DNA of 64,000 nucleotides from Eledone cirrhosa (Eukaryota). How positions within the stretch are numbered: position 1 is the stretch's first letter; the number at the start of each line of letters is the position of its first letter. The stretch spans positions 351,602,001 through 351,666,000 of the forward strand of contig OZ024740.1 of NCBI GenBank assembly GCA_964016885.1, written 5' to 3'. Below are positions 1 to 64,000 of the stretch, piece after piece. Below the pieces are notes generated by a model. The model saw nothing but the letters and a program-made list of their open reading frames with translations, did no database searches and was not told the DNA's origin. Both the position numbers and the translations under genes were made by a program.

Positions 1-21
1 ATTTCCATGATACTGTCTTAA

Positions 22-386
22 CCCTTTAGCATTTAAATCAGTCGTATCCAGTCAGAATTCTCTGTTAAAATCCACCATTCATACTGATAAGGTATTGTTC
101 TCAAAATAAATAATATCGAAATCTCATAGATTTGATATTATGTGAGATAAAGCCTATACTGTGAAAATATAATAGTATATATAATTGTTTCTACTTTTGG
201 CACAAGGCCAGCAATTATCCCAGTGTATTACTGGTACTTTATTTTATCGACCTCGTAAGGATGAAAGGCAAAGTTAACATCGGTGGGATTTGAACTCAGT
301 CCGTAAAGGGACGTAACTGTGCTGCAAAGCAAGGCGTCCGACCCTCTACTGATACTGCCAATCCATATAATGTAAATGCTGAAGGG
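22..386. mobile_element. TTAA-flanked (piggyBac-like) MITE interrupted by a SINE (~185-364, - strand)
   Basis: TTAA|CCCTTTAGCATTTA ... TAAATGCTGAAGGG|TTAA terminal inverted repeats; same family at 38414-38633, 39610-39893 and 40099-40313. Confidence 0.8.
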
Positions 387-1610
387 TTAAACAAGGATAA
401 ATCATTGGATAATGCACTCCATGATACAGTGGGATAAGTTTATTTGATTAGGGCTAACATTGCCTTATATGCTCAAATCCTGCCATAAACTTAATCCATC
501 GTCTGGTTTAGCACTGTCCTTGGATGCTTTTAGCAGAGTACACTTTGTTGCAAACATTTGTGCCAGGTTTCTAGTTTGAGGATACCTTTCTCTTTTCCTG
601 CCAATTGTTTCAGAGACCCTGACTAATCAGAAGAAAATTATACAGTTGCAAAAATCAGCATAATGCTAAGTACAAATAAATTGATTTTATTCAGGCAGTG
701 TTTATGTAAATAATTCTAATAATGACCCACTATAATTGAAAATATATTTAGGCCATTTTTTCACTAAAGATCAAAAGAGAGTGATATGACTTAATGATTT
801 GCTAAGCTGTATCCCACATGGCTACTACATCGTTAATTATTAAATACTGTTTGATAGCTTCATTATAATAGTATTCTTCTTTTTCAAAGGCCTAAATTCA
901 TTTTGTCAACTTTAATTTTAATTAATAATAGTATGTTACTTGTTAGTATATGTCTATTTCTTATAGTTGATTGGTGCTAGCCTGTATATTCTTATAATCT
1001 ATAATTTAATTAAATAGCAGCTGTTTTTCTATTAATGACTTCCGCACCATTTAGTAGGCTTACTGATCAATATTTCGATATTTATGGTAAGAGAGAGAAT
1101 TCATATTTAATTTAGTTTCATTTTGTCTTTTTTAAACAAATCCCATCTTCTGTCATGGAAAAGATCAGCATTATCATTGCGTTTTTTAGAGGTCTGGTGC
1201 CTGAATGAATAAGGTACAAGATTCATCATCATCATCATCATCACTTTATGTCCACTTTCCATGCTGGCATGAGTTGGACATTTCATTATGGTAAATCAGT
1301 TTTTATTTGGAGCTAGAAGACTAGTGTGTTCCAATTTTTACATAGTTTCTACGACTGGATGTTTTTCTTAACACCAACCATGTTACAGAGTGAATTGAGT
1401 ACATTTTCTCATGGCACTAGCATAGTTGTGTAATGTAAGAGTTCAGGAACAAAGAAACATAAATGTGCAAGAGAGAAGGTTGTGCTGGTTCTGATATGTG
1501 ATGCATATGAAGGATGGCAGTTAGGTAAAAAGTGGCAAGCATTCCAACTGGAAGGGGCTTGTGGAAGAAAATAAACATAGATATGGGAAGAAATAATGAA
1601 AGCTAGATTT

Positions 1611-2263
1611 ACTGTGAATATAAACTGAGGAATATGTGGCCCAAAAAATGGATGGTAAAGTTGGTGGGGGCGCTTATATTCGGTGTCTTATTTTGATTTT
1701 CACCAACTTCAAATTCTACCTATGTAAATAAGGTGCAAAAATATCTGGAGTGATTATTTTACAATGAAACATTGTTTTTCTCTCTTTTTCTCACTTTGCC
1801 TCTCCTCTCTCTCACTTGCTGTAAACAATCTACCTAAAGCATTGATATTTGTACGACATTAAATTGCTTCCAATTTTTTCATGGTACACATTTCATTTGA
1901 TGTGTATATTAGATAAAAATCTGATACATTTGAGAGATGGCATTATTGTTTGCTTTAAAAAAAAAGCAAAATACACCCAGGATTTGACTAGCCAAAAGTA
2001 TATACAAATTTGAGAAACTTGAAACTCTATAAAACAGATGAAATGGTAAAAAAGTCATTACATAGTGAATTTGTGAAACAAAATCTATACTCTAAATGAC
2101 ACTTAAAACATTTTAAATATCAAAATATTAAAACTTCATAAATATTTTCTCCACTCTTGAGAATTTCAAAACAACACCATAATGTGTTGATTAGCTTATA
2201 GATTTTTGTCCATTTCTCAGGCATAAAATAGGGGTGGGCAGCTTATATTTGAGTACACACAGT
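1611..2263. mobile_element. Degenerate pogo/Tigger-like non-autonomous DNA transposon
   Basis: Starts TACTGTG and ends GGGTGGGCAGCTTATATTTGAGTACACACAGTA; internal related motif GGGGCGCTTATATTCG; no ORF. Confidence 0.4.
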
Positions 2264-2849
2264 AATTATTGACCTAAATTTCTAGAAATAATAGGAATTA
2301 ATGTTTATACATAACATTTTCCAAAGATGGTAAACAAAGAAATGAATTGAAACAATTGAAATGACATTTCCATTTTAGGGTGGTGAGATTTAATGTAAAT
2401 TATAGAGAGCTTTATTAGCATCTCATCATCATCATTTAATGGCCATCTTCCACGTTAGCAAGGGTAGCATCTGTTTATGACAACATTGACCTTGTATCGA
2501 ATCAAAAGGAATTATTTCCAAAAAGGAATGTGTTTTTCTATAGGTTTCAGCCTCTTGGCTGTATTGTTTGTGACATGGATATACTTGTTATTTTGTTTAT
2601 TCTCATGTCAGCATGTGTTTGATTATTGTGCAAATGTTAATGCATACATGAATGGTTGGAACATACTTTATACTTGAATCACTTTGTCAATAATTAACGA
2701 TCTTCCCATAAAGTGGGAGTGGTATTTAGAGTGCTGGTGCATAGTAATGAAGTCTGAGGTTCTACATTAACTGATGAGGAGTGAGCTCTCAGATGGGGAG
2801 CATGAACTTCAAAGATAGGCCTGAATGCAACCAAATCAAGGAGGCTTAA

Positions 2850-3082
2850 CCTTTTTATGAAAAACAAAAAAAGAAAAAAAAAAACTACTTATGACTCTCA
2901 AATAATTTTGCAAACAAATAACCAGGATTTGGAAAGGTTTAATAATATAATTGATTTTCTCATTCAGCTGCTGTTTGGAGCATAGCTTAAAAGTTTTTAA
3001 ATATAATTATGGTGGAGGGTATTTTGATAAATATAAACACTTTAAAATAAATAGAACCTTAGGCTGTTGGGTATCAAAAGGG
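2850..3082. mobile_element. Second TTAA-flanked MITE family (related decayed copies near 11330-11730, 15050-15430, 24500-24675, 37900-38110, 50590-51830)
   Basis: TTAACCTTTT ... AAAAGGGTTAA ends with a shared AT-rich interior. Confidence 0.5.
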
Positions 3083-3544
3083 TTAAATAAGTATGAATGA
3101 AGCACATTATTAGTCAGTGTACACAAGATAAGCATGGTAATGAACATATTGAATGAGTAAGTACCAGAATACTGTAAAGGACAGTATTACAGTACTGAAA
3201 GCCTCTTGTATGTAGTCTGATGAACACTTAACATTAGGAAATTAGGTTAGATGTTACTAAGATAATTATTAAAATTGAAGGTGGTCAGAGAAGTTTGTGT
3301 TTCATGAGTGACACATTTCAAAATATAAATGACTGGAAATATCTAAGGGTGTACTATTGACTCAAACTATGAACAGCACACCTTGAAGATCTGTAAATAC
3401 ATTCTGATCCGGATATACTTAATCTATGATAACATAAAAAAAAAATGGATAATGACTGAAACTTAGACATAGTGTACTGATGAAAATAACTCTTCAAAAT
3501 GTGCAACTTCTCATATAACAATTTATTTTTTGTAAAATTTAATG

Positions 3545-3717
3545 TCATAAAGTTGAAAAGATACTGTCAGAGAAATGGCCTTGTTTAATATGTCAAAAAG
3601 GGATAAGGTGCACAAAGTGTAAACTATGACGGTACAAGAGATTTAGTGGGATTACAGGCAGATTAACAGAGAAGGTAGACTTTGTATGCAGCAGGTGCAA
3701 AGAAGTAATATCTATTC
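3545..3717 (+). pseudogene. Old RTE LINE fragment, left part (Cys-rich region), split by the Gypsy insertion
   Basis: Degenerate translation KWPCLICQKG..CTKCKL..KRFSGITGRLTEKVDFVCSRC matches the RTE ORFs at 41783-42559 and 48061-48993. Confidence 0.7.
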
Positions 3718-4206
3718 TGTCTGTTGGGGCAGAGGGACGGTCAGCGCATGGGCTCCCATTTTCTCATAATAGTGAGAGATGGGGAGAGCAGGAGAGATGG
3801 AGGCAGTGACAGTGGGAGTTTGGCTCCTTTGTGTCCACACCTGGTGTTATAATGAAGAATGTAAGTCGTTAGATCAGAAGGCATTAAATAGACAAACTCC
3901 ATTACAAGTATGTACTTCATTTATTCTTGCTTCTCACTGTGAAACTCATTTTGCCTGTATTTCCATGTGTGAGATACGACAGGATATGGCGTATCGAAGA
4001 ATCGACGTTTTGACGATAGCAGATTTTTCTGGAGACTGGTCTTCTGTCTTAACTTCCGTTCTCTGGTCTAAGTAGTCCAGTTACTTGTATCGCTACGCCG
4101 AAGGTTTTGATGATTGGCTCACACTTCAGCCAATTTACTTCCGTAACATTTTTCTTCCGCCGAAGGAAATTACATTTAATTACAAAGGATATATATTACT
4201 GCTACA
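3718..4206 (-). repeat. Putative 3' LTR of the Gypsy element
   Basis: On the - strand a purine-rich AAGCAGGAGGTGA precedes TGTAGC at 4206; AATAAA near 3920; ends ...GACA at 3718 where RTE homology resumes. No second LTR to confirm it. Confidence 0.55.
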
Positions 4207-6983
4207 TCACCTCCTGCTTAGGCTTAAAGCCGACAGAGAAAAAAGGGTAGCAGTTGCAAGAAATAAAAAAAAATATATAACAGTAAATATATAATAAACA
4301 ATATCAATTCACAGAAAACTAAATATTCATTTCACAGGAAAGTCTGCGTTTTGCTTCAGAGAAAAAGAGGAACATAAAAAAAAAAGACTGAGCAGCAGAA
4401 ATAGTCCAAAGTTCACATTAATTAATGCATTTAATATAAATACAAGAGAGGACAAGAACTCAAAAAGCTTGCTTTATATAGCATAGTTCATATATATAGA
4501 GTCTTGCAAAGCTTCTTGGGCCAATGTACTCGGCAACCACTACGTGTGGTGGTGACATATGTAGGTGTAGGTAGAGAAGGTGTGTGCAATGCTGCATGTG
4601 TAGCGTGTGTTGGCTGATGCAGAGTATATGTAGGGGGAATATGGGGCTCTTGTGTGAGAGTGTCTGCAAAGGCCCGTTTCACCCTATCGATGGATACAGT
4701 CTCTTTTTTACCACCAATGTCCAGAGTGAACAGTTTATCTGTGCGTGCAAGCACACGATAAGGACTGGTATAAGGTGACATGAGAGGAGCTCTCACGGCG
4801 TCCTTCCGTAGAAAGACGTGGGTCCACGAAGCAATGTCTTTCGGGACCGAAGATTTTATTGTCTGTTGCCGAGGGGTTCATAGGCGGAAGATTGTTAAAA
4901 TAAGATCGCAGTCTGTCCACATATAGAGCTGGATCTGTTTCAGGTAAATCCATTGGGGTCAACATCTGACCCGGCAAAGATATAGGTACTCCGTAAACCA
5001 GTTCAGCTGGGGAGTATCCTAGATCCTCCTTGATAGCTGCACGACAGCCAAGAAGGACAATTGGTACATACTCGCTCCATTGCTGTTGATCCAGATAAGC
5101 GCGCAATGCAGCTTTCAATTGGCGGTGGAAGCGCTCTATCATTCCGTTCGAAGCTGGATGATAGCTAGCCGTTTGGATGCGCTTAATTCCCAGGATCCTT
5201 GAAAGTTCTTGGAAGAGATGGGAGTCAAACTGTCTATCACGGTCCGTGGTGACAGTGGTTGGGACTCCGTAACGCGATATCCAACCCGATACTAGAGCTC
5301 GCGCTACAGATTCCGCCGAAATGTCACTTAAAGGAATGGCTTCAGGCCAACGTGTGAAGCGATCAATACAGGTCAGGAGATAGGTAAATCCTTGGCTGAC
5401 CGGCCATGGTCCAACGAGATCTATATGGACATGACTGAACCGAGCGTCTGGAGTGCTGAAAGTTCCGAGGCGTGTGCGGATGTGTTTGTGCACCTTTGAC
5501 TTCTGGCAGGACAAGCAGGAACGTGTCCAGGCAGTGATGTCACGCCTCATATTCGGTCAGAAGAATCTAGCCGAAATGAGCTTCACTGTGGTCAATATTC
5601 CAGGGTGTGCTAGACCGTGCAAGGTCTTGAAAACTGCACGACGATGAGTCGCTGGAACTAGAGGACGAGGTGAATCCGTCGAGGTGTCACAAATAATCTG
5701 TGTCCGAAGTGGGCACAGGTTGATATGAAAATTTGCCAGTTGCAAATTCAGGAGACGAAAGATCCAAGGTGTCAAGGGGTGGCTGTTCTGTGGCCATCCG
5801 TTGAAGGTCAATATCCGAAGGTGATGACAGGGAATTGATTGGGAGGCGAGACAAGGCATCTGCCACCGCATTCTGCTCACCGGAGATGTGTCGGATATCG
5901 CTGGTAAATTGCGAAACGAAGTCCAAATGACAAGTTTCGTGAGGGGAATATTTATCCGGCTCAGAACGCAGTGCGAACGTAAGCGGACAATGATCAGTGT
6001 AGATCGCAAATTGACGACCCTCCAGTGAATGCCGAAAGTGTTTCACTGCGTGGTACATAACCAGGAGTTCACGGCCGAACGTGCTATATCGTGTCTCTGC
6101 CGGTTTCAGTAGTCTCGAGAAGTACGCGAGAGGTTGTAGTTGTTGTTGGTGATGCTGTTGCAAAACTGCACCTACAGCTGTGCCCGATGCATCAACGACG
6201 AGTGAAAACTGGGCACCAGACACAGGATGTGCAAGCAGTGATGTCTCCGAGTTTCTGCTTCACTTCGTTGAAGGCTTTTAGCTGACTCGTGTCCAGTGTG
6301 ATTGATTCATTTTTCCTTTTCCTGTTACGTAACAGGTCAGACAGAGGAGACAGGAGATCCGCACAGTGTGGGATAAAACGTCTGTAGTAGTTCAGCAGAC
6401 CAAGGAAATGTCGTAGCTGGCAAAGTGAAGTGGGTGGTTGAAGGTCTTGCAGAGCTTTCACTTTGTCAGGTAGTGGTGATATTCCCTCTGGGCTGATGAT
6501 ATGGCTCAAGAAGACAAGTGAAGACGCACCGAAAACACATTTCGCCGGGTTAATTCGCACTTGATACTGCTGAAACCGCTCAAACAGTAGACGGAGGTGA
6601 GTGACATGTTCCTCGGGTGAGGCACTTGCCACGAGAATATCATCAATGTAGTTATACATGAAGTCCAAATCGCACACAACTTCAGCCATGAAACGTTGGA
6701 AAGTACTGGCTGCGTTTCGCAAACCGAAAGGCATAGTCAGAAATTCGAACGCTCCGAAAGGAGTTGTTACGGCAGTTTTAGGTATATCTGCCGGGTTCAT
6801 TGGAATCTGGTGGTAAACCTTGACCAAATCCAATTTGGAGAATGTCTTACGTCCATGAAGCGAAGACGCGAAATCTTGTATGTGTGGGATCGGGTAACGA
6901 TCGGGTACCGTCATCGCGTTTAACCGGTGAAAGTCCCCAGCGGGACGCCAATCACCGGAACGCTTCGGAACAAAATGCAAAGG
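3718..6983 (-). mobile_element. Ty3/Gypsy LTR retrotransposon, 5'-truncated (RT-RNase H-integrase, PPT, single 3' LTR), frameshifted
   Basis: ORF 6192-6980 is RT ([24 protein letters not shown]). ORF 5687-6223 is RNase H (DASG, YSTFGRELL, TDH, NAVADALSR). ORF 4735-5550 is integrase ([21 protein letters not shown]). Domain order RT-RH-IN. Confidence 0.93.
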
Positions 6984-7365
6984 ATGTGTAAAAGATTTCC
7001 TCAGTTGCTACCTAGGTGAGCTAGTCAGTATTTGGGGAAGATGCTTTGAAAGCCAGAGTAAAATAGGCTGGAAAAAGTTTAGGCAACTAGTACCTCTGCT
7101 GGCAAAAAAGGGCTTCTCCCTCATAGTGAAGGGTAGACTGAATGATGCCTGTATGCTAACTGCAATGCTGCATGAGAATGGGGCATAGGCCTTGACAACA
7201 GATCTGTGAAGGCAAAAAAGGAAAATGATGTTCTGGTGGATGTGTAATGTTAGTTGTGCATAGTCATATTAAGTAAACTGAGAGAAAAACTAGGCATAAA
7301 AAGAATTCGATGTTGTGAGCACAAGAGATGACTGCATTAGTATGGGTATGTAATGCATGTAGGAG
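6980..7365 (+). pseudogene. Old RTE LINE fragment, right part
   Basis: Degenerate YLG..ARVKIGWKKFRQLVPLLAKKGFSLIVKGRL.DAC..MLH, continuing the 3545-3717 fragment. Confidence 0.8.
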
Positions 7366-7717
7366 CATGTTTCACCTGAGCTTTATAGAGAATTAGTTGT
7401 AATTGTGGCCTGAAATATAATCTGGTTTGAACTCCAGATTAAAATTTCACCCAAATGTCAGGAATTTCACTTTTACCAGTAAGCCTTTGTACATCTGTGT
7501 TATCATAGCAAGGTGTTGTTTACTTTATAATCTCTAAAACTTGAGTGAATCAGTTTAAATATTTATGTGAATGTAATCTTAATTTCATCTCTTGGCCATT
7601 TATGTACCAGCTGTTTAACAGTTTTTCCTAACTATCTCTGCTAGTGCAGTAGTTGCATAGTTACATCTGCAGACAAATAGATTAATGGATGCCAGAAATT
7701 ATATATATATATATATA

Positions 7718-7997
7718 AGCAAGATGTATGGTAGGTCGTATGTGAATCGCGATGGTCACGTCTGACCTACCAAATATGTGACAGTAGCTAGTTAAGCTCT
7801 ATGCGTATACGCAGAGCAGAAATATTAGTGAAAAAGAACAAAGGAACTATTATGACATTATAATGAGTTTATTGCCGACAGCCGTTTCGTCCGACCATAT
7901 GGTGGGACTTTTCAAAAGTCCCACCATATGGTCGGACGAAACGGCTGTCGGCAATAAACTCGTTATAATGTCATAATAGTTCCTTTGTTCTTTTTCA

Positions 7998-8004
<7 letters not shown>
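7718..8004 (-). mobile_element. Fold-back Penelope-pLTR-like element: 183-bp near-perfect palindrome (7822-8004) centred on a degenerate hammerhead core, flanked by TA repeats
   Basis: 91-bp arms, 1-nt loop at 7913, one mismatch. - strand reads TTGAAAA-GTCC-loop-GGAC-GAAA-CGGCTG-TC, then AATAAA. Confidence 0.7.
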
Positions 8005-8091
<87 letters not shown>

Positions 8092-8099
8092 GAGAGAGA
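8001..8099. repeat. Compound (TA)n(GA)n microsatellite
   Basis: Direct inspection. Confidence 0.98.
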
Positions 8100-8367
8100 A
8101 ATTATATAAATAGGACACACGTGCATGCCCCACGTGTAACTAACTACTTCTAACTATCCTCCTGCATCACCTTCATAGGCTGCCAATGTTGTATTATAAC
8201 TTTAATTTTGTTGTAATTTTCTTTTAATATGACTTTAATCTTTAAATGTAATCTGCCATGCTTAAATATTATAATGGATGTCAACCCACTGTGCATCAAT
8301 ATATACATATGTTTCTATGTCTTGTGTTGAAAAGGAGGTCAAGTATGTAAACAATCATTGAAAAATT

Positions 8368-8412
8368 GCTCCGAAGACACCAAACCTCGGTTTGGAAGAA
8401 ACAATTGTAAGC
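8368..8412 (+). ncRNA. Minimal type I hammerhead-like motif (U4->C variant) in a pLTR-like element (~8120-8633)
   Basis: GCT-CCGAAGA-CA-CCAAAC-CTCG-GTTTGG-AA-GAAA-CAATTG-TA-AGC: stem I GCT/AGC, 6-bp stem II, palindromic stem III; AATAAA at 8414-8419. Confidence 0.65.
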
Positions 8413-8631
8413 GAATAAATGATTTGAACAGAACTTTGATTCTTGTAATTTCTATATAACTGCTCTGTAGAACAACTGATGTTATTACATTGAGCTATTT
8501 TTCTTACTGGTAATAAGGTAGTAATAAATTACTGTCTTTCACTGTTTAGGGTTTAAAATATATATAACTATAAAAGGTTTTACTGTATACATATCCATAA
8601 ATAGTATCCTTAATAGTATCCTTAATAGTTG

Positions 8632-8632
<1 letters not shown>

Positions 8633-8684
<52 letters not shown>
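8633..8684. repeat. (TA)n microsatellite shared by two convergent hammerhead elements
   Basis: Direct inspection. Confidence 0.98.
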
Positions 8685-8687
<3 letters not shown>

Positions 8688-8774
8688 GAAAAATTGAACA
8701 GGGACAGAACAGAGAGGCAGTACGACAAATGTTTATTAAATTCACGCTCAGGAGAGTGGGGGGTAGGTGGAGGA

Positions 8775-8804
8775 CGACGTTTCGGGCATAAGCCCTTCTT
8801 CAGG
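8775..8804 (-). ncRNA. Minimal Penelope-type hammerhead motif
   Basis: - strand CCTGAAGA-A-GGGC-TTAT-GCCC-GAAA-CG-TC; palindromic ACGT stem III; AATAAA downstream, then TA repeat. Confidence 0.7.
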
Positions 8805-9644
8805 TGAGAGTTCAAAAGGTGTGTAGGGGAGTGGTGGAGAGACATATAGCGAAAGGAAACGGTGCGAATGAAAAATTAACAAATAAAGACAAAAATATAA
8901 TAAATAATAAATAAAAATAAAGCATGATCAAAATACAAGGAATGCATAGAAATATCATAAAGGTAATGACACAGGCGATCGTGAACAAAAAATCATGGAA
9001 TACAATTGTAGGAACACAGGCAAAGAATCATAGAGAGAGAGATAGATAGATAGATTGTGTGTGTGTGTGTGTGTGTTTAAATGTGGAATTTTTCCCAATG
9101 CTTTAAAAAAAAAAATGAAAAAAGAATTGAAAGGGAATTATTTAATGTAATTGCATTTACACATACTTTTAAGCCATGGAAATCCTCTAATTGTTATTAG
9201 TGATGTCTAGAGTCTGCCATTGTCATCACAATCAACATCAGTGTATGAAATAGATAAAAATTGTATAAACTGTCCTATGTTAGTGAGAAAGACAAGGGGA
9301 GAAGAGGTGAAGACACAAAGCTGATGACAAATAACTGCAACAAATGGTAAATTTAGCAGAGTCTACATTGTTGTGAGCATTTAAGTGAGGGGTGGAGGTG
9401 GGGGTCTCCAGTTTAAGAGCACCTTCCCTTCCACCTGACTTGAGGTCCTGAAAAAGGTTATGAGTGCTGTCTTTCTCTCCCTGACTTATCTAGCTGAATC
9501 CACTTTGATGAATACTAGTTAGCTTTTAAAAGTATCTCCGAAAAATAAAAGGGAAATTAAAAAGAAATGGAAAAGTAGTAATAAAATTATGTCTGGTGAT
9601 CATATATATTGATCATTCATATTTTCACAAAATAATTTATTGAT

Positions 9645-9780
9645 TTTTTTCTTTTCTTTTCTTTTCTTTTCTTTTCTTTTCCTTTCTTTTCCTTTCTTTT
9701 CTTTTCTTTTCTTTTCCTTTCTTTTCCTTTCTTTTCTTTTCTTTTCTTTTCCTTTCTTTTCTTTTCTTTTCTTTTCTTTT
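9645..9780. repeat. (CTTTT)n pentanucleotide microsatellite
   Basis: Direct inspection. Confidence 0.97.
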
Positions 9781-11386
9781 ACGATAATACCTTTGTGGCT
9801 CAAGTTACACTACTTGGAATAGATTGACATAGATCTGCTATTTGAATTTTTATTGTGTTGTTATCATTTCATTGTGCATTTAGACTGTACATTTCATCTT
9901 AGCTGTCTCATTTTACCTGTTTATTAGAAATACATAGCCTTCAGGGAGTCTTACTGGCAATAGATTGACACTCTATCCAAAAGCAGATTTACCCTTCATT
10001 TGCTAAATCCCCCAGTGCTCCTATGCCAATATGGAAGAGCAGAAGTAAAAGGATGAATGAATATATATATATATATATAATATATATCATCGTTTTGACA
10101 TCAACTTTTCCATGCTGGTATGGGTTAGATGGAACTGTAAGGTGGTTGTGCTAGTGACACGATGAAAAAGTTCCCAGTCCAACCTATCAGTTGGTTGTTT
10201 TGGTGTCACGATAAAAAGCACCCAGTCCACGCTATATATGTGTTTGGTGTGAGGAAGAACATCCAGCCGTAGAAACCAAGCCAGAAACCGTTCTGAATGA
10301 GCAAGATATGGTCACCTGATCTGACTTGTCTCACAATGGGACAACTTGTCTAACCCATGCTATCATAGAAAATGGACGTTAAACGATGATGATGATATAT
10401 CTGTTACTATCCATTACTCATTATCTTTCCCTCTTTCTCACACCAAAAAACAGGTAACTATCATTGCAGTCAATCCTTCCATTACTCCCTCCAGATTATC
10501 CTCTTCTGTCAACATCTCACTTCAATCATTTTGTCTTTCCCACCATACTCTTGCCTCCTCCTACCACTCAACTTCACTCCTGTCTTTCTTCTCTCTCATT
10601 CTTTGGTTACTTTCAATGAACAGTCAGTGTATACTACACTCTTTAGTTTTGTGTGTAGACAACCTTACTAATGTTGTATCCACAATAAAATGCATCTGGT
10701 ACACTCTGTAAGATGGTTGCCAACCAAACAGATGCAACTTAGGGTTGAGAGAATCTTTTAATCATAGTGAGGACATGACATTCTCTCTAGTACTAGTGTC
10801 ATGATAAAATGCACCCCATACACTCTGTAAAGGTGTTGATATTAAGGAAGTGCACCCAGCCGTTAAAAACTATGCTGGAGATTGGAATATATCAGCAAGA
10901 CACTTAAAGCTGTGATGAGCACTTTCCTCCAACTAACTCTTACCAGCATGGAAAAAAAAAGCATGAAATAATTGTTTCTACTTTTGGCACAAGGCCAGCA
11001 ATTACCCAGTGTATTACTGGTACTTTGAAATAATGATGATGATATATCTTTTTTCTGACAATCTTTTCCTAGTTGTCTTTGTTTTTAATTTGAGTGAAAG
11101 AGAATATGACCTTGTTGAAACTGACTGACATCTTCACTGATTGACTGACTGGTGTAACAATAAAAGAATTAGTCTAACAAAACACCGCCTGAAATTTACT
11201 TTTAATGATTGTTGTATTTGTTTTCTCTTTCTCTCATTCTATTTTGAAATTAGTGGATATATTCTTTTAGTGATTTCAGCCAGTGGACTGTGGCCATACT
11301 GGAGCCCCATCTTATATTTCTAATGAAAGTCACAGCCTATAATTTTCAAATCATTTTGAAAATAATAAAGAATTTGCAAAGATTTA

Positions 11387-11568
11387 ATAATTGTTTCTAC
11401 TTTAGGCACAAGGCCAGCAACTACCCAGTACATTACTGGTACTTTATTTTATCGACCCCGTAAGGATGAAAGGCAAAGTTAACCTCGGCGGGATTTGAAC
11501 TCAGACTGTAAAGGGACGTAACTATGCTAGAAAGCATGGCGTCTAACCCTCTACCGATACTGCCAATT
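11387..11568 (-). mobile_element. tRNA-derived SINE family A copy
   Basis: Reverse complement of the 58104-58287 copy: A box TGGCAGTATCGG, B box GAGTTCAAATCC, core GCCTTTCATCCTTACGGGGTCGATAAAA. Confidence 0.85.
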
Positions 11569-12488
11569 CCTAAACTTCACAATATTAAACTAGTGTTTTT
11601 TTTAACATAACAAAGGTTCTTACATAAAATTATGATGGAAAGTTTTTAGATGAATATAAACACTTTAAAATAAACAGTTTTATATAATAAAATCTGGCTC
11701 AGTTTCAGGTAGTTTATTGTGAAAATGGTTGACTGAGATTTCAGTCACTTGTATTGGCCCCAGTACTTTTGTATGGTACTTACAATATCAAGTTGGTAGA
11801 CTGAAAGGTAAAAACAACCTGGCTGTAAAAGAACATAACTAAATACTACCGAGACCTGGTGGACTCCCACCTGTACTTCATATTCATCAATCTATTTATT
11901 GCCAACTCTCACCTTACTGGTTGCACTTCCATATATGGTTTGCATGGCTCTCATAAGCCATACATCTACATCTAGCTTCCTTTTACACAATGAGGTCCCC
12001 TGTGTAAAAGCCTGTGTTGCAGTGTGTCCCAGAGGATAGATAGCCCCATTAATTGTTTACTTAACTTATGGAATGACATCACAAGGTAATATCTTAGCTA
12101 TCAATCAGATTGAAATTCTATTCTGAAATGTATATTGATAGATATTATTTAGATATTTTTCTCTTTTTTTTCTTTTCCTTTCTCTATTAGTTATTTTTGG
12201 TTTCATTTTCTATAAATCTGTATGAATAGGTCAATCTTATGATGTACTGCTATTTAATCACTTCGATATAATGACATCATATTTTTACAATAACAATCTC
12301 TTAATAGCCTAAATTAGAATATTTTACTGCAACAAATACATTATAACATGATATATAAATACAATATTATAAAAGGTACATAAATAAAAACAAAGTACAT
12401 AAGGATATACAGACAAAAGGCTGTAGACAGTACACAAGTAAACACACATAATAATAGGATAGATATTCACACAATACCATATAGGGTA

Positions 12489-13301
12489 CGAGGGGGGATC
12501 AAAAAGTTCGCGGAATTTTATCGTAGTAAGAAAAAAATAGGTTAAAACAATATTAAACATGTCAGAACATTGTCACTGGGTGTTTACCTTGCTATTAGTC
12601 ACTTGCAGTCAGTTATGCGTGGTTGATGAAGAGCATTTCCTGACCAGAATCATCACCGGAGATGAAACCTGGATCTACCAGTATGATCCTGAATCCAAAC
12701 AGCAGTCAAAACAGTGGCTTCCACGTGGATCATCGGGGCCAATCAAAAGTCGAATCAAAAAGTGATGGCCACCATTTTCTGGGATTCAGATGGGGTGATA
12801 CTAATAGATTATCTTGAAGGTCAAAGAACTGTGACAGGAGCTTACTATGCAAATGTTTTAAGGAAACTGAAAGAGGCATTAGTCAAGAAACGAAAAAGGA
12901 AACTTCATGGTGGGATCTTGTTTGACCATGACAATGCACCAGCGCATTCTGCGCGGGTTGCAAAAGAAGTTCTTCGAGAATTTCGATGGGAAGTGCTTCC
13001 TCACCCGCCTTATAGTCCAGATTTAGCCCCATCAGACTTTTTCCTCTTTCCAAAACTCAAAGAAATGTGAAAAGGAACCCGTTTTAGTGGTGTTGAAGAA
13101 GCTAAAAACACTGCCAACACATGGCTTCGAACAAGGCCTTCAACTTTCTTTAGAGACGGCTGACGAAGCTGGAAGCATCGCCTTGTGAAGTGTATTGACG
13201 TGGATGGCAACTATGTAGAAAAATAAATTGAAGGTAAATCATATTTTTTGAAAAATAGAATATTTTCTGAAAAATTCCGCGAACTTTTTGATCCCCCCTC
13301 G
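12489..13301 (+). mobile_element. Mariner DNA transposon, internally deleted (no HTH domain), frameshifted DDD transposase
   Basis: 31-bp perfect TIRs CGAGGGGGGATCAAAAAGTTCGCGGAATTTT, TA on both sides; ORF pieces ITGDETWIYQYDP, HDNAPAH, YSPDLAPSDFFLFP. Confidence 0.95.
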
Positions 13302-13480
13302 TACATAAGAAATAAACACGCATGAGATACATACACATTCACTAGACACTCTTGCACAATACTATAGATAGTATGTTGGTAATAAACACACACATAACAT
13401 GATATAGACACACAACATAATAGACGATATATAAAAAATAAACACACACATAATGCCATGGAAGGTATACAAGTAATAAT

Positions 13481-13669
13481 TGTTTCAAAGATTGGCACAA
13501 GGCCAGCAAATACCCCAAGTGCATTACTAGTGCTTTATTTTATCGACCCCGTAGGGATGAAAGGCAAAGTTAGCCTCAGCGGGATTTGAGAACTCGGAAC
13601 TTAAAGGGCCATAACTCTATGCTGCAAAGCATGGTGTCTGATGCGCTACAGATACTACCAATCCTTTCA
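13481..13669 (-). mobile_element. SINE family A copy with 16-bp TSD
   Basis: GTATACAAGTAATAAT at 13465-13480 and 13670-13685. Confidence 0.85.
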
Positions 13670-15127
13670 GTATACAAGTAATAATGGAAAACTCCAATGA
13701 ATTCTAATTCTGGCACTAAACTCATTTGTGAGTCGATTAGATTAACCCAAGTGCTTTACTGTACTTTATTTTATTGGCATACAAAAAGAAGCAAAGTTGA
13801 CCATGCCATGATTTTTTAAAAACTTTTAATGTCAGGTATTTTGTTTACACCTCTACCAAATCTGCTATCTATGGCTCTCTTCTAACATTTATATAAGAGG
13901 AATGGTTTAGTTGATTATATCAACTTCCCAGTACTTGAATTGGAGAAAAACACTTACTCCTCACACCTATGCAGGCTTAGCTGGCTTGCATATGATGTTG
14001 CATCTCATTGGAGGTTTCTTAGGTGTTTTAATGATATGGTTTTTCGTGATAGGAATGGGGTCCCTATGAAATGAAACATCTTGCTCAAGAACTTAATATG
14101 TCGCCTGATTCAGGAATCAAATCCATGACCATATGATCATGAGTCTGACACCCTAACTACTAGGCCACACACCATCACTTGACTTGTACTTTATTTTATC
14201 AACATCCCTAGGACGAAAGGCAAAGATGACCTTAGTAGTATTTCCTTCAAGGAACATAACTTAATAACAGGAACTTGATTTATATTATTTTAGTTAACTC
14301 AACAAGCATGGGAGACAACTCTAGACATATTTCAGTTTATCTAACCTCCTCAGTAAAGCCTATGCTTTATTATACTTCCCAAATTATTGAGAGAATGACT
14401 AAGCAGATATATTCAACTGTACAATTCTAGTGCTTTAATACTCTCTGCACTGAATAACTATGTTAACACTGACTTAATTGTTTTTTTTTTTTCATGTGGA
14501 TAGTATCTAAGAGCAATTTATTCTCTGAACTTTTCGATATCTAAAGTCTGGGTGACTAGAGTCATGATTATAACAAAGACAGAAAACCAAAACATTCTTG
14601 ACTGCTGAAATATTTCTTAAACATTTCAGTTTCATGAAAACTTCTCTCTTACATCAGCTTTAACTTCTGACAAATACATTTATAGCTTGCACTTAATTAC
14701 TCTCAGCTGTATATGTCATGAGACTTCAAATCTGTGGTTACATACATAATATACATACACACACACACACACATATATATATCATCGTTTAATATCAATT
14801 TTCCATCCTAGCATGGGTTAAAATATATAGTTATATATATATACACACATATGCATACATATATACCCACATATATGTCTATGTATACTTTTGCTTCTGC
14901 AGTACTTGTCAGTAGTCATGAGAGAACAAGATATATATATCAATTTATCAAAATGAGATTACAGCTATATATTTAAATATATCTATTCCATGCACTTAAG
15001 AGAATCTTGGAAATCTGACTTCACAACTTAATTTTTCACTTCACTTTATTTCACTTGTAATATTTCTAATGAAATATACTGCCTATGTGTTTCAGTTAAT
15101 TTTGAAAATAATAAAATAACTTCATTA

Positions 15128-15310
15128 TTGGCAGTATCGGTAGAGGGTCGGACGCCATGCTTTGACGCATAGAGTTACGGCCCTTTCCATTCTGAGTTCA
15201 AATCCCGCCAAGGTTAACTTTGCCTTTCATCCTTACGGGGATCGATAAAATAAAGTACCAGTAATGCACTGGGTAATTGCTGGCCTTGTGCCAAAAGTAG
15301 AAACGATTAT
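15128..15310 (+). mobile_element. SINE family A copy
   Basis: High similarity to 58104-58287. Confidence 0.85.
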
Positions 15311-15799
15311 TAAGATGATATTTAAAACATAACTTTACAGAAATTTTTAAAATAAAATTATAATGGAAGGTTTTAATCTAAGTATCAAAATTTTGAAGTA
15401 GGCAATTTTGTATCATAAAGCAAGGTGGGTTAATGTTTTCAAGAAAGACATGAACATTTTACAATCTTATTTAACCTTCTCTTATAATCTGGGTGACTGG
15501 AGTCATTAACTTGGTAATTTGTTCTCTAATAAAACCTCAGACCTTGTTCCTGTATAACATTCATAATTGTTCATGTAACTCACTATTTATGACACAAGTT
15601 ATATTTATCTCTTAGTGGCTTTTGATAGGAGGTTATATAGGTTGAACTAATAATGTACAATGTTTTAAATTTTATATTTCTTTATATAATTTTGCTTTTA
15701 TTAGCTTAAAGAATTTTATTTCATTGATCCAACATTTTTATATGTATTATCCTTCTACATTCTAAGTTCATATCTCACTGAGGAAAATGACATCATTGC

Positions 15800-16773
15800 T
15801 TTTCCTAAGTTGCTTTTCACGTCATTGAAACCAAGGACTTGTGTGCTGGAGTATTGTCCACAAGACTGTTTCCATCACTTTTCCCAGGTGTTTGGTTTTA
15901 ATAGCCTTTTGTAACTGCCTCAGCAAGTTGACATAGTACTCTCCATTGATGGTGTGGCTCTTTGAAGATAGTTAATAAATACAATGCCTTTTGCATTCCA
16001 AAAAACTGAGGCCATCACCTTTCCTGCATATGAAATGACCTTGTGTTTTTTTTGTTTTTTTGAGCAGTTGAGGAGGGGGTGTTTCCACTGCATGCATTGT
16101 CTCTTTGATTCTGGCTCAAAATGATGAACCCAACACTCATCTTAGGAAACCAGCTGCATCTGTCTCAAACAATGTCAGATTTTCCTGTGTTGTGATCAGT
16201 CTGATGCACTTTTGATCAGGTGTCATAAGATCTAGCACCCACCAAGCAGAAACTTTTGTATTGCCAAGTTCATTGTGCAGAATATTCCCAACTCTCTCAC
16301 AGGATATGCAAATAGCATTGGCTATTTGATTAATAATCAATCACCTGTCATCCATCACTATGTGGTATACATGATGAATGTTTTCCTTGATGGTGGCAGT
16401 TGTTGGATGTCCAGACCTTGGGTCATCTTCAAGACTCTCCCTTCCCCTCCTAAATTTATCTGCCCACTTTTCTGCTGTTGATAATTCTGGAGCATCATCC
16501 CTTAATGTAGCAACCATGTCAGCATGGATGTCCTTGGGGATAAACTCCTTTTCTGCAGATATGAGAACACTGTGATGCCAAATTTTGCCTATTTTCAAGA
16601 GAAGTTGCTACTAGTTATATTTGAGGTCTTCTTTAAACAGTCAGATGTTTACCTAGAAAGAAACAATGCAGTTATTAATACGAAGAGTTGAAATTAATGC
16701 ATGCAAGATTTCACAGCTCTAGCATCACTCCTTCATAGTCAATCTATGAACTTCTCAGCCCACTCCCCTTGTA
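15800..16773 (-). mobile_element. Old mariner remnant (HTH and part of catalytic domain), 3'-truncated
   Basis: ORF pieces KFRRGRESLEDDPRSGHP and ILHNELG.TKVSAWWV..LMTPDQK; TIR-like TACAAGGGGAGTGGGCTGAGAAGTTCATAG at the right end. Confidence 0.85.
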
Positions 16774-17849
16774 TATATATGTATATAGACACACACACAC
16801 ACACGTGTGTGTGAGCTACGTGACTTTATGTTGTTTACTAGTATAAATCAAATTGAATTTTGATTCATAGAAATATTAATATTATTTATTACTGTAATTT
16901 AGTGTTTTATTCATGTAGAATCCATTTCAACTTATTTGGATTGTAGTGTGACTTTAAAATATTGCAGCTGTGACCATCTCCACATTTTCTTATATATAGT
17001 GTAACAAAGACTACATTGTTAGTGTGTCTTTTCTTTTATGACAGTAGGATTTAATTTTAGGGAGATTTAGTTATTTTCTTCTTTTCAGAGTGAGCAACTA
17101 TATAGAGGCCCCCACCTTTCGTTTATAGACAACTCTATAGTAAAGTGAATATTCTGCACACATACACAGACAAAATTACATTTGAACTGGTGTTTGTGTG
17201 AAAAATTACATTACTGCATTTTTTTTCTTTATATTTATTCAGTAGTGGATAGGTAATGTCCATTAGCCATCACTGGGTCTCCTAGACTAGTGATATTGAT
17301 GTAGTTGATGTTCAGTTTGAATGTTTGTAGATTAATATTTTCATGAAAAATTGGGCTGCGAGGGAATTACTGAAGGTTGTAGTCTCAGGAAAAGATGAAC
17401 TGTTGTCTGTGAAATCTTGGAGGTGAGACAGTGAAGTTGACTGGAGAAAAGTTGGATGAGCTTGTGTGGGGATGGTATGAGGCTAGACAGTTCAGAAGAG
17501 AAGAGACCATTGTTATTTAGAACTATGATCAAAAGTGTTCCAGTTGTGACTACTAGTGTTAACCAACATCTTTCCTTTTTTAAGAGGGTAGGATGGCATT
17601 TTGCTGCTATTTCTAACAGATGTGACTTAGCCCTCCAAACTTTTCTGCATTGTGACACACTTTTTAAAATAATATTTTTCCATGTCGCATAAGTTTTTAA
17701 TCAAGAAATTAATAGAAAAAAAAAGCACTAACATATATCACATATCACCAGTCATGTCTAATTGTATGTCAAATCTCAAATATACTCTATACTAAACTAT
17801 CTTGCCTTGTACCTATGTTAGAAATCTCTATTAAAATAAATAATAATAA

Positions 17850-20018
17850 CACTGGGCAACAAAAAAATTTTTTTTGTTTGGTCCCTGGAATATTTCAACG
17901 AATTCTTAAGTGATTTTGCCAGCTAAATTCAAAAATAACTTCAGTTTTTCTCTATCAGGTCTAGTTTTCTGACTAGACTTGATAGAGTAAGTATTTTATT
18001 CATACAAGAGGCATATAATATGAACCAATAAAGAGAGCGTAACACAAAACAAAAGAAAGTACAAATGAAAATTCAAAATTGAAAAGGCACATTGGCAAAG
18101 ATTTTTGGCAGAAAATTCAAGGAATAAATTTACGCTTCTTTGTGCACTGTGAATGTTGAACAACAGGAGTATCTTGTTTTAAGCACCAGCAATAGTCTGC
18201 CATTATCACAGCGTCCCAACGTCCTTGGTACTGAGTTTCCATCTCCTTGATGTCTTGATGGAATCATTTGCCTTGTTCATTGCTAACATCTCCGAGATTT
18301 TCAGGAAAACGATCAAGATGACTAAAAAGATAATGCATTTTGATGCTCATATTCGCGTCAATATCACGAAATGTTGATATCAAGTTGGTAACAAGGTCTT
18401 TATAGTTTTCACTTTTGTGTTTCCCAAGGAAATTTTGCACTACTTTGCAAAGGCTAGCCAAGCTGATGCTTCATTTCCGTTCATCGTTTTCATAAAATTT
18501 GTGTCCTTCAAGAGCTTATGCATCTGTGATCCATCGAAAATCCAAGTTTTTCAATCGTCAAGTCTGGAAATACACTGCAGATATACTTGAAACACTCCCC
18601 ATTTTTGTCAAGAGCTTTGACGAATCGCTTGATCCGAGTTTGATGTGCAAAGGGGGGGGGGGGGTGATCTTATCTCACTCAACTAAAGGTTCTTCCAATA
18701 TATTGGCAGCTCTACATGGAGCCATATTTGTTTGAGGCGGCCAGTCTTTCTTAACATAGGAGTTTACTCAGTTTCTACTGTCCCACATGCAAAGAAAGCA
18801 TGGGTATTTGGTATAACCAGATTGCTGTCCCATGAGAAAATTCACCATCTTTAGGTCAATGCAGATGACCCATTTATGATCATGATACAGTATCTTCTCT
18901 AAAACCAACTTAATTTCTTCATATTTTTCCTTCACAGTTGTTGAGTGGCTGAGTGGGACAGAGCCATACACATTTCCGTTGTGCAACAATACACATTTTA
19001 AAGTATGCTTAGAGCTGTCTATGAAAAGACGCCATTCTTCTGGTTTGTATTCCCCAATGCCAAGTTTATTAAGAAGTCCACTGACATCTCTGCAGTAAAC
19101 TAGCTCTTCCTCTTTTGTGAAGAAAGAAAGGAACTCTTCATGTTGACTCCGATAGAAGGTTATACGGACACCGTTCTCTAGAAGATACTTCTCATTCAGT
19201 CGGGAAGCCAACAGTTCTGCAGAATTTTTTGGGAGGTTCAAGTCACGAACTAGATCATTCAGCTCTACCTGGGAGAATAGCTGGGGTGAAGTTTCTACTG
19301 AAAAGTCTTGATCTCTAGTGTCATCTTCAGGTGATGAATCTTCTTGGTTGAGGGTAAAGTTATCTGAAGCAAGACATTGAAGACAGGAACAGGAAGCTCT
19401 TCACTGTGTGGAACCGGTCTAATAGCAGAGGCAAGATTAGGATAGACAAGCGTTTGTCAATTTTTTTTCTGATTAATACCCTTCAAATTTAGTTGTCCAC
19501 GTGATTATAGGGCTCCTGCCATACCATTGGTATAGCAAACCTTGTACTTTTCCTTGTCCCTTTAGTCCATTGTCGCAAATGTTCTGTACATTGTTTGCAG
19601 ACACTATGTGGTGCCCAATATTTATCTTGGTCTCTCAACTTGCCATATACGCTCTTTCAACAAAATCAGTGATGTTTTTTTTCAATTTTCACGTAATGTG
19701 TATTCTCTACAAACATAACAAAACACATTTGGAGAATTAACACAACACTTTCTTGAAGAGGACATCTTGTTCATTTTCTATTGCTTACTTCACCACAACA
19801 TCTAAAAAGTATGGAAAAAGAAAAAAACTTAGAATTAGAATAAGGTAACGAACACTGCGTACTGGACGTCCACACATACATAGTGACTATAGGGATGTTC
19901 AATAACTTAAAAACTAGATCTTATAGGTCAAAAAGAAGGTTATATTTGGATTCAGGAGACCGATTTTGTATAGGAATGATGTCTATTTCCTAAACACCAA
20001 AAACCTTGTAGATCAGTG
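17850..20018 (-). mobile_element. Chapaev3-type (CMC superfamily) DNA transposon, full length with decayed transposase (~18117-19774)
   Basis: CACTG...CAGTG termini with TAA on both sides. N-terminal Cys-rich CVNSPNVFCYVC..DQDKYWAPH..AIPMVWQEP; core WRLFIDSS..LKCVLLHNGN..DLKMVNFLMGQQSGYTKYPCFLCMWDSR; KMHYLFSHLDRFPENLGDVS. Family assigned from remembered motifs, not a database search. Confidence 0.8.
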
Positions 20019-20032
20019 TAATTATTATTAGT

Positions 20033-20448
20033 AGGGGTGGTAGATTGGCAGTATTGATAGAGCATTAGACATGCTTTACGTTCTGGGTTCAAATCTCACC
20101 TAGGTTACTTTTTCCCTTCATCCTTAAGGAGTCGATAAAATTTAAAATAAATTACCAGTAACGCACTGCGATCAATTTGACTTCCCCTTCCCTTCAAATT
20201 GCTGACCTTGTGCCTAAATTAGAAACCATTATGGTGGATTGGCAGTATCGGTAGAGGGTCGTACGCCATGCTTTGCAGCAAAGAGTTACGGTCCTTTATG
20301 GTCTGAGTTCAAATCCCGCCAAGGTTAACTTTGCCTTTCATCTTTATGCGGTTGATAAAATAAAGTACCAGTCACGCACTGGGGTCGATTTAATCGACTT
20401 TCCCCTCCCCCAAAATTACTGGCCTTGTGCCTATATAAGAAACAATTA
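20033..20448 (+). mobile_element. Two tandem SINE family A copies (long variant)
   Basis: Two successive GGTGG(TA)GATTGGCAGTA...GAAAC(C/A)ATTAT units. Confidence 0.8.
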
Positions 20449-21305
20449 TTAATCGATACAATAAGTTGTAATCAAGTATGGCATCAAACTAATCAACTCT
20501 TCTTCTCCCTAGAAATTTATGACAATGTTTTGTCTTTGGTTAAGATAGAAGTATATTATCATTATGAGGTGGTTGTAGCTTAACAGCATCTTGCAGCATC
20601 TAGTTACATTTCTTTACACTCTGACTTCAAATCCTGCCAATGTCAATTTTACCTTTAATCCTTCTGAGGTTGATAAAATAAAGCACTAGACTTTATTCTG
20701 CCCAACAAAATGTGTGGTCTTGTTTCTGTTAGAAATTATTAACAAAAGGAAGGTGGATTATCAGAATTGGTAGAGTTGTAAATTAAATGACTTGATGTAT
20801 CTAACTATGATCCTTTACATACTGAGTTCAAATTTCATTGAAGTCAACATCTTTTATTTTTTTTTTTACTGTGTAGTTAAGGGAAAAGCAATATCAATGA
20901 TCTATTTCAGGGCTTCTAAAACAATTTCAATAATCCACTGCCCTGGGCTGATACTTTATTTTATTGACCCTGAAAGGATGAACAGCATTGTTGACTCCAA
21001 TGGGATTTGAACTCAGAAAACCAGAACATTGTCCAATATTCTAATGACTATCAATTCACTGATTTTGATGAAAAACATTTTTGTTAAATCAATCAACTAC
21101 TTTTACAATTTATTGAACGACATATGACCCTTGCCTTAAATTTGTGGTTTGTGCCTATGTTAAAAATTATTATTGTTGTGATCATATAAAGTCAGATGAT
21201 TGGGATGATGTAAACTTTGATGTTCAGTTATTTAAATTTCTTCAAGAAGTATGTTGTTGTTTTTGTCTAACTTTTACTTTTCTCTCTCTTTTTTTTTTTT
21301 AATAG

Positions 21306-21434
21306 AATTCCGTCGGCCCAAGAGTCTTCTTGTCTTCATCAATCCTGTTGGTGGCAAGAAAAAGGGACCAAAAATTTATGCTGAGAAGGTGGTTCCCCTG
21401 TTTGATTTAGCTGACATTATTGTGCATTCTATCA
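21306..21434 (+). CDS. CERK: CERK exon A (..FRRPKSLLVFINPVGGKKKGPKIYAEKVVPLFDLADIIVHSI)
   Basis: Poly-T tract then aatag acceptor; donor gtaagt; phase 1-1; start of kinase domain (NPxGG motif). Confidence 0.93.
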
Positions 21435-24400
21435 GTAAGTTTGCAATTCCTGTTTTATCAGCAGAAATGTTTACTGTAGTGAAATTTGACTGGTAATATG
21501 TTTAACAATAATACTAATAGGAATTGAACCTGTTGTTAGTTGAAATTGATAGTTGTTTGAGCACAGGACAAAATGCCATGTGGTGTTTATTTTGGCTTTC
21601 TGCACTTTAAGAATCCCATCATAATATTTTGCATGGCTTAGACATATTGTCACGCTATGAGACAAATCAGGTCTGGAGACCTTGTTATGCTCATATGAGT
21701 CTGTATTTTGGTTTGGTTTCTACAGCTGGATGCCCTTCCTAACTTCAACCACATTACGGTGTGAACTGGATGCTTTTTATTGTGGCACTGAAATGACCAC
21801 CTCACAGTGTGAACTGGTCGCAGTGCCCTGGCATGTCGAGTGCCTAGTGAATGAAACAGGTCAAACAATATCCAATAAATCAATGAATCCCATAACTCTT
21901 GTTGTTTGGTTAAGGATGTTGGTTATCACATGACATTGCATTACATTACAAATACATTAGTAAATATGTAACTAGAACTGTTAATTGCCTTAACTTGAAT
22001 GTAAATACAACCAGAATTAACCTAAAGCCACCCAGAAACCCAAGCAAATGTATAGCATACACTTACAATCAATGCCAAATATCAGATTCAAACTACTCAA
22101 GAAAGAGTTAAACCACATACTTCTATATCCCTACCGTCTCACACCAGTTACTGGTATGGGGGTGACGGATGTCATCAAGCTGCAATCATTGTATTACATA
22201 GTTTCCATGTAATAAAAATCCAATTCTTTTTGTTTAAATTTAATTCAATGTATCTACATATTAATTGATTATGAAAGCTTGCTAGCAAAATTGTATGTCA
22301 TTAATTTCCTTTCCAATTAATATAGAGACGTTCAATCAGTATTCTTTTGTCTGTCTGACTGAATTCCTCTCACCCTCAGTCCCCGCTATGATTCTCTGTG
22401 TATATATACATTACATTATTTGTATGGGCTACTGGTCTTTGTAAGGAATTCCCAGCAAACTAATCAAAATATCGTTAAGTCGACTTGGCTGTTCAAACAC
22501 GTTTGCATTTACTTAGTGCAGTTCTACTGAGTAAATTAGCAGTTGTATTTTAAGTGTCTGGTTGCTTAACTTACCTCTCTCTCACTCTCTCTGTATATAT
22601 ATAAACATATATATATATATATGTATATATATAGATGGAGAGGGAGTGCCATATGCATACACGCTATACTCGCATTATATATATATGAGTGTGTGTGTAC
22701 ATATATGCATGAATATACATAATCATTATTTTTATTTTCAGCAACAGACAGGGCAAACTATGCCTTGGATTATTTACAAGAAGCTGATCTTGCCAAATAT
22801 GATGGGTAAGTGGACATAAGAAATCAATAACGATATTTTCTTTTGTCTAACTTAACTGTAGCTGGCTTTCGAAAGTTGATGTTATTTATCTTACTGTGTT
22901 TATGTTTTATGTGCGTGAGAGGAGAGTAAGTGTTTGTGTATGTAATTTCTGGCCTTCTTTAGATCTGTTATAAAGTTGTTTTTTATTTTAATATTTCATT
23001 TCATTCTCCAAACAAGGAAACTTATTTAATATGATGTCTAATGTTGATTCTGGCAGAAGTGTGTGTGTGTGTGTGATTGATCAATCTAAAATCTCTTGAT
23101 AGACTTATGAGTCAGAGATCTTGAATAAATCACAGGCATTAGTAATCTGGCAGAATTTTTCTTAAGCAAAAAAATCTCTCATGCCACAGATACCTGTTTG
23201 GGGGTTTCTTACATGCAGTGAAGCATGTTGATCTCACCTTTACCATTGTATATCCTTCCAAATTGGTGACGTGGTGATTGTTGTTTATCCCCAGGATAGC
23301 TCTGATGGACGAATCTATTTTGATCAAAAGCATTCTCTCTATAACCTTTTTATTCAGTTGTACTGTATTTTGGAGTACATTATCTAATGAGTCCTTTTAT
23401 TAAATTTTATTTGAGAGAAATTTGGCTGCTATTTTTATCGGGTTGAGCAACCATATAAAGGCTCACTCATTGATCCAGTTGGCATTCAACTTCAGTTTTT
23501 GAAAGTGGGCATAGATGGCGCTCCAAAAGGTGTCAGTTCTAACAATTAGGGTTGTGTGAAGTGTTTGGTGTGAGTTTCATGGGTGAGTTGTGGCAATGAC
23601 AGAAGAGAGGTGTGTAAGTCATGTTTGGCTTGAGGTGGTACACAACTACCTTGTTTATAGGAATAGTAATGATAGATGAGATGTTTCCTGATATGTGTAG
23701 TGACTTTGTGGTGTGAAGTGTTTAGGTTGCATGTAGATAATTGGGTGCAGCAAATTATTAAAGAGTAAAAACGTGTCATCTGTTTGTGTGTTTTGGGCTA
23801 GAAGTAACAGTAAATTATTGATGTAGAAATTGAAGGGTGTGAGAAACCTAACTGAACTCTGAGGCTGACCAGAATATTGTATGGAGAGGGCACCATTGAC
23901 AAATGTTGTGATGGAGTATGCTGACAAGAATCTTCCACAAGTGATGGAAAGTAGATGGAGCCCATTGTGAGGAATGTTTTCTTGTGCCAGACATGGTCAA
24001 AAGGTTCATAGAGCAACATTGTTTTCACAAGTTCTCAATGAGAGACCACTGGTGTATGATATAGGATAGGGGATCTCTGATTCCATGGAAACTATTAGTG
24101 GACAAAACCTCAGATAAAAGTAGTCATTTATAACTGACTGTTTCTATGATTTTTAAAGTGTTGAAAATAGATGATGGTAGTTGGCAGGCTTTGACCTTAT
24201 TATAAACCACTATATATGTTATATTTATGTTACTTTTCTGACAAATTAATATTGTTGCTGTTGTATTCAGGATTGTCTGTGTGGGTGGTGATGGGATGTT
24301 TACAGAACTATTAAATGGATTGCTCATAAGAACACTGAAAGACAATGGGAATGAACAGCCAAGTCGTGATACAACTCCTATACAGCCAGACTTAAGAATA

Positions 24401-27400
24401 GGCATCATTCCAGCAGGTCAGTATCCCACATAAAAAGTTTCTTTTTTTCTGATTTTGGTCACTTAACTGCCCCTGGCCCTACAATACAAAACTGTCTATT
24501 TTAAAGTATTTATATTTATCTAAAAACTTTCCTTCAATTTTTACTAGGAATCTTTAAGTTATGTTCCTAACTCTAGATAAATAATGAGAAAGTTATTCAA
24601 ATGCTTTATTTTCAAAATTATATGAAAATCATAGGCAAATCCTTTCATTAGAAATATGGTTACAAAAGGGTTAATTTGTTGACACTATTGGCTACACATT
24701 ATTGTAGGTCTCTGGTAAATCTGACAGTCTTGTGATTGGTATTAGAAAGAAAGGATTAGAAAGGATTAGAAAAAACCCTTTCACTCTTGTTATACAAACT
24801 CTAATTACATTTTTTTACAAGTTAGTTTGAGGAATAGGCTCAGTGCTCATGATATTTTGTTGACCCTCTCAGGCTCTAATGGTAAGGCATTCCTCTGACA
24901 CATAACCACTTTTAACATTACATGATTCTACTCTATAGTACTCATGGGTCTTGATGGAGTTGTAGGGATGCCATCTTCTGGTAGAACCCATCTCTCTCCA
25001 GGCTGAAGCACAGCCAATTTCTTCCAGAGGAGAAAGAAAGTGATATAGAGGAAGGATCGACCCCAATAGTGGACTTGTTATTTATTTATCAACTGTAAAA
25101 GGATCAAAGTCAAAGTTGACTTTGGCAGGATTTGAACTCAGATCACAGTGAGCCAGAATAAATACCAAAACATTTAATCTGATGCCTTAACGATTCTGCC
25201 AATTCACTGCCTCAACTTCTTTGACTAACAACAACAACAACAACAACAAAATGTGATTTATGGAATAGTTATGAAACGAAACGAGGATGACAGCAACAAT
25301 CAGCAATAGCATCTTCAATGTTTCTCACCTTCATTCACATCAAGTCTAGTATGTAAACAGATGAAAAAAAACTAGTCAGCAGAATTCATCTTCCACCATG
25401 TTTTTTTCCTTTTTGCCACACCCACCCAGCTGTAGCATTTTCTAATTCTGTCCCTCCTTCCCCCTTTCTCTCTCTCTTTCTCTAGTACATGGTTTCATTC
25501 ATTCTGTCTAATTTATACAAACATTTTGTTCCACTTCTCTTCGTGTTTGCCATTCTCATTATTTTCCCTCTCTTTTAATAGCTCCATTTTAACTGTGTTC
25601 ACTAGTGCACTTGATTTCAACAAATATTTTGAAAGAAAATACAAAAATCTCTCTTCCTCCTTTTTCTTTCTCAATCTATCTATCTCTCTTTCTCTTTCAC
25701 TTAGTAGCATATTTTCTCCCCATTTTCAGCATTAAAAGAAAATATTTAATGTGTCAATATCATTTTTTTTTTTTTTATGTATTTTATAGTTTTAATATCT
25801 TTATTTAAAAAATGTATTTATATAGACAAAAAATACTATGTCATCATTTGCTTCTTTTTTTTCTTGAATTCTTTGAGTCATAATCTATACATACATAACA
25901 TCATCACTGTTGCAACCACCAATATTACTGTTATCATCTTCACCATCACCATTATCATCCTTGTCCATTTTTTTCATGCTTCTGAAGCACAGTGTCTTGC
26001 TACTTGTCACATTCCCTTATCTTCTTTTTCGTGAGACTCAGCTTCTTGAGATAAGCTTTCACCACTTCTTCCACAGGTTCCCTCCATTGGAAATAGCTTG
26101 GTACTTCACTTCTTCACTCAACTGTTATCCTCTGCATGTGTTACCTGTTTGTACCAATGTAGTCTGCATTCTTGTTTGCTACGTCTTATTCCTTTTGTGT
26201 CCAGTTTTGTATTATTTATTTATTTATTATTTATTTATTATTTTATCAACTATAATCACTCAGTATAGAGACAGAATGGGGTTGAGACGGCTTTTTAATT
26301 CTGCTGAGGACATAACTCCTCTGTTGGTGTTACCATAAAATGCACCCAATACACTCTTAAAGTGGTTGGTGTTAGAAAGGGCATCCACTCATAAAGTATA
26401 TAATATGTGAATATACAGAAAGATATAAGTAAATAAATTTCATATATAGTAAAGCAATATATAAGTTGGATAATTAATATGAAATTGGTTAGGATAGAAA
26501 AATGCTTTGGGTTCTATCTCGGTGTACAGGATTCTGGGCATGTGTCTTCTACCTTAGCATCATGTTAACCAAAGCCTTTTGAATGAAATAAGGTAGATGG
26601 AAGCTATCCCATAAAGTGTGTTTGTATATGTGTGAATATATATCATCATCATTGTCATCATCACCATTTAACATCTATTTTCCATGCTTGCTTAGGTTGC
26701 ACAAGCTGTCACGTTATGAGGTTAAACATATCAGGTGACCACGTCTTGCTCATATGCTCTGTTTTTGGCTTAGTTTCCTATGACTAGATGCCCTTCCTAA
26801 TGCTTGGGCTGGGAGCTTTTTTGTGGCACCAGCACTACTACACTACAGGATAGATTGCATCTTTTTTGTTGTGGTACCAGCACAACCACCTTACAGAGTT
26901 GACTGGGTGGCACCATTACCACCATTGCCATTTTACAGTGTGGAAACACACTCACGCATGCACACACTGGTATGGGTTGGATGGATTATCACAGTTCTAA
27001 TGGGTTTATGTGAACTCATCTTGCTTATACATTCCATATTTGGCATAGTTTCTATGGATGTATGCATTTCCTAACACCATATTTGTGTCTGTGTGTGTGT
27101 GTATTGTTGAGTGTTGGATGAACAAAATTGTTGTAGCAAACAAATATATCCTGTGGTCCTTCTGTCCCTTTACACTGGGCTAACTTTGTCATTCTTTGTA
27201 AGACATAAAACGAGAGACAAAACACTAGGGTTAATGTAATCAATTAAACCCAACTGATGGTGCTGTCTCACAATGTCCACAGTACTAAAACTAAAACAAT
27301 AAAAGATGATGTAAATTACAGGAAGATACCAGTTTGGAGAATGAGACGTTAAATAATCATCATCATCATGGTTTTTACGTCTGCTTTTCCATGCTTGCAT

Positions 27401-30400
27401 GGGTTTGGCAGGTCCTTCTCAGCACAGATCTCTCCCCATGTCACTTCTGGGAGTTTCAGTGATTTGAGGTCAGCTCTCAAAACTTCTACCCAGGTCTTTC
27501 TTGGTCACCTCTACTGCAACTTCCTTCTACTGGCATTTCCTGGCATTTCTTCACCCAACAATTGTCCATGCACATCACATGTCCAAATGATAGTGATATT
27601 TGTATCTGCTAAGTGTTTTTGATTTAATCTTGGGGGCCTATTTTGTGGTAATATTTTACAATAGGATGCCCTTCCTGGTGCCAATCCTTTTAATCATCTC
27701 TTATGGCATACAGAGATGTAGTCTACCAAATTTAAACTCGATATATGTGGCTTAGAAAGAAAGATATGGTTAAAGATGATGTAAGCAAGGAGGTTGGTGA
27801 AAGGTGATGCAGACAGTAGGGCAAAATGGAGAAGATTGTTACGGGTCCAAAACCAGCTTTAGCAGGAAAAAATTACCTTAAAAGACTTGTGGTTATACTT
27901 GATTTTATCATAAGAACTATTTGAGGTTCAGCTAACCCATTAATCTGTTTCTATTTTTTATCTATTTAAAGGTTCTACAGATACAGTTGTCTACTCAACG
28001 GTTGGTATCAATGATCCTGTCACATCAGCCTTACATATCATTATGGGTAAGTCATGCCATAGTTAGTTTGTATTTGTTTCATTTATTGTTGTAGCTAAAC
28101 TTTATTCTCTAACAATGGATTATGATCTGGTATTGTACAGAGGGAAAAGTGTCAGCCCGATTCCTTGAGGAAGACACTTCATTTCACATTACTCCAGGTT
28201 ACTCAGTTGATATAATGAGTAATCGCAGCAGCTGGAAGTCAACCCTGTAACTGGCTAACATCCCATTCAAGGGATAGTCTTGTACTCTCATGCTTAATTT
28301 TGCATGAAAGTGGGATAAGTTCTTGCTCGAATAGCCTCTAGGATCAAGAAAGACTAACAATTACACAGAAATCACAGATAACAACCTATCATGTTATAGA
28401 AGATAAACAACAATCTTTTGTCTAGATTTAAAAAGGAACAACAACAATAATAATTTCTAATATAGGCACAATGCCAAAAATTTGAGGTGGAGTACATTTA
28501 GTTGATTAAATCAACTCCAGTACTTGACTAGAACTTTATTCACTTGTCCTATACTGATGTTGCTGATAGAGACTGCATCTCTTGCAATCTTCAACTTTCT
28601 GACATTAATTAGTTTCGACCCTGACTTACACAAATACACTTGAAATACCGTTGACATCTTTCTCATTTTCAAATCCTGATTCTATCAAACTATCATTGTC
28701 TCTGCACCTTTCAGGTTATCTAAAAACTGACTTATTACCTGCCCAATACCTGCTCCTCTCCTACCTTTTCAATGCTATGGCACTTCCAGCTAGCTGAGTA
28801 TTTGGACAGCTGCTAATTATGTGCTAATTATCCCTGGTAGCTTTTTACCAGAATTCATCAGAAACAAGGTAGATTACTGAAACAAACATTGGCACACACA
28901 ACTAAAACTCACAGCTCTAACTTGTTCACTTAGCTGTGCTGCAGAAATCTGAGAAAACAACACAACCTTCAACACTTGGAGATAATCGCCTCATTCCACA
29001 AACTGAATTGTTGTTACCTGCATGTATAATATATGTAAATATTCAGATTTGTAAGGAAGGCATATATGCTTTTTCCTGGACTTCTGTGAAAATTTGGTTT
29101 TATTGGTGTTAATGTATTTCCAGTGGTATATCATGAGGGAGTAGAGTGAGAAGAGCAGCTATTCCCATACACTTGGGAAAAGGAGCACAACATTTTCTAT
29201 TTAAGTTGTGTGATACAAGGAATTGAAACCAAGTCCTGGGCTCACCAAAATGCTGTTCTTCCAGGAGACAATTAAAGGGGTTAGTGTCGGGAACCTAGCA
29301 ATAAGTCCACTTTTGACCCATGTAATCATCAAAAAGTGAATGTAAAAAGGATGATGGTTATAAAATTGCCTGCAATAGTAGTAGTAATAATAATGGTGAT
29401 TATGGTAGATCTCTATCACTTTTTCATTTCATGTGAAAATATAGTTGTATAAAGTAAACAATATTGATTTCAATAATCCATTTATTGATTTGAATTAAAC
29501 ACTCATTAAGCTATGGTTTCATTAAAAGTTCATTTCCTTTTCTCATTGATATCACATGAATAAAATTGAGTATTGAAACAATTCCAGCTAAAATGACACC
29601 TTTTGTATAAAATGATTCCAGGTAAAACAACACCTGTTTGGAAAATAATGAATGTTTTTGTATATGTAAATTTCTAATTGATTTTATATTAAATGCTTCT
29701 TTTCAATTCTGTGTTGAATTCATCACAAAACATATAAAAAGGAAAATGAACAGTACATAGATGTTTATTATTTATTTTTGTTTTTATATATCTGTGATGA
29801 ATTGAAAAAAAACCCATTTAATATGAAGTTAATTAGAAATTTATATATACAAAAGGTGTCATTATTATCTAAACAGGTGTTATTTTTCATGCAACTTTAT
29901 GCCACAGGAATGTTTTGTAGGATTACAGGATTGGCCTACAGCTTCTTGTTGCCTTGTATGAATGCCCTAATATTGGTGTTAAGATAAATGGTGCTAAGCT
30001 GAAGGTTGCTGTCAGACTCTGCCTGGGGTGCATATTGTTACCTCTTCTGTTCAAATCTTCATGAATAGGATTCTTGCACTTAATTCAATCTCCCGCCTTC
30101 CATTACTTGTGAGCATGGCTTCGAGATATTTGAACTTTTCCATCTACTTCTGTGGAACTCTACTTACATGTAGAGTGCACTGCACAGGCTTCCTTGAGAG
30201 GACAAATGTCTGTCTTTGCAGTATTGATTTTCATTCCTGCCATGCAGCACTCAGCAGCAAACCTATCAAGTGTATGTTGGCTTGGACAACTTCTTATTGG
30301 TCTGATGTCTCTATACAATTGCCCTAGCATTTATATTCAGATAAATGGTGTTGCATCAAAACCTCACAGTTTATATCTATGAAATTCATTCACAAGACAT

Positions 30401-33400
30401 AGGTTCGCTTGAGGCAGTAGTAGAAAGCACTTGCCCAAGGTACTATACATTGGGGTCCGACCCAGATCCACATGGTTGTAAAGCAAACTTCTTAACTATA
30501 CAACTGTACCTACATCTAAGTAGATATGTGAAACTGTTTCCCATGTGATTTGCAACTGAAATAAAGGGACAATTTAAATATAATTAATATATGAGATACA
30601 TTTCTTTCTTTTTGGTAATGAGAATGTATTTGATTCTTCTGATTTCTGAATACAAATTACAGATAATAGCTTAGATGAAAAGTACATTTGAGCCTCTCAC
30701 CCACAAAGATCTGTGTAGTAAACATCTGAATTAACAATCACATTTTTAGGTATTTTCTGCTAAAAGCTTTCAGGATGTTAAGAATTAAGTGAGATGGACT
30801 CACTTTGAAATTGCCATTTTTACTTTGATCTAACATTTGCTCACTTTGAAATCATTCTCACTATAAAATTATGTATACTCATTTAGAGTTACAAAATACT
30901 ATAGTAGCTGTGTTTGTCATTAACTTGTGTTATTGTAAAATCAATATTGTTTTTCTTGAAGGATTTTAGATGTACTGCCAAAAGGTTTTTACAACCATCA
31001 CTTTAGAAGGAATTTAATCGAATACTGATTGCCAAATAATTATTTGATACAAGGAAAAGTAAATATTTGTTTATTTATTATCATTAGGAGACTCCATGAA
31101 TATAGACTGCTGTTCTATATACCAAAGGGACCATCTTGTACGCTACAGTGTTTCATTAGTTGGTTACGGTTATTATGGTGATGTTCTGGCAGACAGTGAA
31201 AAATTCCGCTGGATGGGTACGAAACGATATAATTGGTCAGGTAAATTGTGTTTTAAATATTGATTTAATTTAGACCTGTTGTTATTTTTATTCATCATCA
31301 TTTAACATCCATCTTTTCTGCTCACAAGGGTTGGACAGGTCTTCACAAATTGAGTTAGTACTCAAATGGAGCTACTGACCTCTCAGATGGGCTGTAGGGC
31401 TACATCTCACTTACATAATGTTCTTGCATGCACCAGCATTAGGGAGGCTGTCATGTCTTTGACACAACTAAAGTGTGTTTCTCTCCCTTTGTTTGGTGGG
31501 TTTTCTACGTCTATATACCCTTCCTATCATCATTCACTTTACAGAGTGTACTGGGTGTATTTATTGTGTAGAACACCAACACTATGGAGCTTGTCATGTC
31601 TATAACACAGCTGAAGAGTCCTTCTGATCTTTTGTTTGTTTCTTCAAAAGCACCTCCCTACTCCATATTCAGTTTTGCTTCAATAAATCTATAGTACACA
31701 GGTCAGAATGTTTCAGTGTTGTGTTGGACAATAGTTCAATATTTTAGTACTAGCAATAGCATTGGATGCATTGAATTTTGGGAGTCCAGGATTACTGGAT
31801 ATATGAACAACCATGCTAACTATGAAATTTGCATTTTGATTAATGGTTTGTATGAGACAGCTTCTATAGTTTAAGCTGATGACTGACACATGGAAGAGAT
31901 TAAATACAAGAATGATGTTTTGATAATTTATTTCTAGGCTATGATTAGATAAATGTTAAACAATAAATGACACACAGCATTAAATATATGAGTAACTAAA
32001 TAACTATTTACTGAGATAAAAGTAGAGTTAGAACCCAAGACTTTGTGATAGTAAAGTGGACTTCTTATTGTAGCAACATGACAGAGATAGGAAATGCATT
32101 GCATGTATATGTGTGTAAATTTTAAAAAGTTACAGACTGATATACAAACACATGTAGCATATCATTTTGGTTCATTCTCATGTTCAATGGAAGTGAGGAA
32201 CACACAGGGTGTGTGGCCACCACCATTTCTAGAGATACTGCCAAACCATTTAAACTTGCTAAGTAAGTTGGATTTTTTTTTTGTTTTTATTAAAAGAAAA
32301 ATTATGGTTTAGTCAGAATAGGAAGGGCAGCATTCATGATGTTTTTGCAGGACCCCTGAGACTGGTGAGAGAAAGGAAGTAGTTATTCTCAGACCAGAAA
32401 CATAGTCTAAACGTTTGCAATAGTATGAACTCAGCAAGACATCTAAGGGCCATCTGGTGGTGTCAGTTTGTACCCTAGAACAGGTACATTGTGTCTAATG
32501 AGCTACCATACAATTTACATCTACTCAATTGCATTCAAGGCCTAGGTCAACTTGAGGCTATGGTAGATTATACTTGCCCAAGTTATTGTACAGTGGGATC
32601 AAACAAGGAAATACATAATTGCAAAGCAAATGTCTTAACCACATAACAACCATCTTTATGACTAGCTCTGATTAAAAAAATATATGGATAAGTTGTTTTT
32701 TGTTTTTGATTTTTGTGAGAGGAAAGGTAATATTTGAGAGACTGTTACTATATCCTTGGGCATTATATGCTCTTGAGAGACATAGAGTTGATTCCATTGG
32801 AATTAAGTAGTTATAGCATCTTTTCTACACCATTTCCTAGCTTCTAAAGTAGACAATAATTATAAAACAAAGTTTTCAGTGAAACATTTCGAGGTTTCTT
32901 GGTCTCCAAAGGTCTTTGACGGATATTTGTATGTACTCTTTGGTGGTTTGTAAATGGACTTTAGTCAAATATAAGTTATAAGCTCTTCTTATTGATTGCT
33001 GCTACATAAACAAAATAATCAATATTTCTTATAGCATATGTCTTTTTTTCATTTTCTTTCTTTACGACTCGTTAGTTAATAATATGATTATCAGAAGTGG
33101 AAGAATTCTTATTACAATTATAGAAGTGTGAATGACACATAATATGTATTAATCAAGTGGTTAAGGTGACATAATATTAATGTTAAAAAGTCTGTCTTTT
33201 CTCTTACAATATCTTATTAGACAAATTTCTTCTGTGGTTGTTAGTAATTGTTTCAATAATGGATATTAATATTAATGTTGGACTATATTAACATTGAAAC
33301 AACAGATGTAAAAGCTCAAACATGTGCAAACACATAAAGTAGAATGTTTAGAGCATGTTTAATACTTCATGTTCAATATATAACTTTGCTGTTGAAAACA

Positions 33401-35636
33401 GAATCTGTGTTTGTTGTGTTGGAGACCAACCAAATCTGTTTAAATAAATATGTAGACATGGCTGTGTGGTTAAAAAAAAATTACTTAGCAGCCATATGGT
33501 TCCCAGTTCAGTACTTGGGCAAATATCTTCTGCCATAAACCATTAGTGGACCAACATTTTGTGAGTGGAATTTGGCAGATGGAAACTGTGCAGAAACCTG
33601 TTGTGTACGTATATCTGTAAGCCATGCATGATTAGTTGATGGTGCTGGGCTCATATTCATAAGTTAATGAATTTGATTCCCAGACTAGGTAGTGTGTTGT
33701 GTCCTTAAGCAAGACAAATTATTTCAGGTTGCTCCAGTCCACTCAGCTACATAAATGAGTTAGAGAGACACTGGTGCTAAACTGTATTGGCCTTTTTCTA
33801 GGACATCATCACAGGAGAGGGGAGTCTGGTGGTTTTCTACGAAGCACTCTGCCCAGGCTTGCTCCTTGGTCAGTCATGACCGATGAGGGCTTTCTACATA
33901 TGTCTGTCTATTGTATGTATGTTACCACAGTCTGTTAAGATATTATTCTGTATTCATCATCGTCACTGTTTGTCTATCTTTCCATACTTGCGTAGGTTAG
34001 ATAGGTCATCCACATTATGGCGCAAGTCTGGCCAGTTGGTTGTGCTGTAATTGCTCAAATGAAACTGTATTTTGGCCAGGAATTTTACAGCTAGATGCCT
34101 TTCCTAACACCAACTGCATTTACAGTGTGGAACTGGGTGGTCCTGTTTTGAGACAAATCTGGCCAGATGGCTGCGCTATACCTTGCACATATTGGGACTG
34201 TGAGTTGGCTGGATTTTTACAGCTGCTGGATGCCCTTCCTAACACCAACCACGTTTACAACATGGAACTGGGTGGCACCATTATGAGGAGGGTCTGGCCA
34301 GTTGGCAATACCATATCCTGTTCACAGCAGAGCCCTATTTTGGAAACTGGGTGGCACCATTATGAGGCAAGTCTGGCCAGTTTGCCACGCCATACCTTGC
34401 TCAAATGAGACTGTATTTTGGCTGGGATTTTTACAGCTGGATGCCCTTCCTAACACCAACCACGTTTACAGTGTGGAGCTGGGTGGTCCTGTTATGAGAC
34501 ACGTCTGGCCAGATGTCCACGCTGTAATTTTTGCATAGTGATGTTTTTGCTGGCTATATATATGATATATATAGCACATATGCATGTATATAACATACAA
34601 TACATAATACACAATATACATATATAATATACATTAACACACATATAGAGATAATACACAATATATACATAACACATATATACAATAAATATACATCACA
34701 CATATACACTCAGATGATACGCAATATATATATACATATACAATATATATCATCATGGTCATCACTGTTTAACGTCCATTTTCCCATGCTGGCATGGGTT
34801 AGATGAGTTGTCCTGTTGTGATCAATGTCAGGTTATATATAGTATGTGCGTATATGTCTATATGCAGTATATACACATGATTTACAATACGTACATATAC
34901 ATATGTCATATGATGTAACATGATAACTGTGAGAAGTAACGAGGAGGTGGGGGGGCAAAGGCTCTGCCAAACAGCTAACCGAAAGGGGGTGGGATGCGGA
35001 AATGTTAGGGCCATGTGCTTGGTTTTACTTCAAGAGAGTAAATAAGCATTGAACATTGACATAAAGCAAATGGGGTACCCCAGGAAAGTGAGAGTGGAAA
35101 ATTTATTCAAAATATTGCTTGAATAATCTTATCTTTTCATGGCTGTTTTTTTGACTGGATTTTACTTTGAGAGAGAAAGAATGGGAGTTGCAGCTTTTAT
35201 GTAGATCCAATAATTTTCCATCTACTCAATTTCACTCACACAGCTTCAACCAATTTTGAACATTTATTTATCAGAAGATAGTAGTGGAATAGCAGAAACA
35301 GTAGAATGCAGGATTAAGTGTAACAATTCTACATACATCAGTATACCCAGCTGTAGAAGAATGACCACTAGATTATCTGCAAATATTACCTGCAATAGAC
35401 AACTAGTGCTGCCAAATTCAAAACAATTCATCTAAAGATGAATGTAGAAATGGATGTGTGGTTAAGATGGCTATTTCGCAACGATGTGATTCGAGGTTTG
35501 ACTCCACTGAGCAGTACCTTGGACATATGTCTTCTACTCTAGCCTCAGGGCCACCAAATACTATGACAGACATAAACTGTATGGAAGGTCTTTGTATAAA
35601 TATGCGAGCATGTGTATGTGTGCATGTGTATATCTT

Positions 35637-35672
<36 letters not shown>

Positions 35673-38600
35673 GAGAAACTGAAAAGCCAGCAAAACATCC
35701 TTATCACTCTCACCATCAGAAATACAGTGAACCAGTGAATGGCTTTTTTGAATCCTGTAAATTAAGAACACTATTCTTCTTATAGTTTTTTTTAACCCCC
35801 CACCATTTCACAATTGTATCCTTTGCATAGATCCTCCACTCTTTGCCATTCAAAGTCACAATTATGTTTATATTTACCAAAATAATTGCAACATCAAGAA
35901 GAACTATGGTCATAGATTCAATTGACTGTTTTTCTGTATCATCATCATCATCATTTAATGTCCATTTTTCTATGTTAACATGGGTTAAACAAGTTGTCCG
36001 TTTGAGGAAAGTTAGGTCAGGTGACCGTGTCTTGCTCACACAGAACTGCTTCTGGCTTGGTTTCTATGGCTGGATGCTCTTCCTAACACCAACCACATTT
36101 ACAGTGTGTGCTGGGAGCTTTTTGTCTTGTCTCCTACACAACCACTTTACAGTGTGGGCTGGATGCTTTTTGTCATGACACTGACATGACCACTTTAGAG
36201 AGAGACTCTTGAGTTACAGAAAGGCAATGACCCAGTGATTAGCCTGTTGGAAATCTGTAACTAATGGCACTGTTGTTCACCAATTGCAAAATATATGCCC
36301 AAGGTGTCACACAGTGGGATAGAACCTGAAATCACATGGTTGTAAAACGAACTTCTTAATCACACAGCCATGCCTGCTGCACATATACTGTTTCATATTA
36401 TATTTCCCCTGTAGGTGTCTACTGCACAAGAAGTTTTACTTTACATTCCTACTTTCAATGTTTCCAACCTGTTCATTGAATGTTTTAAATCTATTAGATT
36501 AGGTTGCTATGTGTAAATATGCTTCTGTTTGCTTGTGTTTGAAACAAGAAAGTGGGCAGGGGAATCAGATAAACTATTTTTGTTTTAAAAAGATATTACA
36601 TATCTTTGTTACTAATTGTTGTTTAGCTCAAGGTCAGCCTTTTTCAAATAGACTTATAATGAAAAGCATTCCAGTTGTGACTGTCCACTGATTTTCTCTT
36701 TTCTGTCATAGTATCTAGGATTATGTTATCTTAGTATTGAATTGACAGAGGTATGAGAACATTGGATGAAATGCCTTGTAGTATTTATTCTGGCTCCTTA
36801 CAGTCTGGCTCTTTGCATTCTGTGTTCAGATTCCATTGAGTTCAACTTTACTTTTCATCCTTTCAGAGTTGATAAAATAAACTACCAGTACAGAGTGGTG
36901 GATTGGCAGAATTACTAAAACATCAAACAAGATACCTTTCAATATTTGTTCCATCTCTTTGCATTCTGAGTTCAAATCCTACAGTGATCTACATAAGTAG
37001 CACTTATTCTATTGTCAGGTTTAACAACACTACATAGCCCTTGGGTTCATTCAGGGCAGCTCCCCAGTTTAAGGATGCCATCTTTGGCGCCCTTGAAAAG
37101 GGTCTTTGTCACTGATTGCCCTTCCTCCTGAATAAGTTATTAAAAGAATGTCCTCCATTTTCCAAGATATTAGTGTGTGATTTCAAGGAGATTTGGTTGC
37201 TATTTTTCCATGTCATGTGATCGTGTAAAGGCTCTCACTCATCGTGGTTAGTTTTTATTGTAGTCAGACTGAACTGAAGATAAAATTTTATTTCACAAAG
37301 CAACATTCTTTAGTTTTTATTCTAGAAAGTAAAATTAAACTGAAATAGTGAAATGTTGTTAATTGTATAATAGGATGAAAATCTATGTAACAATATATAT
37401 AAATGATAGGTCAAGTGGTCATGTTAGTGTTAGATTAATCCTTTTGATAACTAACTTCATGAAACTGACCCTGGTTATATGATAGGCCTGTATATTTTAA
37501 AGTGTTTATGTTTATCCAAAAAAGGCAGCAAATTTCTACTCTTTGACACAAGGCCAGCAATTACCCAGTGCATTACTGGTACTTTATTTTATCGACCCTG
37601 TAAGGGTGAAAGGCAAAGTTAACCTTGGCGGGATTTGAACTCAGAATGGAAACATTAATAATGTAGGATAGAATATTCTGGCTCTCTGCATTCTGAGTTC
37701 AAATTCCACTGAAGTCAACTTTGCCTTTCATCCTTTTGAGTTGATTAAAAAAATACCAGTTCAGTACTGCAATCGATTCTTCCTCTCTATCACTCTCTCA
37801 AGAAATTGACTGTGTTCAGACCTGGAGAGGGGATGAGCTCCATCAGGTTTAAATATGCAAATCAGGCTGTATGTCGCTATGGTGACCCTACAGCTCCATT
37901 AGGAGTTACAGGTCCATACATACATTTATTTAAAAACTGTCCATCATAATTTTATATAAGAACCTTTGTGAAGTTATGCTTCAAACACCAACTTAATAAT
38001 GAGAAAGTTAGTTATTTTAGTAAATCTCTTTCAAATTCTTGATTATTTTTTAAATGATTTTAAAATTCTCAATAACATCTTTCATTAGAAATGTGATAAC
38101 GAAAGGGTTAAATGGTTATGTTATCAGATGTCATAGCAGCTTGTAACAAATGCTGTTTAATATATACATATCAGCTTTTATGTTAACTAATTTCACTGGT
38201 TTTAATTAAAAAATATGTTTTTGCCATACCTTTCAGTGTGTGTGTGTATTAGTTTACTGCATGTGTTTTCATACCAACAATGTCTAAACAGCTGTGACAT
38301 TTGTCCCACATGAAAAATATGCCTCATTATGTGGTTGATGAAAATGAGTGCTTTTTATGAAACCAAAAATATGAGATGACATTGTGAAAAACTACTTCAA
38401 AAGTCTCATTTCACTCTTTAGCATTTAAACCAGCCATATCCGACCAGAACTCTCTTACCTCTTTCTGCTCAAACCGGTTGTAACTGGCTGCTCATACCTA
38501 CTTTAAGGTATTGGTCTCAAATAAATAACATCAAGATCTCGTAGATTCAATATTATGTGAAATAATTATGTAAGATAAAGCCTTTACTGTGAAAATACAA

Positions 38601-41600
38601 TAGTAAATACAGAATAATGTAAATGCTAAAGGGTCAACACATGCCAGAAGAGAAAAGCAGTCATAAAAACAATGTTAATGACATCGTTACCCACTAATAT
38701 CTTTGAGACTGGTCCTTTATTGTTGTTGTTTAGCTCCAGCTCAGCCATGACCAAGGAGACTTATTCATGATCAAATGTATAGTAAAATAACCAACCAATT
38801 AAATTAATCTATTGGAAGATGTTGGCTTGTATAAAGCTATCACTTGGTCCTTGGATGTCTTTACTGGAGTTAACACCTTGCTCACTTTTTATCCTACACA
38901 TATTCAGGCTAAGCATCTGCCATATCAATCTCACCAATCTTGGAGAGCATCTTCTCTATGTAAACCCTCCCACTACCTTAAAAAAATAATGTTTGGAACA
39001 TAATTTGACAAAAGACTGAACTTTATTTAGTTTAGACTAAAACTTCAATTTATTATTTATGTTATATGAAGGGGGTGAATTTATTATTTTGTTATATGAG
39101 GGTGGTGAATTGGCAGAATTGGTAAAGTGTCGAACACCATGCTTCGTGGCATAGAGTTAAATCCCACTGAGGTTAGCTTTGTCTTTCATTCTTACGGGGT
39201 TGATAAAATAAAGTACTAGTAATGCCTGGGATCGATTTAATCGATTTTCCTTTCTCCCCAAATTGCAGGTCTTGTACCTAAATTTGAAACCCTTGTTATA
39301 ACAATATTCAGAAAAAAGGCTTTAATCTTAATAACACTTTAATGCAGGTGGCTTAGTAACAATAGTTCCAGTGGATTCTTGGGCATATGGCTATCAAAAG
39401 GGCTAATATTGTTTGATTGATATTTTTTCTCCTTTTTCTCCCTAGGATTTAAGAAGTTTCTAGCGAACCAATCCTACCAGGGAGAAGTTTCTTTTCTATC
39501 TACTACTGTTCGTGATAGTAATCCACGAGACAACACTCGATGTTTGTCAGGGTAAGTAATCAATACATCTACAACAGAGTTGTTCTACATTTTTTCTCAT
39601 TTCATTTAACCCTTTAGCATTTAAACCAGCCATATTTGGCCAGAATTCTTTCACCTGTTTCTGTTCAAACCAGCTATAACTGACCTCTCATACTGATGTT
39701 AAGGTATTGTTCTCAAAATAAATATCAAAATCTCAAAGATTTGATATTATGTGAGATAATTATGTGAGTTAAAGCCTTTACCACAAAAATATAATAGTAA
39801 ATATAGAATAATTGTTTCTACTTTAGGCACAAGGCCAGCAATTACCCAGTACATTACTGGTACTTTATATAGAATAATGTAAATGCTAAAGGGTTAAACA
39901 CACTAGAGCTCTCACTCTCTATCTCTTTTTAATTTTCTCTCTATATTCCCCCTTTCACCTTCACTTCTCAAACTATAACTCCTAATGTTTAACTTTGATA
40001 AATCTGTATTTGATTTCTTAGTCTTTATTTAATGAGAGTTGTTATAATTTAATTATCTTTGATTACTTTAGTCTAGCAATTATGATTTTATACCTTAACC
40101 CTTTAGCATTTAAACCGGATGTATCTGTCCAGAATTCTCTCTCCTCTTTCTGTTCAAACCGGCTGTAATCAGTTGCTCATACTTACATTAAGGTATTGTT
40201 CTTAAAATGAATAATATCAAAATCTCTTAGATTCGATATTATGTGAGATATTTATGTTCAGTAAAGCCTTTACCTTGAAAATACAATAGTAAATATAATT
40301 TAAATACTAAAGAGTATTTATGCCATATTTCTCAACATTGTGGTGGTGGTGTGAGATTCTTCAATGATGTTTCTTTGTTGTAGATTGGTGGTTAAGAGGG
40401 AGACTAGAGCAGAACATTTTTTTAAATATAGATGTAGTTATAATTGAATTTTAAATAATACTAGCAGAGGTACCTGGCGTTGCTCGGGTATTAAATAGCA
40501 GTTGTATATACCATTTATGTCAATACTTCAGTGCTGCTTCGAAAACTATACTTTTACAAAATCATCGGCTTTTTCCAAAAGGGAGTTCCTGCCCCCAGGG
40601 GTCCCCTACTCAATATGTGCCAATTCTGAGAGTTCACATTCATCTGTAGGACAAACGTAGCCCATGTCAAGTTTTGTGAAAATCGGTTGCGAACTCCAGA
40701 AGTTACGACGTTTTGTTGCATTGCACTGCAGTATTTCAGTCGACTCCAAGGAAGCGGTTGAAGGGGGTTATCTGCCAGGAGGCCCTATAATCAATATCTA
40801 GAAAAATGAAAGTGCCCATGACCATCCAGAGTACATAAGTACCCTATGTCTTAAGTTTGGTGAAAATACTGTAGAAATGCATAAGGTTTATACATACACG
40901 CGCGTGTGTTTGTGGGTGTGTATGTATTTGTGTGTGCGTATGTATGTGTATGTCCGTCGGGGCATACGTATGTACTGGCCTAAATCTTCACTATTTACTT
41001 TTATTATTTTACGGTGAATTGGCAGTATCGGTAGAGGGTCGTCCCTTTACGATCTGAGTTCAAATTCATTCTTAAACTCCAGGGCTGGAAATCATTCGGT
41101 TATTTTAAATAGAATATTAGTCTAACGACTCTATTTATACCATAAACTTGGTCTTGTCTTTGCATGAAATTGTTCTTCTCGGTCCACATAACGACGTATT
41201 ATCCTCGCTTTTTTTCCGTTCATGACCAGGGAACGTCTTCACAAACCAAAATATCGTCTTCCTGTTTTCCTTCGGTTGCAACGTTTTTCGAAATATTTAC
41301 TTCTGCGTTCACAGATTAAATTTTTTTAGTTTCAGAAGATCCCATTAATGCTGAAAGCAGCGATTCTTTGCTTAAGCTTTAATCTGTTCTTATAACATAT
41401 ATATCATCATCATCATCGTCATCGTTTAACGTCTATCTTCCACGCTTGCATGGGTTTAGACGGGAGTTTTCCCACTTGAGGCAAGATTGGTTGTCCTGCT
41501 CGTATAGGACTGTCTGGCGGGGTTTCTATGGCTGGATGCCCTTCCTAACACCAACCACGTTTACAGTGTGGACTGGGAAGTTTTTACCGTGTGACCTACA

Positions 41601-43910
41601 TGGCCACATTACAGCGTGGACTGTGTGTTTTTTTGTCGTGACACCTACACGACCTCATTTGTTTGGATGTTGTGGTACCAACATAACTTCATTTAAGGGG
41701 GTGGTGTGGATGGGGTGGGGGTAGTGGGACGGGGGTGTATTTTTGTTAGAGGTGCCTACTGACTGTGGGTTTTGCTTTGTACTTAGGCAAGGCGGGTCTT
41801 CTGTATAACTGTGTAGCGCCAAAGATCTCGGTCCAGTGACATTGTCTTGGAGAGGTGTAAGTGTGTGAGGTCGGAATTTATCAAGTCGTCCCAGGTTTTT
41901 CTGGGTCTGCCTACTCCGTGGCTACCGTCTATTTTTATCGCCCTGCACTTTTTTATACAGCTGTCGTCTTTCATGCTAATCACGTGACCGTACCAACGTA
42001 GTCTTCTCTCGAGTAAACATCTGATCCCTCTTATTCCTAATTTCTCCCTTAGTTCGTTTATGCTTTGCCGTTCACGTATATTACTATTACACATCCAGCG
42101 GAGCATGCAAGCTTCGTTTCTCTTGAGTCTGCGTATATCCTCTGCACACAATGCCCAGGTCTCACTGCCATGTAACATTGCTGTTCGTATGCAGGCATCA
42201 TACAGCCTGCCTTTCATTTTTAGGGAGAACCCTTTAGCGGCCAATAGTGGTATAAGCTCTCTAAACTTTTTCCATCCCGTTCTGACTCTAGCTACTGTAC
42301 TTTCAGAGCACCCTCCTCCACTGCTGATTTTGTCACCCAGGTAACGGAAGGTGTCCACTATTTCTATAGAACCATGTGTGCAATGGAATGAGCTAGTATT
42401 CTGTGGACACTTGCTGCTACTTATTGCACCAGAGCACCGACCACATGTAAAATCTATATTCTTAGTTAGCTTACCTGTGATCCCACTACATCTTTTATGC
42501 ACCCATACTTTGCATTTGGGACCTAAAATGGAGTTTCTGCCTACTCCTTTCCTACACACTGAGCATGGCCTTTCCCAGATGGGACTGGTGCCCTATTTTC
42601 CTTCCTACAAACTAGAACTTTAGTCTTAGACAAGTTAACTTTAAGGCCTTTTGATTCTAGGCCATGCTTCCATGTTTGGAATTTCTTCTCTAGTTCAGCC
42701 ATTGATTCAGCTATGAGCGTTAGATCATCTGCATATAGGAGTTCCCATGGGCAGCCGGTCTTGAACTCCTCTGTTATAGCCTGAAGGGCAATAATAAATA
42801 GTAGGGGGCTAAGGATGGAGCCCTGATGAGCACCAACTTTTACGCTAAACTCTTCACTATATTCGTTGTTAATTCTAACCTTGCTGACTGTTTCTTTATA
42901 CATGGCTTGTATAGCTCTCACAAGCCATTCATCAACACCTAGTTTTCTAAGAGCCCACCAGATAATGGAGCAGGGGACTCTGTCAAAGGCTTTCTCCAAG
43001 TCAACAAAAGCTAAGTATAGGGGTTTACTTTTAGCTAGGTACTTCTCCTGTAGTTGTCGTATAATGAAAAGAGCGTCTGTGGTACTTTTACCTGACACAA
43101 ACCCGAACTGCATTCCATCTAGATCAATTTGTTCTCTGATTAGTTGCGCTATTACTTTTTCTGTGACCTTCATGACCTGGTCGATTAATTTAATGCCTCT
43201 ATAGTTACCCCTATCTAGGGCATCTCCGATACCCTTGTAGCAGTTAATGATGATGCTGCTACGCCAGTCCTTCAGAACAGCCCCATTCTGTATGACTTGG
43301 TTTACTATCCGGGTGACCATAGTGTGTCCCACCGTTCCAGATGCCTTCAGCATTTCAGCAACTATTTACCCGTCTTCATATCTTTGATTGCCTTACTTAT
43401 TATACTACCTTCAACTAGCACTGCTGGTCCCTCTATTAGATCGATGTGGGGGAGACTGTCTTTCTCCCATTTTTCTCCTCATTTAGTAGCCTTTCGTAGT
43501 GACACTTCCAAGCTACCTTCTTATCAGCGTCAGTGATGGCAAGTACACCATCATCATTAAGGACACACTTCTCCCTGACAATATCACGGTTTTCCTTGAC
43601 ATATATACATATATAAAGAGAGAGAGAGAGAGAGAGATGCTTTGTAGGGCTTTTGGAGGAAGGAGTGACCAGCAGTACGTTGTTCGGTATTATTACGAAA
43701 TGGTGTAGCAGAGAATCCCGCGTGAACTAACAGCTCGAGAGGAAACTGCTTACCTCGAAGATTCATTTGCCATCGTTCTTGTCAACGCTCCATTTACTTG
43801 GTATTTGTTGGTCTATAGTTAGATGAATGGCGCACAAAGGGTTAATGTTTATTGGCAAGAAGTTTTTTGAATAATAAAAGACGAGTTAAAGCGACCTACA
43901 ATATATTTGA

Positions 43911-43957
<47 letters not shown>

Positions 43958-43971
43958 CACAGATACATAAG

Positions 43972-44003
<32 letters not shown>

Positions 44004-44315
44004 CATGTATATATATGTGTGTGTGTATGTATGCATATATATGTGTGTGTGTATGTATGCATATATATGTGTGTGTGTGTATGTATGCATATATATATGT
44101 GTGTGTGTGTATGTATGCATATATATATATATGTGTGTGTGTATGTATGTATCTATATATATATATATAAATATGTGTGTATATATACATATATTTTTAT
44201 GTGTATATTTATGTGTTTGTATATATATGCAAGCGTGGAAGATGGACGTTAAACGATGATGATGATGATGATGATGATATATGTATATATGTGTGTGTGT
44301 ATATGTATATATGTG

Positions 44316-44348
<33 letters not shown>

Positions 44349-44782
44349 GTCTGTGTGTGTGAATGTAGCGAAGATAATACGTCAGCAATGACGTTATGCA
44401 GACAGCCAGATATTATAAGAGCGCGACGGAGATGGATAACCGGCGCCTAACACCCTTTAACAACAGAAAATTGAAGTCAATCGGAGTAGAAACGTGGATT
44501 TGTATAGATTTTGCAAAAATGAGGACACACAGACATCAGTTTTATATATATAGACTAGCAGAAAACCACCCGGTGGGTGGTTTTCTGCTAGTCGATATAT
44601 ATTTAACACACACACAAACACAAACACAGACACACACATACATATATATATATACACCCATGTTCATATTTTTAGATGCTTTATTCTCAAATCAGATTAT
44701 TATCTCTGACAGGAAGAACCAGTTGATAATTTTTAAGAAAAATTAAGCATACAGACATATTTTAGGAAACTTATGAATTCCT

Positions 44783-44819
<37 letters not shown>

Positions 44820-46423
44820 CTTACACAGATACACACAGACACATGCGCTAACACACACATACCATACACACACTCATACATATGCACATATGCACACATT
44901 CTAACACACACATACACACGCACATACACACTTAAACCTATATATATGTATATATGGAGGCACATGGCTTAGTGGTTAGAGCATTGGCCTTGCAATCGAA
45001 AGGTTGTGAGTTCAATTCTCAGACCGGGTGATGTGTTGTTTCCTTGAGCAAGACACTTTATTTCACATTGCTCCAGTTTACTCAGCTGTAGAAATGAGAT
45101 GATAGGGACTGAGGCCCCTATCATTCCACTGAAAAGTGGTCGTGGAGGTGCCACGGCAAAAAAGCACCCAGCACTCACTGTAAATGAGGTTGGTGTTAGG
45201 AAGGGCATCCAGCTGTAGAAATCAAGCCAGAATCGGTTCCCGTCCCACCCTTGCAAGCAGGGAAAAGCGGACGCAAAATGATGATGATGATGATATATAG
45301 AGAGACACACATAATATACATATATAATATATATATATTATATATATATATATATATATTATATATACACACACACACCCATATATAAAACACACACACA
45401 CGCACACGCATACACACACATAACACACACAGACACACACACGCATACACACACATATAACACACACACACATATATATATATATATTATATGCTCAGCC
45501 CCAGTGAGTTGGTTAAAACACCAAAAGCCAGTCTTAAAGTTGTCGTCTGTAAATTCAAAGAACTCGGCTGTGCCTGGTTAGATCTCCATGGTAACTACTC
45601 CAAGGTAGCGCGTGCCATGGCTGGGAACGCAGGTGTCACGTGCTGGCCTAGAACGCTGGTTGTTGGAATCAGTGGTCGATGACATAACATATATATTATA
45701 TGTGTGTGGAATAGTATAAATATTTCTTCGTATTTATTAACATATATATTATATATTATATATAGATACATTATATATATATTATTAATATATTACATAC
45801 GTACATTTATTTATATATATATATATATATTTATTAAAATAAAAGATTAAAGTTTAAGCAAAGAATCGCTGCTTTCACCCTTAACGGGATCTTCTGAAAC
45901 TAACCAATATATATATATATATATATATAATGTATAAAAATCAATACAATATAATTACCGCAATATATTGCCTCGTCTGACGAACGAATGAAGACGTTTC
46001 TTTCGTATTCGCCTCATTCGGGAAACCTCTGGTAATGAGGTAATTATATTGTATTGATTTTTATACATTAAATTTTGCTCTGATACTTACATAGAGCACT
46101 CTTCACTTCTATGACCTTTTCTGTTTTCAATGGAAATTTCAATACTTATATATATATATATATATATATATTCCTGGTGATATCTCAAGAATGAAAAAGT
46201 TCTAGTCTATATATATATTACACACACAGAAATGTATATATATTTCTGTGTGTATATATATATATATATTACACACAGAAATGAATATATATTTCTGTGT
46301 GTATATATATATATATATTTCTGTGTGTGTATATATATATATATATTACACACACAGAAATGTATATATATTTCTGTGTGTATATATATATATATATTAC
46401 ACACAGAAATGAATATATATTTC

Positions 46424-46454
<31 letters not shown>

Positions 46455-47753
46455 TTCTGTGTGTGTATATATATATATATATTACACACACAGAAATGTA
46501 TATATATTTCTTAGAACAAAATTATTATTAATGTTTTGCTGTTCATAACAATTGGAATTGAAAAATTACTTTTGAAATTATTAGTTATTTTACTAATGCT
46601 TAGATATGTAAAAATGAAGCAATGTTTCTAATAATTGTTTCTACTTTTGGCACAAGGCCAGCAATTAACCAGTACATTACTGGTACTTTATTTTATCGAC
46701 CCCGTGAGGATGAAAGGCAAAGTTAACCTCGGCGGTATTTGAACTCAGACCGTAAAGGGACGTAACTCCATGCTATGAAGCATGGTGTCCGACTCTCTAC
46801 AGATTCTGCCAATCCACCGCCCTAATGTCTGTACGTAATGAGGGAGTGAGAGGGGAGAGAAAGAAAGGCAGAGGTGAAGTGACGAAGTGACTCTCTCCTC
46901 CTCCACCTCCTCCATCTCCCCATTCGTCACAGCGATAGAGGGGAGGAACGTTAGTGTGTTACAAAGAGAAAGAGTGAGAGTGAGAGAAACAGACAGACTA
47001 AAAGAGAGGGATAAGCTGGAGAGAGAGAGAGATAGCAACCACGCGCGCACGTGTTTCCACTGTCGGACAGACAGACAGAGAAATTGCTGGTTATATATTA
47101 TAAGGAGATATGGCAGCAATTAGTGATGGTGCCACAATAAAATGCACCCAGTACACTCTGTAGTGGTTGACAATCAAATGTAGTTAGGACCCTTTATTTA
47201 CTCTTGGTGAGGACATGACAACCTCTTGAGTGTTGGTGTCATGATAAAATACACCCAGTGCACTCTGTAAAGTGGTGTGGTTGGTGTTGGGCAAGGCATC
47301 CAGTCATAGAAACCATGCCAAAAATTAGAACGTTCAACATTAAAGACAAGAGCAACTTACATCTGTATCAAAAATATCAATTAGCAGATTTCATTGGTTA
47401 TTTCCCTTGCTTTTTAAACCATTACTATTGACTACTATTAGTGTGAATAATCTCACTCAAGTGACGTTTTTCAACTCACTATATTACATGTGAAATTGTA
47501 CTTTATGCTGAAATAATATAACTTACTAGCAGATGAGCTAGCATGGAAATCTCAACATGGTCACTTGACTTGCTAGATATAACAGCCAAATCTCCCACAA
47601 ATCACACCGTACTGTCTTAAACATGGAGTAATGTAGTCATAGACACTCCTGAAAAGACGATTTGGAATGTCTTTGACCTTGGGATTGTTTAATGAAGCCT
47701 GTCTTGGGGCTAAACAACAACCTCAACTAACAGAAATAATCGACATTGCCCTG

Positions 47754-47791
<38 letters not shown>

Positions 47792-50700
47792 CCGTTTTAC
47801 GTCCGTTCTTCCATGCTAACATGGGTTAGACGGGTTGTCCTGTTGTAGGCAGTGTCTGGTCGGCTGACCATGCTCATACAGGAACTGATTTGGCTTGATT
47901 TCTACAGCTGGATGCCCTTCCTAACACCAACCTCATTTACAGTGAGTGCTGGGTGCTTTTTCGTGGCGCCTACACGTCCACTTTACAGTGTGGGCTGGGT
48001 GCTTTTTTGCCGTGGCACCTCCATGACCACCTTGCGGTGGGGGCATATTGTCTATATGCTTCAGCTTGTACCCATGGGAGGTCGGGTACTCTGTATTACT
48101 GCGTGACGCCAGAGGTCACGGTCGTGTGTCATTGCCTTTGAGAGGTGTAATTGGGTAAGGTCGGCTTTTATCACCTCATCCCAGGTCATCTTGGGTCTCC
48201 CCACTCCGCGGTTTCCATCGACTTCTAGTGCTCTGCACCTTTTTATGCAGCTGTCAGCCTTCATACGCATAACATGTCCATACCAGCGCAACCGCCTCTC
48301 CTGCACACAGCATTTGATTCCTCTTATGCTCAGTTTCTCTCTCAATTCATTTATGCTTTGTCGTTCACGTATATTACTGTTACACATCCATCGGAGCATG
48401 CAGGCTTCGTTTCTCTCTAATCTACATAAGTCTTCCACCTTCAGCGCCCAGGTCTCACTACCATGCAACATCGCTGTTCGGATACACGCATAATACAGTC
48501 TGCCTTTCATTCTGAGGGAGAAGCCTTTTGCAGCTAGCAGTGGTAGTAGTTCCCTAAACTTCTTCCATCCCGTTCTTACCCTAGTTATTGTACTTTCTGA
48601 ACACCTACCTCCGCTGCTAATTCGGTCACCTAGGTAGCAGAAGTTGTCTACTGTTTCTACAGAGCCCTCCCAGAGATTGGTTGTACTTGTTTCCTGTGGC
48701 TGTTTGCTGCTTGCTGTCCCAGCACAGCTGCTGCATGTGAAGCCTGCATTCTTAATTAAGCTTCCTGAGATCCTGCTACATCTCTTGTGTACCCATTGTT
48801 TGCATTTGGGGCAGAGAATGGAGTTCCTACCTACACCTTTCCTACATACTGAGCAAGGCCATTTCCCTGAGGGGATCTGGGTTCTGTTTTCTCGTCTACT
48901 TACAAGGACCTTAGTATTTGTCATGTTGACTTTGAGACCCTTTCTTTCTAGTCCCTGCTTCCAAGTTTGGAATTTCTTCTCTAGTTCTACCATAGATTCA
49001 GCTATAAGTGCGAGGTCATCAGCATACAGGAGTTCCCATGGGCATCCGGTCTTAAACTCCTCCGTTATTGCCTGCAGGACTATGATGAACAGGAGGGGGC
49101 TAAGAACAGAGCCTTGGTGGACCCAACCTGTACGCTAAATTCCTTGCTATACTCATTGCTAATCCTAACTTTGCTGACTGCTCCCCTATACATGGCTTGT
49201 ACCACTTTCACAAGCCATTCATCTACTCCTAGTTTTCTAAGAGCCCACCAGATTACAGCACGTGGAACTCTGTCAAAGGCTTTCTCAAGGTCGACAAATG
49301 CCAAGTAGAGTGGCTTACTTTTAGCTAGGTACTTTTCCTGTAACTGCCTCACAAGGAAGAGGGCATCAGTGGTGCCTCTTCCTGGTACAAACCCAAATTG
49401 CATCTCATCTAGTTTCACCCGGTCTCTAATCAACTGTGCTATAACTCTTTCTGTTACTTTCATGACCTGGTCCATCAGCTTTATACCTCTATAGTTTCCT
49501 CTATCTAGTGCATCACCTTTACCTTTGTAGCAGTTGACAATGATGCTACTGCACCAATCTTTTGGTATGACACCTTCTAGTATTACCTGGTTAACAATAC
49601 GTGTGGTTATAGTGTGACCTACAGACCCAGATGCCTTCAGCATCTCGGCAGCTATACCCGATAGACCAGTTGCGTTCCCCATCTTCATATCTTTGATTGC
49701 CTTACTTACTACGTTGCTGCTGACTTGTACTGCTGGCTCCTCTATAGAGTCTACTTGGGGTAGGGTCTCTTCTTCCCATGCATTCTCCTCATTTAGTAAT
49801 CTATCATAATGACTCTTCCATGCATCTTTCTTCTCAGCACTTGTGAGGGCAAGCTCACCTTTATCATTCCGGATACACTTCTCTCCAATGACATCACAAC
49901 TCTCTCTGACATAAATAGCTTAAATAAATTACTCTATTGTTGAAAAAATATTTTGTTCTTCCACATTAGAAATCAGTCCTTTCTTGAACCCCGAGTTTCA
50001 TAAGAATTACAGGCTGTGAATTCACAGAATCACTAGAGCTTAGACTATAATGCCTTGCAGTATTTGTTTTAGTTCTCTTCAAATCTCACCAATGTGAACT
50101 TAATTAGGTACACAATGCTGATATTTCAGTAAAAAGTAGAACATTCAGTAATTTTTCATGAAGTCTTGTTAGATGTATAGAATTTATGATTATTTCATCA
50201 TCATCATCATCATTTTATGTCCGCTTTTCCCTGCTTGCAAGGTCCTATTCAGCACAGCTTCTCTTCAAATAAAAAAAAAAACAGCTTCAAATTAATTTGG
50301 GTCTATGCAAATAAGGCCTACTCTAGACAAAATTCACTTCCCTCATAACACACAAACATATCTCAATTTATGAATTTTATTACTGTTTTTGCTAACACAT
50401 TCCATCATTAGTTTCCACAGATTCCAGTTTTTCTATTTTTTTTTAATGTATATTTTTATTTACTGAAATTTAAACTGAGTTCCTGTTTCATTTGTTTTCT
50501 AGTTGCCAAGTGTGTGCTGCAGCTCTTGAAAGGCTTGGTCAGTATCCTTCAGAAACTTCTTCTCTTGGTATGTTGGCAACAGAATCATTAACCCTTTCAT
50601 TACCATATTTCTAAAAACACAGCCAATGATTTTCAATTAATTGTTAAAATAGAACGTAGATTTTATATGTGGCTGGTGCTCAGGTGCAATAAATAGTAAG

Positions 50701-53375
50701 TGCCCACAGGATACTAGCTCCTTCTGTTGCCCAGATGGCTCTATAGAAATAGTGGACACCTTTCGTTACCTGGGTGACAAAATCAATTATGGTGGAGGGT
50801 GCTCTGAAAGTATAGTAGCCAGAGTCAGAACGGGATGGAAAAAGTTCAGAGAGCTTATACCACTATTGGCCACTAAAGGTTTCTCTTATAAATGAAAAGC
50901 AGACTGTTTGATGCCTGCATACGAACAGCTATGTTACATGGCAGTGAGACATGATCATTGTGTGCAGAGGATCTGCACAGACTGGAGAGGATCAAAGCAT
51001 GCATGCTCTGTTGGATGTGTAATAGTAATATATGTGAACAGCAAAGCATAAATGAACTAAGTGAGAAATTAGGTATAAGAGGGATCAGATGCTGAAAGAC
51101 AGATCATGAAAGACGACAGCTGTATAAAAAAATGCAGGGTGATCAAAATTGATGGTAGTTACGGAGCAGGCAGACCCAGAAAAACCTGGGACGATTTGAT
51201 AAATTCCGACCTTACACAATTACACCTCTCTAAGACAATGTCACTGGACTGAGATCTTTGGCGTTACACAGTAATACAGAAGACCCACCTTGCCTAAGTA
51301 CAAAGCGAAACCTACAGTCAGTAGGCTCCTCTTAATCAAATATACACCCCCATCCCACTACTCCAACTCCCTCCCATCTCCACCCCTATCAACACCACCA
51401 CTTTCTCTGTAAAGTTATGTTGGTACCATAATATCCAGCCCTAAATAAATGAGGTCGTGTAGGTGTCACGACAAAAAAACACACAGTCCACGCTGTAATG
51501 TGGCCGTGTAGGTAACACGGTAAAAACCTCCCAGTCCACACTGTAAACGTGGTTGGTGTTAGGAAGGGCATTCAGCCATGGAAAACCTGCCAAACGGTCC
51601 TATACGAGCGAGATGACCAATCTTGCCTCAAGTGGGACAATTCCTGTCTAAATCCATGCTAGCGTGAAAGATAGACGTTAAACGATGATGATGATGAATA
51701 AAAAAATTGGGAGGAATTTAGTAATATAACTAATTTTGTTAAGTTTGAGTTAGAAACATTACTTGAAAAGGTTCTTACATAAAGATATAATGGAAGTTTT
51801 AGATTTAAATTGAATACTTTAAAACAAACACTTTCTTTCCATCCAAGTATTCCTCTACTGTGGCTTCTTGCAATATCTTCAGAAAGTTCCTTTACTATAG
51901 GCTTGGGTGTAGCTCAAGCCTTGTGTGGAAATTGCTTGGAAGCCCTGTTAGATGGACCGTAACTCTAATTCAAAGGTCCAGCCATGACACATTGTGTCAC
52001 ACTGATTTGGCCTCAGAATTATGTTATGGATGCACATGTATGTGGAATACTCAACCACTTACATGTTAATTCATAAATTGAATGGTCTGTTGATTAAAAA
52101 ACTGAATGCTCATTGTTGAAACCAACATTTGTAGCATCAAAATATGAAGTCTGGAAAAACGTTTGGAAATTTCCTTGCTAGAAAAACAAAATCAAAGCTA
52201 TATAAATTGATTTCATTTATTTACAGTAGCATATGGTTTGAGATTTATAGGAGGGAAAATGAGATTCTTTAATGTGCATCTATTTCTGGAGTGTATTAGA
52301 AACATTGTGACGTGCCCAGTTCAATGTAATATGTCATTTGTTGTGTTTGTAATGTGTTGTCATTTGGAGAAGTCAAACTGGCAGAGCACATCCTGTTACA
52401 TACTGAAGGTGTCATACACAACAGTTCAATATATTTGATTAGATTTAGGTGCAGGCATTGCTGCGTGGTTTAGCAGTTCATCCCAGAATCATGTGGTTTT
52501 GGAATAGATCCCATAGCATGGTACCTTGGGAAAGTTTCTTCTGTATAGCCTTGGACTGACCAGTATCTTGTGAGTGAATCTGGTAGACAGAAACTGTAAG
52601 GAAGTCTATTGTATATGAGTATGTGTGCACACAAATGACAATTGCTACGAATATCTTCATATTGACACCATTTAAAAAGCAAGTGGTGACATTTATGTCT
52701 CACATAGATAATAGATTCCGCTCCTTAGTAGTTCAATAAACATCAGCAGTATTTACTATGCTTACAATAAGATATAGGTTAGTGTTAGAAAGGGTGTCTG
52801 GCTGTAAAAAATTTGCCTTAAAAAATCTTGTCCAACTCTTGCCAGCGTGAAAAAGTGGACATAAAAATGATGATAATGTAGGAAAATACACTAAAAGCGC
52901 TTGTCTGTTTAACAAACAGGAATTGAACTCAGCACTGGAAGCTAACTAGGTACTTGCCTAAATTTACAGTGCTACAACTACAGGCAGCTCTCTTATGTCT
53001 ACATACAGCTAGTTTGTGTGTATGTATGTGATGTGCTTGCAAAATGAGTTTACAATCTTGGTTTAACATTCCCTTTACAATTGATATGATATTTGAATAC
53101 TGGTTAAGATAAATTTGTGTATTTTAACTTAGAGAATTAATGTTCTAAATTATGATTTTGTTTAAGGTAAAGAAAAGTGGCAGTCAATCCGTGGTGATTT
53201 TATTGGTGTTAATGCAGTTACAATGAGTTGCCGGTGTGCCATGAGCCCAGAAGGTGTGTCTCCTGCTTGTCATTTGGGAGATGGATGTACCGACTTAATC
53301 CTAGTGAAACGTTGTTCTCGGATAAATTACTTGCATCATTTATACCGATGCAGAGACAGACAATCAGACCAGGTT

Positions 53376-53417
<42 letters not shown>

Positions 53418-56400
53418 TTACTTTTATCATACATTTCCCATACTTCAAGTAGAACAGTGATAACTTAAAGAAGCTTTTTTTTATGTCAAGTTTGATAACA
53501 ACTGCTAAATCATTGCCTTCATTTTATAATCAAGTTAGGGTTATATTTAATACAGTGGTCATTAAAAAGCTAACTAGAAACATTTAGCTAATGAGGCAAA
53601 GACAATATTAGTCAAAATGACTTTTTAATGCACACTGCATTGAATATGGTAACACTAACATAACCATTGTTTTTTGTGCTAATGTTGACCCAAAGTAATT
53701 TCTCTCAGAAAATTAAAAATATGTGAAACTATCAAATAATTAAATTACTCTGTCCATTATGGTTTATTAAAATCAAATATTCCCCATTAGTTATTTAGTT
53801 TAGATATTCCTTGCTGAATATTTTTTTTTCAAGTAGAAAGCTTGTCAAACAAGGGGTTAGGAGGACACTTCAGTTTGTGTCAAAAGACAATAACTTCTCC
53901 TCCTCACTCGATATGACTATGTAAGTGGGATACAGACCCCTTGGCCTGCCTGGGAAGTCAGTAGCCCTACTTCAGTACTGACTTGGTCTATGTAGACCTG
54001 TCTGACCCATGCTAGTAGGGAAAGTGGATGTTAAATGATGAGGATGTATGGCAGTGATTTGATTATATTAGATGGTAACAATCATTACCTATAACTTCTG
54101 AAAAATTATTTTCTACTGCTTTGAAATATGAAAGAGGGATTCATATTTTTTATGTAGAAGATGAGGAAGCACTCATAAACTTTTCCAGTCTCCCCCAGAC
54201 TGATGTGATCAGTGCTGCTGATACTCAACTTAAACATTTGTAGGAAAAAACTATGGGCAGGTGTGAAATTCCAGAAGGGGGCTGTTTTGGGGATGAAGGA
54301 TTGAGTGGTGCATCACAGTAGAGATGACGAGACTAGGCAGGTGTATTAACTGTACCACAGCAGATAAGAATACTTTGAAATAACTATAGTAGAAAAGACA
54401 GAAAGAGAAACAGTGGTTGTAGCTTGGTGGTGGTTTGCCACTCAGCTAAATGGGCTTTCTTGGATGGTGTAGAACTATTTTTTCTTTTGTTTTTTGTTTT
54501 TTTAAATAATTTTTGTTAAGTTTAGGTAGAAGGGACAGGATTTTCCATCCACTATATCAATTACTGTGAGTAAACCAGCTGTAAATTAGTAAACATTATG
54601 TGGACCTCCAGATCCTATGTCACCTGGAGAGGAGTACCTGTCATACATTGTAGAAGAGTAAATGTGATTATGTATCAGCTGACGGGTTAGCCTTCAAAGT
54701 GGTTTTCTATGGAGTCAAGCCCATTTGTATTATCTGGCAATGAGCCTCCTTTAGGAAACTTTGTCCCCCTGTACCCTTTAACAAATAGTGACACTGCTTA
54801 AATAGTATAGTCAGTAGCAGCTTATCAAATGTCTGATCTATGTTGAGCTGGTCTGGCTACTTACAACAGGCTAAACATTGCTAAAGGCACTGTCTCAGAG
54901 AAAAATATAACAAAATGAAGCCCATTGTGTTTTAACAAATGACCAATATTAAAAATATTTATTATTGTACATTGTAAGCTGTAATCTTAAATATAACAAT
55001 CCTTTTATATCACCTTTTCAGTTTGACTTTGATTTTGTTCAAGTCCATCGAGTCAAAGAATTCCATTTCCGTCCACTTGAAGATGAATTTGAGTTAGAGG
55101 CTAGTGAAGTAAACTGTCGGCAACAACTATTTCGGTCAAGCTCCAAGTCATCACATAACAGTGTATGGAACTGTGATGGTGAAGTCATTGGCACTCCAAG
55201 TGTCCATGTCCAGTAAGAAATTGTGTATTTGTAACATGTCTTAATGTGTATATTGTTTGGTTGTTTTCTAAATAATGTAATAAACCAGGTTCCTTTCTTT
55301 TTTTTAAATGCTAAAATCTAAACTATGACATATAATAGAATACACAAGTAAAGTTGATCAACTTACTGATGTTTGTGCATTGCCTTATGTACTGTACATG
55401 CACTTTTTTGATGAGTTGTGGTGCACCTGGGCACTGTACACAATATTTCATTATTGTTATTGTTATTATATCATGACTCATACACTGTTTATTTTCCTGA
55501 CATTTGTACATTATTCTATGTACTATACATGCACCTTTGATGAGTTGTAGTGCACCTGAGCACTGTACACAATAATTTCATTATTATTATTATTTAAATA
55601 ATTATAAGCACTTTAAACAAACAGCTTTGTATCATGAAACCGAGGGCAGTTTCAGGCGGTTTTGTATCGAACAAGTTAAGTAAAAATTATTTATATAAAT
55701 TTTTAATAACCGCACAAAAAGAAACTGCTTTGAACCTGCCCAAACATGAAACATATATAACGGAATACTCCTATGTTTTACCGGCGAAGATTCGAAACCG
55801 AATCTGAGGTTTCTCGCTTCTGGGACTAACCATTATTGGAAAGTTCCCACCTTTGTCTTGTCAAAGACAACGAGGATAAACGTACATTACGCTTGACCTG
55901 TGACCCCAGCTTCTTGGGAGACGATATCCACATGGCTGATCATAAATCAACCTCATCCTTCTAACTTTAGCACTATTATAAATACAAGAAGTTAAGGAAT
56001 CTAAGAAGTTAAGACTCGAAGCAGCAGTCAGCGAGTGATAATGATGTAGGCATCAGTAGACCTTTTACCCTTTCTCTCTCCTGGCCTTACTGGTTGTCAC
56101 CTTCTCGGCCACAGACACAGCCAGATAGCCAGCCATGCCTGCCTGGCAGATTGTCCATTATTCTATGTACTATACATGCACCTTTGATGAGTTGTAGTGC
56201 ACCTGAGCACTGTACACAATAATTTCATTATTATTATTATTATTATTAACATTATCATCATCATTATTTCATGCCCGTTTTTTTTCCATGTTGGCATGGA
56301 TTGGATAGGTTGTCACAGACCAAATTAAGTACTTAATTACAGTCCTCTTAGATGGGTTGGAAAACCTGGTTTTTCTCAAATACCTTCCATTCTGGTATTG

Positions 56401-57315
56401 TTCCTATGGTTGGATGTCCTTCCAAATGTCAGCTATTTTTCAGAATGTAATAAATGTATTGTGGTACTAGCACTAAAGAGGATGCAACGCCCCCTGACAG
56501 AACTGAAGAATTGTTTTAACTCATGTTGTTACTATCCGAATGCCAACTGTTGTATATTTTTTTTAAATTTAATTATTAACCTTATTTTTAGAGAGGAAGT
56601 GTTTTAAATCTTTACATCAATACTAACGAATGTATGACCATAATGTCTCCCTGATCCATCTAGTCTTAAACCATGTTAAGCCGTCCAACCCATGCTAGCA
56701 TGGAAAGCAGGTATAAAATGATAATAATTATACTGTGAATATCTTGGTTTTTATTTAGAATAATTGCATTGTATTTCTGTTTATCACAAGAGATTACTAT
56801 AAGGGTTGGTGTCGGGAAGAGCATCTGACTATAAAAGTCCTATCCAGCTCATACTGAAACAGTACAAAGAGGATGTAGAAATGATGAACATGATTACATT
56901 TTGATCATTTTGATCTCTAACCATTATCAATGTCTTATTCATGAATATATACATAGAATCAAATTGGATTTGAACTAGGAACCATTTGAGACAGAAAGAG
57001 TGGAGCAGGCTCACTAATGGGATTTGAACCATGAATCTGTGCTATCAAAGTGTTTCTCTTTTTCTGTCTCAAATTGGTGTTTATCATATATAATCATCAT
57101 CATAGTAATGTCACAGTAATGTAAAATATAACATTTGATAACATTTTGTCAGTATAGAATTATAATAGAATTTTTTTTCAATTCAAACTAATGTGGACCT
57201 TTTTGTTTATCATTTCAGGGTTCACTGTCAGCTAGTAAAACTGTTTGCTCGTGGTATTGAGAAGTTGGATAAGGAACACAGTGGCTGCATTCCATGTCAA
57301 CAAAAGGACAAATGA
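21306..57315 (+). CDS. CERK: Ceramide kinase-like gene, 3' part (10 coding exons, DAGK/sphingosine-kinase-type catalytic domain to stop); 5' PH-domain exons not found in window
   Basis: Manually spliced exons 21306-21434, 22742-22805, 24271-24416, 27972-28046, 31088-31240, 39446-39551, 50503-50567, 53167-53372, 55022-55212, 57219-57315 are phase-compatible with GT-AG boundaries. They give one ORF with CERK motifs RPKSLLVFINPVGG, VCVGGDGMF, IGIIPAGSTD, GYGYYGDVLADSEKFRWMG, CxxxCxxC, HLGDGCTDLILV, WNCDGEV and VHCQLVKLFARGIE. Confidence 0.95.
22742..22805 (+). CDS. CERK: CERK exon B (TTDRANYALDYLQEADLAKYDG)
   Basis: ttttcag acceptor, gtaagt donor, 64 bp, phase 1-2. Confidence 0.92.
23500..24060 (-). 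pseudogene. Highly decayed CR1/Jockey-like LINE reverse transcriptase fragment
   Basis: Frameshifted motifs PFDHVWH, FVNGALS, FYINNL and DDT in - strand frames. Confidence 0.5.
24271..24416 (+). CDS. CERK: CERK exon C (IVCVGGDGMFTELLNGLL...LRIGIIPAG), ATP-binding GGDG motif
   Basis: tattcag acceptor, gtcagt donor, 146 bp, phase 2-1. Confidence 0.95.
27972..28046 (+). CDS. CERK: CERK exon D (GSTDTVVYSTVGINDPVTSALHIIMG)
   Basis: tttaaag acceptor, gtaagt donor, 75 bp, phase 1-1. Confidence 0.94.
29880..30300 (-). pseudogene. Decayed RTE-like LINE fragment
   Basis: - strand EKFKYL..MLTSNGRREIELSARI resembles the RTE post-RT region. Confidence 0.4.
31088..31240 (+). CDS. CERK: CERK exon E (DSMNIDCCSIY...GYGYYGDVLADSEKFRWMGTKRYNWSG)
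   Basis: cattag acceptor, gtaaat donor, 153 bp, phase 1-1. Confidence 0.94.
34010..34520. repeat. Imperfect tandem array (about 4 units) derived from the RTE/SINE 3' tail
   Basis: Recurring GGAACTGGGTGG..TATGAG..GTCTGGCCAG and TTTTACAGCTGGATGCCCTTCCTAACACCAACC blocks. Confidence 0.75.
38414..38633. mobile_element. TTAA-MITE family 1 copy without SINE insertion
   Basis: Same interior as 22-386; uninterrupted AATACAGAATAATGTAAATGCTAAAGGG end. Confidence 0.75.
39446..39551 (+). CDS. CERK: CERK exon F (FKKFLANQSYQGEVSFL...NTRCLSG)
   Basis: Pyrimidine tract then cctag acceptor, gtaagt donor, 106 bp, phase 1-2. Confidence 0.93.
39610..39893. mobile_element. TTAA-MITE family 1 copy with truncated SINE A tail (39813-39866)
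   Basis: TIRs with TTAA on both sides; TSD ATATAGAATAAT at 39801-39812 and 39867-39878. Confidence 0.85.
41404..43598 (-). mobile_element. RTE-clade LINE, 5'-truncated, frameshifted RT
   Basis: ORFs 42541-43353 (QFGF, FVDLEKAFDRV, QGSILSPLLF, LLYADD) and 41783-42559; (GAT)n tail; 9-bp TSD ACATATATA at 41395-41403 and 43599-43607. Confidence 0.95.
43910..44360. repeat. Compound TA/TG/GTAT microsatellite with a short RTE-tail fragment (~44227-44278)
   Basis: Direct inspection. Confidence 0.95.
44365..44593 (-). mobile_element. Second Helitron-family 5' end joined to a palindromic pair of 3' ends
   Basis: - strand ...TTTTCTGCTAG|TCTATATATATAAAACTGATGTCTGTGTGTCC; palindrome GACTAGCAGAAAACCACCC-GGT-GGGTGGTTTTCTGCTAGTC at 44553-44593. 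Confidence 0.55.
44956..45294 (+). mobile_element. tRNA-derived SINE family B (tRNA head, V-domain-like core, RTE-derived tail ending (GAT)n)
   Basis: A box TGGCTTAGTGG, B box GAGTTCAATTC, core CCTTGAGCAAGACACTT, tail GGTTGGTGTTAGGAAGGGCATCCAGC shared with the RTE 3' UTRs. Confidence 0.8.
45971..46040 (+). ncRNA. Type I hammerhead ribozyme, consensus-intact core, in a fold-back element (45929-46148) between TA repeats
   Basis: Stem I CCTCGT/ATGAGG; CTGACGA; stem II CGAATGA/TCATTCG; GAAA; stem III ACC-TCT-GGT; predicted cleavage after GUA (46034). Confidence 0.8.
46207..46509. repeat. Minisatellite with self-complementary unit ACACAGAAAT..ATTTCTGTGTGT spaced by TA runs
   Basis: About 5 hairpin-forming units by inspection. 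Confidence 0.9.
46630..46821 (-). mobile_element. SINE family A, full-length copy
   Basis: Reverse complement of 58104-58287. Confidence 0.85.
47757..49910 (-). mobile_element. RTE-clade LINE (second subfamily), 5'-truncated, one frameshift near 49125
   Basis: ORFs 49080-49688 and 48061-48993 with RT and Cys-rich motifs; long (GAT)n tail at 47757-47790. Confidence 0.95.
50503..50567 (+). CDS. CERK: CERK exon G (CQVCAAALERLGQYPSETSSL), completes the CxxxCxxC motif
   Basis: ttttctag acceptor; donor gtatgt at 50568 (alternative in-frame gtcagt at 50538); phase 2-1. Confidence 0.85.
50665..51697 (+). mobile_element. RTE LINE 3' fragment, same subfamily as 41404-43598, opposite orientation
   Basis: Colinear with the reverse complement of ~41404-42445, including the 3' UTR CTTGCCTAAGTACAAAGC and (GAT)n tail. 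Confidence 0.93.
53167..53372 (+). CDS. CERK: CERK exon H (KEKWQSIRGDFIGVNAVTMSCRCAMSPEGVSPACHLGDGCTDLILV...QSDQ)
   Basis: tttaag acceptor, gttagt donor, 206 bp, phase 1-0. Confidence 0.93.
55022..55212 (+). CDS. CERK: CERK exon I (FDFDFVQVHRVKEFHF...SVWNCDGEVIGTPSVHV)
   Basis: ttttcag acceptor, gtaaga donor, 191 bp, phase 0-2. Confidence 0.93.
55373..56248 (+). repeat. Three direct copies of a ~90-bp (ATT)n-tailed unit (55373-55468, 55504-55593, 56151-56248), probable non-LTR element 3' ends
   Basis: TATGTACT(A/G)TACATGCAC..TTTGATGAGTTGT(A/G)GTGCACCTG(A/G)GCACTGTACACAAT..TTTCATTATT repeated three times. Confidence 0.8.
57219..57315 (+). CDS. CERK: CERK terminal coding exon (VHCQLVKLFARGIEKLDKEHSGCIPCQQKDK*)
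   Basis: catttcag acceptor, phase 2, TGA at 57313-57315. Confidence 0.93.
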
Positions 57316-58103
57316 AATGTTTTATTTTTATTTAGCATTCTAAGCTTGGATAGATATCTTCCTAGCTTAGTTCTGCTATGGTGATATAAAAACTGAGAAA
57401 ATGGTGAACAGTTTATAAAAGGGACACGTTCATTGAAGAGGAGTAAAAAAAGAGAGAATGGAGAAGAGGAGAGGAAAACTAAACAAAATCATATTACTGT
57501 GATATTTCTTGGTGCCCTGCACATCTCCTCTATAGTTTTGTCCCTCATGCTGCTGCTCATCCATTCACTTCTGATGAACAGTTTCAATCTGTTTGGTTAC
57601 TTTAGGTTTAAACTTGTTCATAACATAATAGGCCACCAATGAACAGTGTTATTGCTGTTCTTTTAATGTATATTGCATATCTGAACAACATATAGAATTT
57701 ATTTGCTCCCCCTTCTTTTTTATGTTATGCATATATATTTTAGCCATATCAAACATAGAATATATGATTTACAAATAAAATAAGTTGGGTACATTTTTCT
57801 TAAAAATTGAATTATATCTCAAGGTTTTATTACTGCATAATCTTTGTGTGAACAAATCAAGTGATAATGAGCAAATTATAATTTGTCTACAACTTCTATT
57901 AAATCTTCATATATCTCCAGATAATGTATCAAAATAATTGCCAAATAATCATTTTTTTTCTCTTATACTCTCTTCTTAATTACATTAATGAATGTAATTA
58001 AAGGAGAGAATAGAAGTTGACAGTTCAATTTCACCTAAAATCGCCCCTTTTTATGTTATGATGTTACAAGCACAAATTATACATTTTATTATGGGGTTTA
58101 TTT

Positions 58104-58287
58104 GGCGGTGGATTGGCAGTATCGGTAGAGGGTCGGACGTCATGCTTTCCAGCATAGTTACGTCCCTTTACGATCTGAGTTCAAATCCCGCCGAGGTTGA
58201 CTTTGCCTTTCATCCTTACGGGGTCGATAAAATAAAGTACCAGTAATGCACTGGGTAATTGCTGGCCTTGTGCCTAAAGTAGAAACA
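58104..58287 (+). mobile_element. SINE family A, full-length young copy with 16-bp TSD
   Basis: ATTATGGGGTTTATTT at 58088-58103 and 58288-58303; Pol III A and B boxes present. Confidence 0.9.
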
Positions 58288-58770
58288 ATTATGGGGTTTA
58301 TTTATTTTTAATTCCCAAAGTCATTTAGATGGTGAGGTCATACATATTACAAAGCTTGTGATAGGGTTTGAATTTCTGGAACAAATTGTTTAGTATTTCA
58401 ACCATTTAAAGCACCATTCAGTTTAAGTTTTATAGAAGGTGATTTACTTTCATACAATTAATGATTGAAACTTTTCACACTTTCGAATATGAGCATGCTG
58501 TTTTTTTATTTTTTATTTTTTGTTTTCTTTCTTTCTGTTCTCTCTTACTGGTTCCAGCTAGCTGGCTGTTGCCATACTGGGGCACGTCCTTCATCATCTA
58601 ATCAATTATTTGAACTTCGGTAAAAGGTGATTCTATACCTTATCTAGTTCTCAAGAATTATATGGATGTGTTGTATGTATATCCAGACATAAAACCATTC
58701 AAATATTAACTGAATGAACACTCAATACATATAGAGGGTGGAGTTTATTTTTCAAAGAAAAAGGTTGTCA

Positions 58771-58810
58771 GTAACTCTGAAGTTTCGGCTGTAGAAAGCC
58801 TTGTCAGGCT
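58771..58810 (-). ncRNA. Degenerate hammerhead-like motif in a pLTR-like remnant
   Basis: - strand CTGACAA-GGCT-TTCTAC-AGCC-GAAA-CT-TCAG-AG-TT (G8 lost); AATAAA and a CTCTAT..ATTGAG hairpin downstream. Confidence 0.45.
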
Positions 58811-61780
58811 ATATATTACATACACAAGGTATTTATAATTCCCAAGACCCTAATTTATACCTACTAGTTGAAAAAGAGAGAAATTATGGCTTGAAGTGGG
58901 CCAGACAAGAGTAGACATGGTTTATTGGCATACAAAGATAATTATTTAAACATTGACCAAACTAAAAGGTTTAACACTTACTTACACATGTCAGCGTTGG
59001 GTTATTGTTCTTGAACAACATACATTTGATTCAGTTCAGTCGATGTTTTAGCTCCAAGCTGACCTCGATTGATCAGACCTATAATCAAAGGCATTCCAGG
59101 GCATGATTTGAGAGAGATTTAGTTACTATTTCTCATAATTCAAGTGACCACACAGTATGCTCTTCATGGTAGAATGAATATGTATAGATTGGGAAAGGCA
59201 ACTATCATTAGAAATCAGATCCACGGTATGTATATATATATATGAATTTGTAAAGTTACCAAACATATGGGTGAAAACAACAAAATCTGATAGGTATGTG
59301 AACACGGCTACACTTAATGTACAAGCCCTATATCAATGTTGGACTGGTACACACCCAACCTTAATGAACAGAAAATTTGTAGTAGTATTTTCAATATAGA
59401 AATATAGCAAATTTTCACTTTCTTGTGAGTAATGTATTAAAATATTTTGTCACATGGTATATAGTTTCTTTCTCTTTCTAAATAGTGAAAAATGTTATAA
59501 AGTTTTACAGAATTATTTTTCTTTTACAACTCAGATTTTACAGCCATTAATAAGGTGAGGGATATATTTGGCAATTTCATAAGTAGATGTAGAAATGCAG
59601 TAAGTCTATTGAGAAAATTCCTAGTTTGTATTCCACTGTTATATCATTGAAATCTATTTACATTTAATATCAACAATCAGTTATAAAATAGCACTCACAT
59701 ATCACATCCACCTCTGAATTTGACAGGGAGGATATTATTATAAACAAATATTCCCAATCCACTAATTATTTATTTTACTCCACAAAGGCAATAGCAGATA
59801 TGTTCCCCTAAACAATTTATATGCTGCTGTTTGTCTTTCATAGACTATGTAATAATGATTTGTTTCATTTTTATTTCCAAACTTTTTTCTTTGTTATGAC
59901 TTGTTTTTCATCTGTGACTATTAAACAATGACATACACTATTTTAATGGTAATAGCAACAAGGATTTTAATAAAACAATATATCAGTTCTTATTACTTGT
60001 TTTTCTTTGACTATGTCTGCAGTTCATTTATATTGCTTCTTATTGTCATCAATTTTGTATTGTTTTACCAGGAACAGAAAAGATATATAAGAACATTTTA
60101 TTAGGTAAAGACTTGTAGTTTTGAATACAAAGGCCATTTTCCCTGCTAAAACAGAAGTTGAACTAGCAAGCCCAAGACATGCTGCTTCCAAACTCACCAT
60201 GGACTTTATTTTTAGGCAAAGTTTTATGATGTTTCTATTCTAAACCTGGGTATGCACAGTATACTGCAGGGCTTTGAATCTCATTGTAGATAAGTGTGTT
60301 GTTATAGCAGATACACCTACATAGGTTTAACCAGCCTCTTATGAGGTTGCATCTCATGGGTTTCTTAGGTTTTAACAAGAGGAGTACTCCAGTCATATAA
60401 TGACTGGAGTACCCCTCAAGTATCTATTCTAGCTCCCAGAACACAAACCTGTCTGATGCCTTAATAATTTTACCAATCCTTAACCCAGAAAATATGGAAG
60501 GCAAAGTGAAAATATTTTCAGTGAGGATTATAAGCTGTAGAGCAGGCCTACTTGGCTCGACTTCCCGTACTGACCTAGCCTTGACTAGGTGACTGGCAGT
60601 CATCCTTGAATACATTCAGATCCCACTCAGACATCCTAAAGCACATCCAGGTCACACATACATCTACATCATGTTCAGGCATCCCTCACTGTATTCAGGT
60701 CATGTACAGACAGCCTAGACTACATCAATCTCACCTGCTTCAGAAAGCCTATGAAAGCCATGGTAACTGCTACCTTCCTCCAGACCTAACAAAAGCATTT
60801 TGACCATTGGACTCTCTCTGGTCTTATAGTGACCATGATGACCAATTGAGTAAATAGTCCAACTAAATCATTGTATATTTTTGAATTTTAATTTCCCACC
60901 TCTCAAATTCAAAGAAATATTTCAATCTTTATACATATAAAATGTAGATGAAAAATACCAGAAGAATGGAACCATCAAACTGTTGCAGGATTTTATTTTT
61001 TTAATATTTATTTTGTGAGCAATGTTGCATCAAATATTTAATGTATTCAGATTTGAAGAAAGGTGGAGCACATGGCATGAAAGTTGCCTTTAGAAAACAA
61101 AATAAAAATTTTGATTTTGTAATGATCTCCAGCATAAATAAAAAAAAAAATACAATGAAACAACTTTGGTCGAAAAACAGTTTTGGAAACTTTTTTTTTT
61201 TGTTTATACTGGATATGTTTGTATGTTTTAAATTCATTCGTGGTAAAGGTAGATAGACCCAAATGTCATGAGGACAGCTGAAAAGCAAACCTGGCAGCAA
61301 GAATGGAATAGTTTGTCACAGAAGAAACATAATATCGTACTGGAGAAATTGATGACTGTAAGAATACAAGCTTTTGGTTTAATTATAACAAATAGTTGTG
61401 ATGCTTTTCTTTTTTTGTCCCCTTTGTTTTACAAAACTTTTTTTTTCTTAATTACTTACTGACAATCTGAAGGCCTTTGTTGCAAAGAAAAAATATCACA
61501 CACACAGGTAACTAAACATTCACAGCAATATACATTGTTAATTTTCCAAATATTACAATTTATGTTGATGAAACATCATTGAAAGACTGGCCATATCAAT
61601 AGGAGCTGGATCTTAAGAGTTCAATTCCCTAACCGTTTATTTTTCTTCTGCTACTGAATAATTATTTCATAGAATTTCTTGTCATTTAAAAATTAGTTTA
61701 ATGGAAGCAGAAGGAAAGTGAGGAATAACCAACCTCACAAAAAAGCTGTGTAAGATGTTTATATATATATATATATATAC

Positions 61781-62055
61781 ATAATAATTAGTATAGACAA
61801 GGAGTCAAATTTTCTGTTAGCTAACAGAAGTCTGATGAGCTTTTAATTCCAGAGTTGGGCCCAAACGATAGAGATCGAACCTTGAACTGATCAATCGTGA
61901 AATTTGCATCACACCTGAATAAACTTAATGAAAATTTGACACCTTGTCCATACTTATTATACTCTTAGTAGAATCCTAAAGAACATACTGGAGACTACAC
62001 ATCTAGTGCTCATTTTGGCGTAACAACAGTAACTTGACATTACAATCCCTAAACT
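61781..62055 (+). mobile_element. Fold-back pLTR-like element with hammerhead-like core, between TA repeats
   Basis: 30-bp inverted arms 61784-61813 and 61931-61960 (27/30); CTGATGA at 61832-61838, GAAA at 61899-61902, AATAAA at 61918-61923. Confidence 0.6.
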
Positions 62056-62465
62056 ATATATATATATATATAAACACACAACTGCTGTTTTGCAGGAGTT
62101 TTGTCACCTACATCGGTGGGTGGCCCCCAAGTAGCTCTGGTGTTGCAGTGGAAACACCTACAGAGTTACTTAATCACCTGATGAGACATTGGTTCCTACA
62201 TTCAGAGATGGAGTACAGCAGCACATCAACAGTTCTGTGTTTACCAAACATAAAAAAACTCACTCAATATCTCTTTTCCATATATATAAAGCCCGACATG
62301 TCAAACTTTCTTTCCTCTTTTAAAGCGTGAAACTAATAAGACTTTTTGTACCTCTGTTTGAAACCATTATTATTAATGATGACTAAAGTTTTGTCAACAA
62401 TGCCAGCTTACCAAAACAGTTTTGATAACAATGTTGGCACACCTTCAAAGTAAACAATCATTAAT

Positions 62466-63075
62466 AATACTTTTGGCACAAGGCCAGCAAATACCCAGTG
62501 CATTACTGGTACTTTATTTTATCGACCCCGTAAGGATGAAAGGCAAAGTTAACCCCGGCGGGATTTGAACTCAGTCCGTAAAGGGACGTAACTATGCTGC
62601 AAAGCATAGCGTCCGACCCTCTACCGATACTGCCAATCCATCTAATTTAGGCACTAGGCTAGCCATTTTGTGGGAGGGGAAAATCGATTATATTGATCCC
62701 AGTACTTGACTGGAACTTTATTTTATAGACCTCTAGAAGGATAAAAAGCAAAGTTAACCTCAGCAGAATTTGAATTCTGGGCATAAAGGGTTGTAACTGA
62801 ATGCCACAAAACATTGTCTGACGCTGATGTGATTCTGCCAATTAATAATTCAAATTGACATTGCCACATGGCCAGTAGTTTGGGAGGAGGGGAAGGTCGA
62901 TTATGTCGTTCCCAGTACTTAACTTGTACATTTTTTTTTTTTTTACCCCAGAAGGATGAAAGGCAAAGTTGACCTTGGTAGAATTTGAACTCCCAGTGCA
63001 GAAAGTTGTAACTAAATACTGCAAATCATATCTGAGCATGTCTAACATTCTTCTGATACTGCCAATCTACCACCC
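62466..63075 (-). mobile_element. Cluster of three SINE family A copies of different ages
   Basis: Three successive reverse-complement units (~62466-62640, ~62645-62842, ~62860-63075). Confidence 0.8.
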
Positions 63076-64000
63076 CTGCTGTTATTAATTACTAATAATA
63101 ATTATTATATTGACTCTATACACTATGCGAATCCTTAATTCAGTCCGTATTTAATGGGTTTAGCACACAAACCCATACAACAAACTTTTATATCCTGACA
63201 CTTAATTTGAAAATATTACAGTAGCAGCAATTTAGTATCTCCACCATTCCATCAGCTAGTATGCACCATCTCTATTGCTATTTTCAAACCCAATTCATTT
63301 GATTTTACTTGGTTCTATAAGAATTACAATTACTTTTGTAGCAAAAAGTTTGTTTACATTTCTTCTTTTAATTTATTCCCAGAGAATCGTTCCTTTAAGT
63401 GTTTCACCAAGTGGCAAATAATGCATAAATAATTTTTTTTAAAGAAATTAAAACAACAACAAAACAAACAAAACAAAGCAACAATAATAACAATAACAAC
63501 AAACACGCAATTCTCTCCCTTTCTCTCCCAACGAACTGGACACAATTGCAGTGGATTTCAGTGTTTGTTAAGTAACACATATGAAGGTTTATCTCACATA
63601 TTAAACCCCCCACCCCCACCCTTTATTTTGAGAGGTGTTCATAAAGCAATGATACAATATGTTTAGTATGATGTTGATTAATCTAAAACACATGTTTGCA
63701 TCGTTATTTATTTAGCAGTCTAGAATATTTCATTAGTATGTTTGAAAGATTGTGTTTCCATCATGTTCTTGAGTACTGACTATGAAACACATTCTTCAAA
63801 CCTCTCTGCAAGCTCAATGAATTTCATGTTTTAAAAAATGAGAGCATGAAATCTGAAACTTTGAGAATGGCATAGAATTTTTTTTTTGTTCCTTTCTTGT
63901 TTCATAAAGATTTCAAAGGCTTCTTATTATTTAACATGTTAGCTTTTCCTTCACATGATGCATCAGCCAGAGGATTCCGGCTTACAACCAACTCTAGAGT

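Follow-up and report, generated by a model that had tools for sequence, protein, structure and literature searches.

The eight hammerhead-bearing units scattered over a 64,000-nucleotide stretch of the Eledone cirrhosa genome (contig OZ024740.1; hereafter the window) are, in our reading, probably 5'-truncated 3' ends of Penelope-like elements (PLEs) with a shared, often doubled hairpin, which would bind the reverse transcriptase (RT)-endonuclease and set two starts of reverse transcription. We put it at slightly better than even that this twin hairpin, across animal phyla, serves as the binding site for an RT-endonuclease that is telomerase-related and dimeric, and that it sets both priming sites of each insertion.

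The window units as traced or probable ends of Penelope-like elements

A sequence-only reading had taken the units for a population of tiny, non-autonomous ribozyme mini-elements. All eight do lie where it had placed them and all are multi-copy (155-3,685 candidates per unit at first look, of which 40 were scored); the word "tiny" fails, with U2 spanning 8102-8633, U3 8686-9032 and U4 40461-41395. The mini-element population found no support either: copies have fixed 3' ends and variable 5' ends that extend into RT/GIY-YIG ORFs, the very pattern which that reading had named as speaking against itself. Its link to Penelope was correct, and tblastn with two PLE proteins agreed that the window has no PLE RT. 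Six units are traced by sequence similarity to protein-coding PLE relatives, whose RT and GIY-YIG ORFs lie elsewhere in the genome; U7 and U8 are probably PLE tail ends. Judged by these matches, U1, U2, U3, U5 and U6 are 5'-truncated pseudo-LTR (pLTR) ends, and ORF motifs mark U1, U2, U5 and U6 as Hydra-type and U3 as Neptune-like. As such, the stubs are ordinary.

In U1, the direct arm (7718..7915, minus strand) is the long-ended stub of a 3' pLTR from a Hydra-type PLE, matching at 98.6% the pLTRs on either side of an 877-aa RT-endonuclease frame in locus L172, and its short-ended inverted arm (7911..8004, plus) stops about 4 nt before the first hairpin (hairpin 1). U2 (plus) is a 5'-truncated, long-ended Hydra-type stub that matches both pLTRs of the full-length L173. 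U3 (minus) consists of a Neptune-like pLTR end (8686-8944) preceded by a 92-nt element-leader piece; it has no bulged hairpin and matches the pLTRs of L174 at 99.6%. In U6, a short-ended inverted arm (45929..45965, minus), which stops about 6-8 nt before hairpin 1, adjoins a long-ended Hydra-type stub (direct arm, 45964..46146, plus) with 99.5% to the 3' end of the RT- and endonuclease-bearing L181.

U5 (45830..45903, minus) is a short-ended stub with 96-97% to the pLTR ends of the ORF-bearing L369 and L377, and the flanks shared among its copies make it a passenger within a larger TA-rich repeat. U4 (plus), from the same Hydra-type family, is a non-coding chimera of about 940 bp with a Helitron-like CTAG end at 40461 and a Hydra 3'UTR/pLTR piece from about 41065. 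Its carrier may be Helitron-like: 25 loci have the CTAG on one side (a one-base variant in 2), accompanied by an inverted repeat rich in GC, while the other end is variable and a 5' TC was not seen; Helitrons are recognized by a 3' CTRR with a nearby hairpin and a 5' TC (PMC4344730).

U7 (58660..58810, minus) is an old stub with 70-86% to other copies, and U8 (61781..62055, plus) an old head-to-head insertion with an arm at 61784-61837. Neither was joined to a same-strand ORF among the loci fetched. Inverted ORFs near the U8 loci L103 and L109 were not attributable to U8; the one in L109/L187 follows a U6-like pLTR. Decayed hairpins in U7 (58719-58744, minus) and U8 (61961-62008, plus) suggest that both are Hydra-type, and their layout agrees. 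Four fold-back arms had been proposed, of which we recovered those of U1 (91 nt, 99%), U8 (54 nt, 76%) and U6 (about 36 nt); the fourth was not found, and the pairing considered in U4 turned out to be hammerhead helix I.

Protein-coding relatives

In the Hydra-type loci, an RT followed by a C-terminal GIY-YIG domain is encoded on the element strand, in one 877-aa frame in L172, a near-intact young copy, and in pieces in L173, L181, L369 and L377. Pfam matches were weak: L173 has a GIY-YIG match at E=0.029, and L172 gave none. All five loci have DKT replacing DKG; RWR instead of RWK is present in L172, L173 and L369, a CxCx5C linker in L172, L173, L181 and L377, and CPH (CxH) in L172. Reading by eye revealed no cysteine pair within the GIY-YIG core of these ORFs. 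Among 120 homologues, 119 have DK[T/S] and 112 have RW[K/R]. With both end classes pooled, a microsatellite lies directly 3' of the end in 32/32 (U1), 32/34 (U2) and 33/33 (U6) cases, and directly after 67/70 of the short U4/5 ends. On their motifs, the U1, U2, U4/5 and U6 families are assigned to Hydra-clade PLEs. The U3 relative L174 has DKG, a CCHH-type endonuclease and CxxC; this copy is frameshifted, and its first linker cysteine was not seen. No relative was found in viral contigs.

Hammerheads are variable and widespread

All eight units have a type I hammerhead-like layout. The CUGAnGA core ascribed to them is exact only in U3 (8776-8803, minus), U6 (45977-46034, plus; complete) and U8 (61832-61910, plus; decayed, with a long helix II). 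It is altered in the other five: UUGAAAA in U1 (7877-7915, minus; UUGAAAA..GAAAC..GUC), CCGAAGA in U2 (8371-8409, plus), CAGAAGA in the decayed U4 (41333-41373, plus) and the hammerhead-like U5 (45856-45896, minus), and CUGACAA in the decayed U7 (58773-58807, minus). In window U1, helix I is without its 5' strand, which was lost at the inversion junction; all three helices are present in copies of the U2 family. At the family level, the hammerhead is canonical for U6, corresponds in U1 to the U3-A8 variant described in PMC4209133, and has core base U4 replaced in the U2 and U4/5 families. AATAAA follows the core in U1, U2, U3, U7 and U8, as had been noticed.

A strict CUGAnGA-stem-GAAA scan recovered 0/8 units, and Rfam gave no hammerhead match at E<=5 and no other fitting family in the window, nor either of these in seven Hydra-type loci; gCoV-5UTR and miRNA matches were discarded as following palindromes and microsatellites. 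Our three-helix type I descriptor recovers four units (U1, U3, U5, U6) and yields 9 window matches at a score of at least 7.5, compared to 0-5 (mean 1.0) in 12 shuffles. The proposed high local density is not unusual, as 600 kb of sampled genome gave 86 matches, against 5 and 7 in shuffles. By this descriptor, the genome would hold about 4x10^5 hammerheads (2.7-5.3x10^5), a total not directly comparable with the about 9,000 of Xenopus tropicalis (PMC4209133) because the descriptors differ. With the minimal metazoan pLTR hammerheads (Cervera & de la Pena 2014, PMC4209133), those found here share the unpaired base after A9, the palindromic helix III, the U3-A8 variant and mostly solitary truncated copies.

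A bulged hairpin precedes the ORF of most Hydra-type elements

The hairpin noticed in U1 (7796..7817, minus; 4-bp lower stem, 2-nt bulge, upper stem), U2 (8462..8495, plus) and U6 (46077..46097, plus) holds up. The U7 and U8 families have it too, and so does the U4/U5 family, in its tail. It is a bulged stem, GCUC-Y…R-UH-GAGC, of 20-35 nt, with a gap of 7 to over 50 nt between its two arms.

For an independent view, we used Hydra-type elements from other sources, chosen by protein alone. Of 92 loci, 23 were dropped because the match was not near the N-terminus start or little upstream DNA was available, and 2 more had <60 nt upstream. Among the remaining 67, the strict bulged hairpin lay <=200 nt from the ORF in 41, compared to 3/67 on the reverse strand and 23/611 windows of ORF interior. 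Copies were counted in the 55 loci with at least 130 nt upstream: 40 have a hairpin before the ORF, 27 of them two, and 15 have none. The complement is no valid control here, because the reverse complement of the anchor pair is the pair itself. Shuffles and ORF windows served as controls for this count instead, with two copies in 0/1,100 and 4/501, respectively. After clustering at 80% identity, 24/44 clusters have two copies.

The upper stem covaries among 73 unique hairpins. Its first pair is C-G in 50, U-A in 20 and G-U in 1, and its second is U-U in 16/73. With the 2-nt bulge, 97/68/70% of the hairpins pair, whereas no other register exceeds 51%, and 51 cells changed on both sides compared to 17 in shuffles. 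An anchor-based count was the main test, and many cells were set aside in the alignment-based one because MAFFT misplaced gaps in the short hairpins. Two of five covariation measures are not beyond shuffles (48/500, 396/500), and kinship inflates the other three. Pairing of GCUC with GAGC is no test, as the lower stem was the search anchor. Folding z-scores of ten single hairpins reach only -0.7 to -2.8, and a comparison of G-U with A-C counts does not clearly favour either strand. A search with hairpin model R1 scored the U6 copy at 33.7 bits, but this copy belongs to the training set; the model was weak on U1 (E 1.5) and U2 (E 0.33).

By eye, the same hairpin is recognizable in the Hydra consensus sequences from coral and sea cucumber (PMC8557442 supplement); it was not seen at the Hydra-1_Obim ends and is loose in Hydra-1_Crog. 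The Neptune-like U3 family transposes without it. A reading as a SECIS element, judged by the SECIS consensus, was dropped on sequence grounds. We found no description of the hairpin in Rfam or in the literature within our search, which did not extend to Repbase, subscription journals and some supplements.

Two alternative ends track two hairpins

In a full Hydra-type unit, the hammerhead and an AT-rich spacer are followed by end 1 with hairpin 1, then by end 2 with hairpin 2, and last by the start codon. The 3' end of each family thus comes in two alternative forms, usually 2-7 nt 5' of one or the other hairpin, and both classes adjoin (TA)n. Relative to hairpins 1/2, the modal last shared base is -4/-3 in U1, -3/-5 in U2 and -6/-2 in U6; in U4/5 it is -2 to hairpin 1. 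These offsets hold although the hairpin spacing varies (106, 163 and 76 nt; 39-83 nt in other hosts), and TA micro-homology leaves the ends uncertain by a few bases. The distance from hairpin 2 to the ORF match is 32-72 nt. Within this genome, reading by eye identified hairpin 2 in only three families, from 2-3 read-through copies each; in U6 it has a long apex, and model R1 took another register. Of 59 head-to-head pairs, 50 were classifiable and 43 of these combine a long with a short end. In the independent set, 16 element ends do not coincide with a contig end; 9 of them precede a hairpin by 0-6 nt, and 7 are elsewhere. Loci of the tandem array on contig C8 and duplicate window loci are excluded from the end counts.

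These positions suggest that the hairpin likely places the two internal RT starts that make the PLE "tail". The sequence-only reading had proposed hammerhead, AATAAA and hairpin together as the cis-signal; the hairpin stands, and the other two probably do not belong to it, since ends track the hairpin and not the hammerhead. A transcript begun in the upstream pLTR would carry both hairpins, each bound by one of two protein copies, whose endonucleases would nick a (TA)n tract on both strands. From either nick, cDNA synthesis would be primed a few bases 5' of a hairpin, with probable help from TA micro-homology; initiation without target homology in another PLE (PMC11167929) speaks against such help. 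Both cDNAs would usually abort early and join head to head, which would yield a long arm whose tail includes hairpin 1 and a short, inverted one that ends ahead of it, while the hairpin under the bound protein would stay uncopied. For insertion, the hammerhead is probably a passenger.

Alternative explanations

The motif could instead act in DNA, as an endonuclease site on a cDNA or tandem intermediate with the ends as cuts a few bases 5' of it, which we regard as possible but improbable. GCTC/GAGC is an inverted repeat in a TA-like cut context, PMC8557442 credits the tail to endonuclease-mediated resolution, and PMC11167929 cites a Penelope endonuclease that requires the tail for cleavage. 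However, the variable arm distance, the one-sided 2-nt bulge and the covarying upper pairs suit a folded single strand and not a duplex (folded single-stranded DNA could also fit), and in vitro the RT of a Poseidon PLE starts at the ends of the tail (PMC11167929).

It is unlikely that the hairpins direct RNA processing into two template 3' ends, or that hairpin 2 controls translation while the ends have some other cause. The ends immediately 5' of the stems and the closeness of hairpin 2 to the ORF match would fit, but hairpin 1, far from the start codon, marks its end as sharply, and internal initiation on unprocessed RNA has been shown for another PLE (PMC11167929).

Least probable of all are retrozyme-like mini-elements copied whole by a trans-acting RT: derivatives do exist at the margins, namely the U4 chimera and the U5 passenger, which multiply within non-coding repeats, and a 416-bp hammerhead-bearing array of the U3 pLTR on C8, but 5' ends differ from copy to copy and extend into ORFs, window U3 lacks the junction of the array and was rejected as its derivative, and a stub has no hairpin beyond its own end, so that under our preferred model of hairpin-set RT starts it could not regenerate that end. 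For U1, U2, U3, U5 and U6, this explanation is largely refuted.

Comparison with known elements

The Hydra clade (Craig et al. 2021, PMC8557442) shares the single ORF of RT and C-terminal GIY-YIG, RW[K/R], DKT, CxCx5C, the 3'-near type I hammerhead, (TA)n targets, the inverted 5'-truncated copy and the one-sided tail. The L172 frame has 877 aa versus roughly 700 aa in Hydra-clade relatives. Tails are 30-40 bp in that clade (PMC8557442) and 76-163 bp here, where they open with the conserved hairpin, a second copy follows the long end, and several families have altered cores (U4C, U4A, U3-A8). The word "hairpin" is absent from the text of PMC8557442, and 0/6 unit motifs were found in the supplement consulted.

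The Anolis element PAc, a Poseidon PLE (Frangieh et al. 2024, PMC11167929), is alike in its two internal RT starts bounding the tail, its AT-rich target, its upstream hammerhead, dispensable in vitro, and a predicted dimer. Its starts lie inside the ORF in an AC-rich stem-loop, whereas both ends here are upstream of the ORF; binding was mapped only to the first 172 nt, and here a conserved hairpin lies beside each end. In the parts of PMC11167929 consulted, a cross-family conserved motif is not reported for PAc. Non-LTR retrozymes (bioRxiv 10.64898/2026.07.22.740005), tandem, pLTR-derived and with one type I hammerhead per unit, are matched by the C8 array only; the window units are dispersed single or head-to-head truncated insertions instead of tandem monomers.

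Implications

The questions at stake are how PLE RTs choose their RNA and why a one-sided tail goes with an inverted arm. As the motif covaries, is doubled and keeps a distance of 2-7 nt to both ends across families whose flanks are unrelated, its proposed role is directly testable, and near-intact young copies such as L172 make the system workable. The hairpin is also a practical marker of Hydra-type elements. In telomerase RNA, template-flanking elements are RNA structures that fix internal template use by TERT. The hairpin may be likened to these by analogy only, as it lies 3' of the template start and there is no repeat addition. PLE RTs are sister to telomerase RT (PMC8557442), so an RNA positioning element in PLEs bears on the origin of template-defining RNAs. 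If our reading is true, the twin hairpin would explain both the PLE tail and the head-to-head signature, and would represent a portable signal that tells a TERT-sister enzyme where an internal template starts.

Most hammerhead-bearing units are ends of Penelope-like elements

The eight hammerhead-like units (U1 to U8 in coordinate order) are all present in the window and repeated across the 3.0-Gb genome assembly searched. Their copies have common 3' ends adjoining (TA)n and variable 5' ends, and walking upstream from them led to ORFs of Penelope-like elements (PLEs). In the U1 family locus L172, two pseudo-LTRs (pLTRs) at a distance of 5.4 kb flank an 877-aa frame, and a partial copy in inverted orientation precedes them; ORF loci were also obtained for the U2 (L173), U4/U5 (L369, L375, L377) and U6 (L181) families. 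Together, the ORFs of these four families encode the motifs DKT, RWR and CxCx5C. PMC8557442 gives DKT, RW[K/R] and CxCx5C as characteristic of the Hydra clade; this clade inserts at (TA)n, and an octopus element is listed among its members. The parent element of U3 (L174; DKG, CCHH-type) is, judged by these motifs, Neptune-like. U7 and U8, about 70-85% identical to other copies, are old, and none of the fetched loci linked either of them to an ORF. Several U6 copies (L071-L095) have their 5' truncation or inversion at one TATAT that lies shortly before hammerhead helix I.

The sequence-only reading had taken the units for non-autonomous ribozyme mini-elements, which fails for most of them because their copies trace to PLE ORFs and only some are non-autonomous offshoots. 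The window units are ordinary elements; PMC4209133 and PMC8557442 already describe pLTR stubs with hammerheads, as well as inverted arms, tails and (TA)n targeting.

Hammerhead cores and their density

The CUGAnGA core ascribed to the units is exact in U3, U6 and U8 only. U1 carries the U3-A8 hammerhead variant, described in PMC4209133, and U2, U4/U5 and U7 differ by single changes, which are family-wide in U2 and U4/U5. Every aligned copy of these two abundant families has another base at hammerhead position U4 (CCGAAGA, CAGAAGA), which suggests that cleavage is dispensable for their spread. Five units were confirmed to have the AATAAA and three to have the hairpin; also confirmed were three of four proposed fold-back arms.

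A strict CUGAnGA-stem-GAAA scan of the window found none of the eight units, and an Rfam search of it listed no hammerhead. Using a descriptor that demands helices I, II and III (type I), we obtained nine window hits, namely U1, U3, U5, U6 and five other sites, vs 0-5 in 12 shuffles. Some of the five, at 84-132 (+), 14324-14353 (-), 24599-24651 (-), 36929-37018 (-) and 51821-51882 (-), may be chance; the second scores high, yet the sampled DNA contains no further copy of it. On 60 evenly picked 10-kb stretches (L197-L256) the descriptor gave 86 hits, vs 5 and 7 in two shuffles. This corresponds to about one type I motif every 7.5 kb, with many families contributing, and by extrapolation to about 4x10^5 genome-wide (bootstrap 2.7-5.3x10^5). 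The window density is therefore average, and not unusually high as had been supposed.

Non-autonomous offshoots and neighbouring repeats

U4 lies inside a 940-bp non-coding chimera (40461-41395) with a Helitron-like fixed CTAG end. Among 25 copies found from this end (L389-L413), 8 reach the Hydra hammerhead end and about 11 change to a different sequence shortly ahead of it. The sequence on either side of U5 recurs at most of 20 loci, so that U5 rides in a larger TA-rich repeat (45750-46510; L257-L276) with AGAAAT/ATTTCT mini-palindrome units; U6 is inserted into a TA tract of this repeat.

The U3 pLTR makes up a tandem array of a 416-bp unit on another contig, C8 (~31,393,000-31,443,000; L176-L179). 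Four 10-kb stretches of the array contain 72 units with one hammerhead each, 98-99% alike. The array unit is a contiguous piece (pLTR plus leader) of the full Neptune-like element, which has a 938-aa open frame, and the array is a young retrozyme-like satellite. In the window, U3 opens with a leader piece joined 5' of the pLTR (8941-9032, -). This junction is permuted, unlike that of the array, and a template jump or circular intermediate is suggested as its origin.

Judging by motifs, we take 4488-7007 (-) to be a broken Ty3/gypsy-type pol, 41783-43365 (-) and 48061-49919 (-) two RTE-type LINE copies, 12693-13070 (+) a mariner-type transposase piece and 18768-19400 (-) another transposase-like frame.

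Twin hairpins follow the two 3' ends of Hydra-type elements

A bulged stem, GCUC-Y…R-UH-GAGC, occurs in ten hammerhead-bearing sequence clusters of the fetched loci, 26-86 nt downstream of the predicted cleavage site. Five clusters have G-C as its outer pair and four have A-U, while the remaining one has no pairing there. The motif is also visible by eye in the families of U7 and U8. In the sampled 600 kb it lies downstream of 8 of the 86 hammerhead hits, some of which may belong to neighbours, vs 0 and 0 in shuffles.

Each hairpin-bearing family has two 3' ends, a short end just before the hairpin (hairpin 1) and a long end 70-160 nt past the hairpin start, and full-length copies carry a second motif copy (hairpin 2) directly after the long end. 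Relative to hairpins 1 and 2, the last base shared by the copies lies most often at -4/-3 in U1, -3/-5 in U2 and -6/-2 in U6, and in U4/5 at -2 from hairpin 1; U8 was left out, its copies having diverged too far for an exact walk. We collected 59 head-to-head pairs of a direct and an inverted arm, a count in which overlapping loci may be doubled. Both ends were classifiable in 50 pairs, of which 43 combine a long with a short end, the form also taken by U1, U6 and U8 in the window. For the Neptune-like U3, one 3' end was observed, with no bulged hairpin at it.

The hairpin in other hosts

Searching with 38 aligned Hydra-type proteins, we recovered 79 loci from metagenome assemblies and 13 from genome_contigs; these loci are presumably animal DNA. 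Hydra-type loci were also present in records of bacterial MAGs and symbionts (L356-L367), most likely as host DNA contamination. We examined 69 of the protein-picked loci, 67 with enough upstream DNA; in 41 of these 67, a strict bulged hairpin lies no more than 200 nt from the ORF, vs 3 on the reverse strand and 23/611 ORF windows. With the GCTC and GAGC anchors only, two copies were counted at 27 of 55 loci, a single copy at 13 and no copy at 15, two copies being found in 0/1,100 shuffles. After 80% clustering, two copies remain in 24/44 clusters. The hairpins are spaced 39-83 nt apart, and 9 of 16 usable element ends sit 0-6 nt before one.

We compared 73 unique hairpins: 50 have C-G and 20 have U-A as their first upper pair, and the next two positions are paired in 68% and 70%, with all four Watson-Crick types. 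This register arises only with a 2-nt bulge, which is UU, UC or UA in 69/73. An alignment-based covariation test against shuffles agreed with the anchor-based pairing count on 3/5 measures. When consensus sequences from the PMC8557442 supplement are inspected by eye, the ends of coral Hydra-2_Amil and sea-cucumber Hydra-2_Ajap have one copy each, the start of Hydra-1_Ajap has two, a copepod Hydra consensus has a looser hairpin, and none was seen in the Hydra-1_Obim consensus.

A possible role in reverse transcription

According to PMC11167929, RT of a Poseidon PLE starts internally at two positions that delimit the tail and does not need the hammerhead in vitro; a dimer is predicted there. In Hydra elements, each RT start would be fixed by the hairpin on its immediate 3' side. 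A pair of nicks in (TA)n would prime two cDNAs, one per hairpin, and early abortion with head-to-head joining would leave a long arm with tail and a short inverted arm. Binding, dimer use and priming at the hairpins are reasonably probable on this comparative anatomy. The main alternative, that the motif is a DNA-level endonuclease signal, appears rather unlikely; that the hairpins direct RNA processing or translation control is more doubtful still.

No description of the twin hairpin was found in the open-access literature searched, or in Rfam searches of the window and of seven Hydra-type loci. As a start signal for reverse transcription or otherwise, the hairpin is a candidate for a new cis-acting RNA motif, and one worth a direct test.
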